Part shown: in pieces, positions 1-64,000 of the stretch
Position numbering within the stretch: the first letter of the stretch is position 1
How the letters are laid out: the number at the start of each line of letters is the position of its first letter
From: Hydrolagus colliei
Taxonomy: Eukaryota
Assembly (NCBI GenBank): GCA_035084275.1
Contig: CM068742.1
Span: forward strand, 154,690,001-154,754,000
Length of the DNA stretch: 64,000 nucleotides
Direction of reading: 5' to 3'
Translations under genes and position numbers: made by a program
Notes under the pieces: generated by a model
The model's input: the letters and a program-made list of their open reading frames with translations, nothing else
What the model was told of the DNA's origin: nothing
Database searches by the model: none

Positions 1-411
1 GAATGGCTGGACAATGGAGACCCTGATATAGTGACCGGCAGGTTAGGGTCACCAGTCATCATGTACTGCAAGTTCACTCACCCTCACCCCAGATACACAG
101 GTAACATCACCATCAGGTGGAAGGGAGGCTGGGCTGGTCCTGTGTATTTTAAATATACAAACTATAGGCCAGATTCACAGGGAAAGTATCAAAATATCAT
201 TGATGCAAACGAGGGAGACGACACCGAGTGATTGCGAACCCGAGGAGGAACGACGCTACAATACAGATAAACCAGCTGAGGGGAGAGGACAATAATAAGA
301 CTTTCTCCTGTTCAACTGTTCAACTTTTCAAAAGTTCAACTGTCGTGTGGAGCTCCAGGGTGAGGGCAGACAGCTTGAAACTGACCCCAGCTACACATCT
401 GTATGTTACAG
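1..411 (+). pseudogene. V1-type Ig V-set pseudo-exon of truncated unit psi0 (5' end outside window)
   Basis: Same sequence family as the intact V1 exons. It has a 1-nt deletion in ACC-CCT (C4->C3), a 1-nt deletion in GATCGA, and a 32-nt insertion at 311-342. Donor ACAG|GTGAGG at 411/412. Confidence 0.9.
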
Positions 412-703
412 GTGAGGAACGATGGGAAGTTGGAATGAGACGTGATGATCCTCACTGGTGCCGGAGTCAGTGGGAAGTGTCTCGCCCAGGACGGGCAATA
501 GGGAGCGAGTGTTCCCAGTGAAGGAAGGTGTGTAACAGGGGCTGGCAGGGACAGTGAGTGAGCGGCTGATGGGAGGGAGGGCTGTGCTGTACACTGACCT
601 GTCACTGTGGGAATGTCTATTTGCCAAGGCTCCTCACATGTGTGTAACATGTACTGTGTCACACTGACTGCGCTTCAGTATTCCAATCCTGTTCCTGTCT
701 CAG

Positions 704-1087
704 GTCATGAAGAGAAGCTCCCGTCAGTGACTGGTACCAAGGGAGGTGATGCCACACTGCCCTGCTCCTTCACCAGGCCCAACACACACCAGAATCCTGC
801 CACAGTCACAGTGATTTGGAGGAGAGGGAGGCCACAAGGGCAGCCAGTTACTAATGACACTCTTGACCTCACCTCCCGCTCCAACCCCAGGGAGTCAGAG
901 ACAGTGAATGAAGGAAATCACAATAACCTGGTCGGGAATGTGAGGGATGGAGACGCTTGCCTGAGGATCAGGGACTTGGAGTTAAACGACAACAACCGGT
1001 ATTTCTGTAACATACACGTCATGTTTATCTATAACAGACAACAACAGGACCAGATGACACAGGACTTATCACGGATACAGGTTTTTG
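704..1087 (+). CDS. V2-type Ig V-set exon of truncated unit psi0 (open, 128 codons)
   Basis: Acceptor tctcag|GT, donor TTG|gtaaga, phase 1-1. LPCSF...WRR...YFCNIH Ig core. Read-through into the intron gives a stop at 1117-1119, followed by AATAAA at 1128-1133. Confidence 0.75.
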
Positions 1088-1815
1088 GTAAGAAATCTCT
1101 TGTCACTGCGGGTCACTGAATTGGGTAAATAAACAAGTCAATGTTCACTTGGTTTTAACAACGTTAAGTTTGATTAATTCCATATTCTGCTTCTCATGTG
1201 TTAATTAGCACACAGAATATATTCGGAATGAGCAGAAACTTTAGTTGCTACAGGAGACAGTGTTTCTTCCCTCTCATCTCATGTTGACTGGCTAGTCAAA
1301 GCCTTAACAATTAGACTCACTTTTACCACCGCATTTCCTACCCTACTCTCTTCCTGATCCCAAATTCCAGCTTTGGTGGTGGTGGAAATCCTGATTTGGG
1401 AATTCCACCCCGTGTGAAAGCCACGCTACAAATGTGATTGTTTATTGTGGCTTAAAGTAGCAGGAAGCTTGCCATGGGGTGTGTACAAGATTACGGAATG
1501 ACAAGATTGGTCTGGGCGATGAAAGCCCATCTGATGTGAAAAGCGCTAAACAAATGTAACTCTGTTGTTGTTGTTCATCTCATCCTTGCAAAACACACAC
1601 CTACTGTCCACGCATCGCATCATCAAGTTGCTTTGTAAATGAATCAGTGTCCTGGCCTCAAATACCCTACCTGGCAACCTGATCCAGTTGTGCGAGTGTG
1701 CAACAATGGGGAGAGAATGACTGGGATCAGAGTGGAGAGCTCCAGTGGGGAGTGAGCACAGACATGATGCGGAAATATATTTGGTAACAATAACTCTGTT
1801 TCTTTATATCCAAAG

Positions 1816-1853
1816 CTCCGGCCGTCATCCTGACTCTGTCCCTTGTGGCTGGT
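1816..1853 (+). pseudogene. 38-bp stub of the C2/TM exon, fused to upstream-of-leader sequence
   Basis: Acceptor ccaaag|CTCCGGCCGTCATCCTGACTCTG matches 7789 onward. Homology stops at GTGGCTGGT, and an in-frame TAG follows after PQN. Confidence 0.85.
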
Positions 1854-2595
1854 CCACAGAATTAGGGGAGGATGGAAATAGAAGTGTGAACAGTTGAGTT
1901 AGTGTAAGCAGGCAAGAGAGGGCACATGGTGAAGAGATGATGCTGGGAGCTGTGCTCTGTCCCTAGTCCCGTCAGCCTCTGCGGGTTTTAGTGGTGGCCT
2001 AATAGAGGATAAGAATTGGGAAAATAGGAAAATAGGAATAGATTATTTCTGCTGATCAGCCAGTTAGTTACAAGAGGAACATATCTAAAACCACGACAAA
2101 AAAGGAACCAAGGGGAGGTTAGAATCCCTGTCTTTACACAGAAGGGGTGCAATTGTCGAATTCAGTTACAAACAATAATTAATGCAAAATCCGTCAACTC
2201 TATCAAGGGGTTTGAATAGATATTTGAAGAGGAGATACATTAAAAGGTGTGGTGGGAGGGGGAGTGGCCCAACTCCTAGCTCGCGTCAAATTCCGTAATT
2301 GTCCAGGGCCTTGGGACATCCTCCCAACATGAAAATGCTCTAGAATGTCATGTATTTGGGATATAAAGCTGAGGGCAATGTAAACGAGAATTAAACGTCA
2401 CTCAGTGAGTGTAAAATTGGGCGGGGGCAGAGTTAGTGTTGAAACATTGCAGAGGATCAGACAAGGGTCATGTGGGGGGGTGGAGCTCTGGTGGTGACAA
2501 GGGAAGTGAGAGGAGGAAGGAAAGAGAAGTGTGACCAGCTGTGTCAGTGCGAGGCAGGCGTGCGAGGGGAAGGAGTGTGTCCTGAGTGAGGGAAG

Positions 2596-2647
2596 ATGAT
2601 GCTGGGAGCTGTGCTCTGCGCCCTGGTCCTGTCAGCCTCTGCCTTAC
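2596..2647 (+). CDS. Gene A leader exon ([17 protein letters not shown], signal peptide)
   Basis: Hydrophobic 17-mer ending ASA-L. Phase-1 donor C|GTACGT fits the phase-1 V1 acceptor. Conserved upstream of every V1. Confidence 0.8.
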
Positions 2648-5600
2648 GTACGTACTTTCCAATCAGTAACTATAATAAGTGCTCACACACGATTGTCACC
2701 TCAATGCTCGATTCCGGCAACTCCCTCCTTGTCGGCCTCCCCAACTCTTCACTCCACAAGCTGCAGATAATCCCAAACTTTGCACCTCGTGTCCTCTCCC
2801 ACAACAGGCTCTGTGACCCTATCACTCCCACCCTCGCCCATATCCAGTGAGGAGATCTCAGAGGATTGAATTCCAGATTCACATACTCATGTACAAGACT
2901 CCCCACCCTCCTACCTCGCTGACCTGCTGATCCCCTCTCCAACTATCTGCTCTCTCCATTCAGCAAGCTCCGGCCTTCTCCATGTATCCCGTCTGACCCG
3001 CCCTTCCAACTTTGGTGGGCTTGCAGACCCTCTGCTCCTATGCTTTTTGGAACTCAATTGAATAATCCCTTCACCTTGCTCCCTAACTTGCCTTGTTTAT
3101 GGCTGGCCTCAAGCCCTTCCTTTTTGACTGTCCCTTCAGCTGCTATCCTGTCTCATGCCAACCCTGGCCACCCAACCCACCTCCCCCATACTTGAGTCCT
3201 GACCCATGACTGTTCAGCGCCTTGGGACGTCCTCCCAACATGAAAGGTGCTCTACACATGTGGTTGTTGTGGTTGTTTATCTTTTAGTGGCATGATTACA
3301 TGTGTAATGATTACAAGTGTGTGTTTGTTACCTCTGCCTCCGTTTGATTTCCCCAATCTCTCTCTGTCTTGTCTGTGTTACTTTTCGCTTGCCACTGGAG
3401 CTCTTTACTCTAAACTGATTCCCAAGTGTCAATACTAGTTAAACCGTATCAGTTACCCCCAAACCACATTCTGGGGTCCTCTTGCATTAGACACTTGGGT
3501 GACAACAAATGATGGTATTTTAATATTACACCCAGACCACAACAGCGTTTTTCTTTCCACAAGCCACCCATAGTAACCCCTCTGACCTGTCACTCCCCTT
3601 CCCCTTCACACTTAATATGCCTGCTCTTCAAACATCTATCCAATTCTCTTTGATAGACTTGACGGATGATGCATCAAATTCAGTTTGTGGCAGATAATTC
3701 CACAATTCCACCCATTCTGTGTAACGACAGGAAAACCAAAGTGTTTCCTTGTTAACTCTCTGCTTCTACTTTACCTAATTTAAGCCTTCATAATTCCTTT
3801 TTTGAGATGGTATTAGATGTGTTCTTCTTGAGACTATCTCTCTGGTCTATTTCCGGATCAGCTAAAATGTGTTGCTATTTCCCCTGTTGTGATCTGTTGC
3901 GACCTCTATCTGTTCGCCCCAAACCTTCTCTGTTCTTCAGCCACCAATCTCTCAAATCTCTCTTCAGATCTGAAACCCCTCATCTCTGGGAATGTGCCAA
4001 TAAACAAGCAATTTGTATTCCATTGCTGTTATTTCGTTCTTACAGAGAATCCCAAACTGTCTCAAAATTCCAAACCAAGCTCTTGTCCAAGCTCAGTGTT
4101 GCCTGTTTGATTTTATATTGTGTTCTGGTTCACATTACACCATGTGTGTCCTCACAGGGATCAGTGTGAATGGCTGGACAATGGAGACCCCTGATACAGT
4201 GACCGGCAGGTTAGGGTCACCAGTCATCGTGTACTGCAAGTTTGTTGAGCCGCACCCCAGATACACAGGCAACATCACCATCACGTGGAAGGGAGGCTGG
4301 ACTAGTCCTGTGTATTTTAAATATACAAACTATAGGCCAGATTCACAGGAAAAGTATCAAAATATCATTGATGTAAACGAGGGAGATCGATACCGAGTGA
4401 TTGGGAACCCGAGGAGGAACGACGCTACAATACAGATAAACCAGCTGAGGGGAGAGGACAATAAGAAGTGGTGCAACTGTCGTGTTCAGCTCCAGGGTGA
4501 GGATGGAATGTGTGAAACTGGCCCCGAAACACATCTGTATGTTACAGGTGAGGAACGATGGGAAGTGGGAATGAGACGTGATGATCCTCACTGGTGCTGG
4601 AGACATATTGTGAGGGTATAGATGTGTGGAACTCCCACTGGTTTAGATATTCTTAACAATGGTGACAGATTTCTCCATGTATAAGGCAAATGTCTGCCCA
4701 AATACAAGAGATTTTCTCCTTGGGTCATCACCAAAAATCCTTTATGTTTATCAGTCAATCATTTCATAACCATTGAGATCTTTGATCTGAGTAAACTGAC
4801 TGCAAAAGTGTCACTATATTTATAGTAACAAATAAAAATAATGATTGTAGTTCATATTACATCTGATTACATTTTCTTGATATAAAAGGAAGTGCTGACT
4901 AACCTCTATAGGACTTTGGTGAGGCCTCAGCTGGAATACTGTGTTCAATTCTGGTCACCACACTACAGAAAGGATGTGAAGGCATTGGAAAGGGTACAAC
5001 GAAGATTTACTAGGATGGTGCCAGGATTGAGGGACTTCAGCTATGAGGAGAGGCTAGATAGGCTAGGGTTATTCTCTCTGGAGCAGAGAAGATTGAGGGG
5101 AGACCTAATAGACATTTATAATATCATGAGGGGTTTCGACAGGGCAAATAGAGAAAAACTATTTCCACTCGTGGGTGAATCTGTGACTCGTGGTCACAGA
5201 TTTAAAATAGTTTCAAGGCGCAGTAGAGGGGAGCTGAGGAGAAATGTTTTCACTCAGCGAGTTGTTCGAATCTGGAATGCATTGCCTGAAAAGCTGGTGG
5301 AGGCTGATTCGATAACAACTTTTAAAAGGGAATTAGATCTTTATTTAGGGAGAACGGGTCTATTAGGCTATGGGGAACGGGCAGGGCAGTGGGATTGAAT
5401 CGCTCTTTTCAAAGAGCCGGCACAGACTAGATGGGCCGAATGGCCTCCTTTTGTGCCGTAAAATTCTATGATTCTATGATTCTTACAGATCAATAGATTA
5501 CTCTATGAAGTGAATTGACTGTATATTTTGTTGGCAAAATATGGTAGCCAATTGCACACAGCAGTTTCCCATAGATACTCGTGGATTGAGTAACCAAAGC

Positions 5601-8600
5601 TTTGTTTAAGGGATTATTACCAAGCAAAGAAATACGCCAATCGAAGAACACAATTGTTTCCTATGTACCCTTAGGTAAACAGACATGTGTGGACAAAGGA
5701 AAATTACCCAAGGTTTTTCCCTACCCATGAATCAAGCTCAGGTCCTCTATAGTATGAGGCAAGTGTTCTAAGTTACAAGGCTAATCAGTAAGAAGGTTGT
5801 TGGTGCTATTAAAAGCCAAAGTTTAATTAGTGAGACATTGCTGCCCACAATCTCAGAGAGGGTGAGTGAGGAGCACAGGCCTGAGGGAGATAGTGCCATG
5901 AAAAGCAGGAATATACAGGATGTGTAACATGTACTGTGTCTCACTGACTGCTCTGCACTATTCCAATCCTGTTCCTGTCTCAGGTCATGAAGAGAAGCTC
6001 CCGTCAGTGACTGGTACCAAGGGAGGTGATGCCACACTGCCCTGCTCCTTCATCAGGCCCAACACACACCTGAATCCTGCCACAGTCACAGTGATTTGGA
6101 GGAGAGGGAGGCCACACGGGCAGCCAGTTACTAATGACACTCTTGGCCTCACCGCCCGCTCCAACCCCAGGGAGTCAGAGACAGTGAATGAAGGAAATCG
6201 CCATAACCTGGTTGGGAATGTGAGGGTTGGAGACACTTCCCTGAGGATCAAGGATCTGGAGTTAAACGATACCGACCAGTATTTCTGTAACGTACACATC
6301 ATGTTTATCAATAGCGGAGAACAACAAGTTCATGTGACACAGGACACATCACGGCTGCTGGTTGTTGGTAAGAAATCTCTTGTCTCTGTGGGACATGGAA
6401 AGGGGTAAATGTCAATGTTCACGGGCGCATCATTACAGACTAGGTTTGTCTCATTCCTTACCCTGTGCCTCACGTGTTAATTAGCACAAGAAACATGTTA
6501 TGAAACAGCAGAACCTTTTCCCTGGGGGGAGGGATTCTTCTCACTTGCCTCCCGTTAACGCTGCAGCCAAAGTTAGGGTGATCCTAGCTGGACAAGCAGC
6601 CGGTATCTTGCCAATGACATGTGACGTAGTTGTCACAAGATCACAGGATTGGTCTGAATGAAGAAACCCCATCTAGTCATATACATACTGAACCCCCAAA
6701 TCACCCGCTAATCCCTACCAACCCCTCGCCCCCCAAAACATTGGTATCAAGCGGAATCTAAAAGTCTGTAATTGCTCTGCCTGAAGGGAAATTGGATAGA
6801 TACGTGAAAATGAAACATTTTCAGGGCTCTTTTGTAAGACTGGGATAGAATGACTAGTTGAGAGATCCTGTAGCTTGGAGCACTTGCCGTGGAACCCAGA
6901 GGACCTGGGTTAGATTATTGCGCTGGGGAAACCATTGGGCAAACTGCCTTACTCCAAACACGCGTTTACCCAGTAATGAGTGCGAATCCAGCTGTCAGTT
7001 GATTGGCAGGCAATTTTCTGGGGTAATAATCGCTTAAAGAAATATATTTAGAAAAAAAATGTGATCGATCAGTGCTGTGATTAAAAATTAGCTGCTGGGT
7101 TTTGCTCACAAAAATATACAGGTACAGTCAATTATCTTGACAGTATATTCTAATAATCTCTCCCCCAAAAAATACAATAGTAAAATTGGTCATTTCAATC
7201 CACAACTCTTCGTGGGACGCTGCTGTGCGCAATTGCCTGCCACGCTTTGCCCATAAGTATACAGTCAATTCACTTGATAGTACATTCTGTGAAGCACCTT
7301 GAGACATCTAGAAGACGTGAAAAGCACCTTATCAAAATGCAAGGATTATTTTTAATTATTATTTTGTGAAGCGGTTTTAGTCGTTGAGAAGATGTGAAAA
7401 CTTCTATATTAAATGCAATTATTATTATCATTACTAGTGATGATAGAAGTAGCAGTAAATACAAGGATGATTATATATTACAGCTCTTTCAAAGAACCGG
7501 TTACAGAGACGATGTTGCAAATGGCCTTCTTCCTGCTATAAGATTCTATGATATTAAAATGGAAATATTAAATATTTGGAGATGAACATTATAAACAAAA
7601 CAAAAATGGACAAGAAAAAAGCAGGCAATCAGATTAGAGCAGAAAACAACAACAACAAAATTACATTTGTATAGTGTCTTTCATGATGGCGGGCCATCTG
7701 AAGAACACCAGTGAGTAAGCGAGTACTAGTGGATATGACGGTGAAAGTAATTTAATTGGAATAACTCTGTGTTTCTTTATACCCAAAGCTCCGGCCGTCA
7801 TCCTGACTCTGTCCCTCGTGGCCAGTGATGGAGCCGGAGGTGGCATCGTGTGCACGGCTGAGGGGGAACCACCAGCCACCATCACATGGATCGACCCCCA
7901 GAATAACACGCTGCCCGTCAACACCCACACGTCAATCACACATATACCAGACATGTATCTAACCTTGGGGGAAATCTGGGACCTGAAGTTGAGGGGAACG
8001 TACCGCTGTGTAGCTGAGAACACACAGGGCAACGACACCCGAGACATCCTCGTCACTGCCCTACAGAGTGAGGTGGACAACGAGAGTGATGGGGACAACG
8101 AGAGTAATGGGGACAGTAATTTGTATGTCAGGGTCTCCATTGTGGTCATGCTTGTTCTGCTGATTGCCTTCATTGTCCATTGGGTAAAGAGAGGTAGGTG
8201 TTTACAGATGTAGTGATTATGTGGATTTGTGGATTCCTGTAGCTCAGTGGTCACTGAGTATTCGACTTACAAACATGAGACCTGCGTTCAATTCCAGGCA
8301 GGGTGAAACATTTGCCAAGTTTCCTTATTCCACACGCCTGATAATAATTATGACTGATTGTAGGATTTTGCTATGTGCAAGTGGCTGCCTCATTTAGCCC
8401 ACAAATATACAGCACAGGCAATTCACTTTACAGTATCTTCTGTGAAGCACTTTGAGACTTCTAGAAGATGTGAAAAGCGCTATCTCAAATGCAAGGATTA
8501 TTATTATTATTCCAAATGAGTCTAGCAGAGCCAATCGCTTCCTCAACTCTGACTCAGCAAATATTCTGCCATATACACACACTTGGCAACCACATCATCA

Positions 8601-9984
8601 TCATCATCATCGTAATAATAAACCTTGTATTTGGTATAGCGCTGTTCACATCCTATCGACCTCTCAAAGCGCTTCACTGAATATACTGTAAAGTGAATTG
8701 ACTGTATATTTGTGAGCAAATCACAGCAGCCAATTGCGCACAGCAGTGTCCCCACAAACAGTCGTGGATTGAAACGACCCATTTTATTATCGTGTTTTTT
8801 TCAGACGGATTATTATTAGGTTTGGAGTAAGAAAACTTGCTAGATTTCGCCCTGACCTGCCTAGATTCGAACACAGGTCTCTCCAACGTGGTCTCCCCAG
8901 CTTGCAAGACAAGTGCTGTAACCACTGAGCCACAGGAGCTCCACCTGGTTAATACTAAGCAGAAGGAGACAAAGAAAAATTCTTGCATTTGGTATTGCCA
9001 GCCGGTGGTATATCTGGCTTCCTGTTTAGTAACCATAGTTACATAACACAATAGGAAGAGAACAGTTTGCCACAAGCCTTTCACTGGAATAACGTACACA
9101 CTTATCAAACCAGCAAAACATCTAAAGCAATAACAAATGAAATAATGATTATTATGATGATTATTATCTCTCCCCTTGCTTTCGTCTCTTCAGGTGTCAG
9201 AGTTTTCCGCCAGCGTTCAGAGAGGTGAGTGTGTCTTTCTAATGCCTTTACCTTTCCATTGACATTCAAGTTGCAAAGGGCTATTGAGCACCATGTTTGG
9301 CAAGCTTCCTGCTTCTCTCTCCAGCTACGACCACCCTACCCATTGGGGCTTTGGCTTGCAGGATTAATAGGATGAGTATGAGGATTCCCTGACACCAGTG
9401 GCTGGTCTTCCCTTCCAATTCTTGCCAATGAGTAGACTGGCTTTGCTGCCACCAGCAGTGCCCCAGAATATTAGATACTCACCTGGCTCAGGAACAAGAC
9501 TGAAGACCCACAGATTGTTGGCTTGAATCTGACAATCTGTTTCCAATCATGTCACCTTGGAGCCAGAGAAGCCAAGGAAACACCGTGTAGCTTAATCTAG
9601 ACAAACACCATGCACACAATCCTGTGGCCAAGCTGAGGCTTGGACTCTTCAGACAAGAGGCTTTTGCCCTATGTTCTATGCCAACAATCCCTCAGTAAAC
9701 CCATGATAGTTTGTGGGGAAGTTGTTGTATGAGCATTGGCTGATGTCATTCACATAAAATACAAAGTCATTACACTTTACAGTAAATCCTGTGAAGTGCT
9801 ATAAGACGTCCTCCTGATGTGAAAGACATGGTATCAAATGTGAGGATTATTAACGATGAGGTTTATCTTCCATCCTCTATAAAATGTAAAATATAAAATA
9901 TAAAATGTTTTCTCTTTATTTTTTAGTCGTCAAATGGATTTGGTTGTTGACAATGACTTTGTTCAACCTCAGCTGCCTACATGA
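2596..9984 (+). CDS. SIGLEC15-like: Gene A: Siglec-15-like receptor, V1-V2-C2-TM(Arg)-short Tyr-free tail, about 439 aa, putative activating type
   Basis: Exons 2596-2647, 4158-4547, 5984-6367, 7789-8193, 9194-9224 and 9927-9984(TGA), all GT-AG and phase-compatible (1320 nt). The motifs PHPRY, GNPRRND, CRVQ and CTAEGEPP resemble Siglec-15 as recalled from memory (BLAST needed). Confidence 0.8.
2680..3276 (+). mobile_element. L2-clade LINE 3' fragment in the leader intron (paralogs ~17330-17935, ~22275-22870, ~39410-39990, ~58350-58970)
   Basis: Degenerate ORF2 C-terminus ([32 protein letters not shown]) and a 3' tail cgccttgggacgtcc...aaaggtgctctacacatgtggttgttg. Boundaries approximate. Confidence 0.7.
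4158..4547 (+). CDS. Gene A V1 exon (Siglec-type V-set domain, Arg retained)
   Basis: cacag|GG acceptor, ACAG|gtgagg donor, 390 nt open, CNCRVQ. Confidence 0.9.
4885..5483 (+). mobile_element. CR1 LINE 3' end (~600 bp), specific to gene A
   Basis: ORF 4892-5398 is the CR1 ORF2 C-terminus ([13 protein letters not shown]). (ATTCTATG)n tail. The empty site cttgatatacagatc is seen in gene B. Confidence 0.95.
5984..6367 (+). CDS. Gene A V2 exon (second V-set domain, no Arg after the F-strand Cys)
   Basis: 384 nt open, phase 1-1, YFCNVH. Confidence 0.9.
7789..8193 (+). CDS. Gene A C2-set + acidic stalk + transmembrane exon
   Basis: ccaaag|CT acceptor, AGAG|gtaggt donor. [10 protein letters not shown]...GTYRCVAEN...[25 protein letters not shown]. 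Confidence 0.9.
8234..8511 (+). mobile_element. tRNA-derived SINE (paralogs ~26669-26982, ~46703-47014)
   Basis: A box TAGCTCAGTGG, B box GTTCAATTCC, 3' tail aaatgcaagg(att)n. Confidence 0.8.
8594..8942 (-). mobile_element. tRNA-derived SINE (paralog ~27064-27415; absent from gene C)
   Basis: The reverse complement has GGAGCTCCTGTGGCTCAGTGG...GTGTTCGAATC and the same 3' tail family. Confidence 0.75.
9194..9224 (+). CDS. Gene A cytoplasmic exon 1 (31 nt)
   Basis: tcttcag|GTG...AGAG|gtgagt, phase 1-2, conserved in three copies. Confidence 0.8.
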
Positions 9985-9988
9985 GACG
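9927..9988 (+). CDS. Gene A cytoplasmic exon 2 with in-frame TGA at 9982-9984
   Basis: tttttag|TCG...GACG|gtaact, phase 2-1. The equivalent codon is GGA in gene C. Confidence 0.8.
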
Positions 9989-10104
9989 GTAACTGTTTTC
10001 CCTCGATTACCGATGGCACAATTTTCACCCCGTGCTTTCACTAACCCAGGGCTGTGTCTCAGCTTTGCTCAGTCAGTGACACTCTCACCTCTGGCTCTGG
10101 GTGT

Positions 10105-10565
10105 CTGACCTTCAAATCCCTCCACTCATCTGCACCCCGCTACCTGTCTAAACTCCTCTCTCCTCAAACCAGTTCCCGTTGGGACATTTCAGCGTTTCAG
10201 CGCCTTGGGACGTCCTCCCGACGTAAAAGGCGCTCTATAAATGTAAAATGTTGTTGTTGTTGTTGTTGTTGCCTTCGCTCCACTGGGTCTGGCCTCCTTC
10301 ATGTCCTGTGAATCCTACGCTCCACCCTCGGCGGCCGTGCCTTCAGCCACTATGCCCCAATGCTCTGGAATTCCCTTCCTCACTCCCTTCATCTCGACCC
10401 CTCTTTTCTCAGTTTCAGGTCCCAGCTGAAGACCTTTCTCTTCGACCGTGCCTTTGGTCACCTTTCTCCTGCCCCTGGCTCGGTTCCGCGGTCCACTATT
10501 GTGAATTGCTCTGAGACGCCGTCCGTCGTGGAGGGCCCAATATAAATCAAAGCTGTTGTTGTTGT
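10105..10565 (+). mobile_element. L2-type 3' fragments occupying the site of the region deleted in genes A/B (paralog ~28559-28930)
   Basis: L2-like 3' sequence (gctgaagacctttctcttcgaccgtgcc) with (TGT)n tails. Boundaries approximate. Confidence 0.6.
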
Positions 10566-11366
10566 TGTACTATATATACTGTACAATTTTGTTTTTTGTT
10601 GTTGGGAGGGCGTCCTTGACGTGTAGTGTTAGAAAAGAGAAAGGAGTTTCTCTGGGTGTCCAGATTAAATTGTTTATTTACTTCATGGCTCTTTGTGGGT
10701 CCGTGTTGATTGTCGCATTCGACAACAATAACAGCAACAACAACAAAATTATATATGTGTGGCGCCTTTAATGTCAGGAGGACATCCCATGGTGCTGGAC
10801 AGTTACTGCTTCAGACCTGAGCAGAGCACAGGTCTGGGCGGGGGGGGAAGGAGTTGTCGGTGGGTCTATCGAAGAGGAGATTCTTGAATCGAGACTTGAA
10901 AGAGTACAGTCGGGGGGCGAGGCCGAGGAGCTTCAGGATGGAGTTCCAGAGGTTGGGGTCAGAGTGATTGAAGGCTCAACAAATCCAGTCGCAACATAAC
11001 ACAGTGAATCCTGTCAAATGCTATCAGATGTACTACGATATGTTTTGACAATGTGATAGCACCACTTTGCTGTGTCCCTCAAATGTGAAATACATAATAA
11101 ATTAGTGTTGCTGTTGTTATTAAATCAAATGGAATAATATCCAGCCCCTCGGGCCTCGCATGTGGTTCCAATTCCCAGTTCACTGTTCATTCCTTGAACC
11201 CTTTGTCCCAGCTTTGGGGACTGGGCTTCAGACATTAAAGCCATATCTCTGGACTTCCACATACACAGTACATACACACTCCATTTGATAACTAGTGTCA
11301 TATTTCCTTTGTGAAGCCAATTTTCAATTGCTAATTATTTACCAACATTGTCTGTCTTTCCTTCAG

Positions 11367-11405
11367 ACGTGCACGGAAATTCTACCATCAGAACCGTCGA
11401 TGACA
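11367..11405 (+). pseudogene. Gene A tail exon 5, downstream of the stop (YGN->HGN)
   Basis: cttcag|AC...GACA|gtgagt, paralog of 53318-53356. Confidence 0.7.
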
Positions 11406-12011
11406 GTGAGTGTTGTCTACCTTTTCTGGTTTATTGTTTATCCTGTCTCTTCTCCGCTCGCACTCTGGCTTTGGGTCAGGAGGAGGGGTATTGGAGCCTC
11501 TAAGTTGGGGAATTTGAGGTCACACAGTCCAGGCTGATGCTCCAGTGCAGCAATGGGGAGAGCGCTGCATTGTCAGAAGTGCTGTCCTTTGAATGCGATA
11601 TTAAACTGAGATCAAGTCCATGTCTGATGAAGTTGTTTTGGTCTGCCACGTGCAGAAACACATCTGTTTGTCAAGAGGATCAAAACTTGACTGAGAGTTC
11701 CTGTCACCTGTACATCTGGAATGCAACGTGCTGTTGAGAAGGGAATTTATCTTTCCTTGTGTCCTGGCCATCATTGTTTCAAATAAAATTGGTCGCTCAC
11801 TTCATGGCTATTTCTTTGACATTTCAAACACAAATTGTGCACCAGGTTTGCTGGTAAAATACACATTCACTACAATGGACTGTTTTTCTTTGAGATATTT
11901 GGACTTTATATTAATATGAGGTTTCGAGTGACTTTAAGTTGGTCACACAGTGTATCACAGCTCTCAGCAAGTGGAGGTACATGTCCTGATTCCATTTTGT
12001 TTCTCTTCTAG

Positions 12012-12064
12012 ATGTGATTTATGCTGTTGTCTCCAAATCGAAGAGGAGCTCAGCTGAGCAGTGA
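12012..12064 (+). pseudogene. Gene A terminal exon with untranslated ITIM relic (VIYAVV)
   Basis: ttctag|ATGTGATTTATGCTGTTGTC...TGA, paralog of 53955-54007. Confidence 0.75.
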
Positions 12065-13937
12065 ACTCTGTCCCCTCCCAGAGTCTGCTGTCCACAGTTT
12101 ATATAGGTGTGTCCTGCAGTGACTTATATTGGGCCTGGATCAGCAGCCAATACAATAACATTGTACAATCAGTCCCTGAGAGAGCACGGCTCATTACAGT
12201 CCCAGTGTGTTTGTAGTGTGGCTGTGGCTTGTGGCCTTGCTGTGTGTAAACACATGTTATTGCTGCCTGTGACCTGCAATTTACAATTGTGTTTATCTCC
12301 ACTTCAGTGAAATCAAACATGAGGGGGTCAGGCCTAAAAGGAAGAAAGAGTCTATTCTCTGTCAGGGAGAAACACTACCACTTGGTGGACATTCCGGGGT
12401 TGATTACTACATTTTTTCACAGATAATTTAGATCTACCGTTCAAAAATAGTAATCCTTTCAATTGATATAGACGTCTTTAAAACATCATGCAATTGCTTG
12501 CATCATTGTCCCCAAAACAGTCATAGATTGAGTGACTAAATTATTATTAATCATCAGTTATTATAAGGGATTATTACCCCCAGAAAAGCAATCCATCAAT
12601 TGACCAACAATTCAATGCTGGGTCAACTGAGGCATGTGGAGTAAGGAAACATGCCGACGTATGAGTGTGCTGCCTTTACACTCTGGGCCACTGGGGGCAC
12701 TGCAGGATCGTCATCAGTTCACAAACCAGTGGACAATCTGTCTCAATGTTTTCTAACTGAATGACTTGCTTGATGATTAAACTTCTTTGTCTCTCTGACC
12801 AGTGGATATGTTCCTTATTCCGCAAGTTGACCCTGAATGTAGATTCGTGGCTGGGCTTTCATTGTTGAAAGCGGCTGCCAAGACTGGAACAAGAGAACAT
12901 GTCTGGGTGTGTTACATCTGATGGGTATATAAAGGGGAGAACTGCGAGAGCCTCAATGGAGCCTAGAGCTGGCAGAGTGAGTGCGACCCGAGTGAGGCGA
13001 GACCAGAGTGAGAAGGAATTGGATGAGAGTGAGAATTAGGTGCAAAGTTATAAAATATAAAACAAACCCCCACTGCCCCAGATCAGCCTTCCTCTCCCTC
13101 CGACCACTACGCCTCCTGTCCCTGCTTGACTGGCCCACAGCTTTCCTCTGCTCCTCTCTTCACATTCTCTGTCACACACACCATGGCAGACGCCGCTATC
13201 TGTCCAACAGCACCCACACTGACTGCCCCATCCCCCACTCTCATCTCAAGGTCCATCAGTCCCCTTCACTGGGGGCAAACCTTTCCTTCCTCAGACATAT
13301 CCCCACATTCCCTTTCAATACTCCAGGAGACATGAAGGAGACCAGAGCTCTTTGAATGTAGCGAGCGGGCTCCCTCCTTGCCTCTAATAATACTCTCCTC
13401 TAGCCCTTCAATTATCTTACCATCCCTTCATACTCTCCCTGCCCTCTACCCCTCCTTATCCCAAGCCCCAACTCAGAGTCAAATCCCTCACTGTCCAATG
13501 CTTTAGGACATCCTACCGACATGAAAGGCACTATACAGATGTAATTGGTTGTTGATATAATAATTATTCTTGCATTTGATTTAGCACCTATCATGTGAGA
13601 TGTCTCAAAGCGTTTCACAAATATTCACTGGAAAGTGAATTGACTTTAAGGTGTATTCGGTGAAGCGCTTTGACACATCAGTGTTTTCACTGTTAATATC
13701 AGAAGTTATAGCGTTTTTATTGGTACGGACAGGGGAGAGAATTCCAATGAAAGTTGACAGAAGTAATCTGGGAACTATCCCTCCGTTTGCCTGACCTCAA
13801 CAATTTTACTTCTTAATTTTTTCACCAAAGAAAGCAAGTGGCCGATTATCACTTGCTTTCTTTAGATATAATAATAATATAATTGATAGTTGGCACATGT
13901 TCGGAAAAGGTACATATAGTTTGACCAAACTCATAGA

Positions 13938-14428
13938 CAGTAGAAGCCCATTTATCCGTGACTCGCTGAACCTGCAGTTCTGTATAACCGGCACTTCCCA
14001 AAAAAGCCCACATTCGATCAACCGGAACTTATCCGGAACAATAGCGGTGGAGCATTTGTGAGTCATTGTCACGCAGGCAGATTAGTTTGTTTTGCCGCTA
14101 GTAGAGTCTAGGTTTATTGGCTTGCTGCAAGTAAGGCTTTTCACCCGCATGGCGTCCTCCATTGCAAAAAGAATCGCTGCACTGTAAACCTCAACCACAA
14201 CATCATGGCTTCAAGCGCAGCATCTACCAGTAAAGGTGAACTATGGTACAGTTTACAACATTTACAATAAAGTACCAATACAATATCTGGTATTATTTAG
14301 TCTGGTGTGAATGGTGTGTGTTAAAAGAACTTCAATTTTATTGTGGTGGGTTTTTGGCAGCTGGCCGACCGAATATCCGGCATTGGCCAGGTCCAGCTGG
14401 TGATGGATGAACGGACAATTGGTGTAAT
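13938..14428 (+). mobile_element. Possible Tc1/mariner (pogo/Tigger-like) DNA transposon fragment (paralog ~32890-33378)
   Basis: Starts CAGTAG with repeated TTATCCG/AACCGG motifs. Absent from the paralogous site near 56200. No right TIR seen. Confidence 0.35.
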
Positions 14429-14586
14429 TTGTTTGAGGAGGTGACAGCTCAGATTAATTTGGGAAAGCTATGTGTTGTAGTAGAGCTAGATCCAGAAGCC
14501 TTTCTACAAAACGCCACAAGAAACCCAACTTCACAAATGGTAGTCACTGGTTATCAAGAGAAAGACTAGGAACTAGGAACTGGATT

Positions 14587-15950
14587 CAACAACGACCACC
14601 ACAACAACAAAATTGCACTTATATAGCGCCTTTCACGTCGGGAGGCCGTCCCAAAGCACTGAACAGTCTGATCGGAACCCAAGTGGGGTAGGGTGGGGGT
14701 TGGGGTAGGGGGAAGGGGAATGAGAGTGGACAGGGGGAAGAGTTCGTGGGGCAGCCGAAGGCGCGGTTGAAGAGGAAGGTCTTGAGACAAGCCTTGAAGG
14801 AGGAAAGTGAGGAGGCGAGGGGGAGGGGCTGCGAGATGGAGTTCCACAGTGTGGGAGCAGAGAGGCTGAAAGCCCGGCCACTGATGGTTGGGGGGATTAG
14901 GGCAGTGGACGCGGAGCAGGCCTGAGTCTGCTGAACAGAGGGGACAGGGGAGGCTGATAGGGGGATAGCAGGTCAGAGAGATAGGTGGGGGCAGGCCGTG
15001 AATAGCCTTGAAAGTGAGAACGAGGATCTTGAATTCTATCCTCTGGGGGACGTGGAGCCAGTGGAGATGGGCGAGGGTGGGAGTGGCGTCGTCGCGAAGC
15101 CTGATATGGGAGAGAACACGAGCTGCAGAATTCTGAATGATCTGCAGCCTGTGAAGGGAGGAGCTGGGGAGGCCGACGAGGAGAGAGTTCCTGTAGTCAA
15201 GCCTGGAAGTGATAAAGGCATGGCTGAGAGTTTCGGGGGCGTGGGAGGTGAGGTAGTAGCGGAGTCTAGCAATATTGCAGAGGTGGTGGAAGGCTGTGCT
15301 GGCATGGAGTGGATGTGAGGGAGGAAGGATATTTGGGGTTGAACAAGACGCCCAGATTCCTGATTGGCATCAAGAGGTGGAGAGAACAGCCTTGAATGCT
15401 GATGTTGTCAGCGCCTGAGGTGTGGAGGCGCTGATGTGAGCATATGAGTAGGACTTCTGGATTGTTGACGTTGAGTTGTAGGAAATTTGCCCTTGTCTAG
15501 GACTCAATGTCGGACAGACATGCAGACAGAATACCAGTGGTCGTGGAATCGAGGGTTGATGTGGATGACGTTTGTGACATTGACCAGGGCAGTTTCTGTT
15601 CTGTGGGAGGCACGGAAACCCGATTTGAGGGGTTCAAGGAGTGAGTGTTGTCCTTGAAAGAGCGGAGCTGGGAGACAACCACTCTTTCAAGGACCTTGGC
15701 AAAGAAAGGGAGGTTGGAGATGGGCCTGTAGTTAGATAGCTGCGACGCATTGAGGCAATTATTTTTTATGATGGGGGTGATGGTGGCGGTTTTGAAGGCA
15801 GTGGAAACAGTCCCGGAGGAGAGGGACAGGTTGATAGTCTCCGTGATTAGAGGGGCTAGAGGGTGGAGCTGGGTGGTGAGGTGAGGGTGGTGAGGAGAGG
15901 AGAGGGGTGGGGATGGGATCAAGGGAGCAGCTGGTGAGCTTCATTGAGGG
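14587..15950 (-). mobile_element. Internally deleted L2-clade LINE
   Basis: Minus-strand RT remnant (INLSLSSGTV..KTATITPII..NYRPISNLPFFAKVLERVV). (CAA)n tail at the left end. The empty site is seen near 56360. Confidence 0.85.
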
Positions 15951-17241
15951 ATTGACTGAAGGGAAGGGAAGGAAGCAGAGACCTTTGTTAAGTGAACAAT
16001 GTCATAATATATACTATATGCTGTAGTGCAGTGACCACTTTCCTCACAACAACAACAAACTGACATTTGTATCGTGCCTTTCATGTCATAAGCAAGAGAG
16101 CTGGGTTCAATTCCCAGCAGGGTGAAATGTTGGCCAAGTTTCCTTACTCCACAAGCCTCTATTTAACAAGCCAGTAAGTGGGAACCTGGTTGTTAGTCGA
16201 TTGGCGAATGGCTTTTCTGGGAATAATAATTGGTTTTAAAAACTTAAAAATTAACTGACCAATTCAATCAATGATTGTTTGTGGAATACTTCTGTGCTGA
16301 ATTGTCTGCTGTGCTGCCACAAAACATAGTCAAGTCACTTTACAGTTTATTCTGTGAAGGTCTTTGAGACAACAAATTGGTGATGACCTGGAGTTGCAGA
16401 CCCAGTGTAAAATAGTTAAGGGAATGGGACGGTGGAAGGGTTAGTGTTGGGAAGAACAGTACAGAGGCTCAGAACAAAGCAGATGTGGGGGGTGGAGCTC
16501 AGACAGTGACCACAGTACGAGGGGAGGATGGAAACAGAAGGGTGAATAGTTATGTCAGGGATGCGAGGGGAAGTAATGAAAGGCTGATGCAAGGAGCTGT
16601 TCTCTATACCCTGGTCCCGTCAGCCTCTGCCATAATTTAAGGGTGACGTAAGCGGGGAAAGCAACAGGTGAAATTGCAATAGATTATTTCTGCTGAACAA
16701 CCAACTAGATACCAGGAACATATCTAACAAATGACAAAAAAGGAACTCAGTGAGAGTGGGGTTACAAACCCCGTCTTTACACAGAAGTGATGCAATAGTG
16801 AAAATCTTCACAAACAACAAATAATGGCACAATCCGTCAATCTATCAGAGGGATCTGAATAGATGTTTGAAATTGAGGAATATTCTTTATAGGGAGTGGT
16901 GGGAGGGGGAGTGACCCAACTACGAGGTCAAGTCCAAATCCCTAATTGTCCAGGGCCTTGGGACATCCTCCCAACATGAAAGTGCTGTACAATGTCATGT
17001 ATTTGGGATATAAAGCTGTGGGCAATGTAACCGAGTGTTAAACTTCACTCAGTGAGTGTAACATGGGGCGGGGGCAGAGTTAGTGTTGAAACATTGCAGA
17101 GGATCAGACAAGGGTGATATGGGGGCTGGAGCTCTGGTGTTGACACGGAAAATGAGGGGAGGAAGGAAAGAGAGGTGTGGCCAGCTGTGTCAGTGCGAGG
17201 CAGGCGTGCGAGGGGAAGGAGTGTGTCCTGAGTGAGGGAAG

Positions 17242-17293
17242 ATGATACTGGGAGCTGTGCTCTGTGCCCTGGTCCTGTCAGCCTCTGCCTTAC
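17242..17293 (+). CDS. Leader exon of truncated unit psi1 ([17 protein letters not shown])
   Basis: Intact ATG and C|GTACGT donor. Confidence 0.7.
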
Positions 17294-18564
17294 GTACGTA
17301 CTTTCCAATCAGTAACTATAATAACTGATCACACGCGATTGTCACCTCAATGCTCGACTCCGGCAACTCCCTCCTTGTCGGCCTCCCCAACTCTTCCCTC
17401 CACAAGCTGCAGATAATCCCAAACTTTGCACCTCGTGTCCTCTCCCACAACAGGCTCTGCGACCCTATCACCCCCACCCTCGCCCTGGTCCACTGGCTGC
17501 CTGTCCCTCAGAGAATCAAATTCAAGATCTTGATACTCACATTCATGTCCCTCCACCCTCCTACCTCTGTGACCAGCAGATTCCCTATCAACCTACCTGT
17601 CCTTCCATTCAGCAGGCTCCAGCCTTCTCCATGTCTCCCACCCGACCCTCCCTTCCATCTTTGATGGGCTTTCAGGCTCTCTGCTCCAATTCTTTACGGT
17701 TCTATCACACAATCCCTTTGTCTTGCTTCCTCCCTTGCCTCCCTTAACGCCAGTGTCAAGATCCTCCTTTTTGAGTGTCCCTTCAGCGGCCTTCCTGTCT
17801 CTCTGGCCGCTTTCATCACAAACCTGCACCTACTCCACCACCTCCCCTATGCTTGGGTCCTGGCACCTGACTGGTCAACGCCTTGGGACATCCACCCAAC
17901 ATGAAAGCCGATCCATAAATATAGTTGTTGTTGTCGTATCCGTTTAGTGGCATGATTACAGAGACAGGTGACATCTGTAAATAATGTTTTTGTCTTTAAT
18001 GTTGACAGATCTGCCGCTGAGTGAGTGACTCACTGAGCCTCACAGGGCAAGTGTGTATTTGTTCATTCTGCTTCCATTTGATTTTCCAAACCTCTCTCTG
18101 TCTTGTCTTGTCTGTCCGTCTTCGCTCCCAACTGATTCCCAAGGGATGGTACAAATTACCCTCAACGCATATTCTGCGATCCACAATATTTTCGTTTCCT
18201 CTTACATCAGATGCCTGGGTGACAACAAATTATGATATTTTTATAATACAATAGACCACAAGAGCGTTTTTCTTTCCACAAGCCACCCATTCTAATCCCA
18301 CTGTCCAGTCACTTCCGATTCCCTACACCCTTAATATTGCTCCTCTTCAATCATCTATCCAATTCCCTTTGATAGATGATGTCTTGAATCCAGTTTGTGG
18401 CAGATAATTCCACAAGTCCATCCTGTGTAAAGACCAAAGTGTTTGCTTGTTAACTCTCTGCCTCTACTTTATCTGTTTTAAGCTCCTCATAGTTCCTCTT
18501 TTGTGATAGTATTAGATCTGTTCCTATTGCGATATAAGTGAAAATATATTGCTATTTCCCCTGC

Positions 18565-19058
18565 TCCGTGACCACATCAATCCCACCCTCGCCCGTCTAC
18601 ACTGCCTCCCCAGCCACCAGAAGATCGAATTCACGATCTTTATCCTCACTTCCAAGACCATTCACGCCCTTGCCCCAGTCTATCTCTCCGGCATGCTATC
18701 TCCCTATCAGTCTGCGTGCCCCTCCATTCAGTGGGCTCTGGTCTGCTCCATGTCCCCCGCCCGAACTGTCCTCCCATCGGTGGCCAGGCTTTCAACCTCT
18801 CTGCCCCCACACTCTGGAACTCCATCCCTCAACCACTTCACCTCGCTTCCTGTTTCCTCCTTCAAGGTCGATCTCAAAACCTTCCTCTTTGACCTTGCCT
18901 TCTGCTGCCCACCTAACTATCCCCACTTTCCTACTCACCATCCCCCTACCCCTACCTCGACCCTTCCCCCCCCTGCCCAGGTACCAACCCAACTGTTGAG
19001 TGGCTTGGAATGTGCGCCCGACGTGAAAGGAGCTCTGAAAATGTAATTGTGTTGTTGT
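18565..19058 (+). mobile_element. L2 3' fragment inserted in the psi1 leader intron
   Basis: LARLHCLP..QKIEFTIFILT L2 remnant with a (TGT) tail. The empty site cccctgttgtg is present in other units. Confidence 0.75.
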
Positions 19059-19343
19059 TGTGACTTGGTGTGACCTCTATCTGGTCGCCCCAAACCTTCT
19101 CAATTTGTGAGCCACCAATCTGCCAAATCTCTCTTCGGATATGAAACTTATCATCTCTGTGGACTTGCCAACACACTAGGATGCATCTTTTCCATTTTTT
19201 AAAATAATGTTCTGATAGTGGATCCACAAATTGTCTACACTAAACCCAGCTGTGACCTAACCAAGCTCTTGTCCAAGTTCAGTGTTGCCTGTTTGCTTTT
19301 ATATTGTGTTCTGGTTCACATTACACCATGTGTGACCTCACAG

Positions 19344-19763
19344 GGCTCAGTGAGAATGGCTGGACAATGGAGACCCTGATACAGTGACCGGCAGGTTAGG
19401 GTCACCAGTCATCATGTACTGCAAGTTCACTCACCCTCACCCCAGATACACAGGCAACATCACCATCAGGTGGAAGGGAGGCTGGGCTAGTCCTGTGTAT
19501 TTTAAATATACAAACTATAGGCCAGATTCACAGGGAAAGTATCAAAATATCATTGATGTAAACGAGGGAGACGACACCGAGTGATTGCGAACCCGAGGAG
19601 GAAAGACGCTACAATACAGATAAACCAGCTGAGGGGAGAGGACAATAATAAGACTTTCTCCTGTTCAACTGTCAACTGTTCAAAAGTTCAACTGCCGTGT
19701 GGAGCTCCAGAGTGAGGGGAGACAGATTGAAACTGGCCCCAGATACATGTCTGTATGTTACAG
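19344..19763 (+). pseudogene. V1 pseudo-exon of psi1
   Basis: Same C4->C3 deletion (giving ACC CTG ATA CAG TGA), the same second deletion, and a 31-nt insertion, as in psi0. Confidence 0.9.
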
Positions 19764-20055
19764 GTGAGGAACGATGGGAAGTGGGAATGAGACGTGATGA
19801 TCCTCACTGGTGCCGGAGTCAGTGGGAAGTATCTCGCCCAGGACGGGCAATAGGGAGCGAGTGTTCCCAGTGAAGGAAGGTGTGGAACAGGGGCTGGCAG
19901 GGACAGTGAGTGAGCAGCTGATGGGAGGGAGGGCTGTGCTGTACACTGACCTGTCACTGTGGGAATGTCTATTTGCCAAGGCTCCTCACATGTGTGTAAC
20001 ATGTACTGTGTCACACTGACTGCTCTGCACTATTCCAATCCTGTTCCTGTCTCAG

Positions 20056-20439
20056 GTCATGAAGAGAAGCTCCCATCAGTGATTGGTACCAAGGGAGGTG
20101 ATGCCACACTGCCCTGCTCCTTCACCAGGCCCAACACACACCAGAATCCTGCCACAGTCACAGTGATTTGGAGGAGAGGGAGCCCACAAGGGCAGCCAGT
20201 TACTAATGACACTCTTGACCTCACCTACCGCTCCAACCCCAGGGAGTCAGAGACAGTGAATGAAGGAAATCACTATAACCTGGTTGGGAATGTGAGGGAT
20301 GGAGACGATTCCCTGAGGATCAGGGACTTGGAGTTAAAAAACACCAACCGGCATTTCTGTAACGTACACATCATGTTTATATTAAACAGACAACAACAGG
20401 ACCAGACGACACAGGACTTATCACGGATACAGGTTTTTG
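20056..20439 (+). CDS. V2 exon of psi1 (open)
   Basis: 384 nt, phase 1-1. Intron read-through stop at 20469-20471, AATAAA at 20480-20485. Confidence 0.75.
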
Positions 20440-21169
20440 GTAAGAAATCTCTTGTCTCTGCAGGTCACTGAATCGGATAAATAAACAGGTAAATGTTCAC
20501 CAGAACAACATTAAAACTAAGTTTGTTTAATTCCATATTCTGCTTCTCATGTGTTAATTAGCACACAGAATGTATTCGGAATGAGTAGAAACTTTAGTTA
20601 ATACAGGAGACAGTGTTTCTTCCCTCTCGTCTGATGTTGACTGGCTAGTCAAAGCCTTAACAATTAGACTCACTTTTACCACCGCATTTCCTACCCTACT
20701 CTCTTCCTGATCCCAAATTGCAGCTTTGGTGGTGGTGGAAATCCTGATTTGGGAATTCCACCCCGTGTGAAAGCCACGCTACAAATGTGATTGTTTATTG
20801 TGGCTTAAAGTAGCAGGAAGCTTGCCATGGGGTGTGTACAAGATTACGGAATGACAAGATTGGTCTGGGCGACGAAGGCCCATCTGATGTGAAAAGCGCT
20901 ACACAAATGTAACTCTGTTGTTGTTGTTCATTTCGTCTTTTCAAAACACACACCTACTGTCCACGCATCGCATCATCAAGTTGCTTTGTAAATGAATCCA
21001 GTGTCCTGGCCTCAAATACACTTCCTGGCAACCTGATCCAGTTGTGCGAGTGTGCAACAATGGGGAGAGAATGACTGGGATCAGAGTGGAGAGCTCCAGT
21101 GGGGAGTGAGCACAGACATGATGCGGAAATATATTTGGTAACAATAACTCTGTTTCTTTATATCCAAAG

Positions 21170-21207
21170 CTCCGGCCTTCATCCTGACTCTGTCCATCAT
21201 GGCTGGT
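21170..21207 (+). pseudogene. C2 exon stub of psi1
   Basis: Same breakpoint (GGCTGGT|CCACAGAATTAG) as 1816-1853. Confidence 0.85.
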
Positions 21208-21949
21208 CCACAGAATTAGGGGAGAATGGAAATAGAAGTGTGAACAGTTGAGTTAGTGTAAGCAGGCAAGAGAGGGGACATGGTGAAGAGATGATGCTGG
21301 GAGCTGTGCTCTGTCCCTGGTCCCGTCAGCCTCTGCGGGTTTTAGTGGTGGCCTAATAGAGGATAAGAATTGGGAAAATAGGAAAATAGCAATAGATTAT
21401 TTCTGCTGATCAGCCAGTTAGTTACAAGAGGAACATATCTAAAACCACGACAAAAAAGGTACCAAGGGGAGGTTAGAAACCTCGACTTTACACAGAAGGG
21501 GTGCAATTGTCGAATTCAGTAACAAACAATAATTAAGGCAAAATCCGTCAAGTCTATCAAGGGGTTTGAATAGATATTTGAAGAGCAGATACATTAAAAG
21601 GTGTGGTGGGAGGGGGAGTGTCCCAACTCCAACATCGGGTCCAAATCCATAATTGTCCAGTGCCTTGGGACATCCTCCCAACATGAAATTGCTGTACAAT
21701 GTCATGTATTTGGGATATAAAGCTGTGGGCAATGTAAACGAGTATTAAACTTCACCCAGTGAGTGTAACATGGGGCGAGGGCAGAGTTAGTGTTGAAACA
21801 TTGCAGAGGATCAGACAAGGGTGATGAGGGGGGGTGGAGCTCTGGTGGTGACAAGGGAAGTGAGGGGAGGAAGGAAAGAGAGGTGTGACCAGCTGTGTCA
21901 GTGCGAGGCAGGCGTGCGAGGGGAAGGAGTGTGTCCTGAGTGAGGGAAG

Positions 21950-24900
21950 ATGATGCTGGGAGCTGTGCTCTGTGCCCTGGTCCTGTCAGCCTCTGCCTTA
22001 CGTACGTACTTTCCAATCAGTAACTATAATTAATAATAATAATCAATAATAATAATCCATCCAAAAAAAAACCACAATAATAAAATTGGTGATTCACTCC
22101 ACGACTGTTGGTGGGACACTGCTGTGCATAATTGGCTGCCGGGATTTGCCCACAAATATATAGTCAATTCACTTTACAGTATATTCTGTGAAGCGCTTTG
22201 GGACGTAGATAAGATGTGAAAAGCGCTGTATCAAATGCAAGGATTCTTCTTCTTATTATTATAATAATAAATGCTCACACGCGATTGTCACCTCAATGTT
22301 CGGCTCCGGCAACTCCCTCCTTGTCGGCCTCCCCAACTCTTCCCTCCACAAGCTGCAGATAATCCCAAACTTTGCACCTCGTGTCCTCTCCCACACCAGG
22401 CTCTGCGACCCTGTCACCCCCACCCTCGCCCGTATCCAGTGAGGAGATCTCAGAGGATTGAATTCCAGATTCACATACTCATGTACAAGACTCCCCACCC
22501 TCCTACCTCGCTGACCTGCTGATCCCCTCTCCACCTATCTGCTCTCTCCATTCAGCAAGCTCCGGCCTTCTCCATGTATCCCGCCTGACCCGCTCTTCCA
22601 ACTTTGGTGGGCTTGCAGACCCTCTGCTCCTATGCTTTTTGGAACTCAATTGAATAATCCCTTCACCTTGCTCCCTAACTTGCCTTGTTTATGGCTGGCC
22701 TCAAGCCCTTCCTTTTTGATTGTCCCTTCAGCTGCTATCCTGTCTCATGCCAACCCTGGCCACCCAACCCACCTCCCCCATACTTGAGTCCTGACCCATG
22801 ACTGTTCAGTGCCTTGGGACGTCCTCCCAACATGAAAGGTGCTCTACACATGTGGTTGTTGTGGTTGTTTATCTTTTAGTGGCATGATTACATGTGTAAT
22901 GATTACAAGTGTGTGTTTGTTAACTCTGCCTCCGTTTGATTTCCCCAATCTCTCTCTGTCTTGTCTGTGTTACTTTTCGCTTGCCACTGGAGCTCTTTAC
23001 TCTAAACTGATTCCCAAGTGTCAGTACTAGTTAAACCGTATCAGTTACCCCCAAACCACATTCTGGGGTCCTCTTGCATCAGACACCTGGGTGACAACAA
23101 ATGATGGTATTTTTATATTACACCCAGACCACAACAGCGTTTTTCTTTCCACAAGCCACCCATAGTAACCCCTCTGACCTGTCACTCTTCTTCCCCCTCA
23201 CTCTTAATATGCCTGCTCTTCAAACATTTATCCAATTCTCTTTGATAGACTTGACGGATGATGCATGAAATCCAGTTTGTGGCAGATAATTCCACAATTC
23301 CACCCATTCTGTGTAATGATAGGAAACCAAAGTGTTTCCTTGTTAACTCTGCTTCTACGTTACCTGTTTAAGATCCTCATAATTCCTTTTTTGAGATGGT
23401 GTTAGATGTGTTCTTCTTGAGACTGTCTCTCTGGTCTATTTCCAGATCTGCTAAAATTTGTTGCTATTTCCCCTGTTGTGATCTGTTGTGATATCTGGTC
23501 GCCCCAAACCTTCTCCGTTCTTCAGCCACCAATCTCTCAAATCTCTCTTCAGATCTGAAACCCCTCATCTCTGGGAATGTGCCAATCAACTAGCAATTTG
23601 TTTTCCATTGCTGTTATTTCGTTCTTAGAGAGAATCCCAAACTGTTTCAAAATTCCAAACCAAGCTCTTGTCCAAGCTCAGTGTTGCCTGTTTGCTTTTA
23701 TATTGTGTTCTGGTTCACATTACACCATGTGTGTCCTCACAGGGATCAGTAAGAATGGCTGGACAATGGAGATCCCTGATACAGTGACTGGCAGGTTAGG
23801 GTCATCAGTCATCATGTACTGCAAGTTCACTCACCCTCACCCCAGATACACAGGCAACATCACCATCATGTCGAAGGGAGGCTGGTCTGGTCCTGTGTAT
23901 TTTAATTATACAAACTATAGGCCAGATTCACAGGGAAAGTATCAAAATGTCATTGATGTAAACGAGAGAGATCGATATCGAGTGATTGGGAACCCGAGGA
24001 GGAATGACGCTACAATACAGATAAACCAGCTGAGGGCAGAGGACAATAATAAAAAATTCTCCTGTCGTGTGGAGCTCCAGGGTGAGAATGGAAGGGGTGA
24101 AACTGGCCCGAGAACACGTCTGTATGTTACAGGTGAGGAAAGATGAAGTGGGAATGAGACGTGATGATCCTCACTGGTGCTGGAGACATATTGTGAGGGT
24201 ATAGATGTGTGGAACTCTCACTGGTTTAGATATTCTTAACAATGGTGACAGATTTCTCCATGTATAAGGCAAATGTCTGCCCAAATACAAGAGATTTTCT
24301 CCTTGGGTCATCACCAAACATCCTCCATGTTTATCAGTCAATCATTTCATAACCATTGAGATCTTTGATCTGAGTAAACTGACTGCAAAAGTGTAAACTA
24401 TATTTATAGTAACAAATAAAAATAATTATTGTAGTTCATATTACATCTGATTACATTTTCTTGATATACAGATCAATAGAATACTCTATGAAGTGAATTG
24501 ACAGTATATTTTGTTGGCAAAATATGGTAGACAATTGCACACAGCAGTTTCCCATAGATGCTCGTGGATTGAGTAACCAAAGCTTTGTTTAAGGGATTAT
24601 TACCAAGCAAAGAAATACGCCAATCGAGGAAAACAATGGTTTCCTATGTACCCTTAGGTAAACAGACATGTGTGGACAAAGGAAAATTACCCAAAGTTTT
24701 TCCCTACCCATGAATCAAGCTCAAGTCCTCTATATTATGAGGCAAGTGTTCTAAGCTACAAGACTTATCAGTAAGAAGGTTATTGGTGCTATTAAAAGCC
24801 AAAGTTTAATTAGTGAGACATTGCTGCCCACAATCTCAGAGAGGGTGAGTGAGGAGCACAGGCCTGAGGGAGATAGTGCCATGAAAAGCAGGAATATACA

Positions 24901-27900
24901 GGATGTGTAACATGTACTGTGTCTCACTGACTGCTCTGCACTATTCCAATCCTGTTCCTGTCTCAGGTCATGAAGAGAAGCTCCCGTCAGTGACTGGTAC
25001 CAAGGGAGGTGATGCCACACTGCCCTGCTCCTTCACCAGGCCCAACACACACCTGAATCCTGCCACAGTCACAGTGATTTGGAGGAGAGGGAGGCCACAA
25101 GGGCAGCCAGTTTCTAATGATACTCTTGACCTCACCTCCCGCTCCAACCCCAGGGAGTCAGAGACAGTGAATGAAGGAAATCGCTATAACCTGATTGGGA
25201 ATGTGAGGGATGGAGACGCTTCCCTGAGGATCAAGGACCTGGAGTTAAACAACAACGACCAATATTTCTGTCATGTACACGTCATGTTTATCAATAACGA
25301 AAAACAACTGGACCATGTGACACAGGACACATCACGGCTGCTGGTTGTTGGTAAGAAATCTCTTGTCTCTGTGGGACATGGAAAGGGGTAAATGTCAATG
25401 TTCACGGGCGCATCATTACAGACTAGGTTTGTCTCATTCCTTACCCTGTGCCTCACGTGTTAATTAGCACAAGAAACATGTTATGAAACAGCGGAACCTT
25501 TTCCCTGGGGGGAGGGATTCTTCTCACTTGCCTCCCGTTAACGCTGCAGCCAAAGTTAGGGTGATCCTAGCTGGACAAGCAGCCGGTATCTTGCCAATGA
25601 CATGTGACGTAGTTGTCACAAGATCACAGGATTGGTCTGAATGAAGAAACCCCATCTAATCTTATCCTTACTGAACCCCCCAATCACCCCCTAATCCCTA
25701 CCAACCCCTCGCCCCCCAATACATTGGTATCAAGCGGAGTCTAAAAGTCTGTAATTGCTCTGCCTGAAGGGAAATTGGATAGATACGTAAACAGGAAACA
25801 TTTTCAGGGCTCTGGGGTAAGAGTGGGATAGAATGACTAGTTGAGAGATCCTGTAGCTTGGAGCACTTGCCGTACAAGCCCGAGGACCTGGGTTAGATTT
25901 TTGCGCTGGGGAAACCATTGTGGGCAAACTTCCTTACTCCAAACACGTGTTTACCCAGGAATGAGTGTGAATCCAGCTGTTAGTTCATTGGCAGGTAATT
26001 TTCTGGGGTAATAATAGCTTAAAGAAAAAAGAAAAAAGCAGGCAATGAGATTTGAGCATAAAACCAACAACAGCAAAATTACATTTGTATAGTGTCTTTT
26101 ATGTTGGGGGGCCATCTGAAGAACACCAGTGAGTAAGCGAGTACCAGCGGATATGACAGGAAAATTTATTTAATCAGAATAACTCTGTGTTTCTTTATAC
26201 CCAAAGCTCCGGCCGTCATCCTGACTATGTCCATCGTGGCTGGTGATGGAGCCGGAGGTGGCATCGTGTGCACGGCTGAGGGGGAACCACCAGCCACCAT
26301 CACATGGATCGACCCCCAGAATAACACGCTGCCCGTCAACACCCACACGTCAATCACACATATACCAGACATGTATCTAACCTTGGGGGAAATCTGGGAC
26401 CTGAGGCTGTGGGGAACTTACCGCTGTGTAGCTGAGAACACACAGGGCAGTGACACCCGAGACATCCTCGTCACTGCCCTAAAGAGTCATGGGGACAGGG
26501 AGAGTGACAGGGACAAGGAGAGTGACGGGGACAAGGAGAGTGATGGGCACAGTAATTTATATGTCAAGGTCCCCATTGTGGTGCTGGTTGTTCTGCTGAT
26601 TGCTTTCATTGTCCATTGGGTAAAGAGAGGTAGGTGTTTACAGATGTAATGATTATGTGGATTTGTGGATTCCTGTAGCTCAGTGGTCACTGAGTATTCG
26701 ACTTACAAACATGAGACCTGCGTTCAATTCCAGGCAGGGTGAAACATTTGCCAAGTTTCCTTATTCCACACGCCTGATAATAATCACTCAAATAATCAAT
26801 AATAAATTGGTCATTTCAATCCATGTCTGTTTGTGGGCATTTTGCTATGTGCAAATGGCTGCCTCATTTAGCCCACAAATATACAGTGCAGACAATTCAC
26901 TTTACAGTATATTATGTGAAGCACTTTGAGACTTCTAGAAGATGTGAAAAGCGCTATCTCAAATGCAAGGATTATTATTATTCCAAATGAGTCTAGCACA
27001 GCCAATCGCTCCCTCATCTCTGACTCAGCAAAAATTCTGCCATATACACACACTTGGAAACCACATCATCATCATCATCATCCTAATAATAAACCTTGCA
27101 TTTGATACAGCGCTGTTCACATCTTATCGACGTCTCAAAGCGCTTCACTGAATATACTGTAAAGTGAATTGACTGTATATTTGTGAGCAAATCGCAGCAG
27201 CCAATTGCGCACAGCAGTGTCCCCACAAACAGTCATGGATTGAAATGACCCATTTTATTACCGTGGTTTTTTCGGACGGATTAGCATTAGGTGTGGAGTA
27301 AGGAAACTTGCTGAAGATTTCGCCCTGACCTGCCTGGATTCGAACACAGGTCTCTCCAGCTTGGTCTTCCCAGCTTGCAAGACATGTGCTCTAACCACTC
27401 AGCCACAGGAGCTCCACCTGGTTAAAAATAAGCAGAAGGAGATGAAGAAAAATTATTGCATTGGTATTGCCAGTCGGTGGTATATCTGGCTTCCTGTATA
27501 GTTACATAATACAATAGGAAGAGAACAGTTTGCCACAACTGCTTTCACTGGAATAACGTACACACTTACCAAACCAGCAAAACATCTACAGCAACATCAA
27601 GTGAAATAATGATTATTATTATGATTCTTATCTCTCCCCTTGCTTTCGTCTCTTCAGGTGTCAGAGTTTTCCGCCAGCGTTCAGAGAGGTGAGTGTGTCT
27701 TTCTAATGCCTTTACCTTTCCATTGACATTCAAGTTGCAAATGGCTATTGAGCACCATGTCTGGCAAGCTTCCTGCTTCTCTCTCCAGCTACGACCACCC
27801 TACCCATTGGGGCTTTGGCTTGCAGGGTTAATAGGATGAGTATGAGGATTCCCTGACACCAGTGGCTGGTCTTCCCTTCCAATTCTTGCCAATGAGTAGA

Positions 27901-28438
27901 CTGGCTTTGCTGTCACCAGCAGTGCCCTAGAATATTAGATACTCACCTGGCTCAGGAACAAGACTGAAGACCCACAGATTGTTGGCTTGAATCTGACATT
28001 CTGTTTCCAAACATGTCACCTTGGAGCCAGAGAAGCCAAGGAAACACCGTGTAGCTTAATCTAGACAAACAATCCTGTGGCCAAGCTGAGGCTTGGACTC
28101 TTCAGACAAGAGGCTTTTGCCCTATGTTCTATGCCAACAATCACCTCAGTAAACCCATGATAGTTTGTGGGGAAGTTGTTGTATGAGCATTGGCTGATGT
28201 CATTCTCATAAAATACAAAGTCATTACACTTTACAGTAAATCCTGTGAAGTGCTATAAGATGTCCTCCTGATGTGAAAGACATGGTATCAAATGTGAGGA
28301 TTATTAACGATGAGGTTTATCTTCCATCCTCTATAAAATGTAAAATATAAAATATAAAATGTTTTCTCTTTATTTTTTAGTCGTCAAATGGATTTGGTTG
28401 TTGACAACGATTTGGTTCAACCTCAGCTGCCTACATGA
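21950..28438 (+). CDS. SIGLEC15-like: Gene B: Siglec-15-like receptor, V1-V2-C2-TM(Lys)-short Tyr-free tail, about 445 aa, putative activating type
   Basis: Exons 21950-22001, 23743-24132, 24967-25350, 26207-26629, 27658-27688 and 28381-28438(TGA), 1338 nt open. The V1 C-strand Trp is replaced by Ser. Confidence 0.78.
23743..24132 (+). CDS. Gene B V1 exon
   Basis: 390 nt open, KFSCRVE. TCG (Ser) at 23871 replaces the conserved TGG. Confidence 0.9.
24967..25350 (+). CDS. Gene B V2 exon
   Basis: 384 nt open, YFCHVH. Confidence 0.9.
26207..26629 (+). CDS. Gene B C2/stalk/TM exon
   Basis: 423 nt open, [25 protein letters not shown]. Confidence 0.9.
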
Positions 28439-29724
28439 GACGGTAACTGTTTTCCCTCGATTACCGATGGCACAATTTTCACCCCGTGCTTTCACTAACC
28501 CAGGGCTGTGTCTCAGCTTTGCTCAGTCAGTGACACTCTCACCTCTGGCTCTGGGTGTCTGACCTTCAAATCCCTCCACTCCTCTGCACCCCCCTACCTG
28601 TCTAAACTCCTCTCTCCTCGAACCAGTTCCCGTTGCCTTCGCTCCACTGGGTCTGGCCTCCTTCATGTCCCGTGAATCCTCCGCTCCACCGTCGGCAGCC
28701 GTGCCTTCAGCCACTATGCCCCAAGGCTCTGGAATTCCCTTCCTCACTCCCTTCGCCTCGCCCCCTCTTTTCTCAGTTTCAGGTCCCAGCTGAAGACCTT
28801 TCTCTTCGACCGTGCCTTTGGTCACCTTTCTCCTGCCCCTGGCTCGGTTCCGGGGTCCACTATTGTGAATTGCTCTGAGACGCCGTCCGTCGCGGAGGGC
28901 CCAATATAAATCAAAGCTGTTGTTGTTGTTGTACTATATATACTGTACGATTTTGTTTTTTGTTGTTGGGAGGGCGTCCTTGAAGTGCAGTGTTAGAAAA
29001 GAGAAAGGAGTTTCTCTGGGTGTCCAGATTAAATTGTTTATCTACTTCATGGCTCTTTGTGGGTCCATATTGATTATCGCATTCGACAACAATAACAAAA
29101 ACAACAACAAAATTACATATGTGTGGCGCCTTTCACGTCAGGAGGACATCCCATGGTGCTGGACAGTTACTGCTTCAGACCTGAGCAGAGCACAGGTCTG
29201 GGCGGGGGGGGAAGGAGTTGTCGGTGAGTCTATCGAAGAGGAGATTCTTGAATCGAGACTTGAAAGAGTACAGTCGGGGGGCGAGGCCGAGGATCTTCGG
29301 GATGGTGTTCCAGAGGTTGGGGTCAGAGTGATTGAAGGCTCAACAAATCCAGTCGCAACATTACAAAGTGAATCCTGTCAAATGCTATCAGATGTACTAC
29401 GATATGTTTTGTCAATGTCATAGCACCACTTTGCTGTGTCCCTCAAATGTGAAATACATAATAAATTATTGCTGCTGTTGTTATTAAATCTAAATGGAAT
29501 AATATCCAGGCCCCAGGGCCTGGCATGTGGTTCCAATTCCCAGTTCATTCTGTGAATCCTTTGTCCGAGCTTTGGGGACTGCGCTTCAGACATTAAACCC
29601 ATATCTCTGGACATCCACATACACAGTACATACACACTCCATTTGATAACTAGTGTCATATTTCCTTTGTGAAGCCGATTTCCAATTGTTAATTATTTAC
29701 CAACATTGTCTGTCTCTCCTTCAG

Positions 29725-30422
29725 AATTGTACGGAGATTCTACCATCAGAACCGTCGATGACAGTGAGTGTTGTCTACCTTTTCTGGTTTATTGTTTATC
29801 CTGTCTCTTCTCCGCTCGCACTCTGGCTCTGGGTCAGGAGGAGGGGTATTGAAGCCTCTACGTTGGGGAATTTGAGGTCACACAGTCCAGGCTGATGCTC
29901 CAGTGCAGCAATGGGGAGAGCGCTGCATTGTCAGAAGTGCTGTCCTTTGAATGCGATATTAAACTGAGATCAAGTCCGTGTCTGATGAAGTTGTTTTGGT
30001 CTGCCACGTGCAGAAACACATCTGTTTGTCAAGAGGATCAAAACTTGACTGAGAGTTCCTGTCACCTGTACATCTGGAATGCAATGTGCTGTTGAGAAGG
30101 GAATTTATCTCTCCTTGTGTCCTGGCCATCATTGTTTCAAATAAAATTGGTTGCTCACTTCATGGCTATTTGTTGGACATTTCAAACACAAATTGGGCAC
30201 CAGGTTTGCTGGTAAAATACACATTCACTACAATGGACTGTTTTTCTTTGAGATATATGGACTTTATATTAATATGAGGTTTCGAGTGACTTTAAGTTGG
30301 TCACACAGTGTATCACAGCTCTCAGCAAGTGGAGGTACATGTCCTGACTCCATTTTGTTTCTCTTCTAGATGTGATTTATGCTGTCGTCGCCAAATCAAA
30401 GAGGAGCTCAGCTGAGCAGTGA
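29725..30422 (+). pseudogene. Gene B tail exons 5 (29725-29763) and 6 (30370-30422), downstream of the stop
   Basis: Splice sites intact. YGN->YGD. VIYAVV retained but untranslated. Confidence 0.7.
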
Positions 30423-31427
30423 ACTCTGGCCCCTCCCAGAGTCTGCTGTCCACAGTTTATATCGGGATGTCCTGCAGTGACTTATATTGGGCCTGGATCA
30501 GCAGCCAATACAATAACATTGTACAATCAGTCCCTGGGAGAGCACGGCTCATTACAGTCCCAGTGTGTTTGTAGTGTGGCTGTGGCTTGTGGCCTTGCTG
30601 TGTGTAAACACATGTTATTGCTGCCTGTGACCTGCTATTTACAATTGTGTTTATCTCCACTTCAGGGAAATCAAACATGAGGGGGTCAGGCCTAAAAGGA
30701 AGAAAGAGTCTATTCTCTGTCAGGGAGAAACACTGCCACTTGGTGGACATTCCGGGGTTGATTATTACATTTTTTCACAGATACTTTAGATCTGCCGTTC
30801 AATAATAGTAAACCTTTCTATTGATATAGACGTCGTTAACACAGCATGCAATTGCTTGCATCATTGTCCCCAAAACAGTCATAGATTGAGTGACTAAATT
30901 ATTATTAATCATCAGTTATTATAAGGGATTATTACCCCCAGAAAAGCAATCCATCAATTGACCAACAATTCAATGCTGGGTCAACTGAGGCATGTGGAGT
31001 AAGGAAACATGCCGACGTATGAGTGTGCTGCCTTTACACTCTGGGCCACTGGGGGCACTGCAGGATCGTCATCAGTTCACAAACCAGTGGACAATCTGTC
31101 TCAATGTTTTCTAACTGAATGACTTCCTTGATTATTAAACTTCTTTGTCTCTCTGACCAGTGGATATGTTCCTTATTCCGCAAGTTGACCCCGAATGTAG
31201 ATTCGTGGCTGGGCTGGGTTTCATTGCTGAAAGCGGCTGCCAAGACTGGAACAAGAGAACATGTCTGGGTGTGTTGCATCTGATGGGAATATAAAGGGGA
31301 GAACTGCGAGAGCCTCAATGGAGCCTAGAGCTGGCAGATTGAGTGCGACCTGACTGAGGCGAGACCAGAGTGAGAAGGAATTGGATGAGAGTGAGAATTA
31401 GGTGCAAAGTTATAAAATATAAAACAA

Positions 31428-31495
31428 GCCGGCACAGACTAGATGGGCCGAATGGCCTCCTTTTGTGCCGTAAAATTCTATGATTCTATGATTCT
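31428..31495 (+). mobile_element. 68-bp CR1 3' tail insertion
   Basis: Identical to the CR1 3' end at ~5417-5483. Absent at the paralogous site near 13065. Confidence 0.9.
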
Positions 31496-33538
31496 AAGCC
31501 CCCACTTCCCCAGATCAACCTTCCTCTCCCTCCGACCACCACGCCTCCTGTCCCTGCTTGACTGGCCCACAGCTTTCCTCTGCTCCTCTCTTCACATTCT
31601 CTGTCACACACAACATGGCAGACGCCGCTATCTGTCCAACAGCACCCACACTGACTGCCCCATCCCCCACTCTCATCTCAAGGTCCATCAGTCCCCTTCA
31701 CTGGGGGCAAACTTCTCCTTGCTCATCCATAATCCCCACACTCCCTTTCAATCCTCCTCCTCATCTCTCACAATCCATCATCACCAATTGTCCCCTACAG
31801 ATCAGTCTGCAAAAGTCCAGTCCCTCTCCAACAAGAAGCTCACCATTCACGACTGCACCATCAATGCAGGGTGGGAGCGAGAGAGATGGGAGAGTGGCGG
31901 AACGCGCAATTTAGAGAGGATTCTTGAGACTGGCGTTGAAGGAAGCAAGGGAGACAGCGAGGTGAAGAGACTGTGGGATGGAGTACCAGAGTGTGGCAGC
32001 AGAGCGGCTGAAATCCTGGCCACCAAAGTTAGGACGGGTCGGGCAGGAGACATGAACGAGACCAGAGCCCGTTGAATTTAGCGAGTGGGCTCCCTCCTTG
32101 CCTCTTCAAGTACTCTCCTTTAGCCGTTCAATTATCCAATAAGCCCTTATACGCCTCCTGATCCCAAGCCTGAACTCGGAGTCAAATCCCTCACTGTCCA
32201 ATGCTTTAGGACATCCGACCGACATGAAAAGCACTATACAGATTGTAATTGGTTGTTGATGTAATAATAATTCTTGCATTTGATTTAGCACCTATCATGT
32301 GATATGGCCCAAAGCGTTTCACGAATATTCACTGGAAAGAGATTTGACTTTACGGTGTATTCTGTGAAGCGCTTTGACACATGTGGAATATGTTAAAAGC
32401 ACTAGAACAAATGCAAGGATTATTCTTATTACATTGGTGGATGAAACGCAGCTACCGTAGTGACTTCGAAACAGTTGGGGATTGAGTGACCGTATCCCTA
32501 TTGTTTTTTTGTTTTTTTAGGGATTATCATCATTCCATATAGACATGTCAGGCTAATATCAACTAGATTTTCTTGTGTTTGTATAGAGGTGCTTAATATT
32601 AGTCATATCAATCTACAGTATATAGATATCAGATGATATAGCAGTTTCACTGTTAATATCAGAAGTTATACTGGTTTTATTCATACAGACAGGGGAGAGA
32701 ATTCCAATGAAAGTTGACAGAAGTAATCTGGGAACTATCCCTCCGTTAGCCTGACCTCAATAATTTTACTTCTTAAATTTTTTTACCATAAGAAAAGAAG
32801 TGGCCGATTATTGCTTTCTTTAGATTCAATATAATTGACAGCTGGCACATGTTCGGAAAAGGTATATATAGTTTGACCAAACTCATAGACAGTAGAAGCC
32901 CATTTATCCGTGACTCGCTGAACCTGCAGTTCTGTATAACCGGCACTTCCCAAAAAAGTCCACATTCGATCAACCGGAACTTATCCGGAACAATAGCGGT
33001 GGAGCATTTGTGAGTCATTGTCACGCAGGCACAGTAGTTTGTTTTGCCGCTAGTAGAGGCTAGGTTTATCGGCTTGCTGCAAGTAAGGCTTTTCACCCGC
33101 ATGGCGTCCTCCATTGCAAAAAGAATCGCTGGACTGTAAACCTCAACCACAACATCATGGCTTCAAGCGCAGCATATACCAGTAAAGGTAAACTATGGTA
33201 CAGTTTACAACATTTACAATAAAGTACCAATACAATACCTGGTATTATTTAGTCTGGTGTGTATGGTGTGTGTTAAAATAAATTAAATTTTATTGTGGTG
33301 GGTTTTTGGCAGCTGGCCGACCGAATATCCGGCATTGGCCAGGTCCAGCTGGTGCTGGATGAACGGGCTATTGGTGTAATTTGTTTGAGGACGTGACACC
33401 TCAGATTAATTTGGGAAAGCTATGTGTTGCAGCAGAGCTAGATCCAGAAGACTTTCTACAAAACACCACAAGAAACCCAACTTCACAAACGGTAGTCACT
33501 GGTTATCAAGAGAAAGACTAGGAACTAGGAACTGGATT

Positions 33539-34880
33539 CAACAACGACCACCACAACAACAAAATTTCACTTATATAGCGCCTTTCACGTTGGGAGGACG
33601 TCGCAAACCATTGAACAGTCTGGTCGGAACCCAAGTGGGGTGGGGTAGGGTGGGGGTTGGGGTAGGGGGAAGGGGAAGGAGAGTGGAGAGGGGGAAGATT
33701 TTGTGGGGCAGCCGAAGGCGCGGTCGAAGAGGAAGGTCTTGAGACAAGCCTTGAAGGAGGAAAGGGAGGAGGCGAGGGGGAGGGGCTGCGAGATGGAGTT
33801 CCACAGTGTGGGAGCAGAGAGGCTGAAAGCCTGGCCACCGATGGTTGGGCAGTGGACATGGAGCAGGCCTGAGTCTGCTGAATGGAGGGGACAGTGGAGG
33901 GGATAGCAGGTCAGAGAGATAGGCGGGGGCAGGCCGTGAATAGCTTTGAAAGTGAGAATGAGGATCTTGAATTCTATCCTCTGGGGGACGGGGAGCCAGT
34001 GTAGACGGGCGAGGGTGGGAGTCATGGTCGTGAAGCCTGGTACGGGAGAGAACACGAGCTGCAGAATTCTGAATGATCTGCAGCCTGTGAAGGGAGGAGC
34101 TGGGGAGGCCGACGATGAGAGAGTTCCTGTAGTCAAGCGTGGAAGTGATAAAGGCGTGGACGAGGGTTTTGGTGGTGTGGGGGGTGAGGTGGGGGTGATG
34201 TAGTGGTGGAGTCTGGCAATATTGCGGAGGTGATGGAAGGCTGTGCTGGTCATGGAGCAGATGTGGGGGAGGAAGAATATTTGGGGTCGAACACGACGCC
34301 CAGATTCCTGATTGGCTTCGAGAGGTGGAGAGAGCAGCCTTGAACACTGATATTGTCAGCACCAGAGGTGTGGAGGCGCTGACGTGAGCCAATGAGGAGG
34401 ACTTCTGTCTTGTTGACGTTGAGTTGTAGGAAATTTGCCCTCGTCTAGGACGCAATGTCGGACAGACATGCAGACAGAATACCAGTGGTCGTGGAATCGA
34501 GGGTTGATGCGGATGACGTTTGTGACCTTGACCAGGGCAGTTTTTGTTCTGTGGGAGGCACGGAAACCCGATTGGAGGGGTTCGAGGAGTGAGTGTTGGG
34601 TGAGGAAAGAGCGGAGCTTGGAGGCAACCACTCTTACAAGGACCTTGGTAAGGAAAGGGAGTTTGGGGATGGGCCTGTAGTTAGATTGCTGTGACGCATT
34701 GAGGCAAGGCTTTTTTACGATGGGGGTGATGGTGGCAGTTTTGAAGGCAGTGGAAACAGTCCCGGATGAGAGGGACAGGTTGATAGTGTCAGTGCTTAGA
34801 GAGGCTAGAAGGTGGAGCTGGATGGTAAGGAGAGGGGTGGGGATGGGATCAAGGGAGCAGGTGGTCAGCTTCATTGAGGG
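33539..34880 (-). mobile_element. Internally deleted L2-clade LINE (paralog of 14587-15950)
   Basis: CSLDPIPT..NYRPI..LEPLQSGFRASHRTKTALVKVTN and HAFITSTLDYRNSL remnants. Confidence 0.85.
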
Positions 34881-35260
34881 ATTGGCTGAAGGGAAGCCAA
34901 TATATACTATATGCTGTAGTGCAGTGACCACTTGCCTCACAACCACAACAAACTGACATTTGTATGGTGCCTTTCATGTCATAAGCAAGAGAGCTGGGTT
35001 CAATTCCCAGCAGGGTGAAATTTTGGCCAAGTTTCCTGACTCCACAAGCCTCTATTTAACAAGCCAGTAAGTGGGAACCTGGTTGTTAGTCGATTGGCGA
35101 ATGGCTTTTCTGGGAATAATAATTGGTTTTAAAAAATTAAAAATCAATTGACCAATTCAATCAATGATTGTTTGTGGAATACTTCTGTGCTGAATTGTGG
35201 ACTGATCTTTGAGACGACAAATGCACATGATTATTAATGATGACCTGGAGTTGTAGACCT

Positions 35261-38028
35261 AGATTCATAGAATTTTACGGCACAAAAGGAGGCCATTTGG
35301 CCCATCTAGTCTGTGCCGGCTCTTTGAAAAGAGCGATTGAATCCCACTGCCCTGCCCGCTCCCCATAGCCTAATAGACCTGTTCTCCCTAAATAAAGATC
35401 TAATTCCCTTTTAAAAGTTGTTATCGAATCAGCCTCCACCACCTTTTCAGGCAATGCATTCCAGATTCGAACAACTCGCTGAGTGAAAACATTTCTCCTC
35501 AGCTCCCCTCTACTTCGCCTTGAAACTATTTTAAATCTGTGACCACGAGTCACAGATTCGCCCACGAGTGGAAATAGTTTTTCTCTATTTGCCCTGTCGA
35601 AACCCCTCATGATCTTATAAACCTCTATTAGGTCTCCCCTCAATCTTCTCTGCTCCAGAGAGAATAACCCGAGCTTATCTAGTCTCTCCTCATAGCTGAA
35701 GTCCCTCAATCCTGGCACCATCCTAGTATATCTTCTTTGTACCCTTTCTAATGTCTTCACATCCTTTCTGTAGTGTGGTGACCAGAATTGAACACAGTAT
35801 TCCAGCTGAGGCCTCACCAAAGTTTTATAGAGATTAGTCAGCACTTCCTGACTTTTGTACTCTATACCCATATTTATAAAGCCTAGTATCCCATATGCCT
35901 TCTTAACAGCCTTGTCTACCTGTCCTGCCACCTTCAACGAGTCACTAACACAAATCCCCAGTTCTCTCTGTTCCTTCACACCATTTAAAATTGTACTATC
36001 TAGCCTATATTGCCTCCCTTCATTTCTTCTCCCAAAATGCATCACCTCACACTTCTCTGCATTAAACTTCATCTGCCATGTGTCTGCACACTTTAGCAAT
36101 TTGTCTATATCCTCTTGCAGATGGCTACTATCCTCCTCACTATTTACTATTCTCCCTAACTTAGTGTCATCTGCAAACTTGGAAACTGTACTCCCTACAC
36201 CCAAGTCCAGATCATTGATGCAGATTACAAAGAGCAATGGTCCCAAAACCGATCCCTGTGGCACACCACTGCTCACTTCCCTCCAGTCTGAAAAACATCC
36301 GCTCACCACAACTCTCTGCTTTCTGTCTCGCAGCCAATTGTGGATCCACGCTGCCACTGTCCCTTTTACGCCATGGGCCTTTAATTTCCTAATAAGTCTC
36401 TCACGTGGCACTTAGTCAAATGCCTTTTGGAAGTCCATGTAAACTACATCGACTGCGCTACAATTAACCACCCATTCCGTTACCTCATCAAAAAATTCTA
36501 TCAGATTTGTAAGGCAAGATTTGCCTTTAACAAATCCATGTTGACTGTCCTTTATTAGCCTATATCTTTCTAAGTGAAGATCTATCTTGTCCCTGATTAT
36601 GGACTCTAGAAGTTTGCCCACTACTGACGTTAGACTAACTGGTCTGTAGTTACCAGGATTGTCCTTCTTCCCCTTTTTATACAAGGGAGTAACATTAGCT
36701 ATCCTCCAGTCCTCTGGCACGACCCCTGTGTCCAAGGAAGATTGAAAGATCGTGGCCAGAGTCCCTGCTATTTGCTCCCGTGCCTCACTTAGTAACCTAG
36801 GGTGCATCCCATCCGGACCAGGTGACTTATCCACCTTGAGCGACGTCAACCTTTTTAGAACTTCCTCTCTGGTTATAATTATTCTATTCATTTCTCCTAC
36901 CCTCTCCTCTAATACCATGGCATTGGCTGTATCCTTTTCTTTTGTGAAGACAGAGGCGAAGTACTCATAAAGTGCATCAGCCATGCCCTCTGCCTCCACA
37001 ATGAGATTTCCTCCTGGGTCCCTAATTGGCCCCTCCCTATCCTTGACCAACCTTTTACTCTTAATATGTTGGTAAAAAACCTTAGGGTTCCCCTTAATCT
37101 TACTCGCTAATTGTTTCTCATGCTGTCTCTTTGCCCTTCTAACTTGCTTTTTTAGTTCTATCCTACACTTCCTATATTCTGCTTGGTTCCCTTCTGAATT
37201 TTGAGCCTGACACTTATCATAAACCTCTTTTTTTTGGATTATTTTGGCCCCGATTGCCTTAGTCATCCAGGGAGGATTGGATGCCTTACATTTCACCTTT
37301 GTGGGGATGCTTTTCACCTGTGCCTGAACTATCTCCTCTTTGAACACTGCCCATTGCTCCTTAGTTGTCTTACCTGCCAAAAAAAAATTCCAATCCACCT
37401 TGGCTAGGTCCCACCTCATCTCATTGAAATTAGCCCTTTTCCAGTTGAGTGTCCTCACCTGTGATCGTTCCTTATCCCTTTCCATAATTATTCTGAATCT
37501 AACGATATCTTGGTCACTATTCCCTAGATGCTCACCTACAGAAACCTGTTGAACTTGCCCTACCTCATTTCCCAAAACTAGATCCAGCAATGCTTCTTTC
37601 CGCGTTGGACTGGACACATACTGATCAAGAAAGTTGTCCTGCACACACTTCAGGAATTCTTCTCCCGCCTTGCCCTTTACTCTACTATTCTGCCAGTCTC
37701 TGTTGGGATAGTTGAAGTCACCCATTATCACTACTCTATTAGCTCTGCATTTCTCCGTGATACGCTTGCAGATCTGCTTCTCTATCTCCTCCTCACTATT
37801 TGGTGGTCTATAGTATACCCCTAACAGTGTAACTGCACCTTTTTTATTCCTCATTTCTAATCAGAGAGATTCGGTTTTTAGTCCTTCTTCCACCTCATTC
37901 CTTTCTAAGGCAGTCACTGAGTCCTTAACTAAAATTGCCACCCCGCCCCCTTTTCTCCCTTCTCTATCCGTCCTGAATACATTATAACCAGGAATGTTCA
38001 ACTCCCATTCCTGCCCATGCTTGAGCCA
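35261..38028 (-). mobile_element. 5'-truncated CR1 LINE (partial APE endonuclease + RT)
   Basis: ORF2 is split by two nonsense codons (37861-37863 and 36412-36414). [17 protein letters not shown] and FADDTK motifs, plus a CR1 tail. Confidence 0.95.
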
Positions 38029-39321
38029 AGGATTGGCTGAAGAGAAGGAAGCAGAGGCTTTTGTTAAGCAAACAATGTCATAATATATACTGTATGCTGT
38101 AGTGCAGTGACCGCTTGCCTCACAACAACAACAAACTGACATTTGTATTGTGCCTTTCATGTCACAAGCAAGAGAGCTGGGTTCAATTCCCAGCAGGGTG
38201 AAATGTTGGCCGAGTTTCCTTACTCCACAAGCCTCTATTTAACAAGCCAGTAAGTGGGAACCTGGTTGTTAGTCGATTGGTGAATTGCTTTTCTGGGAAT
38301 AATAATTGGTTTAAAAAAATTAAAAATTAATTGACCAATTCAATCAATGATTGTTTGTGGAATACTTCTGTGCTGAATTGTCTGCTGTGCTGCCACAAAA
38401 CATAGTCAAGTCACCTTACAGTTTATTCTGTGAAGATCTTTGAGACGACAAATGCACACGATTATTAATGATGACCTGGAGTTGTCGACTTAGTGTAATA
38501 TCATCAAGATAATGGGACGGTGGAAGGGTTAGTGTTGGGAAGAACAGTACAGAGGCTCAGAACAAAGCAGGCGTGGGGGGTGGTGCTCAGACAGTGACTG
38601 CAGTACGAGGGGAGGATGGAAATAGAAGAGTGAACAGTTGAGTTAGTGTAAGCAGGAAAGTGAGGGGAAGTGGTGAAGAGATGATGCTGTGCTCTGTCCG
38701 TGGTCCCGTCAGCCTGTGCCACATTTAGGGGTGACCTAACCGGGCAAAGCAATAGGGGAAATAGCAATAGATTATTTCTGCTGATCAGCGAGTTAGTTAC
38801 AAGAGGAACATATCTAAAATCATGACAAAAAAGGAACCAAGGGGAGGTTAGAAACCCTGTCTTTACACAGAAGGGGTGCAATTGTGGAATTCAGTTACAA
38901 AACATAATTAAGGAAAAATCCGTCAAGTCGATATTGGATTTGAATACATGTTTGAAGAGGGGGTGCATTAAAAAGTGGTGGGAGGGCGAGTGTCCCAACT
39001 CCTAGCTCGGGTCCAAATCCCTAATTGTCTAGCGTCTTGGGACTTCCTCCCAACATGAAAGTGCTGTACAATGTCATGTATTTGGGATATAAAGCTGTGG
39101 GCAATGTAAACGAGTATTAAACTTCACCCAGTGAGTGTAACATGGGGCGGGGGCAGAGTTAGTGTTGAAACATTGCAGAAGATAAGACAAGGGTCATGTG
39201 GAGGGGTGGAGCTCTGGTGGTGACAAGGGAAGTGAGGGGAGGAAGGAAAGAGAAGTGTGACCAGCTGTGTCAGTGCGAGGCAGGCGTGCGAGGGGAAGGA
39301 GTGTGTCCTGAGTGAGGGAAG

Positions 39322-42300
39322 ATGATGCTGGGAGCTGTGCTCTGCGCCCTGGTCCTGTCAGCCTCTGCCTTACGTACGTACTTTCCAATCAGTAACTATG
39401 ATAACTGCTCACACGCGATTGTCACCTCAATGCTCGACTCTGGCAACTCCCTCCTTGTCGGCCTCCCCAACTCTTCCCTCCACAAGCTGCAGATAATCCC
39501 AAACTTTGCAGCTCGTGTCCTCTCCCACAACAGGCTGTGTGACCCCCCCATCATCCCTGCCCTTGCCCGGCTCCACTGGCTCCTCGTCCCTCAGAGAATC
39601 GAATTGAAGATCTTCGTACTCACATCCCTCCTACCTCGCTGACCTGCTGATCTATCTGTTACCTCCGTTCAGCATACTCCAGCCTTCTCCATACCTCTAA
39701 CCCAGCCTGCCATTCCTTCTTTGGCGGGCTTTCAGACTCCCTGCTCCCACGCTTTGGAACTCTACCGCATAATCCCTCCAGCTTGCTTCCTTCCTTACCT
39801 CCTTCGAGGCTGGTCTCAAAACCCTCCTTTTTGACACGTCTCTTCAGCTACCGTCCTAACTCTCTCTGCCCACTCTCAATCCCAACCCTGGGTCCTGAGC
39901 CCACCTCCCCCATTCTTGGGTGAGGTGGGAACCTAGGGAACCTCTCCCTACAGGAAAGGCGCTCTACAAATGTGGTAGTTATTGCTGTTTATCTTTTAGT
40001 AGAATGTTTACCGAGTCAGGTGACATTTAGAAATAAGATTCTTGCTATATAAATCAAAGATGTTGTTGTTGTTGTTGTTGTTGTTGTTGTCTTTAACATT
40101 GACAGACCAGCCTCTGAGTGAGTTACTCACTGAGCCTCACAAGGCAAGTGTGTGTTTGTTAACTCTGCCTCCATTTGATTTCCCGAACCTCTCTCTGTTT
40201 TGTCTATGCTGCTTTTCGCTCCCCACTGGAGATCTTTACTCAAATTTGATTCCCAAGAGTTAGTATGAGGTAAACTATCTCTTACTCCCAACGCACATTC
40301 TGGAGTCCACAATACTTTTGTTTCATCCTGCATCAGACATCTGGTTGACAACAAATGATGGTATTTTTATAGTACACCCAGACCAGGATTTTTTTTTTTC
40401 CACAAGCCACCCATTCTAACCCTCTAACCCATCACTCCCCTTTCCCCACACCCTTAATATTCCTCCTCTTCAAACATCTATCCAATTCCCTTTGATAGAC
40501 TTGATGGACGATGCCTGAAATCCAGTTTGTGGCAGATAATTCCACAATTCCACTCATTCTGTGTAAAAACAGGGAAAACCAAAGTGTTTGTTAACTCTCT
40601 GCCTCTAGTTTAGATGTTTTAAGCTCCTCATAGTTCCTTTTTGGCGATGGTATTACATGCGTTCCTCTCGTGACTGTCTGACTGATCTATTGTCAGATCA
40701 GCTAAAATTGTTTGCTATTTCCCCTGTTGTGACTTGTTGTGACCTCTATCTGGTCGTCCCAAACCTTCTCAGTTCTTGAGCCACCAATCTCTCAAATCTC
40801 ACTTCAGATCTGAAACCCCTCATCTCTGGGAAAGTGCCAATAAACTAGGATACTAGGCTTTATAAATAGGGGCATAAAGTACAAAAGTCAGGAAATTCTG
40901 ACTAAACTCTACAAGACTTTGGTTAGGCCTCAGCTAGATTACTGTGTACTATTCTGGTCACCACACTTTAGGAAGGATGTTAAGGCTTTGGAAAAGGTGC
41001 AGAGGAGATTTACTAGGATGGTACCAGGAATGAGGGACTTCAGCTATGAGGAAAGGCTAGAGAGACTAGGTTTATTCTCATTGGAATAAAGAGGTTGCGA
41101 GGAGACCTAATAGAGGTTTATAAAATCATGAGGGGATTCGACAGGGTGAATAGGGAAAGACTGTGTCCACTGGTGGGCGAATCAGTGACTGGTGGTCACA
41201 GATTTAAAATAGTTTCAAAAAGAAGCAGAGGGGAGCTGAGGAGAAATGTTTTCACTCAGCGGGTTGTTGGAATCTGGAATGCATTGCCTGGAAAGGTGGT
41301 GGAGGTGATTCATTAACAACTTTTAAGTGAGGTAGACATATATTTGGGGTGGATGGGTTTGTGAGGTTATGGAGAGAGAGCTGGGGAGTGGGATTAAATT
41401 GCTCTTTTTAAAGTGCCGGCACAGACTCAATGGGCAGAATGGCCTCCTTTTGTGCCGTAAGATTCTTTGTATTTTTTTCATTGTTTTTATATCCTTTTTT
41501 ACAGGGATCCCCAAACTGTCTACAGTACTCCCAGCTGTGACCTAACCAAGCTCTTGTGCAAGCTCAGTGTTGCCTGTTTGCTTTTATATTGTGTTCTGGT
41601 TCACATTACACCATGTGTGTCCTCACAGGGATCAGTGTGAATGGCTGGACAATGGAGACCCTGATACAGTGACTGGCAGGTTAGGGTCACCAGTCATCAT
41701 GTACTGCAAGTTCACTCACCCTCACCCCAGATACACAGGCAACATCACCATCATGTGGAAGGGAGGCTGGGCTGGTCCTGTGTATTTTAAATATACAAAC
41801 TATAGGCTGGATTCACAAGGAAAGTATCAAAATGTCATTGATGTAAATGAGGGAGATCGACACCGAGTGATTGGGAACCCGAGGAAGAACGACGCTACAA
41901 TAAAGATAAACCAGCTGAGGGGAGAGGACACTAATAAGCTGTTCTCCTGTCGTGTGGAGCTCCAGGGTGAGGACGAAAATGTTGAAACTGGCCCCAGAAC
42001 ACGTCTATATGTTACAGGTGAGGAACGATGGGAAGTGGGAATCATTCCTGACTAGTGCCGGAGTCAGTGGGAAGTATCTCACCCAGCATGGGCAATACGC
42101 AGCTAGTGTTCCCAGTGAAGGGAGTTTGTATGAGTTTGTATCAGCCTAATTGACAGGACTTGGAAGTGCAGACTAGTCACTTGGGGCAGGGAATCCTCCC
42201 ACTCATCTTATTAACTGCACTGACCAGCTGGACAAACAATAGCAACTTGCATTTCTATAGCGCCCTTCACGCAGCGTTGTGTCTCAGAGGGCTTTGGGGC

Positions 42301-45300
42301 GCTATTCTGCATTCAGGGCACGATATAGGCACCCTAAACAGCAGGAAGCTTGCCATACAAGCTTGCCAGCTTGTCAATGGCAAACTATGCTGCGGAGTCT
42401 AGTGGTGAAGCAGTTAGAGTACTCGTTTCTCTTTATGTAACAACAACAACAAGTTACACTTATAAAGCGCCTTTCACGTCGGGAGGACGTCCCAAGGCGC
42501 TGCACAGGAGGCGTGTGACCCGAGCTGGGAGGGGAGTGTACGGGAAGGGGTGAAACAAGTAGGGGAGTTCGAAGAATTCGGGGTGGAACAAATATAATTG
42601 TATAATATACAATATATTCTGGTAAGTATATATACAGTATATTCTGCAAATGTTTTGAAATTAATAAATGATGTGACATGGTGCTATATCAAATACAAGT
42701 ATTATTATACTGTTTTAATTGGGTGAACTACCAACAGTTAATCCAACACATACACTGGGATCCTCAAACCTTGTACTAGTCAAAATGTGGATAATACTCT
42801 CTGAATTAGATACTCTGAGTGTATATATATCTACATATATATATGGAACTCTCACTAGTTAAGTTATTCTTAACAATGGTGACATATTTCAATACCACAC
42901 AAGAGATTTTCATGTATGTTGGTCATTCATTTCATAACCTTTGAGATCTCTGATTAGACTAAACTAACTGCGAAAGAGTCACTATAGCTATGTGTAACAA
43001 ATTCTTATATTTACTTTTACACTATCACATTTTCTACACATCTTAAAGCACTTTACAGAATACACTATAACGTGAATTGAATGTATCTTTTGTTGGCAAA
43101 CTACAGCAGCCAATTGCACAGAGTGCCTTCCCACAAACAGTGACAAAATCTTTGTTTGAAGAATTATTACCAAGCAAAGAAATACGCCAATCGAAGAAAA
43201 AATGGGTTCCTATGTACCCTTAGGTAAACAGAGGCATGTGGACTAAGGAAACCTACCCAAAATATTGCCCTTCCCAGGAATCAAACTCAGGTCCTCTATT
43301 TTGTGCGGCAAGTGCTCTAAGCTGCAGGACTTACCAGTAAGAATGTTATCGGTGCTATAAAAAGCCCACGTTTAATGTGTGAGATGGTGCTGCACACAAC
43401 ATCAGAGAGGAGCACAGGCATGAGGGAGATGGTGCCATGAAATGCAGAAATATACAGGATTTCACAGGGTGTAACATGTACTGTGTCACACTGACTGCTC
43501 TGCATTATTCCAATCCTCTTCCTGTCTCAGGTCATGAAGAGAAGCTCCCATCAGTGACTGGTACCAAGGGAGGTGATGCCACACTGCCCTGCTCCTTCAC
43601 CAGGCCCAACACATACCAGAATCCTAGCACAGTCACAGTGATTTGGAGGAGAGGGAGGCCAAAAGGGCAGCCACTTGCTAATGACACTCTTGACCTTTCC
43701 GCCCGCTCCGACCCCAGGGAGTCAGAGACAGTGAATGAAGGAAATCGCTATAACCTGGTCGGGAATGTAAGGGATGGAGATGCTTTCCTGAGGATCAGGG
43801 ACCTGGAGTTAAACGACACCGACCGGTATTTCTGTCACGTACACGTCATGTTTATCTATGGTGGGCACCAACAGGACCATGTGACACAGGACACGTCACG
43901 GCTGCTGGTTGTTGGTAAGAAATCTCTTGTCTCTGTGGGACATGGAAAGGGTGCAGTGGCATTGGTATCAATGCCACTTGCCATTGATACCAAGTGGCAT
44001 TGGTATCAATGGTATTGATACCAATACCATTGGTATTGGTATCAATACCAATGATACCAGTGGTATTGATACCAATACCAATACCGATTGGTATTGGTAT
44101 CGGTCCCAATACCAATCGGTATTGGGACCGATATTGGGGGATCGGTCCCAATACCGATCCCCCAGGGATCGGTATTGGGACCACTGCACTTTTTAATATA
44201 TATTAATGATCTGGACTTGGGTGTAGGGAGCACAGTTTCCAAGTTTGCAGATGATACTAAGTTAGGGAAAATAGTAAATAGTGAGAATAGTAAATAGTAA
44301 CCATCTGCAATAGGATATAGATAAAATGGTAAAGTGGGCAGGCACATGGCAGATGAAGTTTAATGCAGAGAAGTGCGAGGTGATACATTTGGGGAGAAGA
44401 AATGAGAGGAGGCAATATAGGCTAGAGAGTACAATTTTAAGGGGTGTGAGGGAACAGAGAGACCTTGGGATTTGTGTTAGTGACTCTTTGAAAGTGGCAG
44501 GACAGGTAGTCAAAGCTGTTGGATATGGGATACTAGGCTTTATAAATAGGGGTATAGAGTACAAAAGTCAGGAAGTGCTGACTAACCTCAACAGAACTTT
44601 GGTTAGGCCTTAGCTGGAGTATTGTGTCCAATTCTGGTCACCACATTTTAGAAAGGATGTTAAGGCATTGGAAAGGGTGCAAAGAAGGTTTACTAGAATG
44701 GTACCAGGATTGAGGAACTTCAGTTATGGGGAAAGGCTAGATAGGCTAGGTTTATTCTCTTTGGAACAGAGGAGGTTGAGAGGAGACCTAGTAGAGGTTT
44801 ATAAAATCATGAGGGGATTCGACAGGGTGAATAAGGAAAAACTGTTTCCACTTGTGGTCACAGATTTAAAATAGTTTAAAACGAAGCAGAGGGGATATGA
44901 GGAGAAATGTTTTCACTCAGCGGGTTGCTGGAATCTGGAATGCATTGCCTGAAAAGGTGGTGGAGGCCGCTTCCATAACAGCTTTTAAAGAGAATTAGAT
45001 CTTTAATAAGGGAGAACAGGTCTGTTAGGTTATGGGGAGAGAGCTGAGCAGTGGAATTGAGTTGCTCTTTTCAAAGAGCCTGCACAGACTAGATGGACTG
45101 AATGGCCTCCTTTTGTGCTGTAAAATTCCATGATCTTATGATTCTATGATTCCTTACCCTGTGCCTCACATGCTAATTAGCAGAAGAAACATGTATTTTA
45201 TTGGGGGGCATGGATTCTTCCCACATCTCCCATTAACCCTACAGACAAAGTTAGGGTGATCCTAGCTGGACAAGCAGCAGTATCTTGCCAATGACATGTA

Positions 45301-48300
45301 ATGTGGTTTTCACAAGATCACAGGATTGGTCTGAATGAAGAAAGACCATCCTATTTTATCCTTATGGAACCTCCCCAATTGCCCCCTAATCATTACCAAC
45401 CCCAAAACCAGTATCAAGCGGAGTCTAAAAGTCTGCAATTGCTCTGCCTGAAGGCAAATTGGATAGATACGTAAAAAGGAAACATTTTCAGGGCTCTGGG
45501 GTAAGAGCGAGACAGTGGGACTAGTTGGTAGCTTAGTACATCCTGTAGCTTGGCGCACTTGCCTTGCAAGCCAGAGGACCTGGGTTTGATTTTTGCAGAG
45601 GGCAAAACATTGGGCAAACTACCTTACTCCACATGCCTCTGTTTACCCAGCAATATGTACAAATCCAGTTGTTAGTTGATTGGCAGATAATTTTCTGGGT
45701 ATAATAATCTCTTAAAATTTGGTCAATCACTACTGGGGGGAAATTAGCTACTGGATTTCACCCACAAAAATATACAATCAATTCACTTGACAGTATATTC
45801 TGTGAAATGCTTTGAGATGTCTAGAAGATGAGAAAAACTCTATATTAAATGCAATTATTATTACTAGTATTAGTAGTAAATATAAGGATGATTATGTACT
45901 TTAGCTCTTTCAAAGAGCTGTTGCAGAGACAATGGGTGAAATGGCATTCTTCCTGCTATAAGATTCTGTGATATTAATAAGGAATGATTAAGTATTTGAA
46001 CATTATCAACGAAAAAGTACATGAAAAAAGCAGACAATGGGATTAGACAGAAAACAACAACAACAAAATTACATTTGTATAATGTCTTCCATGTTTCTTT
46101 CATGGGATGACATCCCACACATACCATTGAGTAAGTGACTATCAGCAGATATGATGGTGAAAGTTATTTAATCAGAATAACTCTGTGTTTCTTTATACCC
46201 AAAGCTCCGGCCATCATCCTGACTCTGTCCCTCGTGGCTGGTGATGGAGCCGGAGGTGGCATCGTGTGCACGGCTGAGGGGGAACCACCAGCCACCATCA
46301 CATGGATCGACCCCCAGAATAACACGCTGCCCGTCAACAACCACACGTCAATCACACATATACCAGACACACATCTAACCGTGGGGGAAATATGGGGCCT
46401 GAGGCTGAGGGGAACTTATTGCTGTGTAGCTGAGAACACACAGGGCAATGACACCCGAGACATTCTCACTCCTGGCCCACAGAGTGTTGGGGACAGGGAG
46501 AGCGATGGGGACAGGGAGAGCGATGGGGACAGGGAGAGCGATGGGGACAGGGAGAGCGATGGGGACAGGGAGAGTGGTGGACACAGTAATGTATATGTCG
46601 GGGTCTCCATTGTGGTGCTGCTTGTTCTGCTGATTGCCTTCATTGTCCATTGGGTAAAGAGAGGTAGGTGTTTACAGATGTAGTGATTATGTGGATTTGT
46701 GGATTCCTGTAGCTCAGTGGTCACTGAGTATTCGACTTACAAACATGAGACCTGCGTTCAATTCCAGGCAGGATGAAACATTTGCCAAGTTTCCTTATTC
46801 CACACGCCTGATAATAATCACTCAAATAATCAATAATAAATTGGTCATTTCAATCCATGACTGTTTGTGGGGACTCTACTGTGCGCAATTGGCTGCCACG
46901 TTTCACCCACAAATATACAGTTAATTCACTTTACAGAATATCCTGTGAAGCACTTTGAGACGTCGATAAGATGTGAAAAGCGATATATCAGATGCAAGGA
47001 TTATTATTATTATTCCAAGCGATACCAGCTCAGCCACTCGCATTCTCACCTCTGACTCAGCAAATATTCTGCCATATACACACACTGGGTAACCACATAA
47101 TAATAATAAGCAGAAGGAGAAGAAGAAAAATTCTTGCGTTTGATATTGCCAGCCGGTGGTATATCTGGCTTCCTGTTTAGTAACCATAATTACACCACAC
47201 AATAGGAAGAGAACAGTTTGCCACAAGTCTTTCACTGGAATAACATACACACTTACCAAACCAGCAAAAGATCTAAAACAATATCAAATGAAATAATTAT
47301 TATTAGGATTATTATTATCCCTCACCTTTCTTTGGTCTCTTCAGGTGTCAGAGTTTCCTGCCAGCATTCAGAGAGGTGAGTGTGTCTTTCTAATGCATTT
47401 ACTTTTCCATTGACATTCAAGTTGCCAATGGCTGTTGAGCATCAGGTCCGGCAAGCTTCCTGCGTCTCTTTCCAGCTATGACCACCCCACCCATTGGGGC
47501 TTTGGCTTGTAGGGTTAACAGAAGATGAGTAGGAGGATTCCTTGGCCCCAGTGGCTAATCTTCCCATCCAATTCTAGTCTGACCCCCACCCCACCCATCC
47601 ACTGCCACCACCCAAATGACAACTTGTGTCTCCTTCATGGGGGTAAAGCAGGATCTCCTCACTGCTGAGCTGGCTCCAGGGCAATATTCTTTGCAATATA
47701 ATTTTATTCTATTTAAGAGGTATATCACGACACCTGGAACTCTCAGCTAAAACTACTTGCACTCGTTTCCACCCTTTCAAAACCCTAAATCAATGTGACA
47801 GTGAACAGTTTCTCACTCAACGTGGACTCCTGCCCCTTCTCTCTGAAGTGATTGGGGAAGATCTCTGATATGAAAGACACTGTATAAGTGCAAGTGGCTG
47901 TTCTTGAATCTCCATTGCTCCTCGTCTGTAGCTTTGTATTAACCACCCTGTAATGCGTTGCCTAGAACTCCACACAATCCTGTGGCCGCACTGAGGCTTG
48001 GACCCTTCAGAGAAGAGGCTTTCTCCCTCTGTCCTGGCCAACAATCCCTTCAATAAATTTGATCACTCACTTCACTTCATTCACTTCACTGGTGTTATTC
48101 TCAGTTCTGTAGCTCAGTGGTTAGAGCACTCGCCTTACAAGTGTGAAATCTGTGGTCATATCCAGGCAGGTCAGGGCAAAAGCTTGGGCAAGTTTCCTTG
48201 ATCCACACGCCTAATATAAGCCCTCAAAAAACCCCACAATAATCAAATTGGTCATTTCAATCGACAACTATTTGTGGGACACTGCTGTGCGCAATTGGCT

Positions 48301-51300
48301 GCCATGTTTCGCCCCCAAATATACAATTAATTGACTTTACAATATATTCTGTGAAGCGCTTTGAGATGTCTAGAAGACGAAAAAAGCGCGACATCAAATG
48401 CAAGGATTATTATTAATAAAATACGCAGTCACTATTACACTACTGCAGCAAATCATGTGAAGTGCTATAAGATGTCCTCTTGACGTGAAAGACATTATAT
48501 CAAATGTGAGGATTATTAATTATATGGTTTTATCTTCCATCCTCTAAAAAATGTAAAATATAAATGTTTCTCTTTTTTAGTCGTCAAATGGATTTGGTTG
48601 TTGACAACGACTTGGTTCAACCTCAGCTGCCTACAGGAGACGGTAACTGTTTTATCTCGATTAGCGAGGGCACAATTTTCACACTGTATCTTCACTAACC
48701 CAGGGCTGGGTCTCAGCTTTGCTCAGTCAGTGACCCTCTCACCACTGGCTCTGGGTGTCAGACACACACAGAAACCCATCAATGCTTCAGAGTATCTGCA
48801 TCAGACTGAGAATGTAAATCACCTGCTCATCGACATTTCCATATATGGAATGGCGCACTCTCCCTCTCCATGGAGAGACTCATCCTGGTTACCTCATTTC
48901 AGAGAATATTCACACATAATGGCCATGGCCTGGGGACCTCACAGTGTCCATTGAGGTAACTGCAAGAGTTCAACACCTGAAGCCACATTGCCTGCCACAC
49001 AGCTTTCACATTCTCCCGACTTCACATTGCTCCACATTAAACTTTGTCTGCCACATGTCTGCCCATTTTACCTGTCTGTCTACTGTTGTGTCTCTGACAG
49101 ATGCAGCTGCTGCAATCTACAGCGTGGTCACTCCATCACCAGCTCGGCAATCAGGTTTAGGTAAGAAACATGTCACATAGGGACAAAGCCAGCATTGCCT
49201 CGCCTCTCAGCCGACAGGCAACTGCCTTCCCTTTGCTGGCTCACAAGGCAGCACTCTAACCTCTCAGTTAACCTCTCTGGGTCCAAGTGACAAATTAGAT
49301 CCTTCCACTCACAAACATCTAGCCTTGCACACCAGGGCAGTGCTGGAGGAGAAGTACATTGGGTTGCTTAAGATGAGATCCCATCAATGCCTGTTGAGGA
49401 GGATGTTAAAGATCTAGTGGCTCAATTGGAAAACACAAGGGAGCAGATAAATTTGGTCATTCATTTCACGGTTGGTTATGGGATGTTGCTGGATGCAAAT
49501 TGGTAGTCGCGTTTACCAACAACTACACAGTCACTACACTTTACGGTAGCGTGTGAGAGTAAGAAATGACATGCATTAACATATAACAAGAAACTGAAAG
49601 CCAATGGGAAAAGTGGAGTTGGACTAAAGGGAGAATCTTTCAGAGCCTCACAGGCATCAATGGCCCCCAATTACCACAATATCGTTAGATTCAGACTAAT
49701 TATGGAAAGGCATAAGGAACGATCACAGGTGAGGACACTCAACTGGAGAAGGGCTAATTTCAATGAGTTGAGGTGGGACCTAGCCAAGGTGGATTGGAAA
49801 GAAAAATTGGCAGGTAAGACAACTAACGAGCAGTGGGCAGTGTTCAAAGAGGAGATAGTTCAGGCACAGGTCAAAAGCATCCCCACAAAGGTGAAATGTA
49901 AGGCATCCAAACCTCCCTGGATGACTAAGGAAATCGGGGCCAAAATAAAACAAAAAAAAGAGGCTTGTGATAAGTGTCAGGCTCAAAATTCAGAAGGGAA
50001 CCAAGCAGAATATAGGAAGTGTAGGATAGAACTAAAAAAGGAAGTTAGAGGGGCAAAGAGACTGCATGAGAAACAATTAGCGAGTAAGATTAAGGGGAAC
50101 CCTAAGGTTTTTTACCAACATATTAAGAGTAAAAGGTTGGTCAAGGATAGGGTGGGGCCAATTAGGGACCTAGGAGGAAATCTCATTGTGGAGGCAGAGG
50201 GCATGGCTGATGAACTGAATGAGTACTTCGCCTCTGTCTTCACAAAAGAAAAGGATACAGCCAATGCCATAGTATTGGAGGAGAGGGTAGGAGAAATGGA
50301 TAGAATAATTATAACCAGAGAGGAAGTTCTAAAAAGGTTGACGTCGCTCAAGGTGGATAAGTCACCTGGTCCGGATGGGATGCACCCTAGGTTACTAAGT
50401 GAGGCATGGGAGCAAATAGCAGGGACTCTGGCCATGATCTTTCAGTCTTCCTTGGACACAGGGGTGGTGCTAGAGGACTGGAGGATAGCTAATGTTACTC
50501 CCTTGTATAAAAAGGGGCAGAAGGACAATCCTGGTAAATACAGACCAGATAGTCTAACGTCGGTAGTGGGGAAACTTCTAGAGTCCATAATCAGGGACAA
50601 GATAGATCTTCACTTAGAAAGATATAGGCTAATAAAGGACAGTCAACATGGATTTGTTAAAGACAAATCTTGACTTACAAATCTGATAGAATTTTTTGAT
50701 GAGGTAACGGAATGGGTGGATAATGGTAGCGCAGTTGATGTAGTTTACATGGACTTTCAAAAGGCATTTGACAAAGTGCCACATGAGAGACTTATTAGGA
50801 TATTAAAGGCCCATGGCGTAAAAGGGAAAGTGGCAGAGTGGATCCACAATTTGCTGCGAGACAGAAAGCAGAGAGTTGTAGTGAGCGGCTGTTTTTCAGA
50901 CTGGAGGGAAGTGAGCAGTGGTGTGCCACAGGGATCGGTTTTGAGACCATTGCTCTTTGTAATCCACATCAATGATCTGGACTTGGGTGTAGGGAGTACA
51001 GTTTCCAAGTTTGCAGATGACACTAAGTTAGGGAGAATAGTAAATAGTGAGGAGGATAGTAGCCATCTGCAAGAGGATATAGACAAATTGGTAAAGTGGG
51101 CAGACACATGGCAGATGAAGTTTAATGCAGAGAAGTGTGAGGTGATGCATTTTGGGAGAAGAAATGAAGGGAGGCAATATAGGCTAGATAGTACAATTTT
51201 AAATGGTGTGAAGGAACAGAGAGACCTGGGGATTTTTGTTAGTTACTCGTTGAAGGTGGCAGGACAGGTAGACAAGGCTGTTAAGAAGGCATATGGGATA

Positions 51301-54007
51301 CTAGGCTTTATAAGTAGGGGTATAGAATTCAAAGGCAGGAAGTGCTGACTAACCTCTATAAGACTTTGGTGAGGCCTCAGCTGGAATACTGTGTTCAATT
51401 CTGGTCACCACACTACAGAAAGGATGTGAAGACATTGGAAAGGGTACAAAGAAGATTTACTAGGATGGTGCCAAGATTGAGGGACTTCAGCTATGAGGAG
51501 AGGCTAGATAGGCTTAGGTTATTCTCTCTGGAACAGAGAAGATTGAGGGGAGACCTAATAGAGGTTTATAAGATCATGAGGGGTTTCGACAGGGCAAATA
51601 GAGAAAAACTATTCCCACTCGTGGTCGAATCTGTGACTCGTGGTCACAGATTTAAATTAGTTTCAAGGCGAAGTAGAGGGGAGCTGAGGAGAATTTTTTT
51701 CACTCAGCGAGTTGTTCAAATCTGAAACGCATTGCCTGAAATGGTGGTGGAGGCTGATTCGATAACAACTTTTAAAAGGGAATTAGATCTTTATTTAGGG
51801 AGAACAGGTCTATTAGGCTGTGGGGAGCGGGCGGGGCAGTGGGATTCAATCGCTCTTTTCAAAGAGCCGGCACAGACTAGATGGGCCAAATGGCCTCCTT
51901 TTGTGCCGTAAAATTCTATGAATCTATGAATCTATGAATTTGGCATAAATGTTCTGCTGGTATAAACAGGGCTGTAATGAGAGGGGAGCATTAGGGTCTG
52001 TCATGGGATGGCTGAGAGGGACTTTATAGAGGCTGCTGCTGCCCAGGGATATGGTGGAATGTGGCAAAGGGGAAGCTGAAGAGGGATGGAGAAGGTGCTG
52101 ACTGTTGTGTCTCTGACAGATGAAGCTGCTGTGATCTACAGCGAGGTTACCCCAGCACTGGCCAGGCAAACAGCTACAGGTAAGAAACGTATCACACAGG
52201 GACAGATCTGGCATTGTCTCACCTCTCAACCGACCTTCTCTCTCCTGACTGGGGTTAATTATCAGGCTGGCTCAGTTGGAAATACTCAGATAGCTGGTTG
52301 TGGTTTCAACATCCAAATTTGGTCGTTTACATGTAATCTACATGAGAAACTCCACATTATCGGAGGCGTCGTCCATCAGGCCCTGTTCAGGTGGATGTTA
52401 AATGTATCCTGTGGTAGAACAACAACAAGAAAATTACATTTGTAATTTCACATTGGACATCCTCCTGATGTGAAAGCCACTATACTATTACTACTAATAT
52501 ATATTATACTATTTTGTTGTTTTTGTTGTTTGGAGGGCGTCCCAAGGTATGTACTGTTAGAAAAGAGAAGGGAGTTTCTCTGGGTGTCTAGTTTAAATTG
52601 TTTATTTACTTAATGGCTAGTTGTGGGTCCAAATTGACTGTCGCATTCAACAACATAATTACATGTGTATGGCGCCTTTCACGTCAGGAGGATATCCCAA
52701 GGTGCCGGACAGTTACTGCTTCAGACCCGAGCTGAGGACGGTGAGAAGGAGGGGGGAAGGAGTTATCGATGGGTCCATCGAAGAGGAGTCTTGAGGCGAG
52801 ACTTGAAGGAGTCTAGTGAGGGAGCGAGGCAGAGGGATTTTGGGATGGAGCTCCAAAGGTTGGGGTCGAAGTGACTGAAGGCTCAACAAATACACAGTCG
52901 CAACTAATACAGTGAATCCTGGAACATGTCAGAAGTACTTTGATGTATTTTGACAATGTGATAGCACACACCGCTTTGCTGAGTCCTCCAAATGTGAAAT
53001 GGATAATAAATTATTGTTGCTGTTGTTGTTAAATCAAATGCCAGGAATAATATCCAATTGAGCATTGACCTCAGATTCATGGGGGTTGCTCACCAGCCCC
53101 CAGGGCCTGGCTTGTGTTTCCAATTCCCAGTTCACTGTTCATTCCTTGAACCTTTGTCCCAGCTTTCGGGACTGGGCTTCAGACATTAAAGCCTTATCTC
53201 TGGACTTCCACATACACAATAAATACAAACTCCATTTGATAACTAGTGTCATATTTCATTTGTGAAGCCAATTTCCAATTGCTAATTATTTACCAACATT
53301 GTCTGTCTCTCCTTCAGAAGTGTACGGAAATTCTACCATCAGAACCGTTGATGACAGTGAGTGTTGTCTACCTTTTCTGGTTTATTGTTTATCCAGTGTC
53401 TTCTCCGCTCGCACTCTGGCTTTGGGTCAGGAGGAGGGGTATTGGAGCCTCTACGTTGGGGAATTTGAGGTCACACAGTCCAGGCTGATGCTCCAGTGCA
53501 GCAATGGGGAGAGCGCTGCATTGTCAGAAGTGCTGTCCTTTGATTGTGATGTTAAAGTGAGATCAAGCCCGTGTCTGTTTTTTTGGTCAGCCACGTGCAG
53601 AAACACATCTGCTGTGGCAAGAGAATCCAAACCTGACTGGGAGTTCCACAAATATATCTCACCCTTTCAGATAGAAATTTCACCGCATCTGGAATGCAAT
53701 GTGCTGTTGAGAAGGAAATTTCTCTCTCCTTGTGTCCTGGCCATCATTGGTTCAAATAAAATTGGTCGCTCACTTCATGGCTATTTGTGAGACATTTTAA
53801 ATGCAAACTGGGCGCCAGGTTTGCTGATAAAATATGGTTTTAAGACATTATATTAAATATGAGGGTTCTAATGACTTTACCCAGGACACACAGTGTATCA
53901 CAGCTCTCAGCAAGTGGAGGTACATGTCCTGATTCCATTTTGTTTCTCTTCTAGATGTGATTTATGCTGTCGTCACCAAATCGAAGAGGAGCTCAGCTGA
54001 GCAGTGA
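39322..54007 (+). CDS. SIGLEC15-like: Gene C: Siglec-15-like inhibitory receptor with a multi-ITIM tail; V1 exon frameshifted (529 aa if repaired, 399 aa if V1 is skipped)
   Basis: Exons 39322-39373, 41629-42017, 43531-43914, 46205-46663, 47345-47375, 48581-48642, 49101-49160, 52120-52179, 53318-53356 and 53955-54007. All are phase-compatible except for the 1-nt deletion in V1. Confidence 0.72.
40848..41470 (+). mobile_element. Degenerate CR1 3' fragment upstream of gene C V1
   Basis: CR1 ORF2 C-terminal and 3' UTR homology with stops. Absent from other units. Confidence 0.85.
41629..42017 (+). pseudogene. Gene C V1 exon with a 1-nt deletion (389 nt)
   Basis: GAG ACC CTG ATA CAG TGA instead of GAG ACC CCT GAT ACA GTG. 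The rest of the exon is open, with FSCRVE. Confidence 0.8.
43531..43914 (+). CDS. Gene C V2 exon
   Basis: 384 nt open, YFCHVH. Confidence 0.9.
43952..44160. repeat. Nested fold-back (GGTATTG/CAATACC) inverted-repeat tract at a CR1 5' junction
   Basis: Built from both orientations of the adjacent CR1 5' sequence GGATCGGTATTGGGACCACTGCAC. Confidence 0.85.
44160..45152 (+). mobile_element. 5'-truncated CR1 LINE in the gene C V2-C2 intron
   Basis: [15 protein letters not shown]..[11 protein letters not shown] remnants and a CR1 tail. Confidence 0.9.
46205..46663 (+). CDS. Gene C C2/stalk/TM exon
   Basis: 459 nt open, [25 protein letters not shown]. Confidence 0.9.
46489..46578 (+). repeat. Coding 18-bp tandem repeat (GDRESD x5) in the stalk
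   Basis: GGGGACAGGGAGAGCGAT x4 plus one variant unit. Gene A has 2 units (8073-8108) and gene B has 3 (26491-26544). Confidence 0.95.
48105..48416 (+). mobile_element. tRNA-derived SINE specific to gene C
   Basis: TAGCTCAGTGGTTAGAGC head and aaatgcaagg(att)n tail. Confidence 0.75.
49101..49160 (+). CDS. Gene C tail exon 3 (AIYSVV, ITIM-like)
   Basis: tctgacag|ATG...TTAG|gtaaga, 60 nt, phase 1-1. Confidence 0.75.
   Translation: MQLLQSTAWSLHHQLGNQV
49674..51938 (+). mobile_element. 5'-truncated CR1 LINE between tail exons 3 and 4
   Basis: RT ORF broken by a stop at 50671-50673 and a frameshift near 51340. CR1 tail present. Confidence 0.95.
52120..52179 (+). CDS. Gene C tail exon 4 (VIYSEV, canonical ITIM)
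   Basis: tctgacag|ATG...ACAG|gtaaga, 60 nt, phase 1-1. Confidence 0.8.
53318..53356 (+). CDS. Gene C tail exon 5 (EVYGN, YxN motif)
   Basis: cttcag|AAG...GACA|gtgagt, 39 nt. Confidence 0.75.
53955..54007 (+). CDS. Gene C terminal coding exon (VIYAVV ITIM, stop)
   Basis: ttctag|AT GTG ATT TAT GCT GTC GTC ... CAG TGA. Confidence 0.8.
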
Positions 54008-55665
54008 ACTCTGGCCCCTCCCAGAGTCTGCTGTGCACAGTTTATATAGGTGTGTCCTGCAGTGACTTATATTGGGCCTGGATCAGCAGCCAATACAATA
54101 ACATTGTACAATCAGTCCCTGAGAGAGCACGGCTCATTACAGTCCCAGTGTGTTTGTAGTGTGGCTGTGGCTTGTGGCCTTGCTGTGTGTAAACACATGT
54201 TATTGCTGCCTGTGACCTGCAATTTACAATTGTGTTTATCTCCACTTCAGGGAAATCAAACATGAGGGGGTCTGTCTTGAAAGGAAGAGTCTATTGTCTG
54301 TCAGGAGGGAAACACTGCTATTTGGTGGACATTCCAGCATTGAATACTAAATTTTTGCACAGATACCTTAGATCTACCTTCAAATAAAAATATTTTTTGC
54401 TGTTAATATAGCGCCTTATCATATCTTTGAAACATCTCAAAGCGGACACAACACAGCATGCAATTGCTCGCATCATTGTCCCACAAACAGAAGTAGATTG
54501 AGTGACCAAATTATTATTCATTATCAAATTTTTGTAAGGGATAATTATCCTTAGAAGAACAATCTATCAATTGACCAACAATTGAGTTCTACTTATTGCT
54601 AGGTAACCTGAGGCGTGTGGAGTAAGGAAACATGCCGACGTATTGCCATTCCCGGGAATCAAACCAGGTTCCTGCAGGACTACACATGCTTAGAGATTAC
54701 CCGCAAAGTGTTAGACTAGTTTCTATATAAATGCAAATTATTGTGATTAACTCCCAGTGCTGCACAGTGTGTGCTGCCTTTACACTCTGGGCCACTGGGG
54801 GCACTGCAGGATCGTCATCAGTTCACAAACCAGTGGACAATCTGTCTCAATGTTTTCTAACTTGAGGAACGCAAGAATTAAAGAAGGTTCTTGAGACCGG
54901 CCTTGAAGGAGGCAATGTGGGACGGAGTACCAGAGTGTGACAGCAGAGAGACTGAAAGCCTGGCCACCGATGGTTAGAAACATTCAGACAGAGGCATGGA
55001 GAAGACTGGAGCCTAATGAATGGAGGGAGCCAGCTCCCAACCTTGCCTCCTCATCTACTCTCCTGTAGACGTTGAATTATCCTACCATCCCTTCTTACTC
55101 TCCCTGCCCTCTACCCCTCCTGATTCCAAGTCTCAGCTCAGAGTCAAATCCCTCACTGTCCAATGCTTTAGGACATCCTACCGACATGAAAGGCACTATA
55201 CAGATATAATTGGTTGTTGATATAATAATAATTCTTGCATTTGGTTTAGTACCTATCATGTGAGATGTCTCAAAGCGTTTCACAAATATTCACTGGAAAG
55301 TGAATTGACTTTACAGTGTATTCTGTGAAGTGCTTTGACACATTTGTAAAAGCACTATAGCAAATGCAAGGAATATTCTTATTATATAAATGGATTAATC
55401 GCAGCTACCGTAATGACCCCAAAACATTTGGGAAATGAGTGATCGTATCCCTGTTGTTTTCTTGTTCTTGAGGGATTGTTGTCCATGTAGACGTGTCAGG
55501 CTAATATCAGGCCACAAAGAGGTGTTACTGCTAATATGAGCCCTGTTTTCTTCTGGTTGTTTGGAGGTGTTAATATTCATATCAGTCTACATAGATATCA
55601 CATGATGTAGCAGTTTCACTGTTAATATCAGAGGTTATAGCAGAGGAGCAGAGGTTAATATCAGA

Positions 55666-56000
55666 GGAGCTCCTGTGGCTTGGTGGTTAGAACACTTGTC
55701 GACCAAGCTGGGGAGACCTGTGTTCGAATCCAGGCAGGTCAGGATGAAACCTTGAGCAAGTTTCCTTGCTCCCCCCCCCCCCCGCACACACACACCTAAT
55801 AATAATCCATCCAAAAAAAACACTATAATAAAATTGCTCATTTCAATCCACGGCTGTTTTTGGGGACGCTGCTGTGCGCATGGCTGCCGCGATTCGCCCA
55901 CAAATATACAGTTAATACACTTTACAGCAGATTCTGTGAAGTGCTTTGGGATGTCGATAAAATGTGAAAAGCACAATATCAAATGCAAGGATTATTATTA
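55666..56000 (+). mobile_element. tRNA-derived SINE with a 9-bp target-site duplication
   Basis: TTATAGCAG at 55635-55643 and 56001-56009. B box GTTCGAATCC. The empty site is near 13705. Confidence 0.85.
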
Positions 56001-56436
56001 TTATAGCAGTTTTATTGTTACAGGCAGGGGAGAGAACTCCAATGAAAGTTGACAGAATTAATCTGGAAAGTATCGCCCCATTAACCTGACCTCAATAATT
56101 TTACTTCTTAATTGTTCTATCATTATCACTTCCTTTCTTTAGATATAATATAATTGACAGCCAGCACAGGTTCAGAAAAGGTACATATTGTTTGACCAAA
56201 CTCATTTTGAGTACTTTGTTTGAGGAGGTGACAGCTCAAATTAATTTGGGGAAGCTATGTGTTCTAGCAAAGCTAGATCCAGAAGACTTTCAACAAAGTG
56301 CCACAAGAAACCCAACTTCACAAATGGTAGTCACTGGATATTAAGAGAAAGACTAGGAACTGGATTCAGAATTGGCTGAAGGGAAGGAAGCAGAGGCCTT
56401 TGTTAGGGGAGCAATGTCATAATATATATTGTATGC

Positions 56437-57237
56437 GAGGGTCCGTCGATATGGAAATGTTCCGATTTAGATATATCGATGGGCTCATATCGAGATATAC
56501 CGATATATGGATATTTTCGGGGGTTTCGTACTGCTTATGCATGCGCGCATTCAGAGGTGTGCGCGCATTCGGGGCCTATCTCCTCAGGAGGTAAATATCT
56601 CTCTCTCTCTCACACTCACTCTCTCCATCTCTGTGTTTTTCTGTCTGTGTCTCTGTCCTTTCTCACATCCCCCCCCCCGCATCTATCTCTCTATCACATC
56701 CCCCCCGTCTCCCCCCCACCCACCAGTCTCTTTCTCTTCCCTTCCCCCCCCCCCCCCCCCACATCCCTGGTCTCTCTCTCTACTTCACCCCCACCCCGTC
56801 TCTCTCTCTACCTCCACCCGCCCCTCCTCCCCCCCCCCCCCCTCCGGTCTCTCTCTCCCTCCCCAGTCTCTCTCTCCCTCCCCATTCTCTCTTTCTCTCT
56901 CCCCCCCCACCCCTGTCTCCCTCTCTCTACCCCACCCCCCGGTCTCTCTCTCTCCCTCCCCCCCCCACCCCGGTCTCTCTCCGCTGAATCCCCCATCTCT
57001 CTCCCCTCACCCCTTGCATACCTGTATATTGTATTCTAGAACTATGAATACAATACGGCGGTTTTCACCTCGGTCTGTGCATTATGTATAGAGATGAGCA
57101 TTCTGGGTCTTGTAGTTCAGTGTGCGCGCATTCCGGTTTTCCGATATATCAACTTTTTCGGTATATCGGTATTTTTGGAATACGTATATCGGCATATCGA
57201 TATGAAAATTATATCCGATATAACTGATATATCGATA
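56437..57237. mobile_element. Possible non-autonomous DNA transposon (hAT-like) with an internal C/T-rich tract
   Basis: CpG-rich ends with many ATATCG/CGATAT repeats. Absent from the paralogous site (~38097-38280). No matching right TIR. Confidence 0.35.
56600..57015. repeat. Polypyrimidine / poly-C low-complexity tract
   Basis: (CT)n and C-runs up to about 20 nt. Confidence 0.95.
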
Positions 57238-58262
57238 AATGGCTTTTCTGGGAATAATAATTGGTTTTTGAAAAATGAAAAATGAATTGACCAATTCAAT
57301 CAATGATTGTTTGTGGAATACTTCTGTGCTGAATTGTCTGCTGTGTTGCCACAAAACATAGTCAAGTCACTTTACAGTTTATTCTGTGAAGATCTTTGAG
57401 ATGACAAATGCACACGATTATTAATGATGACCTGGAGTTGCAGACCCAGTGTAATATCGTCAAGATAATGGGACGGTGGAAGGGTTAGTGTTGGGAAGAA
57501 CAGTACAGAGGCTCAGAACAAAGCAGACGTGGGGGGTGGTGCTCAGACAGTGACCACAGAATGAGGGGAGGATAGAAATAGAAGGGTGAACAGTTGTGTC
57601 AGGGTGAAACAGGAAGCGATGAAAGGATAATGCTGGGAGCTCTGTACCCTGGTCCCGTCAGCCTCTGACACATTTAAGGAGTGATCTAATAGAGGATAAG
57701 AAATAGCAATAAATTCATGGCTGATCAGCCCAGTTAGTTACAAGAGAAATAAATCTAAAAACATGCCAAAAAAGAAACTAAGTGGGGGGGTTACAAACCC
57801 TGTCTTTACAGAGAAGTGGTGCAATAATGAAAATGTTTACAGATCACAATTAATGGCACAAGCCGTCATTCTATAAAAGGGAATTGAATAGATGTTTGAA
57901 GTGGAGGCATATTCTAGGATGTGGTGGGAGGGGAAGTGACCGGACTCTCAGCTCGGGTCCAAATGCATAGGGCCCTGGGACATCCTCCCAACATGAAAGT
58001 GCTGTAGAATGTCATGTATTTGGGATGTAAAGCTGTGGGCAATGTAAACGAGTATTAAACTTCACCCAGTGAGTGTAACATGGGGCGGGGGCAGAGTTAG
58101 TGTTGAAACATTGCAGAGGATCAGACAAGGGTGATGTGGGTGGGGTGTGGAGCTCTGGTGGTGACAAGGGAAATGAGGGGAGGAAGGAAAGAGAAGTGTG
58201 ACCAGCTGTGTCAGTGCGAGGCAGGCGTGCGAGGGGAAGGAGTGTGTCCTGAGTGAGGGAAG

Positions 58263-60211
58263 ATGATGCTGGGAGCTGTGCTCTGTGCCCTGGTCCTGTC
58301 AGCCTCTGCCTTACGTACGTACTTTCCAATCAGTAACTATAATAACTGCTCACACGCGATTGTCACCTCAATGCTCGACTCCGACAACTCCCTCCTTGAC
58401 GGCCTCCACAACTCTTCCCTCCACAAGCTGCAGATAATCCCAAACTTTGCAGCTCGTGTCCTCTCCCACACTAGACTGCGCGATCCTATCACTCCCACCC
58501 TCGCCCGGCTCCACTGGCTCCCCGTCCCTCAGAGGAACAAATTCATACTCACATTCAAGTCCCTCCACCCTTCTACCTCTCTGACCTGCAGATCCCCTAT
58601 TAACCTACTTGTTCCTTCCATTCAGCAAGCTCCAGCCGTCTGCATGTCTCGCATTCGATCTATCCGACACATCTTTGGCGGGCTTTCAGGCTCTCTGCTC
58701 CAATTCTTTAGAACTCTATCACACTATCAATCCCAACTCTATCAATCCTTTTGCCTTGCTTCCTCCCTTGCGTCCTTCAACGCTAGCTTGAAGACCCTCC
58801 TTTTTGAGAGTCACTTCAGCCGCCTTCCTACCACTCTGCCCTCCCTCATCACATACCTTCCCCCCCCACCACATCCCCTATGCTTGGGTCCTGGCACCTG
58901 ACTGTTCAGTGCCTTGGGATGTCCAAGCGACATGAAAGGCCCTCTACGAATATAGTTGTTGTGGTTCTTTACCTTTTAGTGGAATGATTACAGAGTCAAG
59001 TGACATCCGGATATAAGATTCTTGTCTTTAACGTTGACAAGAATGAGTGAGTTACTCACTGAGCCTCACAGGGCAAGTGTGTATTTGTTAACTCTGCCTC
59101 CGTTTGATTTCTACAATCTCTCTGTCTTGTCTGTGCTGCTTTTCGCTCCCCACTGGAGCTCTTTACTCTAATCTGATACTCAAGGGTTAGTACAAGCTAA
59201 ACTAACAGTTAGCCCCAACATTCCTAGTGTACATAATACTTTTCCATCAGACACCTGGGTGACAACAAATTATGGTATTTTTATAGTACACCCAGACCAC
59301 AACAGCGTTTTTCTTTCCACTTGACAGACGTCCAGTTTGTGGCAGAAAATTCCACAATTCTACCCATTCTGTGTGAAGACAGGAAAACCAAAGTGTTTGC
59401 TTGTCAACTCTCTGCCTCTACTTGATCTGTTTTAATCTCCTCATAGTTCCTGTTTTTTGTGATGGTATTAGATGTGTTCCTCTTGTGACTGTCTGGCTGT
59501 TCTATTGCCAGATCAGCTAAAATTTGTTGTCATTTCCCCTGTTGTGACTCATTGTGATCTCTATCTGGTCGCCCAGAACCTTCTCCGTTCTTGAGCCACC
59601 AATCTCCCAGATATCTCTTTGGATCTGAAACCCCTAACCTCTGGGAAAATGCCGATAAACTAGCATTTTTTTTCCCATCGGTTTTATATCGTTCTTACAG
59701 AGATCCCCAAATTGTCCACATTACTCACAGCTGTGAACAAACCAAGCTCTTGTCCAAGCTCAGTGTTGCCTGTTTGCTTTTATATTGTGTTCTGGTTCAC
59801 ATTACACCATGTGTGTCCTCACAGGGATCAGAAAGAATGGCTGGACAATGGAGACCCCTGATACAGTGACTGGCAGGTTAGGGTCACCAGTCATCATGTA
59901 CTGCAAGTTCACTCACCCTCACCCCAGATACACAGGCAACATCACCATCATGTGGAAGGGAGGCTGGTCTTGTCCTGTGTATTTTAAATATACAAACTAT
60001 AGGCCGGATTCACAGGGAAAGTATCAAAATGTCATTGATGTAAATGAGGGAGATCGATACCAAGTGATTGGGAACCCAAGGAGGAACGACGCTACAATAC
60101 AGATAAATCAGCTGAGGAGAGAGGACAATAAGAAGTTCAACTGTCGTGTGGAGCTCCAGGGTGAGGACGGAAAGGTTGAAACTCGCCCCAGAACTCGTCT
60201 GTATGTTACAG
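58263..60211 (+). CDS. SIGLEC15-like: Gene D, 5' part: leader (58263-58314) and intact V1 exon (59825-60211)
   Basis: Leader identical to A/B/C. V1 is 387 nt open with KFNCRVE. Downstream exons are not in the window. Confidence 0.75.
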
Positions 60212-60406
60212 GTGAGGAACGATGGGAAGTGGGAATGAGACGTGATGATCCTCACTGGTGCCGGAGTCAGTGGGAAGTGTCTCGCCCAGGACGGGCAATA
60301 GGGAGCGAGTGTTCCCAGTGAAGGAAGGTGTGTAACAGGGGCTGGCAGGGACAGTGAGTGAGCGGCTGATGGAGGGAGGGCTGTGCTGTACACTGACCTG
60401 TCACTG

Positions 60407-63400
60407 AGAACCTGGAGGCCGAGGTGGCCTTGTTGTGGGCAAATGCCGCAGTATTGGATGAGAGGGTAGAGGAAATAGATCAAATTACTATAGACAGAGA
60501 GGAAGTTCTGAAAAGATTGACTGAGCTCAAAATTGATAAGTCACCAGGACCAAATGGGTTTCACCCAAGGTTGCTGTGGGAGATACTGATTCAAATAGCG
60601 GAGGCTCTGGCCATTATATTTCAATCTTCATTGGACACAGGAGTGGTGCCAAGAGACTGGAGAGTGGCTAATGTTACCCCCCTCCACAAAATGGGGTAGA
60701 AAGACAAACCCGGAAATTACAGGCCAGTCTTACTTTGGTAACAGGAAAACTACTGGAGACCATAATCCGGGACAGAATAAATCTCTATTTAGAGGAACAT
60801 AGAATCATAGAATCATAGAATCATAGAATTTTACGGCACAAAAGGAGGCCATTCGGCCCATCTAGTCTGTGCCGGCTCTTTGAAAAGAGCGATTCAATCC
60901 CATTGCCCTGCCCGCTCCCCATAGCCTAATAGACCCGTTCTTCCTAAATAAAGATCTAATTCCCTTTTAAAAGTTGTTATCGAATCAGCCTCCACCACCT
61001 TTTCAGGCAATGCATTCCAGATTTGAACAACTCGCTGAGTGAAAAAATTTCTCCTCAGCTCCCCTCTACTGCGCCTTGAAACTATTTTAAATCTGTGACC
61101 ACGAGTCACAGATTCACCCACGAGTGGAAATAGTTTTTCTCTATTTGCCCTGTCGAAACCCCTCATGATCTTATAAACCTCTATTAGGTCTCCCCTCAAT
61201 CTTCTCTGCTCCAGAGAGAATAACCCTAGCCTATCTAGCCTCTCCTCATAGCTGAAGTCCCTCAATCCTGGCACCATCCTAGTAAATCTTCGTTGTACCC
61301 TTTCCAATGCCTTCACATCCTTTCTGTAGTGTGGTGACCAGAATTGAACACAGTATTCCAGCTGAGGCCTCACCAAAGTCCTATAGAGGTTAGTCAGCAC
61401 TTCCTGACTTTTGTACTCTATACCCCTATTTATAAAGCCTAGTATCCCATATGCCTTCTTAACAGCCTTGTCTACCTGTCCTGCCACCTTCAACGAGTCA
61501 CTAACACAAATCCCCAGGTCTCTCTGTTCCTTCACACCATTTAAAATTGTACTATCTAGCCTATATTGCCTCCCTTCATTTCTTCTCCCAAAATGCATCA
61601 CCTCACACTTCTCTGCATTAAACTTCATCTGCCATGTGTCTGCCCACTTTACCAATTTGTCTATATCCTCTTGCAGATGGCTACTATCCTCCTCACTGTT
61701 TACTATTCTCCCTAACTTAGTGTCATCTGCAAACTTGGAAACTGTACTCCGTACACCCAAGTCCAGATCATTGATGTAGATTACAAAGAGCAATGGTCCC
61801 AAAACCGATCCCTGTGGCACACCACTGCTCACTTCCCTCCAATCTGAAAAACAGCCGCTCACTACAACTCTCTGCTTTCTGTCTCGCAGCCAGTTGTGGA
61901 TCCACGCTGCCACTGTCCCTTTTACGCCATGGGCCTTTAATTTCTTAATAAGTCTCTCATGTGGCACTTTGTCAAATGCCTTTTGAAAGTCCATGTAAAC
62001 TACATCAACTGCGCTACCATTATCCACCCATTCCGTTACCTCATCAAAAAATTCTATCAGATTTGTAAGGCAAGATTTGCCTTTAACAAATCCATGTTGA
62101 CTGTCCTTTATTAGCCTATATCTTTCTAAGTGAAGATCTACCTTGTCCCTGATTATGGACTCTAGAATTTTGCCCACTACCGACGTTAGACTGACTGGTC
62201 TGTAGTTACCAGGCTTGTCCTTCTGCCCCTTTTTATACAAGGGAGTAACATTAGCTATCCTCCAGTCCTCTGGCACGACCCCTGTGTCCAAGGAAGATTG
62301 AAAGATCGTGGCCAGAGTCCCTGCTATTTGCTCCCGTGCCTCACTTAGTAACCTAGGGTGCATCCCATCCGGACCAGGTGACTTATCCACCTTGAGCGAC
62401 GTCAACCTTTTTAGAACTTCCTCTCTGGTTATAATTATTCTATCCATTTCTCCTACCCTCTCCTCTAATACCATGGCATTGGCTGTATCATTTTCTTTTG
62501 TGAAGACAGAGGCGAAGTAATCATTCAGTACATCAGCCATGCCCTCTGCCTCCACAATGAGATTTCCTCCTAGGTCCCTAATTGGCCCCACCCTCTCCTT
62601 GACCAACCTTTTACTCTTAATATGTTGGTAAAAAACCTTAGGGTTCCCCTTAATCTTACTCGCTAATTGTTTTTCATGAGGTAACTAGAGGCAGACAACA
62701 TGGATTTGTTGAAGGCAAATCTTGCCTAACAAATCCAATAGAATTTTTTGAGGAGGCGACTGCGAGGGTTGCTGAGGGAAATGCGCTGGACGTTATTAAC
62801 ATGGATTTCAAAAAGGCTTTTGACACAGGACCGCAGAAGAGATTAATAAACAAATGAGAGGCCCACGGTATTAAGGGGATCGTGGCAGTTTGGAATAAGA
62901 ACTGGCTGAGTGACAGAAAGCAGAGGGTGGTGGTTAATGGGTGTTTCTCGAAATGGAAGGAGGTGAGCAGCGGTGACCCCCAGGGATCGGTATTGGGACC
63001 ACTGCTATTTCTAATATATATTAATCATCTGGACTTGGGCACAGAGAGCACTATTGCCAAGTTTGCAGATGATACAAAGTTAGGTAGGGTAGTAAATAGT
63101 GAGGAGGACTGTAACCAACTGCAAGCAGACAAACACAGATTGGTGGAATGGGCTGACATGTGGCAGATGGATTTTAATATGGATAAGTGTGAGGTGATAC
63201 ACTTGGGTAGGAAAAATGATAGGAGGCAATATAGACTCGGTAGCTCAATCTTAAGGGGGGTGAACGTACAGAGAGATCTGGGTGTTCAAGTAAGCGAATC
63301 ATTAAAGGAAGCAGGGCAGGTAGATAAGGCAGTAAACAAGGCATTTGGTGTACTGAGCTTTATTAGTAAAGGCATAGAGTATAAGAGTAGGGAGGTTATG

Positions 63401-63614
63401 GTTAATCTATACAAAACACTGGTTAGGCCTCAGCTGGAGTACTGTGTCCAGTTCTGAGCACCTTACTTCAGGAAGGACATTAAGGTACTGGAAAGGGTGC
63501 AGAGGAGACTCAAGAGAATAATACCAGGAATGGGGAACCTTAGCTATGAGGACAGGCTGGAGAAGTTTGGACTTTTCCCATTAGAGCAGAGAAGGTTACG
63601 CGAGGACCGGATAG
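60407..63614 (+). mobile_element. Older CR1 subfamily copy, interrupted by a younger CR1
   Basis: RT homology at 60424-60800 resumes in register at 62675 (YLEEH|EVTRGRQHGFV) and continues through [14 protein letters not shown]. Confidence 0.85.
60801..62674 (-). mobile_element. Young 5'-truncated CR1 with an uninterrupted RT ORF (570 aa)
   Basis: ORF 60894-62606 is open, with no endonuclease domain. (CATAGAAT)n tail at 60801. Confidence 0.95.
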
Positions 63615-63620
63615 ATACAA

Positions 63621-63793
63621 CTAATGAGCAGTGGGCAGTATTCAAAGAGGAGATATTTCAGGCACAGGTCAAAAGCATCCCCACAAAGGTGAAATGTAAG
63701 GCATCCAAACCTCACTGAATGACTAAGGCAATCGGGGCCAAAATAAACCAAAAAAAAGAGGCTTATAATAAGTGTCAGGCTCAAAATTCAGAA
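63621..63793 (+). mobile_element. Internal fragment of a young CR1
   Basis: Matches 49823-49995 ([17 protein letters not shown]). Confidence 0.85.
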
Positions 63794-64000
63794 TCATAGA
63801 ATCATAGAATCATAGAATTTTACGGCACAAAAGGAGGCCATTTGGCCCATCTAGTCTGTGCCGGCTCTTTGAAAAGAGCGATTCAATCCCACTGCCCTGC
63901 CCGCTCCCCATAGCCTAATAGACCCGTTCTCCCTAAATAAAGATCTAATTCCCTTTTAAAAGTTGTTATCGAATCAGCCTCCACCACCTTTTCAGGCAAT
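63790..64000 (-). mobile_element. 3' end of another young CR1 (runs off the window)
   Basis: (CATAGAAT)n tail and a 3' UTR near-identical to 60801-61010. Confidence 0.9.

Follow-up and report, generated by a model that had tools for sequence, protein, structure and literature searches.

Short-tailed receptors of the KIR, Ly49 and LILR type became activating by a route in which an inhibitory ancestor gains a premature stop that removes its ITIMs and carries a basic residue in the transmembrane (TM) segment. Two genes of the array described here, A and B, would have reached an activating form by the same route, although the Ig families are unrelated and the basic residue of A and B is placed not mid-membrane but close to the outer edge of the TM, where FcRgamma-coupled receptors also have it. 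The Siglec-5/14 and Siglec-11/16 pairs of primates resemble the present family: the genes stand in tandem, their ectodomains are alike while their signalling modules are opposed, they evolve in concert by gene conversion, and null alleles of single members are frequent; however, they belong to the CD33-related lineage, and a DAP12-type TM residue serves the activating partners (PMC6288428). A TM charge that appears jointly with a truncated tail is what classically marks adaptor-coupled partners (PMC6288428).

Siglec-15 of tetrapods, compared here through the human structure 7zoz (PMC6941304, PMC10264397), gives the best match in sequence to each domain of the array (the two Vs and the C2), and the distal V domain (Va) keeps its FTHPH..Y and GNPRRND motifs, its Cys-Arg pair (C142-R143) and a Trp aligned with W44. 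The tetrapod receptor is single-copy and has one V domain, a central TM Lys (K274) for DAP12 and an extra C95-C104 disulfide, whereas the chimaera family is multi-copy with ITIM-bearing tails, and its array has two V domains and lacks both the central Lys and the extra disulfide. In the cartilaginous fish Callorhinchus milii, a cluster comprises Siglec-15 (XP_007907096), the ITIM-type LOC103188796 and LOC103188801, and the Lys-TM-type LOC103174418; the two types alternate within a single locus, which also contains frameshifted exons, and their ectodomains share 89.6% identity. The array shares with this cluster its leader, Va-Vb-C2 order and exon structure, and with its ITIM members the acidic stalk repeat, TM type and tail exons T0-T4. 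Neither Arg/Lys at TM position 4 nor a stop in T1 occurs in any C. milii protein retrieved, and no C. milii-style Lys-type TM exon is present in the window (the whole 64-kb stretch of DNA analysed). We found no published description of this chimaera array in the literature, and exact-protein look-ups with its products gave no match.

Layout of the array and its affinity to Siglec-15

Self-BLAST and exon models bear out the original prediction of a single gene family in tandem within the window, with every copy on the + strand: the fragments psi0 and psi1, the full genes A and B, gene C and the start of gene D. The full-gene exon order is leader, Va, Vb (proximal V), C2+stalk+TM and small tail exons, with AG/GT sites and consistent phases in all modelled exons. 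Each full gene product thus has a signal peptide, Va, Vb, C2, an acidic repeat stalk, a single TM helix and a small-exon tail. The closest proteins are C. milii "uncharacterized" or Siglec-15 models, the best protein matches having 68-74% amino-acid and the best DNA matches 82-87% nucleotide identity (introns included). These matches identify the source as a holocephalan (chimaera), narrowing the cartilaginous fish originally suspected; at only 68-79% identity, the window proteins are not the same genes as those of C. milii.

Pfam detects V-set and Ig/I-set domains in the array products. Human Siglec-15 (7zoz) is the top PDB match for Vb-C2 (5e-21), Va (1.2e-18) and Vb (4.9e-12), with runners-up reaching 4e-7 at best. 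These margins of 11 (Va) and 5 (Vb) orders of magnitude settle the comparison with CD300, NKp30 and NITR, rejected as identities, in favour of the Siglec-15-like assignment first proposed, so that we classify the array, by sequence, as Siglec-15-like receptor genes. All chondrichthyan homologues have the 2V+C2 arrangement, and in a tree Va and Vb are each monophyletic among them (99/95 and 99/99). Va keeps the sialic-acid Arg, its Cys-Arg aligning in the PDB alignment with the reference site C142-R143 of human Siglec-15 (PMC10264397), and Vb has lost that Arg.

Fragments, gene D and gene C

The fragments, gene D and the LINE insertions are as follows.

1..411, +, psi0 Va pseudo-exon, truncated by the window edge; aligns to other Va, GT donor kept, at least 3 frame changes
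704..1087, +, psi0 Vb exon, 384 nt, open, phase 1-1, AG/GT sites
1128..1133, +, psi0 AATAAA, 40 nt after the Vb donor
17242..17293, +, psi1 leader exon (MIL...), from tblastn with the C. milii leader and phase
19344..19763, +, psi1 Va pseudo-exon with frameshifts and an insertion
20056..20439, +, psi1 Vb exon, open (exon model)
20480..20485, +, psi1 AATAAA, 40 nt after the Vb donor
58263..58314, +, gene D leader exon, from tblastn with the C. milii leader and phase
59825..60211, +, gene D Va exon, 387 nt, intact (alignment, exon model)
4887..5483, +, LINE fragment, 597 bp, in the gene A Va-Vb intron only; 98.5% identical to 60809-61405, absent from copy B
35260..37860, -, LINE (endonuclease and reverse transcriptase) between genes B and C (self-BLAST)
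49570..51926, +, LINE inside the gene C T2-T3 intron (self-BLAST)
60800..62684, -, LINE (RVT_1) directly after the gene D Va exon (self-BLAST)

The remaining exons of gene D were not seen before the window end. Both psi units do end after the second V domain with a stop and AATAAA, as first described, provided that the Vb donor is read through; this AATAAA is private to them, being absent from A, B and C, and neither unit has a C2/TM exon. Their Va exons, however, carry at least 3 frame breaks, so the supposed soluble output is pseudogenic, and the two Vb exons differ by 4.7%, near the non-coding rate, with a dN/dS of 1.45. In this assembly, both psi units are dead fragments.

The exons of gene C are as follows.

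39322..39373, +, leader exon, phase as in other leaders
41629..42017, +, Va exon, 389 nt; 1-bp deletion in C-run 41659-41661, stop 13 codons in
43531..43914, +, Vb exon (exon model)
46205..46663, +, C2, stalk (5-6 SDGDRE repeats) and neutral TM exon; Gly codon GGG 46600-46602
47345..47375, +, T0 exon (exon model)
48581..48642, +, T1 exon; GGA 48636-48638
49101..49160, +, T2 exon, 20 residues; ITIM-like, Ala at -2; absent from A/B
52120..52179, +, T3 exon, 20 residues; canonical ITIM VIYSEV
53955..54007, +, last exon T4, 17 residues; canonical ITIM VIYAVV

The neutral TM (Gly) ascribed to this gene stands, while its reported four tail tyrosines come down to three in the exon models (AIYSVV, VIYSEV and VIYAVV, two of them canonical ITIMs). 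A 1-bp deletion in Va had been overlooked: the C-run has 3 instead of 4 bases, and after the phase-1 leader the frame reads ...WTMETLIQ*. A full-length protein of this inhibitory-type gene is hence impossible as assembled, leaving two readings: a recent pseudogene, or a gene whose only product is a V-C2 form made by skipping Va.

Genes A and B

The exons of genes A and B are as follows.

2596..2647, +, gene A leader exon, 17 residues then C|gt, from tblastn with the C. milii leader, alignment and phase
4158..4547, +, gene A Va exon, 390 nt; Cys-Arg (CRV) kept, aromatic before Cys replaced (WCNC)
5984..6367, +, gene A Vb exon, 384 nt; Asn at the essential-Arg position
7789..8193, +, gene A C2, acidic stalk repeat and TM exon; Arg codon AGG 8130-8132
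9194..9224, +, gene A tail micro-exon T0, 31 nt, phase 1 to 2; homologous exon used in the C. milii NCBI model
9927..9988, +, gene A tail exon T1; TGA 9982-9984, 4 nt before the donor
12012..12064, +, gene A relic last exon T4, 17 residues, in frame behind the stop
21950..22001, +, gene B leader exon, from tblastn with the C. milii leader and phase
23743..24132, +, gene B Va exon; invariant C-strand Trp replaced by Ser (TCG, 23871-23873)
24967..25350, +, gene B Vb exon (exon model)
26207..26629, +, gene B C2, stalk and TM exon; Lys codon AAG 26566-26568
27658..27688, +, gene B T0 exon (exon model)
28381..28442, +, gene B T1 exon; TGA 28436-28438
30370..30422, +, gene B relic T4 exon, 17 residues

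At TM position 4, counted within the best 19-residue hydrophobic window, A has Arg and B has Lys, against Gly, Met or Val in gene C and the outgroups (C. milii and Pristis). Their T0 and T1 match exons in the NCBI model of C. milii LOC103188796, but both have TGA in T1 where gene C and C. milii have GGA. This shared change leaves a Tyr-free tail of 32 residues after the membrane (24 residues followed by (F/L)VQPQLPT), in line with the basic TM residue and tail of about 30 residues first noted. The ITIM exon DVIYAVV(S/A)KSKRSSAEQ* persists in frame downstream of the stop as a relic, and the internal ITIM exons T2 and T3 are found only in gene C. The relic exon, the GGA of gene C and C. milii, and the neutral TM of all outgroups together show that A and B descend from an ITIM-bearing ancestor, as had been proposed for activating-type members, and this is well supported as a sequence history.

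A and B constitute a 19.35-kb duplication. The caveat that they might be an assembly artefact can be dismissed: their non-coding DNA differs by 3.9% with 32 indels, and the 597-bp LINE fragment is confined to copy 1. Tracts shared by A and C in introns and the 3' UTR, at 98-100% identity within a 70-85% background, reveal patchy gene conversion that leaves parts of the copies nearly identical.

Origin and possible role of the short-tailed copies

The window's genes are of the family's ITIM lineage, whose ancestral form combines a neutral TM with (V/A)IYxxV motifs, two or three in number, and is retained by gene C and by C. milii LOC103188801 and LOC103188796. Three changes in one copy preceded the 19-kb A/B duplication: TM position 4 went from Gly to a basic residue, now Arg (A) or Lys (B); GGA became the TGA stop in T1; and both internal ITIM exons were lost, while the final ITIM exon, T4, stayed as an untranslated relic. 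We consider it rather probable that, within this Siglec-15-like array, A and B are activating-type copies from the ITIM lineage amid damaged neighbours.

An alternative to which we give real weight, while thinking it unlikely, is that A and B are copies of an ITIM receptor that no longer function or are dying out, with the TGA inactivating and the Arg/Lys incidental, in a window that is mostly a pseudogene field, the functional family members lying elsewhere. Defects affect half of the window's units (the broken Va of psi0 and psi1, the frameshifted Va of gene C), and with the frameshifts in C. milii copies this is compatible with birth-and-death decay. The Va of gene A is heavily altered, gene B alone among all Va compared lacks the invariant Trp, internal ITIM exons are gone from both, and LINE insertions occur across the window. 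Substitution in exons is as fast as in non-coding DNA or faster, and dN/dS is near 1 in V exons; the range among copies (0.4-1.4) is as compatible with relaxed constraint as with diversifying selection. Yet since their split the seven A/B exons have acquired no frameshifting indel (about 2.7 expected from 2.1 per kb in non-coding DNA, P ~0.07) and no new stop among 95 exon substitutions (simulated P = 0.038), a joint chance of about 0.003 if mutations are independent, though gene conversion from intact paralogues could keep these frames open without selection. Moreover, 24/24 splice sites of A and B are intact, the basic charge survived the split as AGG in one copy and AAG in the other, and dN/dS of Vb and C2TM against gene C is 0.54-0.75. 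A stop 4 nt before the last junction escapes nonsense-mediated decay, and so would the A/B transcripts.

Maintained frames would also suit expressed A and B proteins that recruit no adaptor and act as decoys or dominant-negative competitors of ITIM members for ligand. Their tail has no Tyr or known motif, and the basic residue is at the extreme edge of the hydrophobic segment. We nevertheless regard this as improbable, given that the charge is conserved between A and B and occurs together with the tail truncation (PMC6288428). The full scheme of the original prediction, with inhibitory (C), activating (A/B) and secreted (psi0/psi1) outputs all working, is scarcely credible. For A, B and C the tail and TM features stand, and the psi units combine a leader and an open Vb with a read-through stop and their private AATAAA, but a secreted product would need skipping of the broken Va, their Vb evolves at the neutral rate (dN/dS 1.45), and gene C meets a stop after 13 codons.

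Since the C. milii locus pairs ITIM-type with Lys-in-TM genes (89.6% identical ectodomains), the paired idea is right for the family; in the window only the ITIM lineage and its derivatives are present. In the activating-type reading that we favour, whose function for A and B is predicted from two sequence hallmarks only, the outer-leaflet Arg or Lys of these short-tailed members would probably pair with an acidic-TM ITAM adaptor, its position resembling that of FcRgamma-type partners, although a residue this close to the membrane edge could also snorkel with no adaptor recruited. ITIM members of the family would recruit SHP-type phosphatases, and adaptor pairing would turn recognition by the same ectodomain into an activating signal.

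Organization of the array and its exons

The composition of the window is vertebrate-like (GC 45%, CpG observed/expected 0.375, zero N), and several LINE copies, in which Pfam detected endonuclease and reverse-transcriptase domains, are spread across it. Self-comparison revealed at least four Siglec-15-like genes and two fragments within a 60-kb part of the window: the full genes A and B, which stem from a 19.35-kb duplication, a third full gene, C, the start of a fourth, D, and the gene fragments psi0 and psi1. An assembly artefact was excluded as the source of the A/B duplication, as the two units differ by 3.9% in non-coding DNA, with 3.1 indels per kb.

Six-frame ORFs show two types of V-like exons, the distal Va (390 nt) and the proximal Vb (384 nt), together with a single C2+TM exon; they all lie on the + strand and are, according to alignments and splice-site searches, of phase 1-1. 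The C2 domain, an acidic stalk of SDGD(R/K/N)E repeats and the transmembrane (TM) helix are all encoded by that single exon. The leader exon, which ends in C immediately before gt, was found using the leader of Callorhinchus milii as a query, and its phase is identical in 5/5 array copies. The tail exons, located with C. milii tails as queries and then refined, comprise a 31-nt micro-exon T0, T1, the 60-nt ITIM exons T2 and T3, and the last exon T4; blastn finds T2 and T3 in gene C only, both being missing from A and B. Every modelled exon has AG/GT sites, and the T0/T1 boundaries are those of exons that NCBI models for C. milii LOC103188796, a homology that is the sole external check on the splicing models. 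The array and its accompanying features are as follows:

1-19353: the 19.35-kb unit
19354-38000: recurrence of this unit at about 95% identity
about 38000-56000: third array copy, roughly 80% identical
near 57200: beginning of the fourth copy
1937-1985 (A) and 21291-21340 (B): degenerate second leader copy, reading MMLGAVLC until a stop or frameshift breaks it; the real leader lies about 660 bp downstream
16584 and 57640: weaker leader-like matches, lying equally far upstream of the leaders of psi1 and D
8066-8115, 26484-26551 and 46482-46585, + strand: the 18-nt stalk repeat encoding SDGD(R/K/N)E, present about 2 times in gene A, 3 times in gene B and 5-6 times in gene C
8235-8300, 26670-26735 and 46705-46770: tRNA-like SINE head (TAGCTCAGTGG...GTTCAATTCC), in each of A, B and C about 45 bp beyond the donor of the TM exon
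43950-44185: short palindromes resembling TGGTATTGATACCAAT, forming a block of about 230 bp, directly 3' of the gene C Vb exon and beside a LINE fragment
56400-57090, + strand: long Ser/Leu/Pro-rich low-complexity stretch between C and D, open in three frames

The leader-like copies indicate that the 5' region was internally duplicated before the array expanded, while the varying repeat number implies that the receptors differ in the length and negative charge of their stalks. The C. milii gene has no SINE head at the corresponding place, and ARAGORN, in a scan aimed at the SINE head, called no tRNA genes. The Ser/Leu/Pro-rich stretch looks like simple-repeat DNA rather than a gene.

Relationship to Siglec-15 and the Callorhinchus locus

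Pfam assigns V-set and Ig/I-set domains to these proteins. The top PDB match is human Siglec-15 (7zoz), with 5e-21 for Vb-C2, 1.2e-18 for Va alone and 4.9e-12 for Vb alone; CD33 (4e-7 for Va) and TIM-3 (1e-6 for Vb) come next, and PILR and NKp30 score far lower. Hence, the Siglec-15 affinity in the original prediction held up against the other Ig families. The closest proteins are C. milii LOC103174418 (74% identity) and LOC103188801 (68%), followed by shark and ray proteins mostly annotated as Siglec-15, all with a 2V+C2 architecture. In a V-domain tree the distal V domains of cartilaginous fish form one clade and the proximal ones another (99/95 and 99/99), indicating that the two-V form predates the chimaera-shark split.

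Siglec-15 is described as a conserved Siglec that stands alone, built from a single V and a single C2 domain and binding DAP12 through its Lys274 (PMC6941304, PMC6288428). The window genes share with its tetrapod versions a V-set closest to the Siglec-15 V and an Arg after the Cys on strand F. However, tetrapod Siglec-15 is a single conserved copy with one V and one C2, whereas the window is multi-copy and its genes, like all chondrichthyan relatives retrieved, have two V domains and a C2. Tetrapod Siglec-15 also has a mid-membrane Lys (human K274) and no ITIM, in contrast to the window genes, which lack that Lys and whose ancestral tail had ITIMs. Likewise, the second disulfide of the human protein (C95-C104, in the C'-C'' loop) has no corresponding Cys pair in the window Va or Vb, although frog Siglec-15 has the pair. 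When the window was searched by tblastn for a Lys-type TM exon, three queries of that type produced nothing beyond chance matches.

The Va domains of A, B, C and D read C-R-V, aligning with the human CRVE, while Vb has Asn or His at the Arg position; in human C142-R143 the Arg is the residue making a salt bridge to sialic acid (PMC10264397). This distal-V Arg is also kept in C. milii LOC103174418, a Pristis protein (434 aa) and a Rhinoraja protein, whereas Leu or Trp takes its place in C. milii Siglec-15 and in the shark and ray Lys-TM Siglec-15 proteins, and Cys in LOC103188801. The corresponding proximal V residue in those Lys-TM proteins and C. milii Siglec-15 is His, with two exceptions: Mobula has Cys and Rhincodon has Arg. 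The Pristis pectinata protein (P0012) has the TM type of the window genes, and in its last motif, IHNVVV, the ITIM Tyr is replaced by His, which may represent another independent loss of inhibitory signalling.

In C. milii the genes along a 40-kb stretch of chromosome are, one after another, Siglec-15 as annotated, a short-tailed gene whose TM has a Lys, LOC103188796 (ITIM type) and LOC103174418, a second Lys-type gene. The stretch shares 82-87% nucleotide identity with the window, introns included. As the window's proteins have no database entry, the window comes either from a different chimaera or from a diverged block of this cluster. Ectodomains of the two types, ITIM and Lys, are 89.6% identical, so that in C. 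milii the family is one of paired receptors. With tblastn, the first Lys-type gene needs a frame change within its Va exon (position 7345 of the locus) and LOC103188796 another within its Vb exon (21591-21602); the NCBI model of the latter appears to fuse the Vb end of one gene with the C2 exon of the next.

Gene C, the fragments and the derivation of A and B

Gene C has a Gly in the TM and a tail with three tyrosines; VIYSEV and VIYAVV match the ITIM consensus, and AIYSVV has Ala at position -2. The fourth tyrosine of the original prediction was ruled out, since blastn with the T2/T3 context matches only two such exons. As assembled, the Va exon of C is frameshifted by a C-run of 3 rather than 4 at 41659-41661, such that the frame set by the phase-1 leader runs to ...WTMETLIQ*, making the canonical transcript null. 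The short run could be an assembly error; psi0 and psi1 share the C-run-of-3 state. We looked for a rescue of the frame: all five leaders share the same phase, no alternative AG restores the frame on inspection of the sequence, and the upstream leader-like copy is itself broken, as checked in A and B.

Reading through the Vb donor in psi0 and psi1 leads to a stop, and 40 nt beyond that donor each has a private AATAAA (at 1128 and 20480, respectively). The soluble arm proposed for these fragments thus retains its terminus and polyadenylation signal but loses its reading frame from leader to stop, because their Va exons require at least three frame changes; an open product is possible only with Va skipped. 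Neither these lesions nor that of gene C had featured in the original prediction.

The homologous TM codon is AGG (Arg) in A, AAG (Lys) in B and GGG (Gly) in C, bearing out the predicted contrast between basic and neutral helices. It specifies the fourth residue of the best hydrophobic 19-mer, LYV(R/K/G)V..., and the TM consensus of the window genes begins (L/V)YV(R/K/G)V(S/P). A TGA common to A and B, 4 nt before the T1 donor, replaces the GGA of C and C. milii. Due to this stop, the A and B tails finish in ...DND(F/L)VQPQLPT, 32 residues past the membrane and with zero Tyr, agreeing with the roughly 30-residue, Tyr-free tail first described. Beyond the stop, T4 persists intact and in frame (DVIYAVV(S/A)KSKRSSAEQ*).

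As for the direction of change, TM position 4 is Gly, Met or Val in C. milii and Gly in Pristis; at the stop position C. milii carries GGA, it has T2- and T3-type ITIM exons, and a T4-type ITIM also closes its protein P0001. These outgroup states indicate that three features were derived in the ancestor of A and B: the stop, the basic TM residue and the absence of T2 and T3. All three changes are older than the 19-kb duplication. The relic T4 and the outgroup GGA and neutral TM thus uphold the proposed origin of A and B from an ITIM-bearing ancestor. A search restricted to the TM and tail recovered just the two C. milii ITIM proteins and zero Arg/Lys variants. Exact look-ups in public assemblies gave no record of the predicted A and B proteins or of the C. 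milii protein P0002.

Maintenance of A and B and the paired-receptor reading

Between the units, 21 of the 24 small non-coding indels are not multiples of three. The A and B exons differ by 95 substitutions over 1324 nt (7.2%; 10.3% in Va), with an 18-nt stalk-repeat change as their sole indel: about 2.7 exon frameshifts are expected and 0 were seen (P ~0.07), and none of the 95 substitutions creates a new stop (simulation, P = 0.038). This favours both reading frames being maintained. However, the argument is weakened by dN/dS values of 0.4-1.45 among copies, and by raised dS and non-coding divergence peaks of 8-9%. The former are indecisive, and we set them aside as a test of function; given the latter, the excess exon divergence was not accepted as proof of positive selection. 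Gene-conversion mosaics account for this excess equally well. The argument is weakened further by the identity of A to C, itself a mosaic with 98-100% tracts against a 70-85% background that points to recent gene conversion. One tract (A 8126-8348, C 46596-46820) covers the second half of the TM exon and about 155 bp of intron; the others lie in the 3' UTR after T4 (A 12065-12300 and 12665-12758; C about 54008-54250 and 54769-54862). The TM codon and the T1 stop fall outside the converted tracts.

Gene conversion alone, without selection, can keep ORFs open, and much of the window is damaged; in B, Ser replaces the invariant C-strand Trp of Va, a change that had gone unremarked in the original prediction. 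A and B might be decaying pseudogenes in a birth-and-death field, which, set beside the absence of frameshifts and new stops, we consider unlikely though by no means negligible. Alternatively, they could be tail-less decoys; they do carry short tails without ITIMs, but these come with a basic TM residue (Arg/Lys), the combination typical of paired receptors, and we regard decoys as quite improbable. That the inhibitory, activating and secreted outputs all work is very improbable, in view of the fragments' broken Va exons and the null canonical transcript of C. Hence, from the paired system as originally proposed, the linked, similar ectodomains (83-86% identical among A, B and C) and the TM and tail of A and B stand, while the soluble arm and, as assembled, an intact gene C do not.

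Paired receptors and the route from inhibitory to activating forms are well known, with conversion seen in KIR, LILR and Siglec-5/14, and a basic TM residue in the outer leaflet resembles FcRgamma-coupled receptors. On our preferred reading, the array is Siglec-15-like and of the ITIM lineage, with A and B as derivatives that have a short tail and a basic TM and are putatively activating; we consider the statement as a whole to be probable. Its identity and history are near-certain, while the putative activating function is suggested by likeness to paired receptors (PMC6288428) and by the outer-leaflet charge. A broader reading, which we offer tentatively and hold to be doubtful, is that Siglec-15, otherwise single-copy and DAP12-coupled, would form a true paired cluster in chimaeras, independent of the primate pairs. 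The activating form would have arisen twice, as the ancestral Lys-TM type and from an ITIM gene through a stop and an outer-leaflet Arg/Lys; conversion would keep the ectodomains alike, and the sialic-acid Arg would be retained though shark and ray Siglec-15 orthologues lost it.

The sequence pattern of the array is clear and apparently undescribed. The C. milii genes of the family stand as "uncharacterized" in public annotation, and the literature covered yielded no account of a Siglec-15 expansion, of ITIM paralogues or of two-V Siglec-15 forms in cartilaginous fish; as it takes in subscription papers only in part, absence is not proof. If our preferred reading is correct, cartilaginous fish would have a two-V Siglec-15 along with ITIM-bearing paralogues, to which this chimaera would add short-tailed, basic-TM derivatives of the latter. 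The inhibitory-to-activating conversion would then also have arisen in the Siglec-15 lineage of cartilaginous fish, and the near-identical ectodomains on three signalling chassis would provide a natural set for probing ligand pressure on paired receptors.

Follow-up and report, generated by a model that had tools for sequence, protein, structure and literature searches.

A candidate inhibitory-to-activating switch among tandem Siglec-15-like receptor genes of the chimaera Hydrolagus colliei

A tandem array of Siglec-15-like genes in Hydrolagus colliei appears to hold a candidate activating receptor beside the inhibitory form from which it may have arisen. The window, i.e. the whole 64-kb stretch of DNA that was analysed, contains three such genes (A, B and C) and a partial fourth (D), all on one strand; A and B combine a basic residue near the outer end of the predicted transmembrane (TM) helix with a truncated tail, and C combines a glycine with a long tail bearing inhibitory motifs of the immunoreceptor tyrosine-based type (ITIMs). 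On sequence grounds, we put at about even chances that the common ancestor of A and B underwent an inhibitory-to-activating switch, with A, and less surely B, as the activating counterpart of the inhibitory form. The route itself is already known, and A and B would probably add another case of it.

Each gene encodes a leader, a pair of V-set domains, a C2 domain, an acidic stalk of repeats and a single TM helix, on an exon plan of leader, V, V, C2/stalk/TM and small tail exons. The three Ig exons per copy (V1, V2, C2) are also found in shark and Callorhinchus relatives, Pfam detects V-set and Ig_3/I-set domains, and the splice sites of the gene models are all conserved. As neighbours in a paired receptor set would be, the copies are similar, the exons of A, B, C and the partial D being 90-93% identical; against locus L002 of Callorhinchus milii, identity is 85-87% in exons and 65-80% in introns. 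In database searches the top matches carry the name Siglec-15 and come from cartilaginous fishes and frogs (the frog protein at E about 1e-18), and human Siglec-15 (PDB 7zoz) aligns to V2 and C2 with E = 5.6e-21. The F-strand Arg of the sialic-acid-binding type is present in V1, as FSCRVEL in B and C and CNCRVQL in A (human YFCRVE); in V2, the better match to the human V domain in alignment, the Arg column is occupied by Asn or His (YFCNVH, YFCHVH). The features of the three genes are as follows.

2596..2647, plus strand: copy A leader exon, encoding 17 residues and ending in phase 1; placed by tblastn to Callorhinchus P0001 and leader alignment
4158..4547, plus strand: copy A V1 exon, V-set, intact; Siglec-type Arg in CNCRVQL; 10.3% divergent from each of B, C and D
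5984..6367, plus strand: copy A V2 exon, V-set; top match to the human Siglec-15 V domain with Arg replaced by Asn (Pfam, PDB 7zoz alignment)
7789..8193, plus strand: copy A C2, acidic stalk and TM exon; TM about 8121-8186, Arg AGG 8130-8132
9194..9224, plus strand: copy A juxtamembrane tail exon X1, GVRVFRQRSE; the C counterpart likewise has 10 residues
9927..9988, plus strand: copy A tail exon X2; shared premature TGA 9982-9984, 4 nt short of the exon end
12012..12064, plus strand: copy A former last coding exon, 17 residues, now downstream of the stop
21950..22001, plus strand: copy B leader exon
23743..24132, plus strand: copy B V1 exon; invariant Ig Trp changed to Ser, TCG 23871-23873
24967..25350, plus strand: copy B V2 exon
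26207..26629, plus strand: copy B C2, stalk and TM exon; Lys AAG 26566-26568, with Pro two residues on
27658..27688, plus strand: copy B tail exon X1, identical to that of A
28381..28442, plus strand: copy B tail exon X2; same TGA, 28436-28438
30370..30422, plus strand: copy B former last coding exon, 17 residues, downstream of the stop
39322..39373, plus strand: copy C leader exon; the frame would be restored by use of another GT donor, 4 nt downstream
41629..42017, plus strand: copy C V1 exon; frameshifted, one C being missing from a run that is CCCC in A, B and D and CCC (41659-41661) in C
43531..43914, plus strand: copy C V2 exon
46205..46663, plus strand: copy C C2, stalk and TM exon; five GDRESD repeats, Gly GGG 46600-46602 preceded by C (CpG)
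47345..47375, plus strand: copy C tail exon X1
48581..48642, plus strand: copy C tail exon X2; GGA 48636-48638 in place of the TGA of A and B
49101..49160, plus strand: copy C cassette exon I1, 20 residues, phase 1-1; absent from A and B
52120..52179, plus strand: copy C cassette exon I2, 20 residues, ITIM VIYSEV, phase 1-1; no counterpart in A or B
53955..54007, plus strand: copy C last exon, 17 residues, ITIM VIYAVV

An earlier note had read AGG, AAG and GGG at one TM position in A, B and C, and alignment of the C2/stalk/TM exons bears this out. The context is SNLYVRVSIVV in A, SNLYVKVPIVV in B (Pro at TM position 6) and an 11-residue counterpart in C that has S-N-V in place of the S-N-L of A and B; the TM sequence, VxVSIVV(M/L) and 12 further residues, is without a central charge. 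A hidden TM exon with a central Lys, as in orthodox Siglec-15, was rejected, since a search of the whole window for such an exon gave spurious minus-strand matches alone. The note also held that the basic residue lies within the bilayer helix, and this agrees with the predictions: on three scales, the best hydrophobic windows of 19-23 residues place it at position 3-5, and it is the sixth residue, near the outer boundary, of the AlphaFold helix S110-K134 (pLDDT 79-97), the Arg of A being at position 4 when counted from Leu112. The AlphaFold model is a single-sequence one, of which the helix segment alone was used, the Ig part being poor (mean pLDDT 56). Between the basic residue and the cytoplasmic KR anchor there are 18 apolar residues; 16-18 follow the TM Arg in receptors of the FcalphaRI, KIR2DL4 and macaque KIR3DS type. 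In the modelled helix the depth of the basic residue thus matches that of the arginines of FcRgamma-coupled receptors. On simple scales the summed scores of the helix with its charge are still favourable; it remains insertion-competent, so that dependence on an adaptor is not forced. Just after the TM exon lies a tRNA-like sequence that is the head of a SINE; a tRNA gene at this place was rejected, as ARAGORN finds none and the Rfam tRNA match scores 16 bits against a threshold of 29.

The two charged copies are, as the note had it, the two with truncated tails. The in-frame TGA of exon X2 is common to A and B, counterparts of the two 60-nt Tyr-motif cassettes of C occur in neither, and the resulting tails of 31 residues contain no tyrosine; the tail of C has roughly 90 residues and three Tyr motifs, the canonical ITIMs VIYSEV and VIYAVV together with AIYSVV. 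The two tail types of a paired set are present, ITIM-bearing and long in C, a copy with a V1 frameshift, and ITIM-less and short in A and B. The former last exon (DVIYAVV onward to its stop) is retained untranslated in A and B, and its use as a source of an ITIM was rejected because of the in-frame TGA upstream. The stop precedes the final exon junction by 4 nt, and under the 50-55 nt rule the transcript is expected to be spared nonsense-mediated decay. Exon X1 of A and B has gained two Arg (SCQH to FRQR) through 3 nonsynonymous and 0 synonymous changes. As the cassettes are kept in C and in Callorhinchus P0001 and P0153, the long tail is ancestral; the ancestral form, kept in C, Callorhinchus and shark relatives, is on the face of its Gly at TM position 4 and its long ITIM-type tail an inhibitory one.

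How far chance explains the pairing of charge and tail depends on descent. A and B are sister copies, about 95% identical (introns 95.4%) and with 25 derived sites in common within the C2/TM exon, so that charge and stop were inherited together, as one event. The co-variation of TM charge with tail type that the note proposed thus reduces, in the window, to one event of shared descent, and the pairing there appears only weakly above chance; across the wider family the association stands, with Fisher P = 0.015 counted per protein and 0.048 per lineage. In the batoid proteins P0260, P0247 and P0278 an Arg precedes the anchor by 18-20 residues and the tail, 29-39 residues long, is free of ITIMs, and family members without a TM charge have Tyr-bearing tails of 76-150 residues. 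That the TM codon encodes a different residue in each of A, B and C was rejected as statistically unusual, because 14 of the 457 aligned codons do so. A CpG transition (gtC Ggg) turns GGG into AGG, and it makes up ~7% of the TM mutational input if a tenfold CpG rate is assumed; the Gly codon is the sole one among the first seven TM codons that can reach Lys or Arg by one step, and the chance of a basic residue on the branch to A and B is roughly 0.02-0.13. The first-base change is common to A and B, the second-base change is specific to B, and Gly occupies the site in C, Callorhinchus P0001 and Heptranchias P0004; the proposed order of single-base steps, GGG to AGG to AAG, survives as the parsimonious one. 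From AGG, about 1 in 5 of the weighted nonsynonymous paths keep a positive charge (genetic code, transition/transversion ratio 2). Across the family the same TM site is variable, being G, V, M, W, R or K.

In the proposed switch, the common ancestor of A and B would have undergone the CpG transition GGG to AGG, setting an arginine at a depth of about four residues in the TM helix, and the nonsense change GGA to TGA in tail exon X2, and would have lost the two tyrosine cassette exons; later, in B alone, AGG would have become AAG. The partner of the TM arginine would be the two aspartates of a dimer bearing ITAMs. The rule on which the note relied to name the dimer is real in the literature: FcRgamma partners have Arg at TM position 3-4 (FcalphaRI 3, KIR2DL4 4) and DAP12 partners have Lys near position 9 (PMC1440944, PMC8102735). 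By the depth and residue type of its TM charge, an adaptor of the FcRgamma or CD3zeta type is for A more likely than the DAP12 type of the orthodox central-Lys Siglec-15. Other parts of the docking-site claim fare less well. The supposed N-L-x-R context is N-L-Y-V-R in A, one residue longer, and N-V in C; moreover, for adaptor assembly, a poly-Leu helix with one basic residue at the right place is sufficient, so the flank is dispensable and the motif carries no weight, and by the same token one substitution can create coupling (PMC1440944). Nor are Arg and Lys equivalent at such a site, since the FcalphaRI R3K change greatly reduces assembly, similar to the drop to 15% of KIR K9R with DAP12 (PMC1440944). 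A word-indexed search with human FcRgamma found matches in tetrapods only, which is uninformative on the chimaera adaptor, and literature searches on shark ITAM adaptors gave nothing specific.

Arg-bearing Siglec-15-like genes of the same family occur in the batoids Hemitrygon (XP_072903745), Pristis (XP_051876576), Rhinoraja (XP_078286866) and Mobula (XP_072113536, first half); their Arg likewise precedes the cytoplasmic anchor by 18-20 residues, and their ITIM-less tails have 29-39 residues. In Mobula the Arg-type gene adjoins a long-tailed paralogue without the Arg. These batoid genes are automatic gene models, and their TM sequences (AIRAAIY, LARYIVF) are unlike those of the window copies, so that their Arg would be of independent origin or older than the chimaera event. 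A protein search with the stalk, TM and tail of copy A alone gave no match and no shared 5-mers. More tentatively, and with something over one chance in three as we see it, Siglec-15 of cartilaginous fishes may be an expanded paired-receptor family in three formats, i.e. central-Lys, ITIM-tailed and outer-Arg short-tailed, the last having arisen from the ITIM-tailed at least twice, in the chimaera by a CpG transition and a nonsense change and in batoids once or more. Our literature searches found no paper on Siglec-15 in Callorhinchus or on such an expansion in cartilaginous fishes.

A and B may instead be signalling-dead, tail-less decoys, ligand sinks or co-receptor partners, in which the stop removed inhibition and the Arg or Lys, adjoining a very acidic stalk, snorkels to the outer head-groups and binds no adaptor. 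The residue is just 3-5 positions from the helix end, the apolar stretch beyond it nearly spans the bilayer, insertion is favourable despite the charge, the site varies freely in paralogues (G, V, M, W), a CpG transition has a high prior, the Lys of B is a poor fit to the mammalian FcRgamma rules, and open frames in A and B suit a functional ectodomain as well as an activating receptor. Yet in batoids an Arg at equal depth recurs in short-tailed and not in long-tailed members, the second change in the B codon kept the positive charge, and published receptors with Arg at such a depth are adaptor-coupled. On this evidence we consider loss of signalling alone to be unlikely, at about one chance in four.

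Still less probable is that A, B and perhaps C are young pseudogenes in a cluster subject to birth and death, the nonsense codon having killed the ancestor of A and B and the TM change being neutral. Decay would account for that shared codon, for the loss of the invariant V-domain Trp in B, for the frameshift in C, which is the copy that supplies the Gly reference, for the clearly dead V1-V2-C2 fragments upstream of A and B, and for the frequency of three-state codons; dN/dS between A and B is 0.71 and not significantly below 1. Against it, A and B are both free of frameshifts and of extra stops over 1317 nt, the splice sites are intact, and mRNA decay is not expected at the position of the stop. 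From the A-B introns, which show 4.6% substitutions and, per kb, 2.5 frameshifting indels, neutral drift since the split predicts about 3.3 frameshifting indels in 1317 nt and a chance of 0.04-0.14 for no new stop, giving a joint P of about 0.005 for both frames being intact. In addition, A-B exons are more diverged than introns (7.1% against 4.6%, with V1 at 10.3%), which points to gene conversion or to diversification, and away from simple decay; gene conversion could hold the frames of A and B open without selection on either.

If A works as an activating receptor, it would be a very clean natural switch in two steps, one CpG transition and one nonsense codon, and both the rule linking basic-residue depth to adaptor and the evolutionary route to it would be common across jawed vertebrates. 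If the three-format reading is true, the classic switch, with FcRgamma-type geometry, would be placed near the base of the jawed vertebrates. On the literature found, paired receptors are undescribed in the cartilaginous lineage and in the Siglec-15 family. If A is not functional, the window would record the ordinary birth-and-death turnover of an immune gene cluster.

Among known systems the short-tailed activating KIR share the route, having acquired a TM basic residue and a stop that removes the ITIM tail and then spread by tandem duplication (PMC2213150); activating KIR arose from inhibitory KIR by the same two changes on one branch (Abi-Rached and Parham 2005, PMC2213150). They differ in that the Lys of KIR is central (position 9) and couples to DAP12, whereas the window copies have Arg or Lys at about position 4 and a Siglec-15-like ectodomain, belong to a chimaera, and are known from sequence. 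With FcalphaRI, KIR2DL4 and macaque KIR3DS, whose Arg is 3-4 residues into the TM, copy A agrees in residue type and depth, but the Lys of copy B fails the Arg rule of FcRgamma-coupled receptors. Between these receptors and the window copies, with their N-L-x-x-R spacing, the TM is without sequence homology.

Orthodox Siglec-15, found from mammals to sharks and DAP12-coupled, has homologous V-set and C2 domains, and V1 of the window genes keeps its F-strand Arg (xCRVE). Its TM, however, has a Lys at the centre (IPLIKFLLLL in sharks, MPAAKCLF in Callorhinchus) and its tail is short, whereas the window genes have another TM/tail module and no central-Lys exon, and their extra V domain departs from the orthodox two-domain ectodomain of one V and one C2.

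Primate Siglec-5/14 and Siglec-11/16 are neighbours with near-identical ligand-binding domains, of which one carries ITIMs and the other is short-tailed and has a basic residue in its TM. The activating partners are DAP12-coupled, and gene conversion keeps them similar to their inhibitory partners. Unlike these paired primate Siglecs, the activating-type copies of the chimaera would have arisen when point mutations changed the TM and tail of the inhibitory gene itself.

The window is vertebrate sequence without N runs (CpG observed/expected 0.38) and holds a head-to-tail array of ~19-kb units, A, B, C and the beginning of D, whose exons code for a receptor of the immunoglobulin superfamily.

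Units of the array
about 1-19353, + strand: unit A
19354 to about 38000, + strand: unit B, about 95% identical to A
about 38000-57200, + strand: unit C, 80-85% identical
57238-64000, + strand: unit D, with leader 58263-58314 and an intact V1 59825-60211; LINE sequence interrupts it before the window end

The closest database relatives of the encoded proteins are those of Callorhinchus milii (73-78% identity); next come shark, ray and frog entries annotated Siglec-15, and the best solved relative is human Siglec-15 (7zoz; E = 5.6e-21). Against the C. milii locus the exons are 85-87% and the introns 65-80% identical. Judged by sequence, the window genes are relatives of Siglec-15, yet not orthodox Siglec-15, because they lack its central transmembrane (TM) Lys and have one V domain more; no central-Lys TM exon was found anywhere in the 64-kb window. 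Of the domains, V2 (exons 5984-6367, 24967-25350 and 43531-43914) gives the best alignment with the V domain of human Siglec-15 (7zoz); where the latter has the Arg that binds sialic acid, V2 has Asn or His (YFCNVH, YFCHVH), and V1 retains this Arg (xCRVE). In C. milii (MU249832.1 137747800-137788011) the relative P0153, which has an ITIM tail and the window-type TM with Met at the charge site, is flanked on either side by a central-Lys Siglec-15-like gene; thus inhibitory and DAP12-type members are interleaved in one cluster. Siglec-15 with the central Lys is conserved in Callorhinchus as well as in sharks and rays, which implies that at least a DAP12-like partner would be present in the group.

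Exon mapping guided by the C. milii relative P0001, with splice sites checked, gives the order leader, V1, V2, a single exon for C2, acidic stalk and TM, two small juxtamembrane exons X1 and X2, and a last exon. Only copy C has two 60-nt cassette exons (phase 1-1) between X2 and the last exon, and its tail of ~90 residues carries the canonical ITIMs VIYSEV and VIYAVV and a third Tyr motif. The long tail is ancestral, since P0001 and P0153 carry the cassettes; a search of the window found no trace of them in A or B. The truncated tails that the earlier note ascribed to both charged copies are indeed present, and their cause is a TGA common to A (9982-9984) and B (28436-28438), where C has GGA (48636-48638), so that both tails stop at ...VQPQLPT after 31 residues, none of them tyrosine. 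The former last exon with VIYAVV persists in both copies, 3' of the stop, which lies 4 nt before its exon end; nonsense-mediated decay would not be expected. In the 10-codon X1 (9194-9224 in A and 27658-27688 in B vs. 47345-47375 in C) there are three nonsynonymous and no synonymous differences (SCQH to FRQR), giving the truncated copies two extra arginines on the cytoplasmic side. Outside the membrane, adjoining the Arg/Lys site, the stalk is a highly acidic 18-bp tandem repeat of GDRESD-like units that varies in length.

Stalk repeat
46488-46574, + strand, copy C: 4.8 perfect copies, 100% identical
26479-26550, + strand, copy B, and 8070-8117, + strand, copy A: fewer copies than in C, diverged

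The TM codons occupy one aligned column as claimed, AGG (8130-8132) in A, AAG (26566-26568) in B and GGG (46600-46602) in C. The proposed direction GGG to AGG to AAG also holds: Gly is found in C, P0001 and the Heptranchias protein P0004, the change at the first base is common to A and B, whose second bases differ through a change confined to B. Because C precedes the Gly codon (gtC Ggg), the first step is a CpG transition. The co-variation of charge with tail type stands as a pairing in A and B vs. C, but not as a repeated one, for A and B are sisters (introns 4.6% diverged; 25 derived sites in common in the C2/TM exon) that inherited charge and stop jointly from one event. Columns with a different residue in each copy number 14 of 457 aligned codons. 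Among the first seven TM codons the Gly codon is the sole one that reaches Lys or Arg in one step, and it receives ~7% of the TM mutational input at a tenfold CpG rate; with about two TM substitutions expected on the AB branch, the chance of the charge change there is roughly 0.02-0.13. Inside the window the pairing would thus be only weakly beyond chance.

The charge site falls at position 3-5 of the best 19-23-residue windows on the Kyte-Doolittle, Hessa and Wimley-White scales, with 18 apolar residues between it and the cytoplasmic KR. In the AlphaFold model of the exon, of which the helix segment was used and the poor Ig part left out, there is one helix (pLDDT 79-97) with Arg as its sixth residue. 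On both grounds the residue is predicted to lie within the membrane helix rather than outside the bilayer, the outcome that would have told against the docking proposal. Given its nearness to the outer boundary, snorkelling of the basic residue is possible. A and B might also be signalling-dead, tail-less receptors in which the charge is a tolerated interfacial residue, a reading that we consider rather unlikely and on which the recurrence of the pairing among relatives bears directly.

When the C2/TM exon of copy A was used for a full HMMER scan, family members appeared that the first search lacked.

Charge and tail in relatives
Hemitrygon XP_072903745, Pristis XP_051876576, Rhinoraja XP_078286866: Arg 18-20 residues before the cytoplasmic anchor; tails 29-39 residues, without ITIMs
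Copy C, P0001, P0153, Heptranchias, Heterodontus, second Mobula gene: uncharged; Tyr-bearing tails 76-150 residues

The exception is one Scyliorhinus model with neither charge nor long tail. The association of charge with short tail has a Fisher P of 0.015 per protein and 0.048 per lineage, the pairing in relatives resting on automatic gene models. The terminal exons and stop are borne out at the Hemitrygon locus, and in a fused Mobula model an Arg-type gene lies directly upstream of a non-Arg paralogue with a long Tyr-bearing tail. Since the batoid TM sequences are unlike that of the chimaera, whose Arg is recent and derived from Gly, the pairing appears to have arisen at least twice in the family. 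This repeated origin, as read from automatic gene models, is the strongest argument that the pairing is functional. In Hemitrygon akajei (CM108218.1; L001 10765-11063) a second, apparently unused C2/TM exon (...SALAIRAATYVVY...) lies among the XP_072903745 exons. It belongs to the other Arg type, so that a single stingray locus contains both TM types with Arg.

The condition of the copies bears on whether A and B are instead young pseudogenes, which seems quite improbable. Copy A is intact throughout. Copy B has lost an invariant Ig-fold Trp to Ser (TGG to TCG, 23871-23873, V1 exon) that is retained in C and D (ITIMWKGG), in A (ITITWKGG) and in all relatives, a change that should destabilize the first V domain, and it has Pro at TM position 6. 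The A-B dN/dS of 0.71 (29 synonymous, 68 nonsynonymous) is not significantly below 1. The A-B introns accumulate 2.5 frameshifting indels per kb; the 1317 nt of reading frame hold no frameshifting indel and no new stop (joint P under drift about 0.005). In copy C one nucleotide is missing from a C run in V1 (CCC 41659-41661, region 41654-41665; CCCC in A, B and D), so that with the normal leader donor (donor region 39373-39381) the frame shifts after NGWTMET and then stops; a weaker GT donor 4 nt downstream (GTACGTAC) restores the frame with loss of the conserved NGWxMExP start and replacement of the N-terminal strand. Copy C may accordingly be a pseudogene or yield an odd isoform, or the deletion may be an assembly error at a homopolymer.

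Between A and B the exons diverge more (7.1%) than the introns (4.6%), with V1 at 10.3%. The V1 of A (4158-4547) is 10.3% from those of B (23743-24132), C (41629-42017) and D (59825-60211) alike, which differ mutually by 7-8%, and has seven changes within 24 nt (KFVEPHP vs. KFTHPHP). This excess and equidistance suggest a diversifying burst in the putative ligand-binding domain or gene conversion, perhaps from an unseen paralogue; paired immune receptors usually show such patterns.

The leaders of A and B are each preceded by an incomplete, dead copy of the gene (1-1859 and 19354-21213) with a frameshifted V1, an intact-looking V2 and a 15-residue C2-exon stub (1815-1859), preceded in unit B by its own leader-like exon (ORF 17242-17295); these copies are birth-and-death debris of the array. 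A tRNA-derived SINE head follows each TM exon by ~40 nt (8233-8306, 26672-26745, 46703-46776), with further copies on the minus strand near 48107-48418 and 55666-56003; ARAGORN finds no tRNA gene in it, and its 16-bit match to Rfam tRNA is sub-threshold. CR1-like LINE copies, 95-98% identical among themselves, are also present.

CR1-like LINE sequence
49570-51937 (+), 35260-37514 (-) and 60439-63715: copies with long reverse-transcriptase ORFs, the largest of 367 and 224 residues
4887-5483, 40848-41469 and 44160-45149: 3' fragments

One LINE copy lies between the two Tyr-motif cassettes of C, and the flank of cassette I1 is also LINE-like, which hints that the tail region was shaped by LINE-mediated rearrangement.

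The preferred reading, at about even odds, is that A, and B if still functional, is an activating-type receptor derived from a Siglec-15-like one with ITIMs. Through the Arg in the outer third of the TM it would engage an Asp-bearing ITAM dimer, which by depth and residue would be of the FcRgamma or CD3zeta type. The depth rule invoked in the earlier note is sound: FcRgamma partners have Arg in the N-terminal TM segment, at position 3 in FcalphaRI, and DAP12 partners have Lys near position 9 (Feng, Call and Wucherpfennig; PMC1440944), while the Arg of KIR2DL4 at position 4 faces the FcRgamma Asp at position 3 (Hasan and Walter; PMC8102735). The N-L-x-R context carries no weight, since a correctly placed basic residue alone in a poly-Leu helix suffices for assembly (PMC1440944), and the window has N-L-x-x-R. 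Nor can Arg in A and Lys in B be treated as equivalent, for R3K in FcalphaRI strongly lowers assembly, like K9R in KIR with DAP12, reported down to 15% (PMC1440944). By these precedents the route is the classic one: activating KIR were reconstructed as arising from an inhibitory KIR that gained, along a single branch, a TM Lys and a stop codon within the ITIM (Abi-Rached and Parham; PMC2213150), and A and B would have followed the same route with Arg or Lys and a TGA.

What the first reader, a model, noticed from the sequence alone, without database searches (positions are those of the whole stretch)
9927..12064. Premature stop plus loss of two exons places the stop inside the NMD-escape window
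Seen: A and B share GGA->TGA 4 nt before the exon 2 donor (9982, 28436). Both lack the ~3.7-kb segment (about 48760-52480 in C) holding tail exons 3 and 4. The stop is then 4+39 = 43 nt upstream of the last junction; with exons 3 and 4 present it would be 163 nt. Established: vertebrate NMD usually needs a stop more than 50-55 nt upstream of the last junction. Inference: the exon deletion makes the truncated mRNA stable, so A and B are likely expressed proteins rather than NMD-degraded pseudogenes. The now-untranslated YxN motif has decayed independently (HGN in A, YGD in B).
Basis: partly seen in the sequence, partly recalled or inferred. Interest (0 to 1): 0.75.

Follow-up and report, generated by a model that had tools for sequence, protein, structure and literature searches.

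The report
Tail-less immune receptor genes, stop near last junction
Two neighbouring copies of a chimaera-type immune receptor gene share a stop codon and a loss of two small exons; this turns an inhibitory receptor into a short-tailed one that probably avoids mRNA surveillance, a familiar kind of receptor conversion whose mRNA stability is still untested.

Summary
Copies A and B share GGA->TGA (9982-9984, 28436-28438), 4 nt before the donor of tail exon T2. Both lack the two 60-nt ITIM exons that copy C has (49101-49160, 52120-52179). The stop lies 4+39 = 43 nt before the last junction; with those exons it would be 163 nt.

Corrections:
- A and B are products of a ~19-kb tandem duplication, so stop and deletion are one event each, not two.
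- Of the "3.7 kb", 2.27 kb is a young LINE inserted only in C. The real loss is ~1.46 kb, replaced exactly by one 5'-truncated retroposon.
- A Callorhinchus milii locus shows that the missing DNA is ancestral.
- The comparator C has a 1-nt deletion in its first Ig exon.

The genes are Siglec-15-like Ig receptors (V-V-C2-TM, modular ITIM tail). A and B keep open frames of 439 and 445 codons, about 8e-4 likely under neutral decay. Both have a basic residue (Arg, Lys) in the membrane segment where C has Gly. This is the classic inhibitory-to-activating paired-receptor conversion.

The NMD geometry is correct and permissive, but nothing shows it was selected (chance about 0.2). No transcript data were reachable.

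The parts
2596..2647 (+). Copy A, leader (signal peptide) exon, 52 nt, ends in phase 1
   Evidence: tblastn with the C. milii protein P0001; sequence and donor TTAC|gtacgt
4158..4547 (+). Copy A, V1 exon (V-set Ig, Siglec-15-like, Arg kept in ...CRVQL...), 390 nt, open
5984..6367 (+). Copy A, V2 exon (V-set Ig), 384 nt, open
7789..8193 (+). Copy A, C2/I-set Ig + acidic stalk repeat + transmembrane exon; the Arg codon AGG at 8130-8132 lies inside the hydrophobic segment [19 protein letters not shown]
9194..9224 (+). Copy A, tail exon T1, 31 nt (GVRVFRQRSE)
   Evidence: Conserved exon with ag/gt in A, B and C; matches T1 of C. milii P0001/P0021
9927..9988 (+). Copy A, tail exon T2, 62 nt; premature TGA at 9982-9984, 4 nt before the donor
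10106..10567 (+). A/B-specific filler at the site of the lost T3/T4 segment. It is one 5'-truncated interspersed retroposon copy ending in (GTT)n. It contains an A-only 86-bp SINE-tail insertion at 10182-10267.
11367..11405 (+). Copy A, tail exon T5, 39 nt, now downstream of the stop; YGN has changed to HGN
   Evidence: a T5-like YxN exon is present in the elasmobranch homolog P0014
12012..12064 (+). Copy A, last exon T6 up to the ancestral stop; the ITIM VIYAVV is still intact but untranslated
12065..12800 (+). Copy A, presumed 3' UTR. Blocks 12065-12340 and 12664-12760 are 98-100% identical in A, B and C. An ATTAAA shared with B and C lies at 12776.
21950..30422 (+). Copy B, whole gene. Exons: leader 21950-22001, V1 23743-24132, V2 24967-25350, C2/TM 26207-26629 (Lys codon AAG at 26566-26568), T1 27658-27688, T2 28381-28442 (TGA at 28436-28438), retroposon filler ~28560-28931, T5 29725-29763 (YGD), T6 30370-30422.
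39322..54007 (+). Copy C, ITIM-type comparator. Exons: leader 39322-39373, V1 41629-42017 (389 nt; 1-nt deletion in the C-run 41659-41661, giving an in-frame TGA at 41670-41672 under the normal leader splice), V2 43531-43914, C2/TM 46205-46663 (Gly codon GGG at 46600-46602), T1 47345-47375, T2 48581-48642 (GGA at 48636-48638), T3, T4, T5 53318-53356 (YGN), T6 53955-54007.
49101..49160 (+). Copy C, tail exon T3, 60 nt, phase 1-1 ([20 protein letters not shown]); absent from A and B
49673..51937 (+). Young LINE (CR1-like, reverse-transcriptase ORF fragments) inserted in the T3-T4 intron of C only
   Evidence: 96-97% identical to 35260-37514(-) and 60816-62678; empty site in the C. milii locus L001 at 27672/27676
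52120..52179 (+). Copy C, tail exon T4, 60 nt, phase 1-1 ([20 protein letters not shown], a canonical ITIM); absent from A and B; tandem duplicate of T3
   Evidence: (134 nt, 81% identity to the T3 region)

Best explanation
The window holds a tandem array of Siglec-15-like Ig-superfamily receptor genes from a holocephalan (chimaera-type) genome. Each gene has a leader, two V-set domains, one C2/I-set domain, an acidic stalk, a transmembrane segment, and a cytoplasmic tail built from small modular exons: T1 31 nt, T2 62 nt, T3 and T4 60 nt each, T5 39 nt, then T6.

The ancestral tail, kept in copy C, carries one ITIM-like motif (AIYSVV), two canonical ITIMs (VIYSEV, VIYAVV) and a YxN motif. It is therefore an inhibitory-type receptor.

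In the common ancestor of A and B, three changes converted this into a short-tailed receptor:
(i) GGA->TGA near the end of T2 ends the protein before every tyrosine motif.
(ii) A ~1.46-kb stretch with T3 and T4 was lost. A 5'-truncated retroposon sits exactly in its place, probably an insertion-associated deletion.
(iii) Gly->Arg arose in the outer third of the membrane segment. It later became Lys in B, so the charge was kept.

The ~19-kb unit then duplicated to give A and B.

[quoted passage not shown] That is inside the zone where a terminating ribosome usually does not leave a downstream exon-junction complex. EJC-dependent NMD is therefore not expected, and the stop lengthens the 3' UTR by only 96 nt.

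A and B are then most likely translated into 439- and 445-residue membrane receptors with a ~25-residue tail. They would act as activating-type partners (through an acidic-TM ITAM adaptor) or as signalling-dead decoys of the inhibitory form.

Shown here: sequence anatomy, polarity of the deletion, maintained ORFs, the basic TM residue. Inferred: splicing as modelled, mRNA stability, adaptor pairing, and any selective role of NMD.
For: - Anatomy and frame: exon maps, splice sites and translations of A, B and C.
- Family: the best homologs are C. milii and ray/sawfish proteins, some named sialic acid-binding Ig-like lectin 15. Pfam finds V-set and I-set domains.
- Ancestral tail: C. milii P0001 and P0021 have T1-T2-T3-T4. 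P0014 has repeated ITIM modules, a YxN module (TVYENCSTRASED) and a final AAIYAAVV.
- Polarity: homology of C. milii locus L001 with A/B stops at the breakpoint but runs on in C to 48912. It also covers C 49596-49670 and 51942-52287, on either side of the LINE.
- The filler is a single 5'-truncated retroposon.
- Function retained (indels): no frameshift in 1317/1335 coding nt, against 19 frameshifting indels in 6,752 aligned intron nt. This gives 3.7 expected and P0 = 0.024.
- Function retained (stops): no new stop despite 95 substitutions, P = 0.034.
- Function retained (substitutions): polarised changes are 24 synonymous to 47 nonsynonymous, p = 0.032 for omega < 1.
- TM codon: GGG (C), AGG (A), AAG (B), inside the best 19-residue hydrophobic window.
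- Arg-in-TM, ITIM-less relatives exist in other cartilaginous fishes: P0025 and the first half of the Mobula model P0003.
- NMD rule as stated in PMC12776119.
- Precedent: activating KIR arose from inhibitory KIR through a few changes that add a TM charge and remove the ITIMs (PMC2213150).
- No SECIS or other Rfam match that would suggest TGA recoding.
Against: - There is no transcript or protein evidence for this species, so splicing of T2->T5->T6, the poly(A) site and the absence of 3'-UTR introns are all assumed.
- Pairwise dN/dS between A and B is 0.76 and not significantly below 1.
- B has lost the core Trp of V1 (ITIMSKGG).
- The exons are more diverged than the introns (7.2% vs ~5%). 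Patches of 96-100% identity between A/B and C show gene conversion. Conversion could keep frames open without selection on A/B themselves.
- The basic residue sits near the outer edge of the membrane segment and might be interfacial.
- The NMD boundary is graded, with a peak near 71 nt, and it has not been measured in cartilaginous fishes.
- The canonical AATAAA present in C at 54383 is absent at the matching site in A and B.
Confidence: 0.5

Rival explanations
1. A and B are decaying pseudogenes. The TGA was simply an inactivating mutation, and the loss of T3/T4 and the changes in T5 are neutral after-effects. The open frames persist because the copies are young or are patched by gene conversion from working paralogs.
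For: - dN/dS between A and B is 0.76 overall and 0.95 in V1, not significantly below 1.
- B has a W->S change at the core Trp of V1.
- The array is rich in dead copies: psi0 and psi1 have several frameshifts, and C has a frameshift.
- There is clear mosaic conversion between the copies.
Against: - The joint probability of no frameshift and no stop in both copies is about 8e-4.
- All 16 splice sites are intact.
- The TM codon changed twice while keeping a positive charge.
- Polarised changes give omega of about 0.6, p = 0.03.
Confidence: 0.2
2. A and B are working short-tailed receptors, but the NMD geometry is incidental. The retroposon-associated deletion was a neutral accident, before or after the stop, and the transcripts would have been adequately expressed either way.
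For: - A stop that removes all Tyr motifs would fall in the NMD-immune zone by chance in roughly 6-7 of ~33 tail codons, about 0.2 (own count).
- NMD efficiency is variable and graded.
- The deletion looks like the by-product of a retroposon insertion.
- T3+T4 total 120 nt, so their loss is in frame and harmless to an ITIM-bearing ancestor.
Against: Nothing in the sequence distinguishes this from a selected role. At 163 nt the stop would sit in the zone where internal PTCs show robust NMD in human data.
Confidence: 0.3
3. The stop affects only one isoform. T1+T2 together are 93 nt and start and end in phase 1. Skipping both would join the TM exon in frame to T5/T6 and give an ITIM-bearing isoform, so A and B could be dual-output genes, in the manner of the CEACAM1 long and short tails.
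For: - Phase arithmetic.
- The T5 and T6 splice sites and the VIYAVV ITIM are intact in A and B.
- The T5-T6 region is unusually conserved between A/B and C, at 94-100%.
Against: - YxN has been lost in both copies by nonsynonymous changes.
- The conservation extends into the introns and the UTR, so it looks like conversion rather than coding constraint.
- No homolog protein model skips T1+T2.
Confidence: 0.1

Closest known systems
Activating KIR / Ly49 derived from inhibitory homologues (paired receptors; Abi-Rached & Parham 2005, PMC2213150)
   Same: A few mutations in a duplicated inhibitory Ig receptor add a basic transmembrane residue and remove the ITIMs by shortening the tail. The ectodomain stays close to that of the inhibitory partner, the genes lie in a tandem array, and gene conversion and pseudogenes are frequent.
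   Different: This is a different Ig family (Siglec-15-like V-V-C2) in a holocephalan. The tail is built of many mini-exons, so a stop in T2 would be far from the last junction unless exons are lost. The ITIM exons were physically deleted with a retroposon in their place. Adaptor pairing is untested.
Siglec-15 and the paired Siglecs (Siglec-5/14, Siglec-11/16); this comparison rests on my own knowledge
   Same: The nearest named relatives are annotated Siglec-15. The V1 domain keeps the ...CRVE... Arg-containing F-strand motif. The family contains both adaptor-type and ITIM-type members.
   Different: True Siglec-15-type relatives (P0002, P0004, P0008) have a different TM exon with a mid-membrane Lys. 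No such exon is in the window. Here there are two V-set domains. The basic residue of A/B is a new substitution in the ITIM-type TM.
NMD-escaping premature stops (the 50-55-nt rule of Nagy & Maquat; e.g. dominant truncations in last or penultimate exons)
   Same: [quoted passage not shown]
   Different: Here the stop is in the antepenultimate exon. It reaches the immune zone only because two downstream exons are missing and the penultimate exon is only 39 nt. The change is fixed in a gene lineage rather than being a disease allele, and stability is inferred, not measured.
Retrotransposition-associated target-site deletions (described for L1 and Alu in mammals; own knowledge)
   Same: A 5'-truncated retroposon with its tail sits exactly where ~1.46 kb of ancestral DNA is missing.
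   Different: The element family is a cartilaginous-fish repeat. The mechanism is inferred only from the flush boundaries. I did not examine target-site duplications.

Membership tests
Paired inhibitory/activating Ig receptors (activating member derived from inhibitory) | Closely related ectodomains in neighbouring genes | tested here: met
   A/B versus C differ by 8-10% of nucleotides in the V1, V2 and C2/TM exons and lie in the same tandem array
Paired inhibitory/activating Ig receptors (activating member derived from inhibitory) | The inhibitory partner carries ITIM(s) in its tail | tested here: met
   C has VIYSEV (T4), VIYAVV (T6) and the ITIM-like AIYSVV (T3). Caveat: C has a V1 frameshift
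Paired inhibitory/activating Ig receptors (activating member derived from inhibitory) | The activating partner lacks ITIMs and has a basic residue in the TM | tested here: met
   The stop precedes all Tyr motifs. A has Arg (AGG 8130-8132) and B has Lys (AAG 26566-26568), against Gly in C, all inside the best 19-residue hydrophobic window
Paired inhibitory/activating Ig receptors (activating member derived from inhibitory) | Association with an acidic-TM ITAM adaptor (DAP12 / FcR gamma type) and activating signalling | not testable with these tools
   Needs co-expression and co-immunoprecipitation
NMD-escaping premature termination codon | [quoted passage not shown] | tested here: met
   43 nt in A and in B under the exon model; 4 nt if T5 is skipped
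NMD-escaping premature termination codon | No further spliced intron downstream (3' UTR) | not testable with these tools
   There is no transcript data. The 3' UTR is colinear in A, B and C with a shared ATTAAA ~710 nt after the old stop, which neither shows nor excludes an intron
NMD-escaping premature termination codon | The mRNA level is insensitive to NMD inhibition | not testable with these tools
   Experimental
Siglec-15 orthologs | One V-set plus one C2-set domain, with the sialic-acid-binding Arg in the V-set F strand | tested here: inconclusive
   V-set and I-set domains are found. A ...CRV[EQ]L... motif is present in V1 of A, B and C. However, there are two V-set domains, and the Arg assignment rests on memory of human Siglec-15
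Siglec-15 orthologs | Mid-membrane Lys in a Siglec-15-type TM, short tail | tested here: not met
   The TM exon of P0002/P0004/P0008 (…KCLFLL… / …VKFL…) has no counterpart in the window. The window genes use the ITIM-type TM

The most novel reading that the evidence does not exclude
The loss of the two ITIM exons was not neutral. A retroposon-associated deletion (or the later stop) was retained because it placed the termination codon inside the NMD-immune zone. This would make exon loss a compensatory step that lets an inhibitory receptor with a multi-exon tail be converted into a stable short-tailed, activating-type receptor. If so, NMD constrains how paired receptors can evolve in families with mini-exon tails.
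Probability: 0.15. Interest if true: 0.7.

Novelty: new member of a known kind. Interest (0 to 1): 0.4.

Why it matters
If A and B are expressed, they would be an example, in one of the oldest jawed-vertebrate lineages, of the inhibitory-to-activating receptor switch known from KIR, Ly49, LILR and Siglecs. It would have been made with the same ingredients: a TM charge plus ITIM removal.

This gives a concrete and cheaply testable case: a minigene with and without the two 60-nt exons.

On present evidence the NMD part is a consistent geometry, not a demonstrated adaptation.

Tried and rejected
- I looked for transcript- or annotation-derived proteins identical to A, B or C, to get direct expression evidence. 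The best hits were only 58-78% identical C. milii proteins, so nothing was usable.
- Genomic look-ups of P0001 and P0002 failed. P0021 succeeded.
- Selenocysteine or other recoding of the TGA is rejected. There is no SECIS or any Rfam hit above threshold in 7500-13500, and the context is TGA-G.
- An alternative in-frame donor upstream of the TGA within T2 is rejected. No internal GT gives the needed phase (own check on the sequence).
- 'C gained T3/T4' is rejected on the C. milii proteins and locus.
- Recombination between two homologous SINEs as the deletion mechanism is not supported. The A/B filler has no detectable homology to the interior of the C segment.
- Literature searches for NMD in the evolution of paired receptors, or for Siglec-15 in elephant shark, returned nothing specific.
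- Pairwise dN/dS alone was uninformative.
Full report
WHAT THE WINDOW IS

Self-comparison shows a tandem array of ~19-kb units with many interspersed repeats. Translated searches and protein homology identify the repeated gene as an Ig-superfamily receptor. Its nearest relatives are Callorhinchus milii (elephant shark) proteins at 58-78% identity, together with ray and sawfish proteins. Several of these are named sialic acid-binding Ig-like lectin 15 by their sources.

DNA of a C. milii locus (L001) aligns to the window at ~78-87% in exons and neighbouring introns. No protein identical to a window product exists in the databases. The source is therefore a holocephalan relative, or a divergent paralogous cluster, without annotation in reach.

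Pfam finds V-set and I-set domains.

GENE MODELS

| Exon | Copy A | Copy B | Copy C |
|---|---|---|---|
| Leader | 2596-2647 | 21950-22001 | 39322-39373 |
| V1 | 4158-4547 | 23743-24132 | 41629-42017 |
| V2 | 5984-6367 | 24967-25350 | 43531-43914 |
| C2/stalk/TM | 7789-8193 | 26207-26629 | 46205-46663 |
| T1 (31 nt) | 9194-9224 | 27658-27688 | 47345-47375 |
| T2 (62 nt) | 9927-9988 | 28381-28442 | 48581-48642 |
| T3 (60 nt) | absent | absent | 49101-49160 |
| T4 (60 nt) | absent | absent | 52120-52179 |
| T5 (39 nt) | 11367-11405 | 29725-29763 | 53318-53356 |
| T6 | 12012-12064 | 30370-30422 | 53955-54007 |

All listed exons have canonical ag/gt sites.

A fourth copy, D, starts at 58263 and runs off the window after V1. 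Two partial copies are present: psi0 at 1-~1860 and psi1 at 17242-~21200. They have a multiply frameshifted V1, an open V2 and only a C2 fragment.

T1 was found as a conserved 31-nt exon. It fits the phase and matches the T1 peptide of C. milii P0001 and P0021.

THE OBSERVATION

- A and B read ...CCT ACA TGA GAC G|gt, and C reads ...CCT ACA GGA GAC G|gt.
- The stop is 4 nt from the T2 donor, T5 is 39 nt, so the distance to the T5/T6 junction is 43 nt.
- With the two 60-nt exons the distance would be 163 nt.
- T5 encodes EVYGN in C, VHGN in A and LYGD in B.
- No relic of T3 or T4 exists in A or B.

All of this is confirmed.

REFINEMENTS

(1) A and B are not independent.
- A-B intron substitution divergence is about 5%.
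- The two copies share both breakpoints and the stop.
- The stop and the deletion therefore happened once each, in the A/B ancestor.

(2) The 3.73-kb C-only stretch (48764-52491) contains a 2,265-bp LINE (49673-51937).
- The LINE is 96-97% identical to copies at 35260-37514 and 60816-62678.
- In the C. milii locus the two flanks of this LINE are adjacent: L001 27600-27672 matches C 49596-49670, and L001 27676-28023 matches C 51942-52287.
- The LINE is therefore a later insertion in C, and the DNA lost in A/B was ~1.46 kb.

(3) The polarity is a loss in A/B.
- C. milii proteins P0001 and P0021 have two 20-residue ITIM modules after T2.
- L001 homology with A/B stops at the breakpoint (A 10106, B 28560) but continues in C to 48912.

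(4) What A/B carry in place of the lost DNA is one 5'-truncated copy of a common interspersed repeat, ending in (GTT)n.
- It fits flush between the two breakpoints.
- It has no homology to the C interior.
- This looks like an insertion-associated deletion; that is an inference.

(5) T3 and T4 are tandem duplicates of each other: 134 nt at 81% identity, including intron flanks.

(6) The comparator C is itself compromised.
- Relative to A, B, D and the C. milii proteins, it lacks one C in the run at 41659-41661.
- With the normal leader donor (TTAC|gtacgt) this gives a TGA at 41670-41672.
- Everything downstream is open in the shifted frame.
- The same 3-C state is found in psi0 and psi1.
- A second GT 4 nt downstream in the leader (GTAC|gtac) would restore the frame.
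- Whether this is a recent lesion, a conversion from a pseudogene, an assembly error in a homopolymer, or is compensated by splicing cannot be decided here.

ARE A AND B ALIVE?

Evidence that they are:
- Both are open from ATG to the TGA, 439 and 445 codons.
- In 6,752 aligned A-B intron positions there are 330 substitutions and 19 small indels not divisible by three. For 1,326 coding nt, 3.7 frameshifts are expected and none is seen (P0 = 0.024). The only exon indel is an in-frame 18-nt unit of the stalk repeat.
- With the 95 exon substitutions that separate A and B, simulation gives P(no stop) = 0.034. Jointly the two probabilities come to about 8e-4.
- Changes unique to A or B, polarised with the other copies, are 24 synonymous to 47 nonsynonymous. 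The neutral expectation is 23.5% to 76.5%, giving p = 0.032 and omega of roughly 0.6.

Evidence against, or confounders:
- Pairwise dN/dS is 0.76 and not significantly below 1.
- B has replaced the core Trp of V1 by Ser.
- Exons are more diverged than introns.
- Patches of 96-100% identity between A/B and C show ongoing gene conversion. They cover the TM end and following intron, the T5-T6 region and the first 280 nt of the 3' UTR. Conversion can keep frames open.

THE TRANSMEMBRANE CHANGE

- The codon is GGG (Gly) in C.
- C. milii relatives have Gly (P0001) or a hydrophobic residue, Ile or Met (P0005; P0006 and P0021).
- A has AGG (Arg) and B has AAG (Lys).
- The position lies inside the best 19-residue hydrophobic window, LYV[R/K]V....
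- The codon therefore changed twice while the positive charge was kept.
- Relatives with an Arg in the same part of the TM and no tyrosine motif exist elsewhere. Examples are P0025 and the first half of the fused Mobula model P0003, whose second half is ITIM-type.

Together with removal of every tyrosine motif, this is the signature by which activating receptors arise from inhibitory ones in KIR and Ly49 (PMC2213150).

THE NMD ARGUMENT

[quoted passage not shown] Recent saturation data, also, show a gradient, with a peak about 71 nt upstream of the last junction and a gradual decline.

How this applies to A/B:
- At 43 nt the A/B stop is on the evading side, and it would be at 4 nt if T5 is skipped. 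The C. milii protein P0001 lacks T5.
- At 163 nt, or 124 nt without T5, it would sit where internal stops show robust NMD.
- The EJC of the T2/T5 junction would lie upstream of the stop and be cleared by the ribosome.
- The stop adds only 96 nt to the 3' UTR.

The geometry is therefore genuinely permissive.

What cannot be said:
- That the deletion was retained because of this.
- Which event came first. T3+T4 total 120 nt, so their loss alone is in frame and harmless.
- That the geometry is significant. After the deletion, the positions that both escape NMD and precede the first tyrosine amount to about 6-7 of ~33 tail codons, so a chance fit has a probability near 0.2.
- That the modelled last junction really is the last. 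No RNA data were reachable, and a 3'-UTR intron cannot be excluded. The C-type AATAAA (54383) is absent at the matching A/B site, while an ATTAAA about 710 nt after the old stop is shared.

OTHER READINGS

- Pseudogenes: possible, but disfavoured by the ORF statistics and the TM codon history.
- Dual-output genes: skipping T1+T2 (93 nt, phase-neutral) would join the TM exon to T5/T6 in frame. The ITIM of T6 is intact in A and B. However, YxN has been lost in both, and the local conservation extends into introns, so it looks like conversion.
- TGA recoding: no support.

VERDICT

- The locus is best described as a new example, in a holocephalan Siglec-15-like family, of an inhibitory receptor converted to a short-tailed, TM-basic form.
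- The stop position is compatible with NMD escape because the two ITIM mini-exons are gone.
- Novelty: a new member of a known kind.
- The NMD-as-constraint idea is attractive and easy to test, but is currently only a consistent geometry.

Noticed in passing
41659-41672 (copy C, V1 exon); also psi0 ~20-30 and psi1 ~19375-19385; leader donors at 2644-2655, 39370-39381: The 'intact' ITIM-type copy C has a 1-nt deletion (CCCC->CCC) near the start of V1. With the normal leader splice this gives a TGA three codons later, yet the remaining ~1.5 kb of coding sequence is open in the shifted frame. psi0 and psi1 share the 3-C state. A tandem GTAC|GTAC donor in the leader exon, 4 nt downstream, would restore the frame.
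   Followed up: partly
8130-8132 (A), 26566-26568 (B), 46600-46602 (C): The transmembrane codon is AGG (Arg) in A, AAG (Lys) in B and GGG (Gly) in C. A/B gained a positive charge and kept it through a second substitution.
   Followed up: yes
10106-10567 (A), ~28560-28931 (B): The lost T3/T4 segment is replaced exactly by one 5'-truncated interspersed retroposon with a (GTT)n tail, which suggests an insertion-associated deletion. A additionally has an 86-bp SINE-tail insertion at 10182-10267.
   Followed up: partly
12065-12340 and 12664-12760 (A); 30423-30700 and ~31022-31118 (B); 54008-54285 and ~54765-54860 (C): The 3'-UTR blocks are 98-100% identical in all three copies, although the background A-C identity is 80-88%. 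Over 12103-12303, A equals C while B differs. The cause is gene conversion or strong constraint; there is no Rfam match.
   Followed up: partly
46488-46574 (C); shorter arrays in A ~8060-8125 and B ~26480-26560: There is a perfect 18-nt tandem repeat, 4.8 copies in C, encoding an acidic DRESDG stalk just outside the membrane. Copy number differs between A, B and C, always in frame.
   Followed up: partly
4158-4547 versus 23743-24132: The V1 exons of A and B differ by 10.3%, while their flanking introns differ by 2.5-4.3%. A, B, C and D are nearly equidistant in V1. A has 15 nonsynonymous to 4 synonymous private changes, including two new cysteines. B has lost the core Trp (ITIMSKGG). This points to diversifying selection, conversion, or decay.
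   Followed up: partly
1-1860 and 17242-21200: Two partial gene copies (psi0, psi1) sit before A and before B. Each has a leader, a multiply frameshifted V1, an open V2 and a C2 fragment, but no TM or tail exons.
   Followed up: partly
35260-37514 (-), 49673-51937 (+), 60816-62678, 4887-5483, 44160-45150: There are several young copies, 95-98% identical, of one CR1-like LINE with reverse-transcriptase ORF fragments, so the element was recently active in this array. One interrupts the D copy after V1 and one lies in the T3-T4 intron of C.
   Followed up: partly
L001 (C. milii) 1-40212: In C. milii an ITIM-type gene (P0021) lies between two genes with the Siglec-15-type, Lys-containing TM (the 480-aa and 414-aa products). 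Adaptor-type and ITIM-type members are thus interleaved there. That TM exon type is absent from this window.
   Followed up: partly

Follow-up and report, generated by a model that had tools for sequence, protein, structure and literature searches.

Six tail exons with ITIM and YxN motifs in a Siglec-15-like gene of Hydrolagus colliei: candidate inhibitory half of a receptor pair, in a copy that is likely disabled

The current picture of Siglec-15 is that of an ancient receptor coupled to DAP12 alone, an osteoclast regulator and a target for cancer immunotherapy, and it is described as lacking ITIMs (PMC13711574). A 64,000-nucleotide stretch of the Hydrolagus colliei genome (contig CM068742.1; this whole stretch is called the window here) raises the question of whether that description covers the entire lineage, given that a Siglec-15-like ectodomain in the window is followed by six small exons which, according to a first-pass annotation, join into a signalling tail with ITIM and YxN motifs. 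We asked whether these exons are genuine, what type of receptor they belong to, and whether the gene that carries them is intact.

The gene, designated gene C, spans positions 39322-54007 on the plus strand and comprises a leader exon, two V-set exons (V1 and V2), one exon for the C2 domain, stalk and transmembrane segment (TM), and the tail exons; its upstream neighbours are the paralogues A and B. The features are as follows.

39322 to 39373, plus strand: leader exon, 17 residues plus 1 nt, with donor C/GTACGT in phase 1
41629 to 42017, plus strand: V1 exon, V-set, 389 nt as against 390 in genes A and B
43531 to 43914, plus strand: V2 exon, V-set, likewise Siglec-15-like, with His in place of the arginine (YFCHVHV)
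46205 to 46663, plus strand: single exon for the C2-set domain, stalk and TM, ending ...HWVKR/G
47345 to 47375, plus strand: tail exon E1, 11 residues, no tyrosine; homologues in A, in B and at the C. milii locus LOC103188801
48581 to 48642, plus strand: tail exon E2, 20 residues, no tyrosine; codon GGA at 48636-48638
49101 to 49160, plus strand: tail exon E3, a 60-nt ITIM cassette of 20 residues with AIYSVV, ITIM-like (AxYxxV)
52120 to 52179, plus strand: tail exon E4, a 60-nt ITIM cassette of 20 residues with VIYSEV, a canonical ITIM (VxYxxV)
53318 to 53356, plus strand: tail exon E5, 13 residues, with VYGN, a YxN motif of the Grb2 type
53955 to 54007, plus strand: terminal exon E6, 17 residues, with the canonical ITIM VIYAVV; stop TGA at 54005-54007
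54383 to 54388, plus strand: AATAAA, a likely polyadenylation signal by sequence reading only, about 375 nt past the stop

The leader and its donor are those used by the RefSeq model of the C. milii paralogue, and a further GT lies 4 nt downstream (GTAC/GTACTT). The domain order is V-V-C2 (V-set, V-set and Ig/I-set in Pfam), and none of the Ig hallmark residues has been lost (YCKF...IMWKGG...FSCRVE). In the stalk, an 18-nt unit (GDRESD) is repeated perfectly over 4.8 copies (46488-46574), and the TM, at about 46591-46656, consists of 22 uncharged residues (no K, R, D or E) followed by KR. The 64-kb window also contains a LINE ORF; no SINE heads were detected by a tRNA scan.

The ectodomain had been called Siglec-15-like in the first pass, and this was confirmed. 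Its best solved relative is human Siglec-15 (7ZOZ, E 2e-22, against E 4e-7 for the next match), which V1 alone also matches (E 3e-14). The nearest database proteins include C. milii XP_007907103 (P0001), shark and ray proteins annotated 'Siglec-15/12', and a Xenopus protein annotated as Siglec-15; P0001 was the query with which relatives were searched in a representative library of 1.84 billion proteins. The Siglec arginine is kept in V1, where FSCRVE aligns to human YFCRVE; R143 in the human motif is the conserved sialic-acid-binding arginine, and binding by gene C is predicted on this alignment. The TM lysine for DAP12 pairing is K274 in human Siglec-15; because the TM of gene C is without lysine, no DAP12 pairing is expected for it.

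Joining the exons between 47345 and 54007 gave a peptide identical to the string read earlier, and the motif assignments made with it were correct (AIYSVV, ITIM-like; VIYSEV, ITIM; VYGN, YxN; VIYAVV, ITIM). The accompanying statement that every mini-exon carries one tyrosine applies to E3, E4, E5 and E6 (codons at 49118, 52137, 53323 and 53963, respectively) but not to E1 and E2, which have none. The leading K-R-G is contributed by the last codons of the C2/TM exon. The tail, 107 aa in length, holds two canonical ITIMs, one ITIM-like motif and one YxN; VIYSEV and VIYAVV fit the full consensus (I/V/L/S)xYxx(L/V/I), and AIYSVV has Ala at -2. In its predicted type I topology, the lack of charge in its TM and its tail ITIMs, gene C has the layout of an ITIM-bearing inhibitory immunoreceptor. 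All acceptors of E1-E6 show a pyrimidine tract and AG, and the donors of E1-E5 are all GT (gtgagt, gtaact, gtaaga, gtaaga and gtgagt), making the splice signals canonical in 11 of 11 cases, with introns that are all in phase 1. E3 duplicates E4 in tandem: the two copies agree fully over the 19 nt that precede the acceptor and in the donor gtaagaaac, although 14 of the 60 exon positions differ.

All of the support for splicing comes from genes modelled in other species or at paralogous loci. XP_007907103, the product of C. milii LOC103188801 ('uncharacterized protein'), is 70% identical over 98% of the query and has an ITIM tail; its locus contains E1', E2', a pair of 60-nt ITIM exons and E6', all bounded by AG/GT at the corresponding positions. 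The tblastn matches of this protein's tail in the 64-kb window fell precisely on E2, E3, E4 and E6 (E 5e-5, 5e-3, 7e-5 and 2e-4, respectively; 88% identity for E4), and because it comes from another locus, the exon layout reflects more than chance. A third C. milii locus, LOC103188796, has two ITIM cassettes and lies between genes of the lysine-TM type (K-type). The window is 77-91% identical to both C. milii loci at the nucleotide level, indicating paralogous rather than identical loci, and neither overlaps the window. Both share the domain order, the uncharged TM and the mini-exon layout with gene C; they lack the YGN exon (E5), LOC103188801 has Cys where Tyr is expected in its second cassette, and, unlike gene C, both have reading frames that are intact from Met onward.

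Outside C. milii, Heptranchias, Mobula and Narcine have ITIM tails that combine YxN with (V/A)IYA(V/T/A)V at the end, and the E6 motif is the most conserved of the tail across chondrichthyans. The E5 motif may be compared with Heptranchias TVYENCSTRASED, and isoforms X2 and X3 of this species differ by one 24-aa one-tyrosine cassette, whereas in the Heterodontus ITIM-type tail the YxN tyrosine is replaced (SLHGNV). The first-pass annotation was to be given up if the mini-exons were not conserved in related species; since similar tails are present in LOC103188801, LOC103188796, Heptranchias, Heterodontus, Mobula and Narcine, that objection falls away. The RefSeq names of these relatives are uninformative or misleading ('uncharacterized', 'Siglec-12', 'CXADR-like membrane protein'). 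In the literature on Siglec-15 in cartilaginous fishes, we found no paper describing an ITIM-bearing chondrichthyan relative, and gene C appears to be a so far undescribed member of the paired Siglecs.

The pairing is evident at the level of the family, which is strictly either/or: its members have a lysine in the TM and almost no tail, or an uncharged TM and an ITIM-rich tail. Short-tailed partners with a lysine TM (...CLIPLVKFLLL...) are encoded at other loci in the same species as the ITIM types, and the two types are interleaved at the LOC103188796 locus; over residues 1-373, P0001 shares 90% identity with a second protein, P0002. The ectodomain tree joins the K and ITIM types of each species (with supports of 100/99 for Heptranchias, 100/99 for Heterodontus and 98/98 for C. 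milii), and the ITIM label takes five changes for five rows. The family has the features of paired receptors with concerted evolution, and clustering of this kind is as in paired receptors whose ectodomains would have been homogenised by gene conversion. We also considered that activating and inhibitory forms might be splice variants of one gene; no alternative lysine-TM exon was found in the 64-kb window or at the LOC103188801 locus, indicating that the two forms are separate genes, and a specific partner of gene C was not found.

Taking these observations together, we consider it fairly probable that the mini-exons are genuine tail exons of an inhibitory-type Siglec-15-like receptor, the brake half of a pair, in a copy that is likely disabled, and that this receptor belongs to a family expanded in cartilaginous fishes. 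In the tail, a pair of spacer exons is followed by the duplicating 60-nt one-ITIM cassette, present twice, then by the YxN exon and, last, by an exon with the final ITIM. In a receptor of this type, engagement of a sialoglycan by the ectodomain beside an activating receptor would lead Src-family kinases to phosphorylate the tail tyrosines; VIYSEV and VIYAVV, and perhaps AIYSVV, would then recruit SHP-1/SHP-2, pYGN would recruit Grb2, and signalling would be damped. The partners of this brake half would be the short-tailed lysine-TM genes of the DAP12 type in the same cluster, which have nearly the same ectodomain, and gene conversion would keep the ectodomains of the brake gene and its partners alike.

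The status of this particular copy is a separate matter. One C is missing from V1 in a run at 41659-41661, within the conserved motif NGWTMETPD, and the canonical leader-V1 splice reads ...WTMETLIQ and then a stop, after 31 residues; the 1-nt deletion therefore causes an early stop, and the coding sequence is not intact under this splice. The same C is missing from the V1 exons of two decayed relics, at 17 and 19370; this state is found in 3 of the 6 V1 copies. Downstream of the deletion, the coding sequence of gene C (about 1.5 kb) is fully open through V1, V2, C2/TM and the six tail exons, as would be expected if the gene had been disabled very recently or if its frame were rescued. Judged from the sequence, gene C is probably a recently disabled gene.

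In paralogues A and B, the E2 codon GGA is TGA (9982-9984 and 28436-28438, respectively), ahead of all tyrosines; both lack E3 and E4, the E5 motif is altered to HGN in A and YGD in B, the invariant Trp is gone from B, and cysteines are changed in A. The window portion of the gene array looks pseudogene-rich. The identity between C and A/B forms a mosaic of 75-100% whose high-identity tracts run far past the exons, a pattern suggestive of gene conversion. In this comparison, conservation is no higher in exons than in introns, which is uninformative on selection because of the mosaic; with dN/dS among A, B and C at 0.5-1.2 (V1, V2 and C2), there is also no direct sign of purifying selection on gene C.

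Gene C could instead be a working inhibitory receptor whose frame is restored, either through the second GT of the tandem GTACGTAC or because the C was dropped from a homopolymer by an error of assembly, an account that we regard as rather unlikely. It would suit the open coding sequence past the deletion and the intact Ig hallmarks, which set gene C apart from A and B, and a +4 donor is present, with +4 nt and -1 nt adding up to +3. However, this donor has T at +5 (its strength being judged by general consensus rather than computed) and does not vary among the copies, which leaves no reason to prefer it in gene C; moreover, the first donor is the one chosen in the paralogue's RefSeq model, and the rescued frame would still replace NGWTMETPD, which is conserved from chimaera to sharks and rays. 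As for the assembly, the deletion does sit in a C run, but a random error is unlikely because the relic V1 exons have the same missing C, and a one-off error was set aside given that 3 of 6 V1 copies are affected. The tail of gene C should not be listed in an intact gene in annotation without cDNA.

For the genuine inhibitory tail that we favour, the function of the tyrosines could be read in another way, namely that the motifs are mainly YxxPhi signals for sorting or endocytosis, or serve a Grb2-coupled positive signal. IYSVV, IYSEV and IYAVV also fit YxxPhi, and the activating, canonical Siglec-15 likewise carries YxN in its tail, as ESNYENL in the golden mole, DSTYENF in birds and ESTYENV in lungfish. 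Nevertheless, two of the motifs match the full six-residue ITIM consensus, and the opposition of a lysine TM without tail to an uncharged TM with an ITIM tail is the signature of activating/inhibitory pairs, which makes this reading improbable.

CD22 and Siglec-10/G combine several ITIMs with a Grb2-type pYxN in one tail that is encoded in small exons, and the tail of gene C had been termed CD22-like in the first pass. The combination of motifs bears out that likeness, but only at the level of motifs: a search restricted to the TM and tail, among proteins 0.55-1.75 times as long as the query, gave P0001, a member of the family itself, as its sole match, indicating no link to CD22 or to any other family, and YxN is also found in canonical Siglec-15. 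Homology of the tail to the cytoplasmic domain of CD22 or Siglec-10/G, whether inherited or acquired by exon shuffling, would explain the resemblance in motifs and small exons, yet it is very improbable. S(T/N)YEN is kept in the canonical Siglec-15 tails of mammal, bird and lungfish, and Heptranchias AQQTVYEN resembles mammalian AQESNYEN. In addition, the three Ig domains of gene C differ from the V-set plus six C2-set domains of CD22, and from the 5 to 7 Ig domains of CD22 and Siglec-10/G in general, and no tail similarity to these receptors is detectable. That the exons might be open by chance, or be dead remnants left unspliced, is scarcely credible, since the frameshift of gene C and the loss of E3 and E4 in A and B stand against eleven canonical splice signals with phase 1 introns throughout, the match of E2, E3, E4 and E6 to a RefSeq protein of another locus with identical boundaries, and E3/E4 splice flanks that are perfectly conserved between exons differing at 14 of 60 positions.

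An inhibitory-type receptor in this lineage bears on its ancestry. The suggestion that the ancestral Siglec-15 lineage might have been inhibitory was not upheld: chondrichthyans have both types, and because lysine-TM forms are present in chondrichthyans and in all sarcopterygian outgroups, the activating type is at least as old. The inhibitory type is established for chondrichthyans only, and ITIM-bearing genes of the siglec15l type exist in teleosts. We tentatively propose, as a possibility short of a probable one, that Siglec-15 has been half of an activating/inhibitory pair since the chondrichthyan ancestor, possibly the jawed-vertebrate ancestor, with both halves surviving in chondrichthyans and their ligand-binding domains kept alike by gene conversion for more than 400 million years; the tetrapod S(T/N)YEN and the YxN of E5 would derive from one ancestral tail exon, bony-vertebrate Siglec-15 would be the activating half, and teleost siglec15l perhaps the other. 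Pairs with homogenised ectodomains among its closest relatives in cartilaginous fishes would extend the paired-receptor principle, known from the fast-evolving CD33-related Siglecs of primates, to the most ancient Siglec lineage and to the oldest jawed vertebrates. They would also suggest a concrete explanation for the YEN motif that is conserved, so far without explanation, in the tail of human Siglec-15.

Compared with known systems, gene C shares with canonical Siglec-15 the elements C.FTHPH...Y.G..T..W and GNPR.ND, the F-strand CRVE arginine and a YxN in the tail, and, just as SIGLEC15 has no linker exon between its C2 and TM parts (PMC13711574), gene C encodes both in one common exon. It departs from the canonical signalling form, which has one V and one C2 domain, a TM lysine and a short ITIM-free tail, in its extra V-set domain, its TM without lysine, and its 107-aa tail with two canonical ITIMs and one ITIM-like motif. 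Teleost siglec15l (Conger conger XP_061119044) and the lamniform 'Siglec-15' (Carcharodon XP_041041398) likewise combine the CRVE arginine with an uncharged TM and ITIM tails (VCYAEV and LDYSEV, respectively), and the siglec15l tail also has a YxN (LYAN); both differ from gene C in having a single V domain and other tail sequences, without the 60-nt cassette or the terminal IYAVV-K motif.

The closest parallel in organization is found in primates, where Siglec pairs consist of inhibitory and activating genes with near-identical ectodomains (Angata et al. 2006, cited in PMC13711574; PMC4042635). As in the chondrichthyan family, the members of the pairs Siglec-5/-14 and Siglec-11/-16 differ in having an ITIM tail or a charged TM, and their ectodomains group by species rather than by type. 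The family described here differs from the primate pairs in belonging to a Siglec-15-like rather than a CD33-related lineage and to a different vertebrate class, and in having two V domains and a modular ITIM cassette that varies in copy number.

The borders of the six mini-exons that make up the tail of gene C (E1-E6) were set from splice signals on sequence 47000-54400. Each acceptor has a pyrimidine tract and AG, a GT donor follows each of E1-E5, and all introns are in phase 1. When joined, the exons encode (G) plus 100 residues and a stop, identical to the spliced peptide of the first-pass annotation, whose motif calls were also correct: the tail has two canonical ITIMs (VIYSEV and VIYAVV), an ITIM-like motif with Ala at -2 (AIYSVV) and a YxN motif (VYGN). 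Its description of one tyrosine per mini-exon holds for E3-E6 but not for E1 and E2, which lack tyrosine. The stop is followed 375 nt later by an AATAAA. The leader and ectodomain exons lie upstream on the same strand.

Exons of gene C, all on one strand
39322-39373, leader, 17 residues
41629-42017, V1, V-set exon
43531-43914, V2, second V-set exon
46205-46663, single exon for the C2-type Ig, stalk, uncharged transmembrane segment (TM) and the KR preceding the tail
47345-47375, E1, no tyrosine
48581-48642, E2, no tyrosine
49101-49160, E3, tyrosine codon 49118
52120-52179, E4, tyrosine codon 52137
53318-53356, E5, tyrosine codon 53323
53955-54007, E6, tyrosine codon 53963, stop at end

Pfam recognized two V-set domains and one Ig/I-set domain in the ectodomain, and the best match among all solved structures was human Siglec-15 (7ZOZ, E 2e-22; next match, 4e-7). 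V1 alone matched human Siglec-15 with E 3e-14, its FSCRVE aligning with human YFCRVE, whose arginine binds sialic acid; V2 has His at this position. The proposed Siglec-15-like ectodomain is therefore confirmed. Gene C differs from canonical Siglec-15, which has one V and one C2 domain, K274 and no ITIM (PMC13711574), in its additional V domain, its TM without lysine and its long tail.

E3 and E4 are mutual duplicates: they share the donor gtaagaaac and all 19 nt 5' of the acceptor, and both retain the ATCTACAGC (IYS) core even though 14 of the 60 exon positions differ. Kept flanks and a kept IYS core are what one would expect if selection had acted on splicing and on the core around the tyrosine. 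The intron between them carries a young LINE with reverse-transcriptase ORFs, inserted in sense (49673-51937, +); two more copies in the window (35260-37514, -; 60805-62678, -) match it at 96% identity. An ORF of 596 aa is open in the LINE copy at 60897-62684 (-), and additional LINE pieces occur at 4887-5483, 40848-41472 and 44160-45149.

Comparison with the paralogous genes A and B in the window had no power to evaluate the exons, because identity to gene C is a 75-100% mosaic whose high-identity tracts run well past the exons, with dN/dS of 0.5-1.2. Two tracts of 97-100% A/B/C identity, 46664-46813 (intron just 3' of the TM exon) and 53899-54258 (E6 with the adjoining 250 nt of 3' UTR), stand between flanks of 75-90% and suggest either gene conversion or conservation of an element in the 3' UTR. 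The closest protein, P0001 of C. milii (XP_007907103, LOC103188801, 'uncharacterized protein'), is 70% identical with 98% of the query covered. Its tail reads ...SHQVDLSVENNMVRPQPSAGD, 20 residues, DEAAVICSVVPPAPARQTDS, 17 residues, and matched the window at E2, E4, E3 and E6 by tblastn. Its locus, a paralogue of the window at 77-91% nucleotide identity, has exon borders equal to those of the gene C tail, including two 60-nt cassettes bounded by ...gtgtctc(t/g)(g/a)acag upstream and gtaagaaacgtatcac downstream. Two ITIM cassettes are found again at a third locus, LOC103188796 (MU249832.1 137,747,800-137,788,011), where the ITIM-type gene is flanked by two lysine-TM genes. The E3/E4 type of cassette, found at both C. 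milii loci and in gene C, is thus ancestral in the holocephalan copies and was lost in A and B. A, B and C all have E5, which both C. milii loci lack.

The first-pass annotation had staked the tail on its conservation in related species, and similar tails were found in four elasmobranchs, joined to a V-V-C2 ectodomain and an uncharged TM: Heptranchias perlo (annotated 'Siglec-12' X2/X3), Heterodontus francisci ('CXADR-like membrane protein'), Mobula birostris and Narcine bancroftii. The juxtamembrane end of this TM is also shared (FT(I/V)W.LK(R/K) in elasmobranchs, FIVHWVKR in gene C), and the tail repeats a module, D-x4-(I/V)YS-x-(V/I)...(R/Q)Q-x-x-(T/S), of 20 aa in the chimaera and 24 aa in sharks. 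A single 24-aa module with one tyrosine is all that separates Heptranchias X2 from X3, as expected of cassette exons. A YxN lies 3' of the repeats in three of the four species (TVYENCSTRASED in Heptranchias, SLYSNV in Narcine, QLYSNA in Mobula), the tyrosine being replaced in Heterodontus (SLHGNV). A terminal motif (DVIYATV in Heterodontus, AAIYAAV in Heptranchias, AEIYATV in Narcine, AAIYATV in Mobula, NVIYAVV in gene C) precedes a K/N-rich end. The refuting condition set by the first-pass annotation, a lack of conservation in related species, therefore does not hold.

The label 'CD22-like' suits the choice of motifs but not the sequence, as a search restricted to TM and tail returned only P0001 and no CD22. 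A YxN also occurs in canonical lysine-TM Siglec-15 (...AQESNYENLSQM in golden mole, ...LQDSTYENF in a 76-member bird cluster, ...RQESTYENV in lungfish), and the Heptranchias tail contains AQQTVYEN. We therefore regard an old element of the Siglec-15 tail as a more probable source of the YxN exon than borrowing from CD22. The S(T/N)YEN kept in mammal, bird and lungfish Siglec-15 tails also fits SxYxx(L/V/F). Siglec-15-like V domains with uncharged TMs and ITIMs occur in a lamniform 'Siglec-15' (LDYSEV) and in teleost siglec15l (Conger; LYAN, IIYADI, VCYAEV), and thus ITIM-bearing Siglec-15 relatives are not restricted to the V-V-C2 family; these two (P0033, P0118) have a single V domain and fall outside it.

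The window is a tandem array in which each complete gene copy is damaged.

Units of the array
1-1853 and 17242-21207, relic leader/V1/V2/partial-C2 units
2596-12064, gene A
21950-30422, gene B
39322-54007, gene C
58263-60211, gene D, start only

Genes A and B, each with its own relic upstream, form a duplication of ~19.35 kb. Both have homologues of E1, E2, E5 and E6, and both lack E3 and E4. The GGA codon at the end of E2 in gene C (48636-48638), which the C. milii paralogue also has, is TGA in A and B (9982-9984 and 28436-28438). This cuts their tails off at ...QPQLPT, ahead of every tyrosine. Their frames are otherwise open from Met, and they could encode tail-less decoy receptors or be NMD targets. 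The E5 motif is HGN in A (Y to H) and YGD in B (N to D), and the B V1 has lost its invariant Trp. The gene C stalk contains a perfect 18-nt tandem repeat (46488-46574, 4.8 copies, 100% matches) encoding five GDRESD units; those of A and B are shorter and imperfect (DNESDGDNESNGD; GDRESDRDKESDGDKESDG), so stalk length differs among copies. In the relics, which retain a leader and a 5' fragment of the C2 exon, V1 is frameshifted with a ~30-nt insertion and V2 lies only ~80 nt 3' of it. Degenerate second leaders (ATGATGCTGGGAGCTGTGCTCTGTCCCT(A/G)G...), one with an in-frame stop, lie at 1937 and 21291, 660 nt 5' of the real A and B leaders. Gene D has an intact leader. Its V1, at 387 nt, is shorter by 3 nt but stays in frame, has four C's in the run and reads FNCRVE; it is followed by LINE fragments, and the remaining part of the gene lies beyond the window. 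A CT-rich tract at 56765-56982 (period ~24-31), whose + strand can be read as long open frames rich in proline and serine, is probably simple sequence and not coding.

The V1 of gene C is 389 nt rather than the expected 390, with one C absent from the run at 41659-41661 within the conserved motif NGWTMETPD. With the leader-V1 splice of the C. milii RefSeq protein (donor C/GTACGT to acceptor cacag/GG), gene C would encode 31 residues before a stop. Rescue of the frame, or a sequencing error, is an alternative but an unlikely one. The leader ends in a tandem donor, GTACGTAC (39366-39381), with two GTs 4 nt apart, of which only the second, 4 nt downstream, would re-frame gene C (+4 -1 = +3). However, this GT has T at +5, it is identical in all copies (the same tandem donor occurs at 2640, 17286, 21994 and 58307), and the rescued protein would still be without NGWTMETPD, which is kept from chimaera to sharks and rays. 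The same C is also absent from both relic V1 exons, so a random assembly error is improbable. Since the sequence 3' of the deletion is wholly open and its Ig hallmarks are all intact, we consider gene C, with reasonable confidence, a recently disabled copy rather than an old pseudogene.

The same species also carry genes whose ectodomain is nearly the same but whose TM has the form ...MLCLIPLVKFLLLLITGIILF and whose tail is just a few residues long (IKIKD), which by sequence corresponds to the canonical DAP12-type design. No lysine-TM exon was found in the window or at the P0001 locus, and in C. milii both types are interleaved within one cluster at LOC103188796; the two types are therefore encoded by separate genes and do not arise by splicing of one. 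In a maximum-likelihood tree built on the V2-C2 region of 24 proteins, lysine-TM and ITIM types paired by species (Heptranchias, 100/99; Heterodontus, 100/99; C. milii P0002, the lysine-TM protein, with P0001, 98/98). The ITIM label, carried by five rows, required five changes, and shuffled labels fared no worse. Over residues 1-373, P0001 and P0002 share 90% identity.

The first-pass annotation had raised an inhibitory ancestry of the Siglec-15 lineage. Our data do not support it: forms with a lysine TM are present in chondrichthyans as well as in all sarcopterygian outgroups examined, which dates the activating design, on present sequences, to at least the jawed vertebrates. The inhibitory design, found in both chondrichthyan subclasses, dates at least to their common ancestor; a deeper origin (for example, as teleost siglec15l) is conceivable, and ectodomain conversion removes the signal on which a tree would rely. 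These distributions suggest that the ancestral lineage was paired.

By analogy with established ITIM and Grb2 biology, co-ligation would lead to Src-family phosphorylation of the tail tyrosines, SHP-1/2 would dock on VIYSEV and VIYAVV and more weakly on AIYSVV, and Grb2 would dock on pYGN; the architecture, the motifs and their conservation are the directly observed part. As the motifs also fit YxxPhi, a role in endocytosis is conceivable.

The proteins are already predicted in RefSeq and Ensembl under uninformative names, and in the literature, mostly outside subscription journals, we found neither an ITIM-bearing chondrichthyan Siglec-15 relative nor a Siglec-15 pair. The family-level finding of paired Siglec-15-like receptors is of moderate interest, and weaker for the gene C locus because this copy is probably dead. 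Signalling halves are conserved by type across species and ectodomains homogenised within species. The chondrichthyan genes in this respect resemble Siglec-5/-14 and Siglec-11/-16, for which the pattern is established (PMC4042635; Angata 2006 as cited in PMC13711574).
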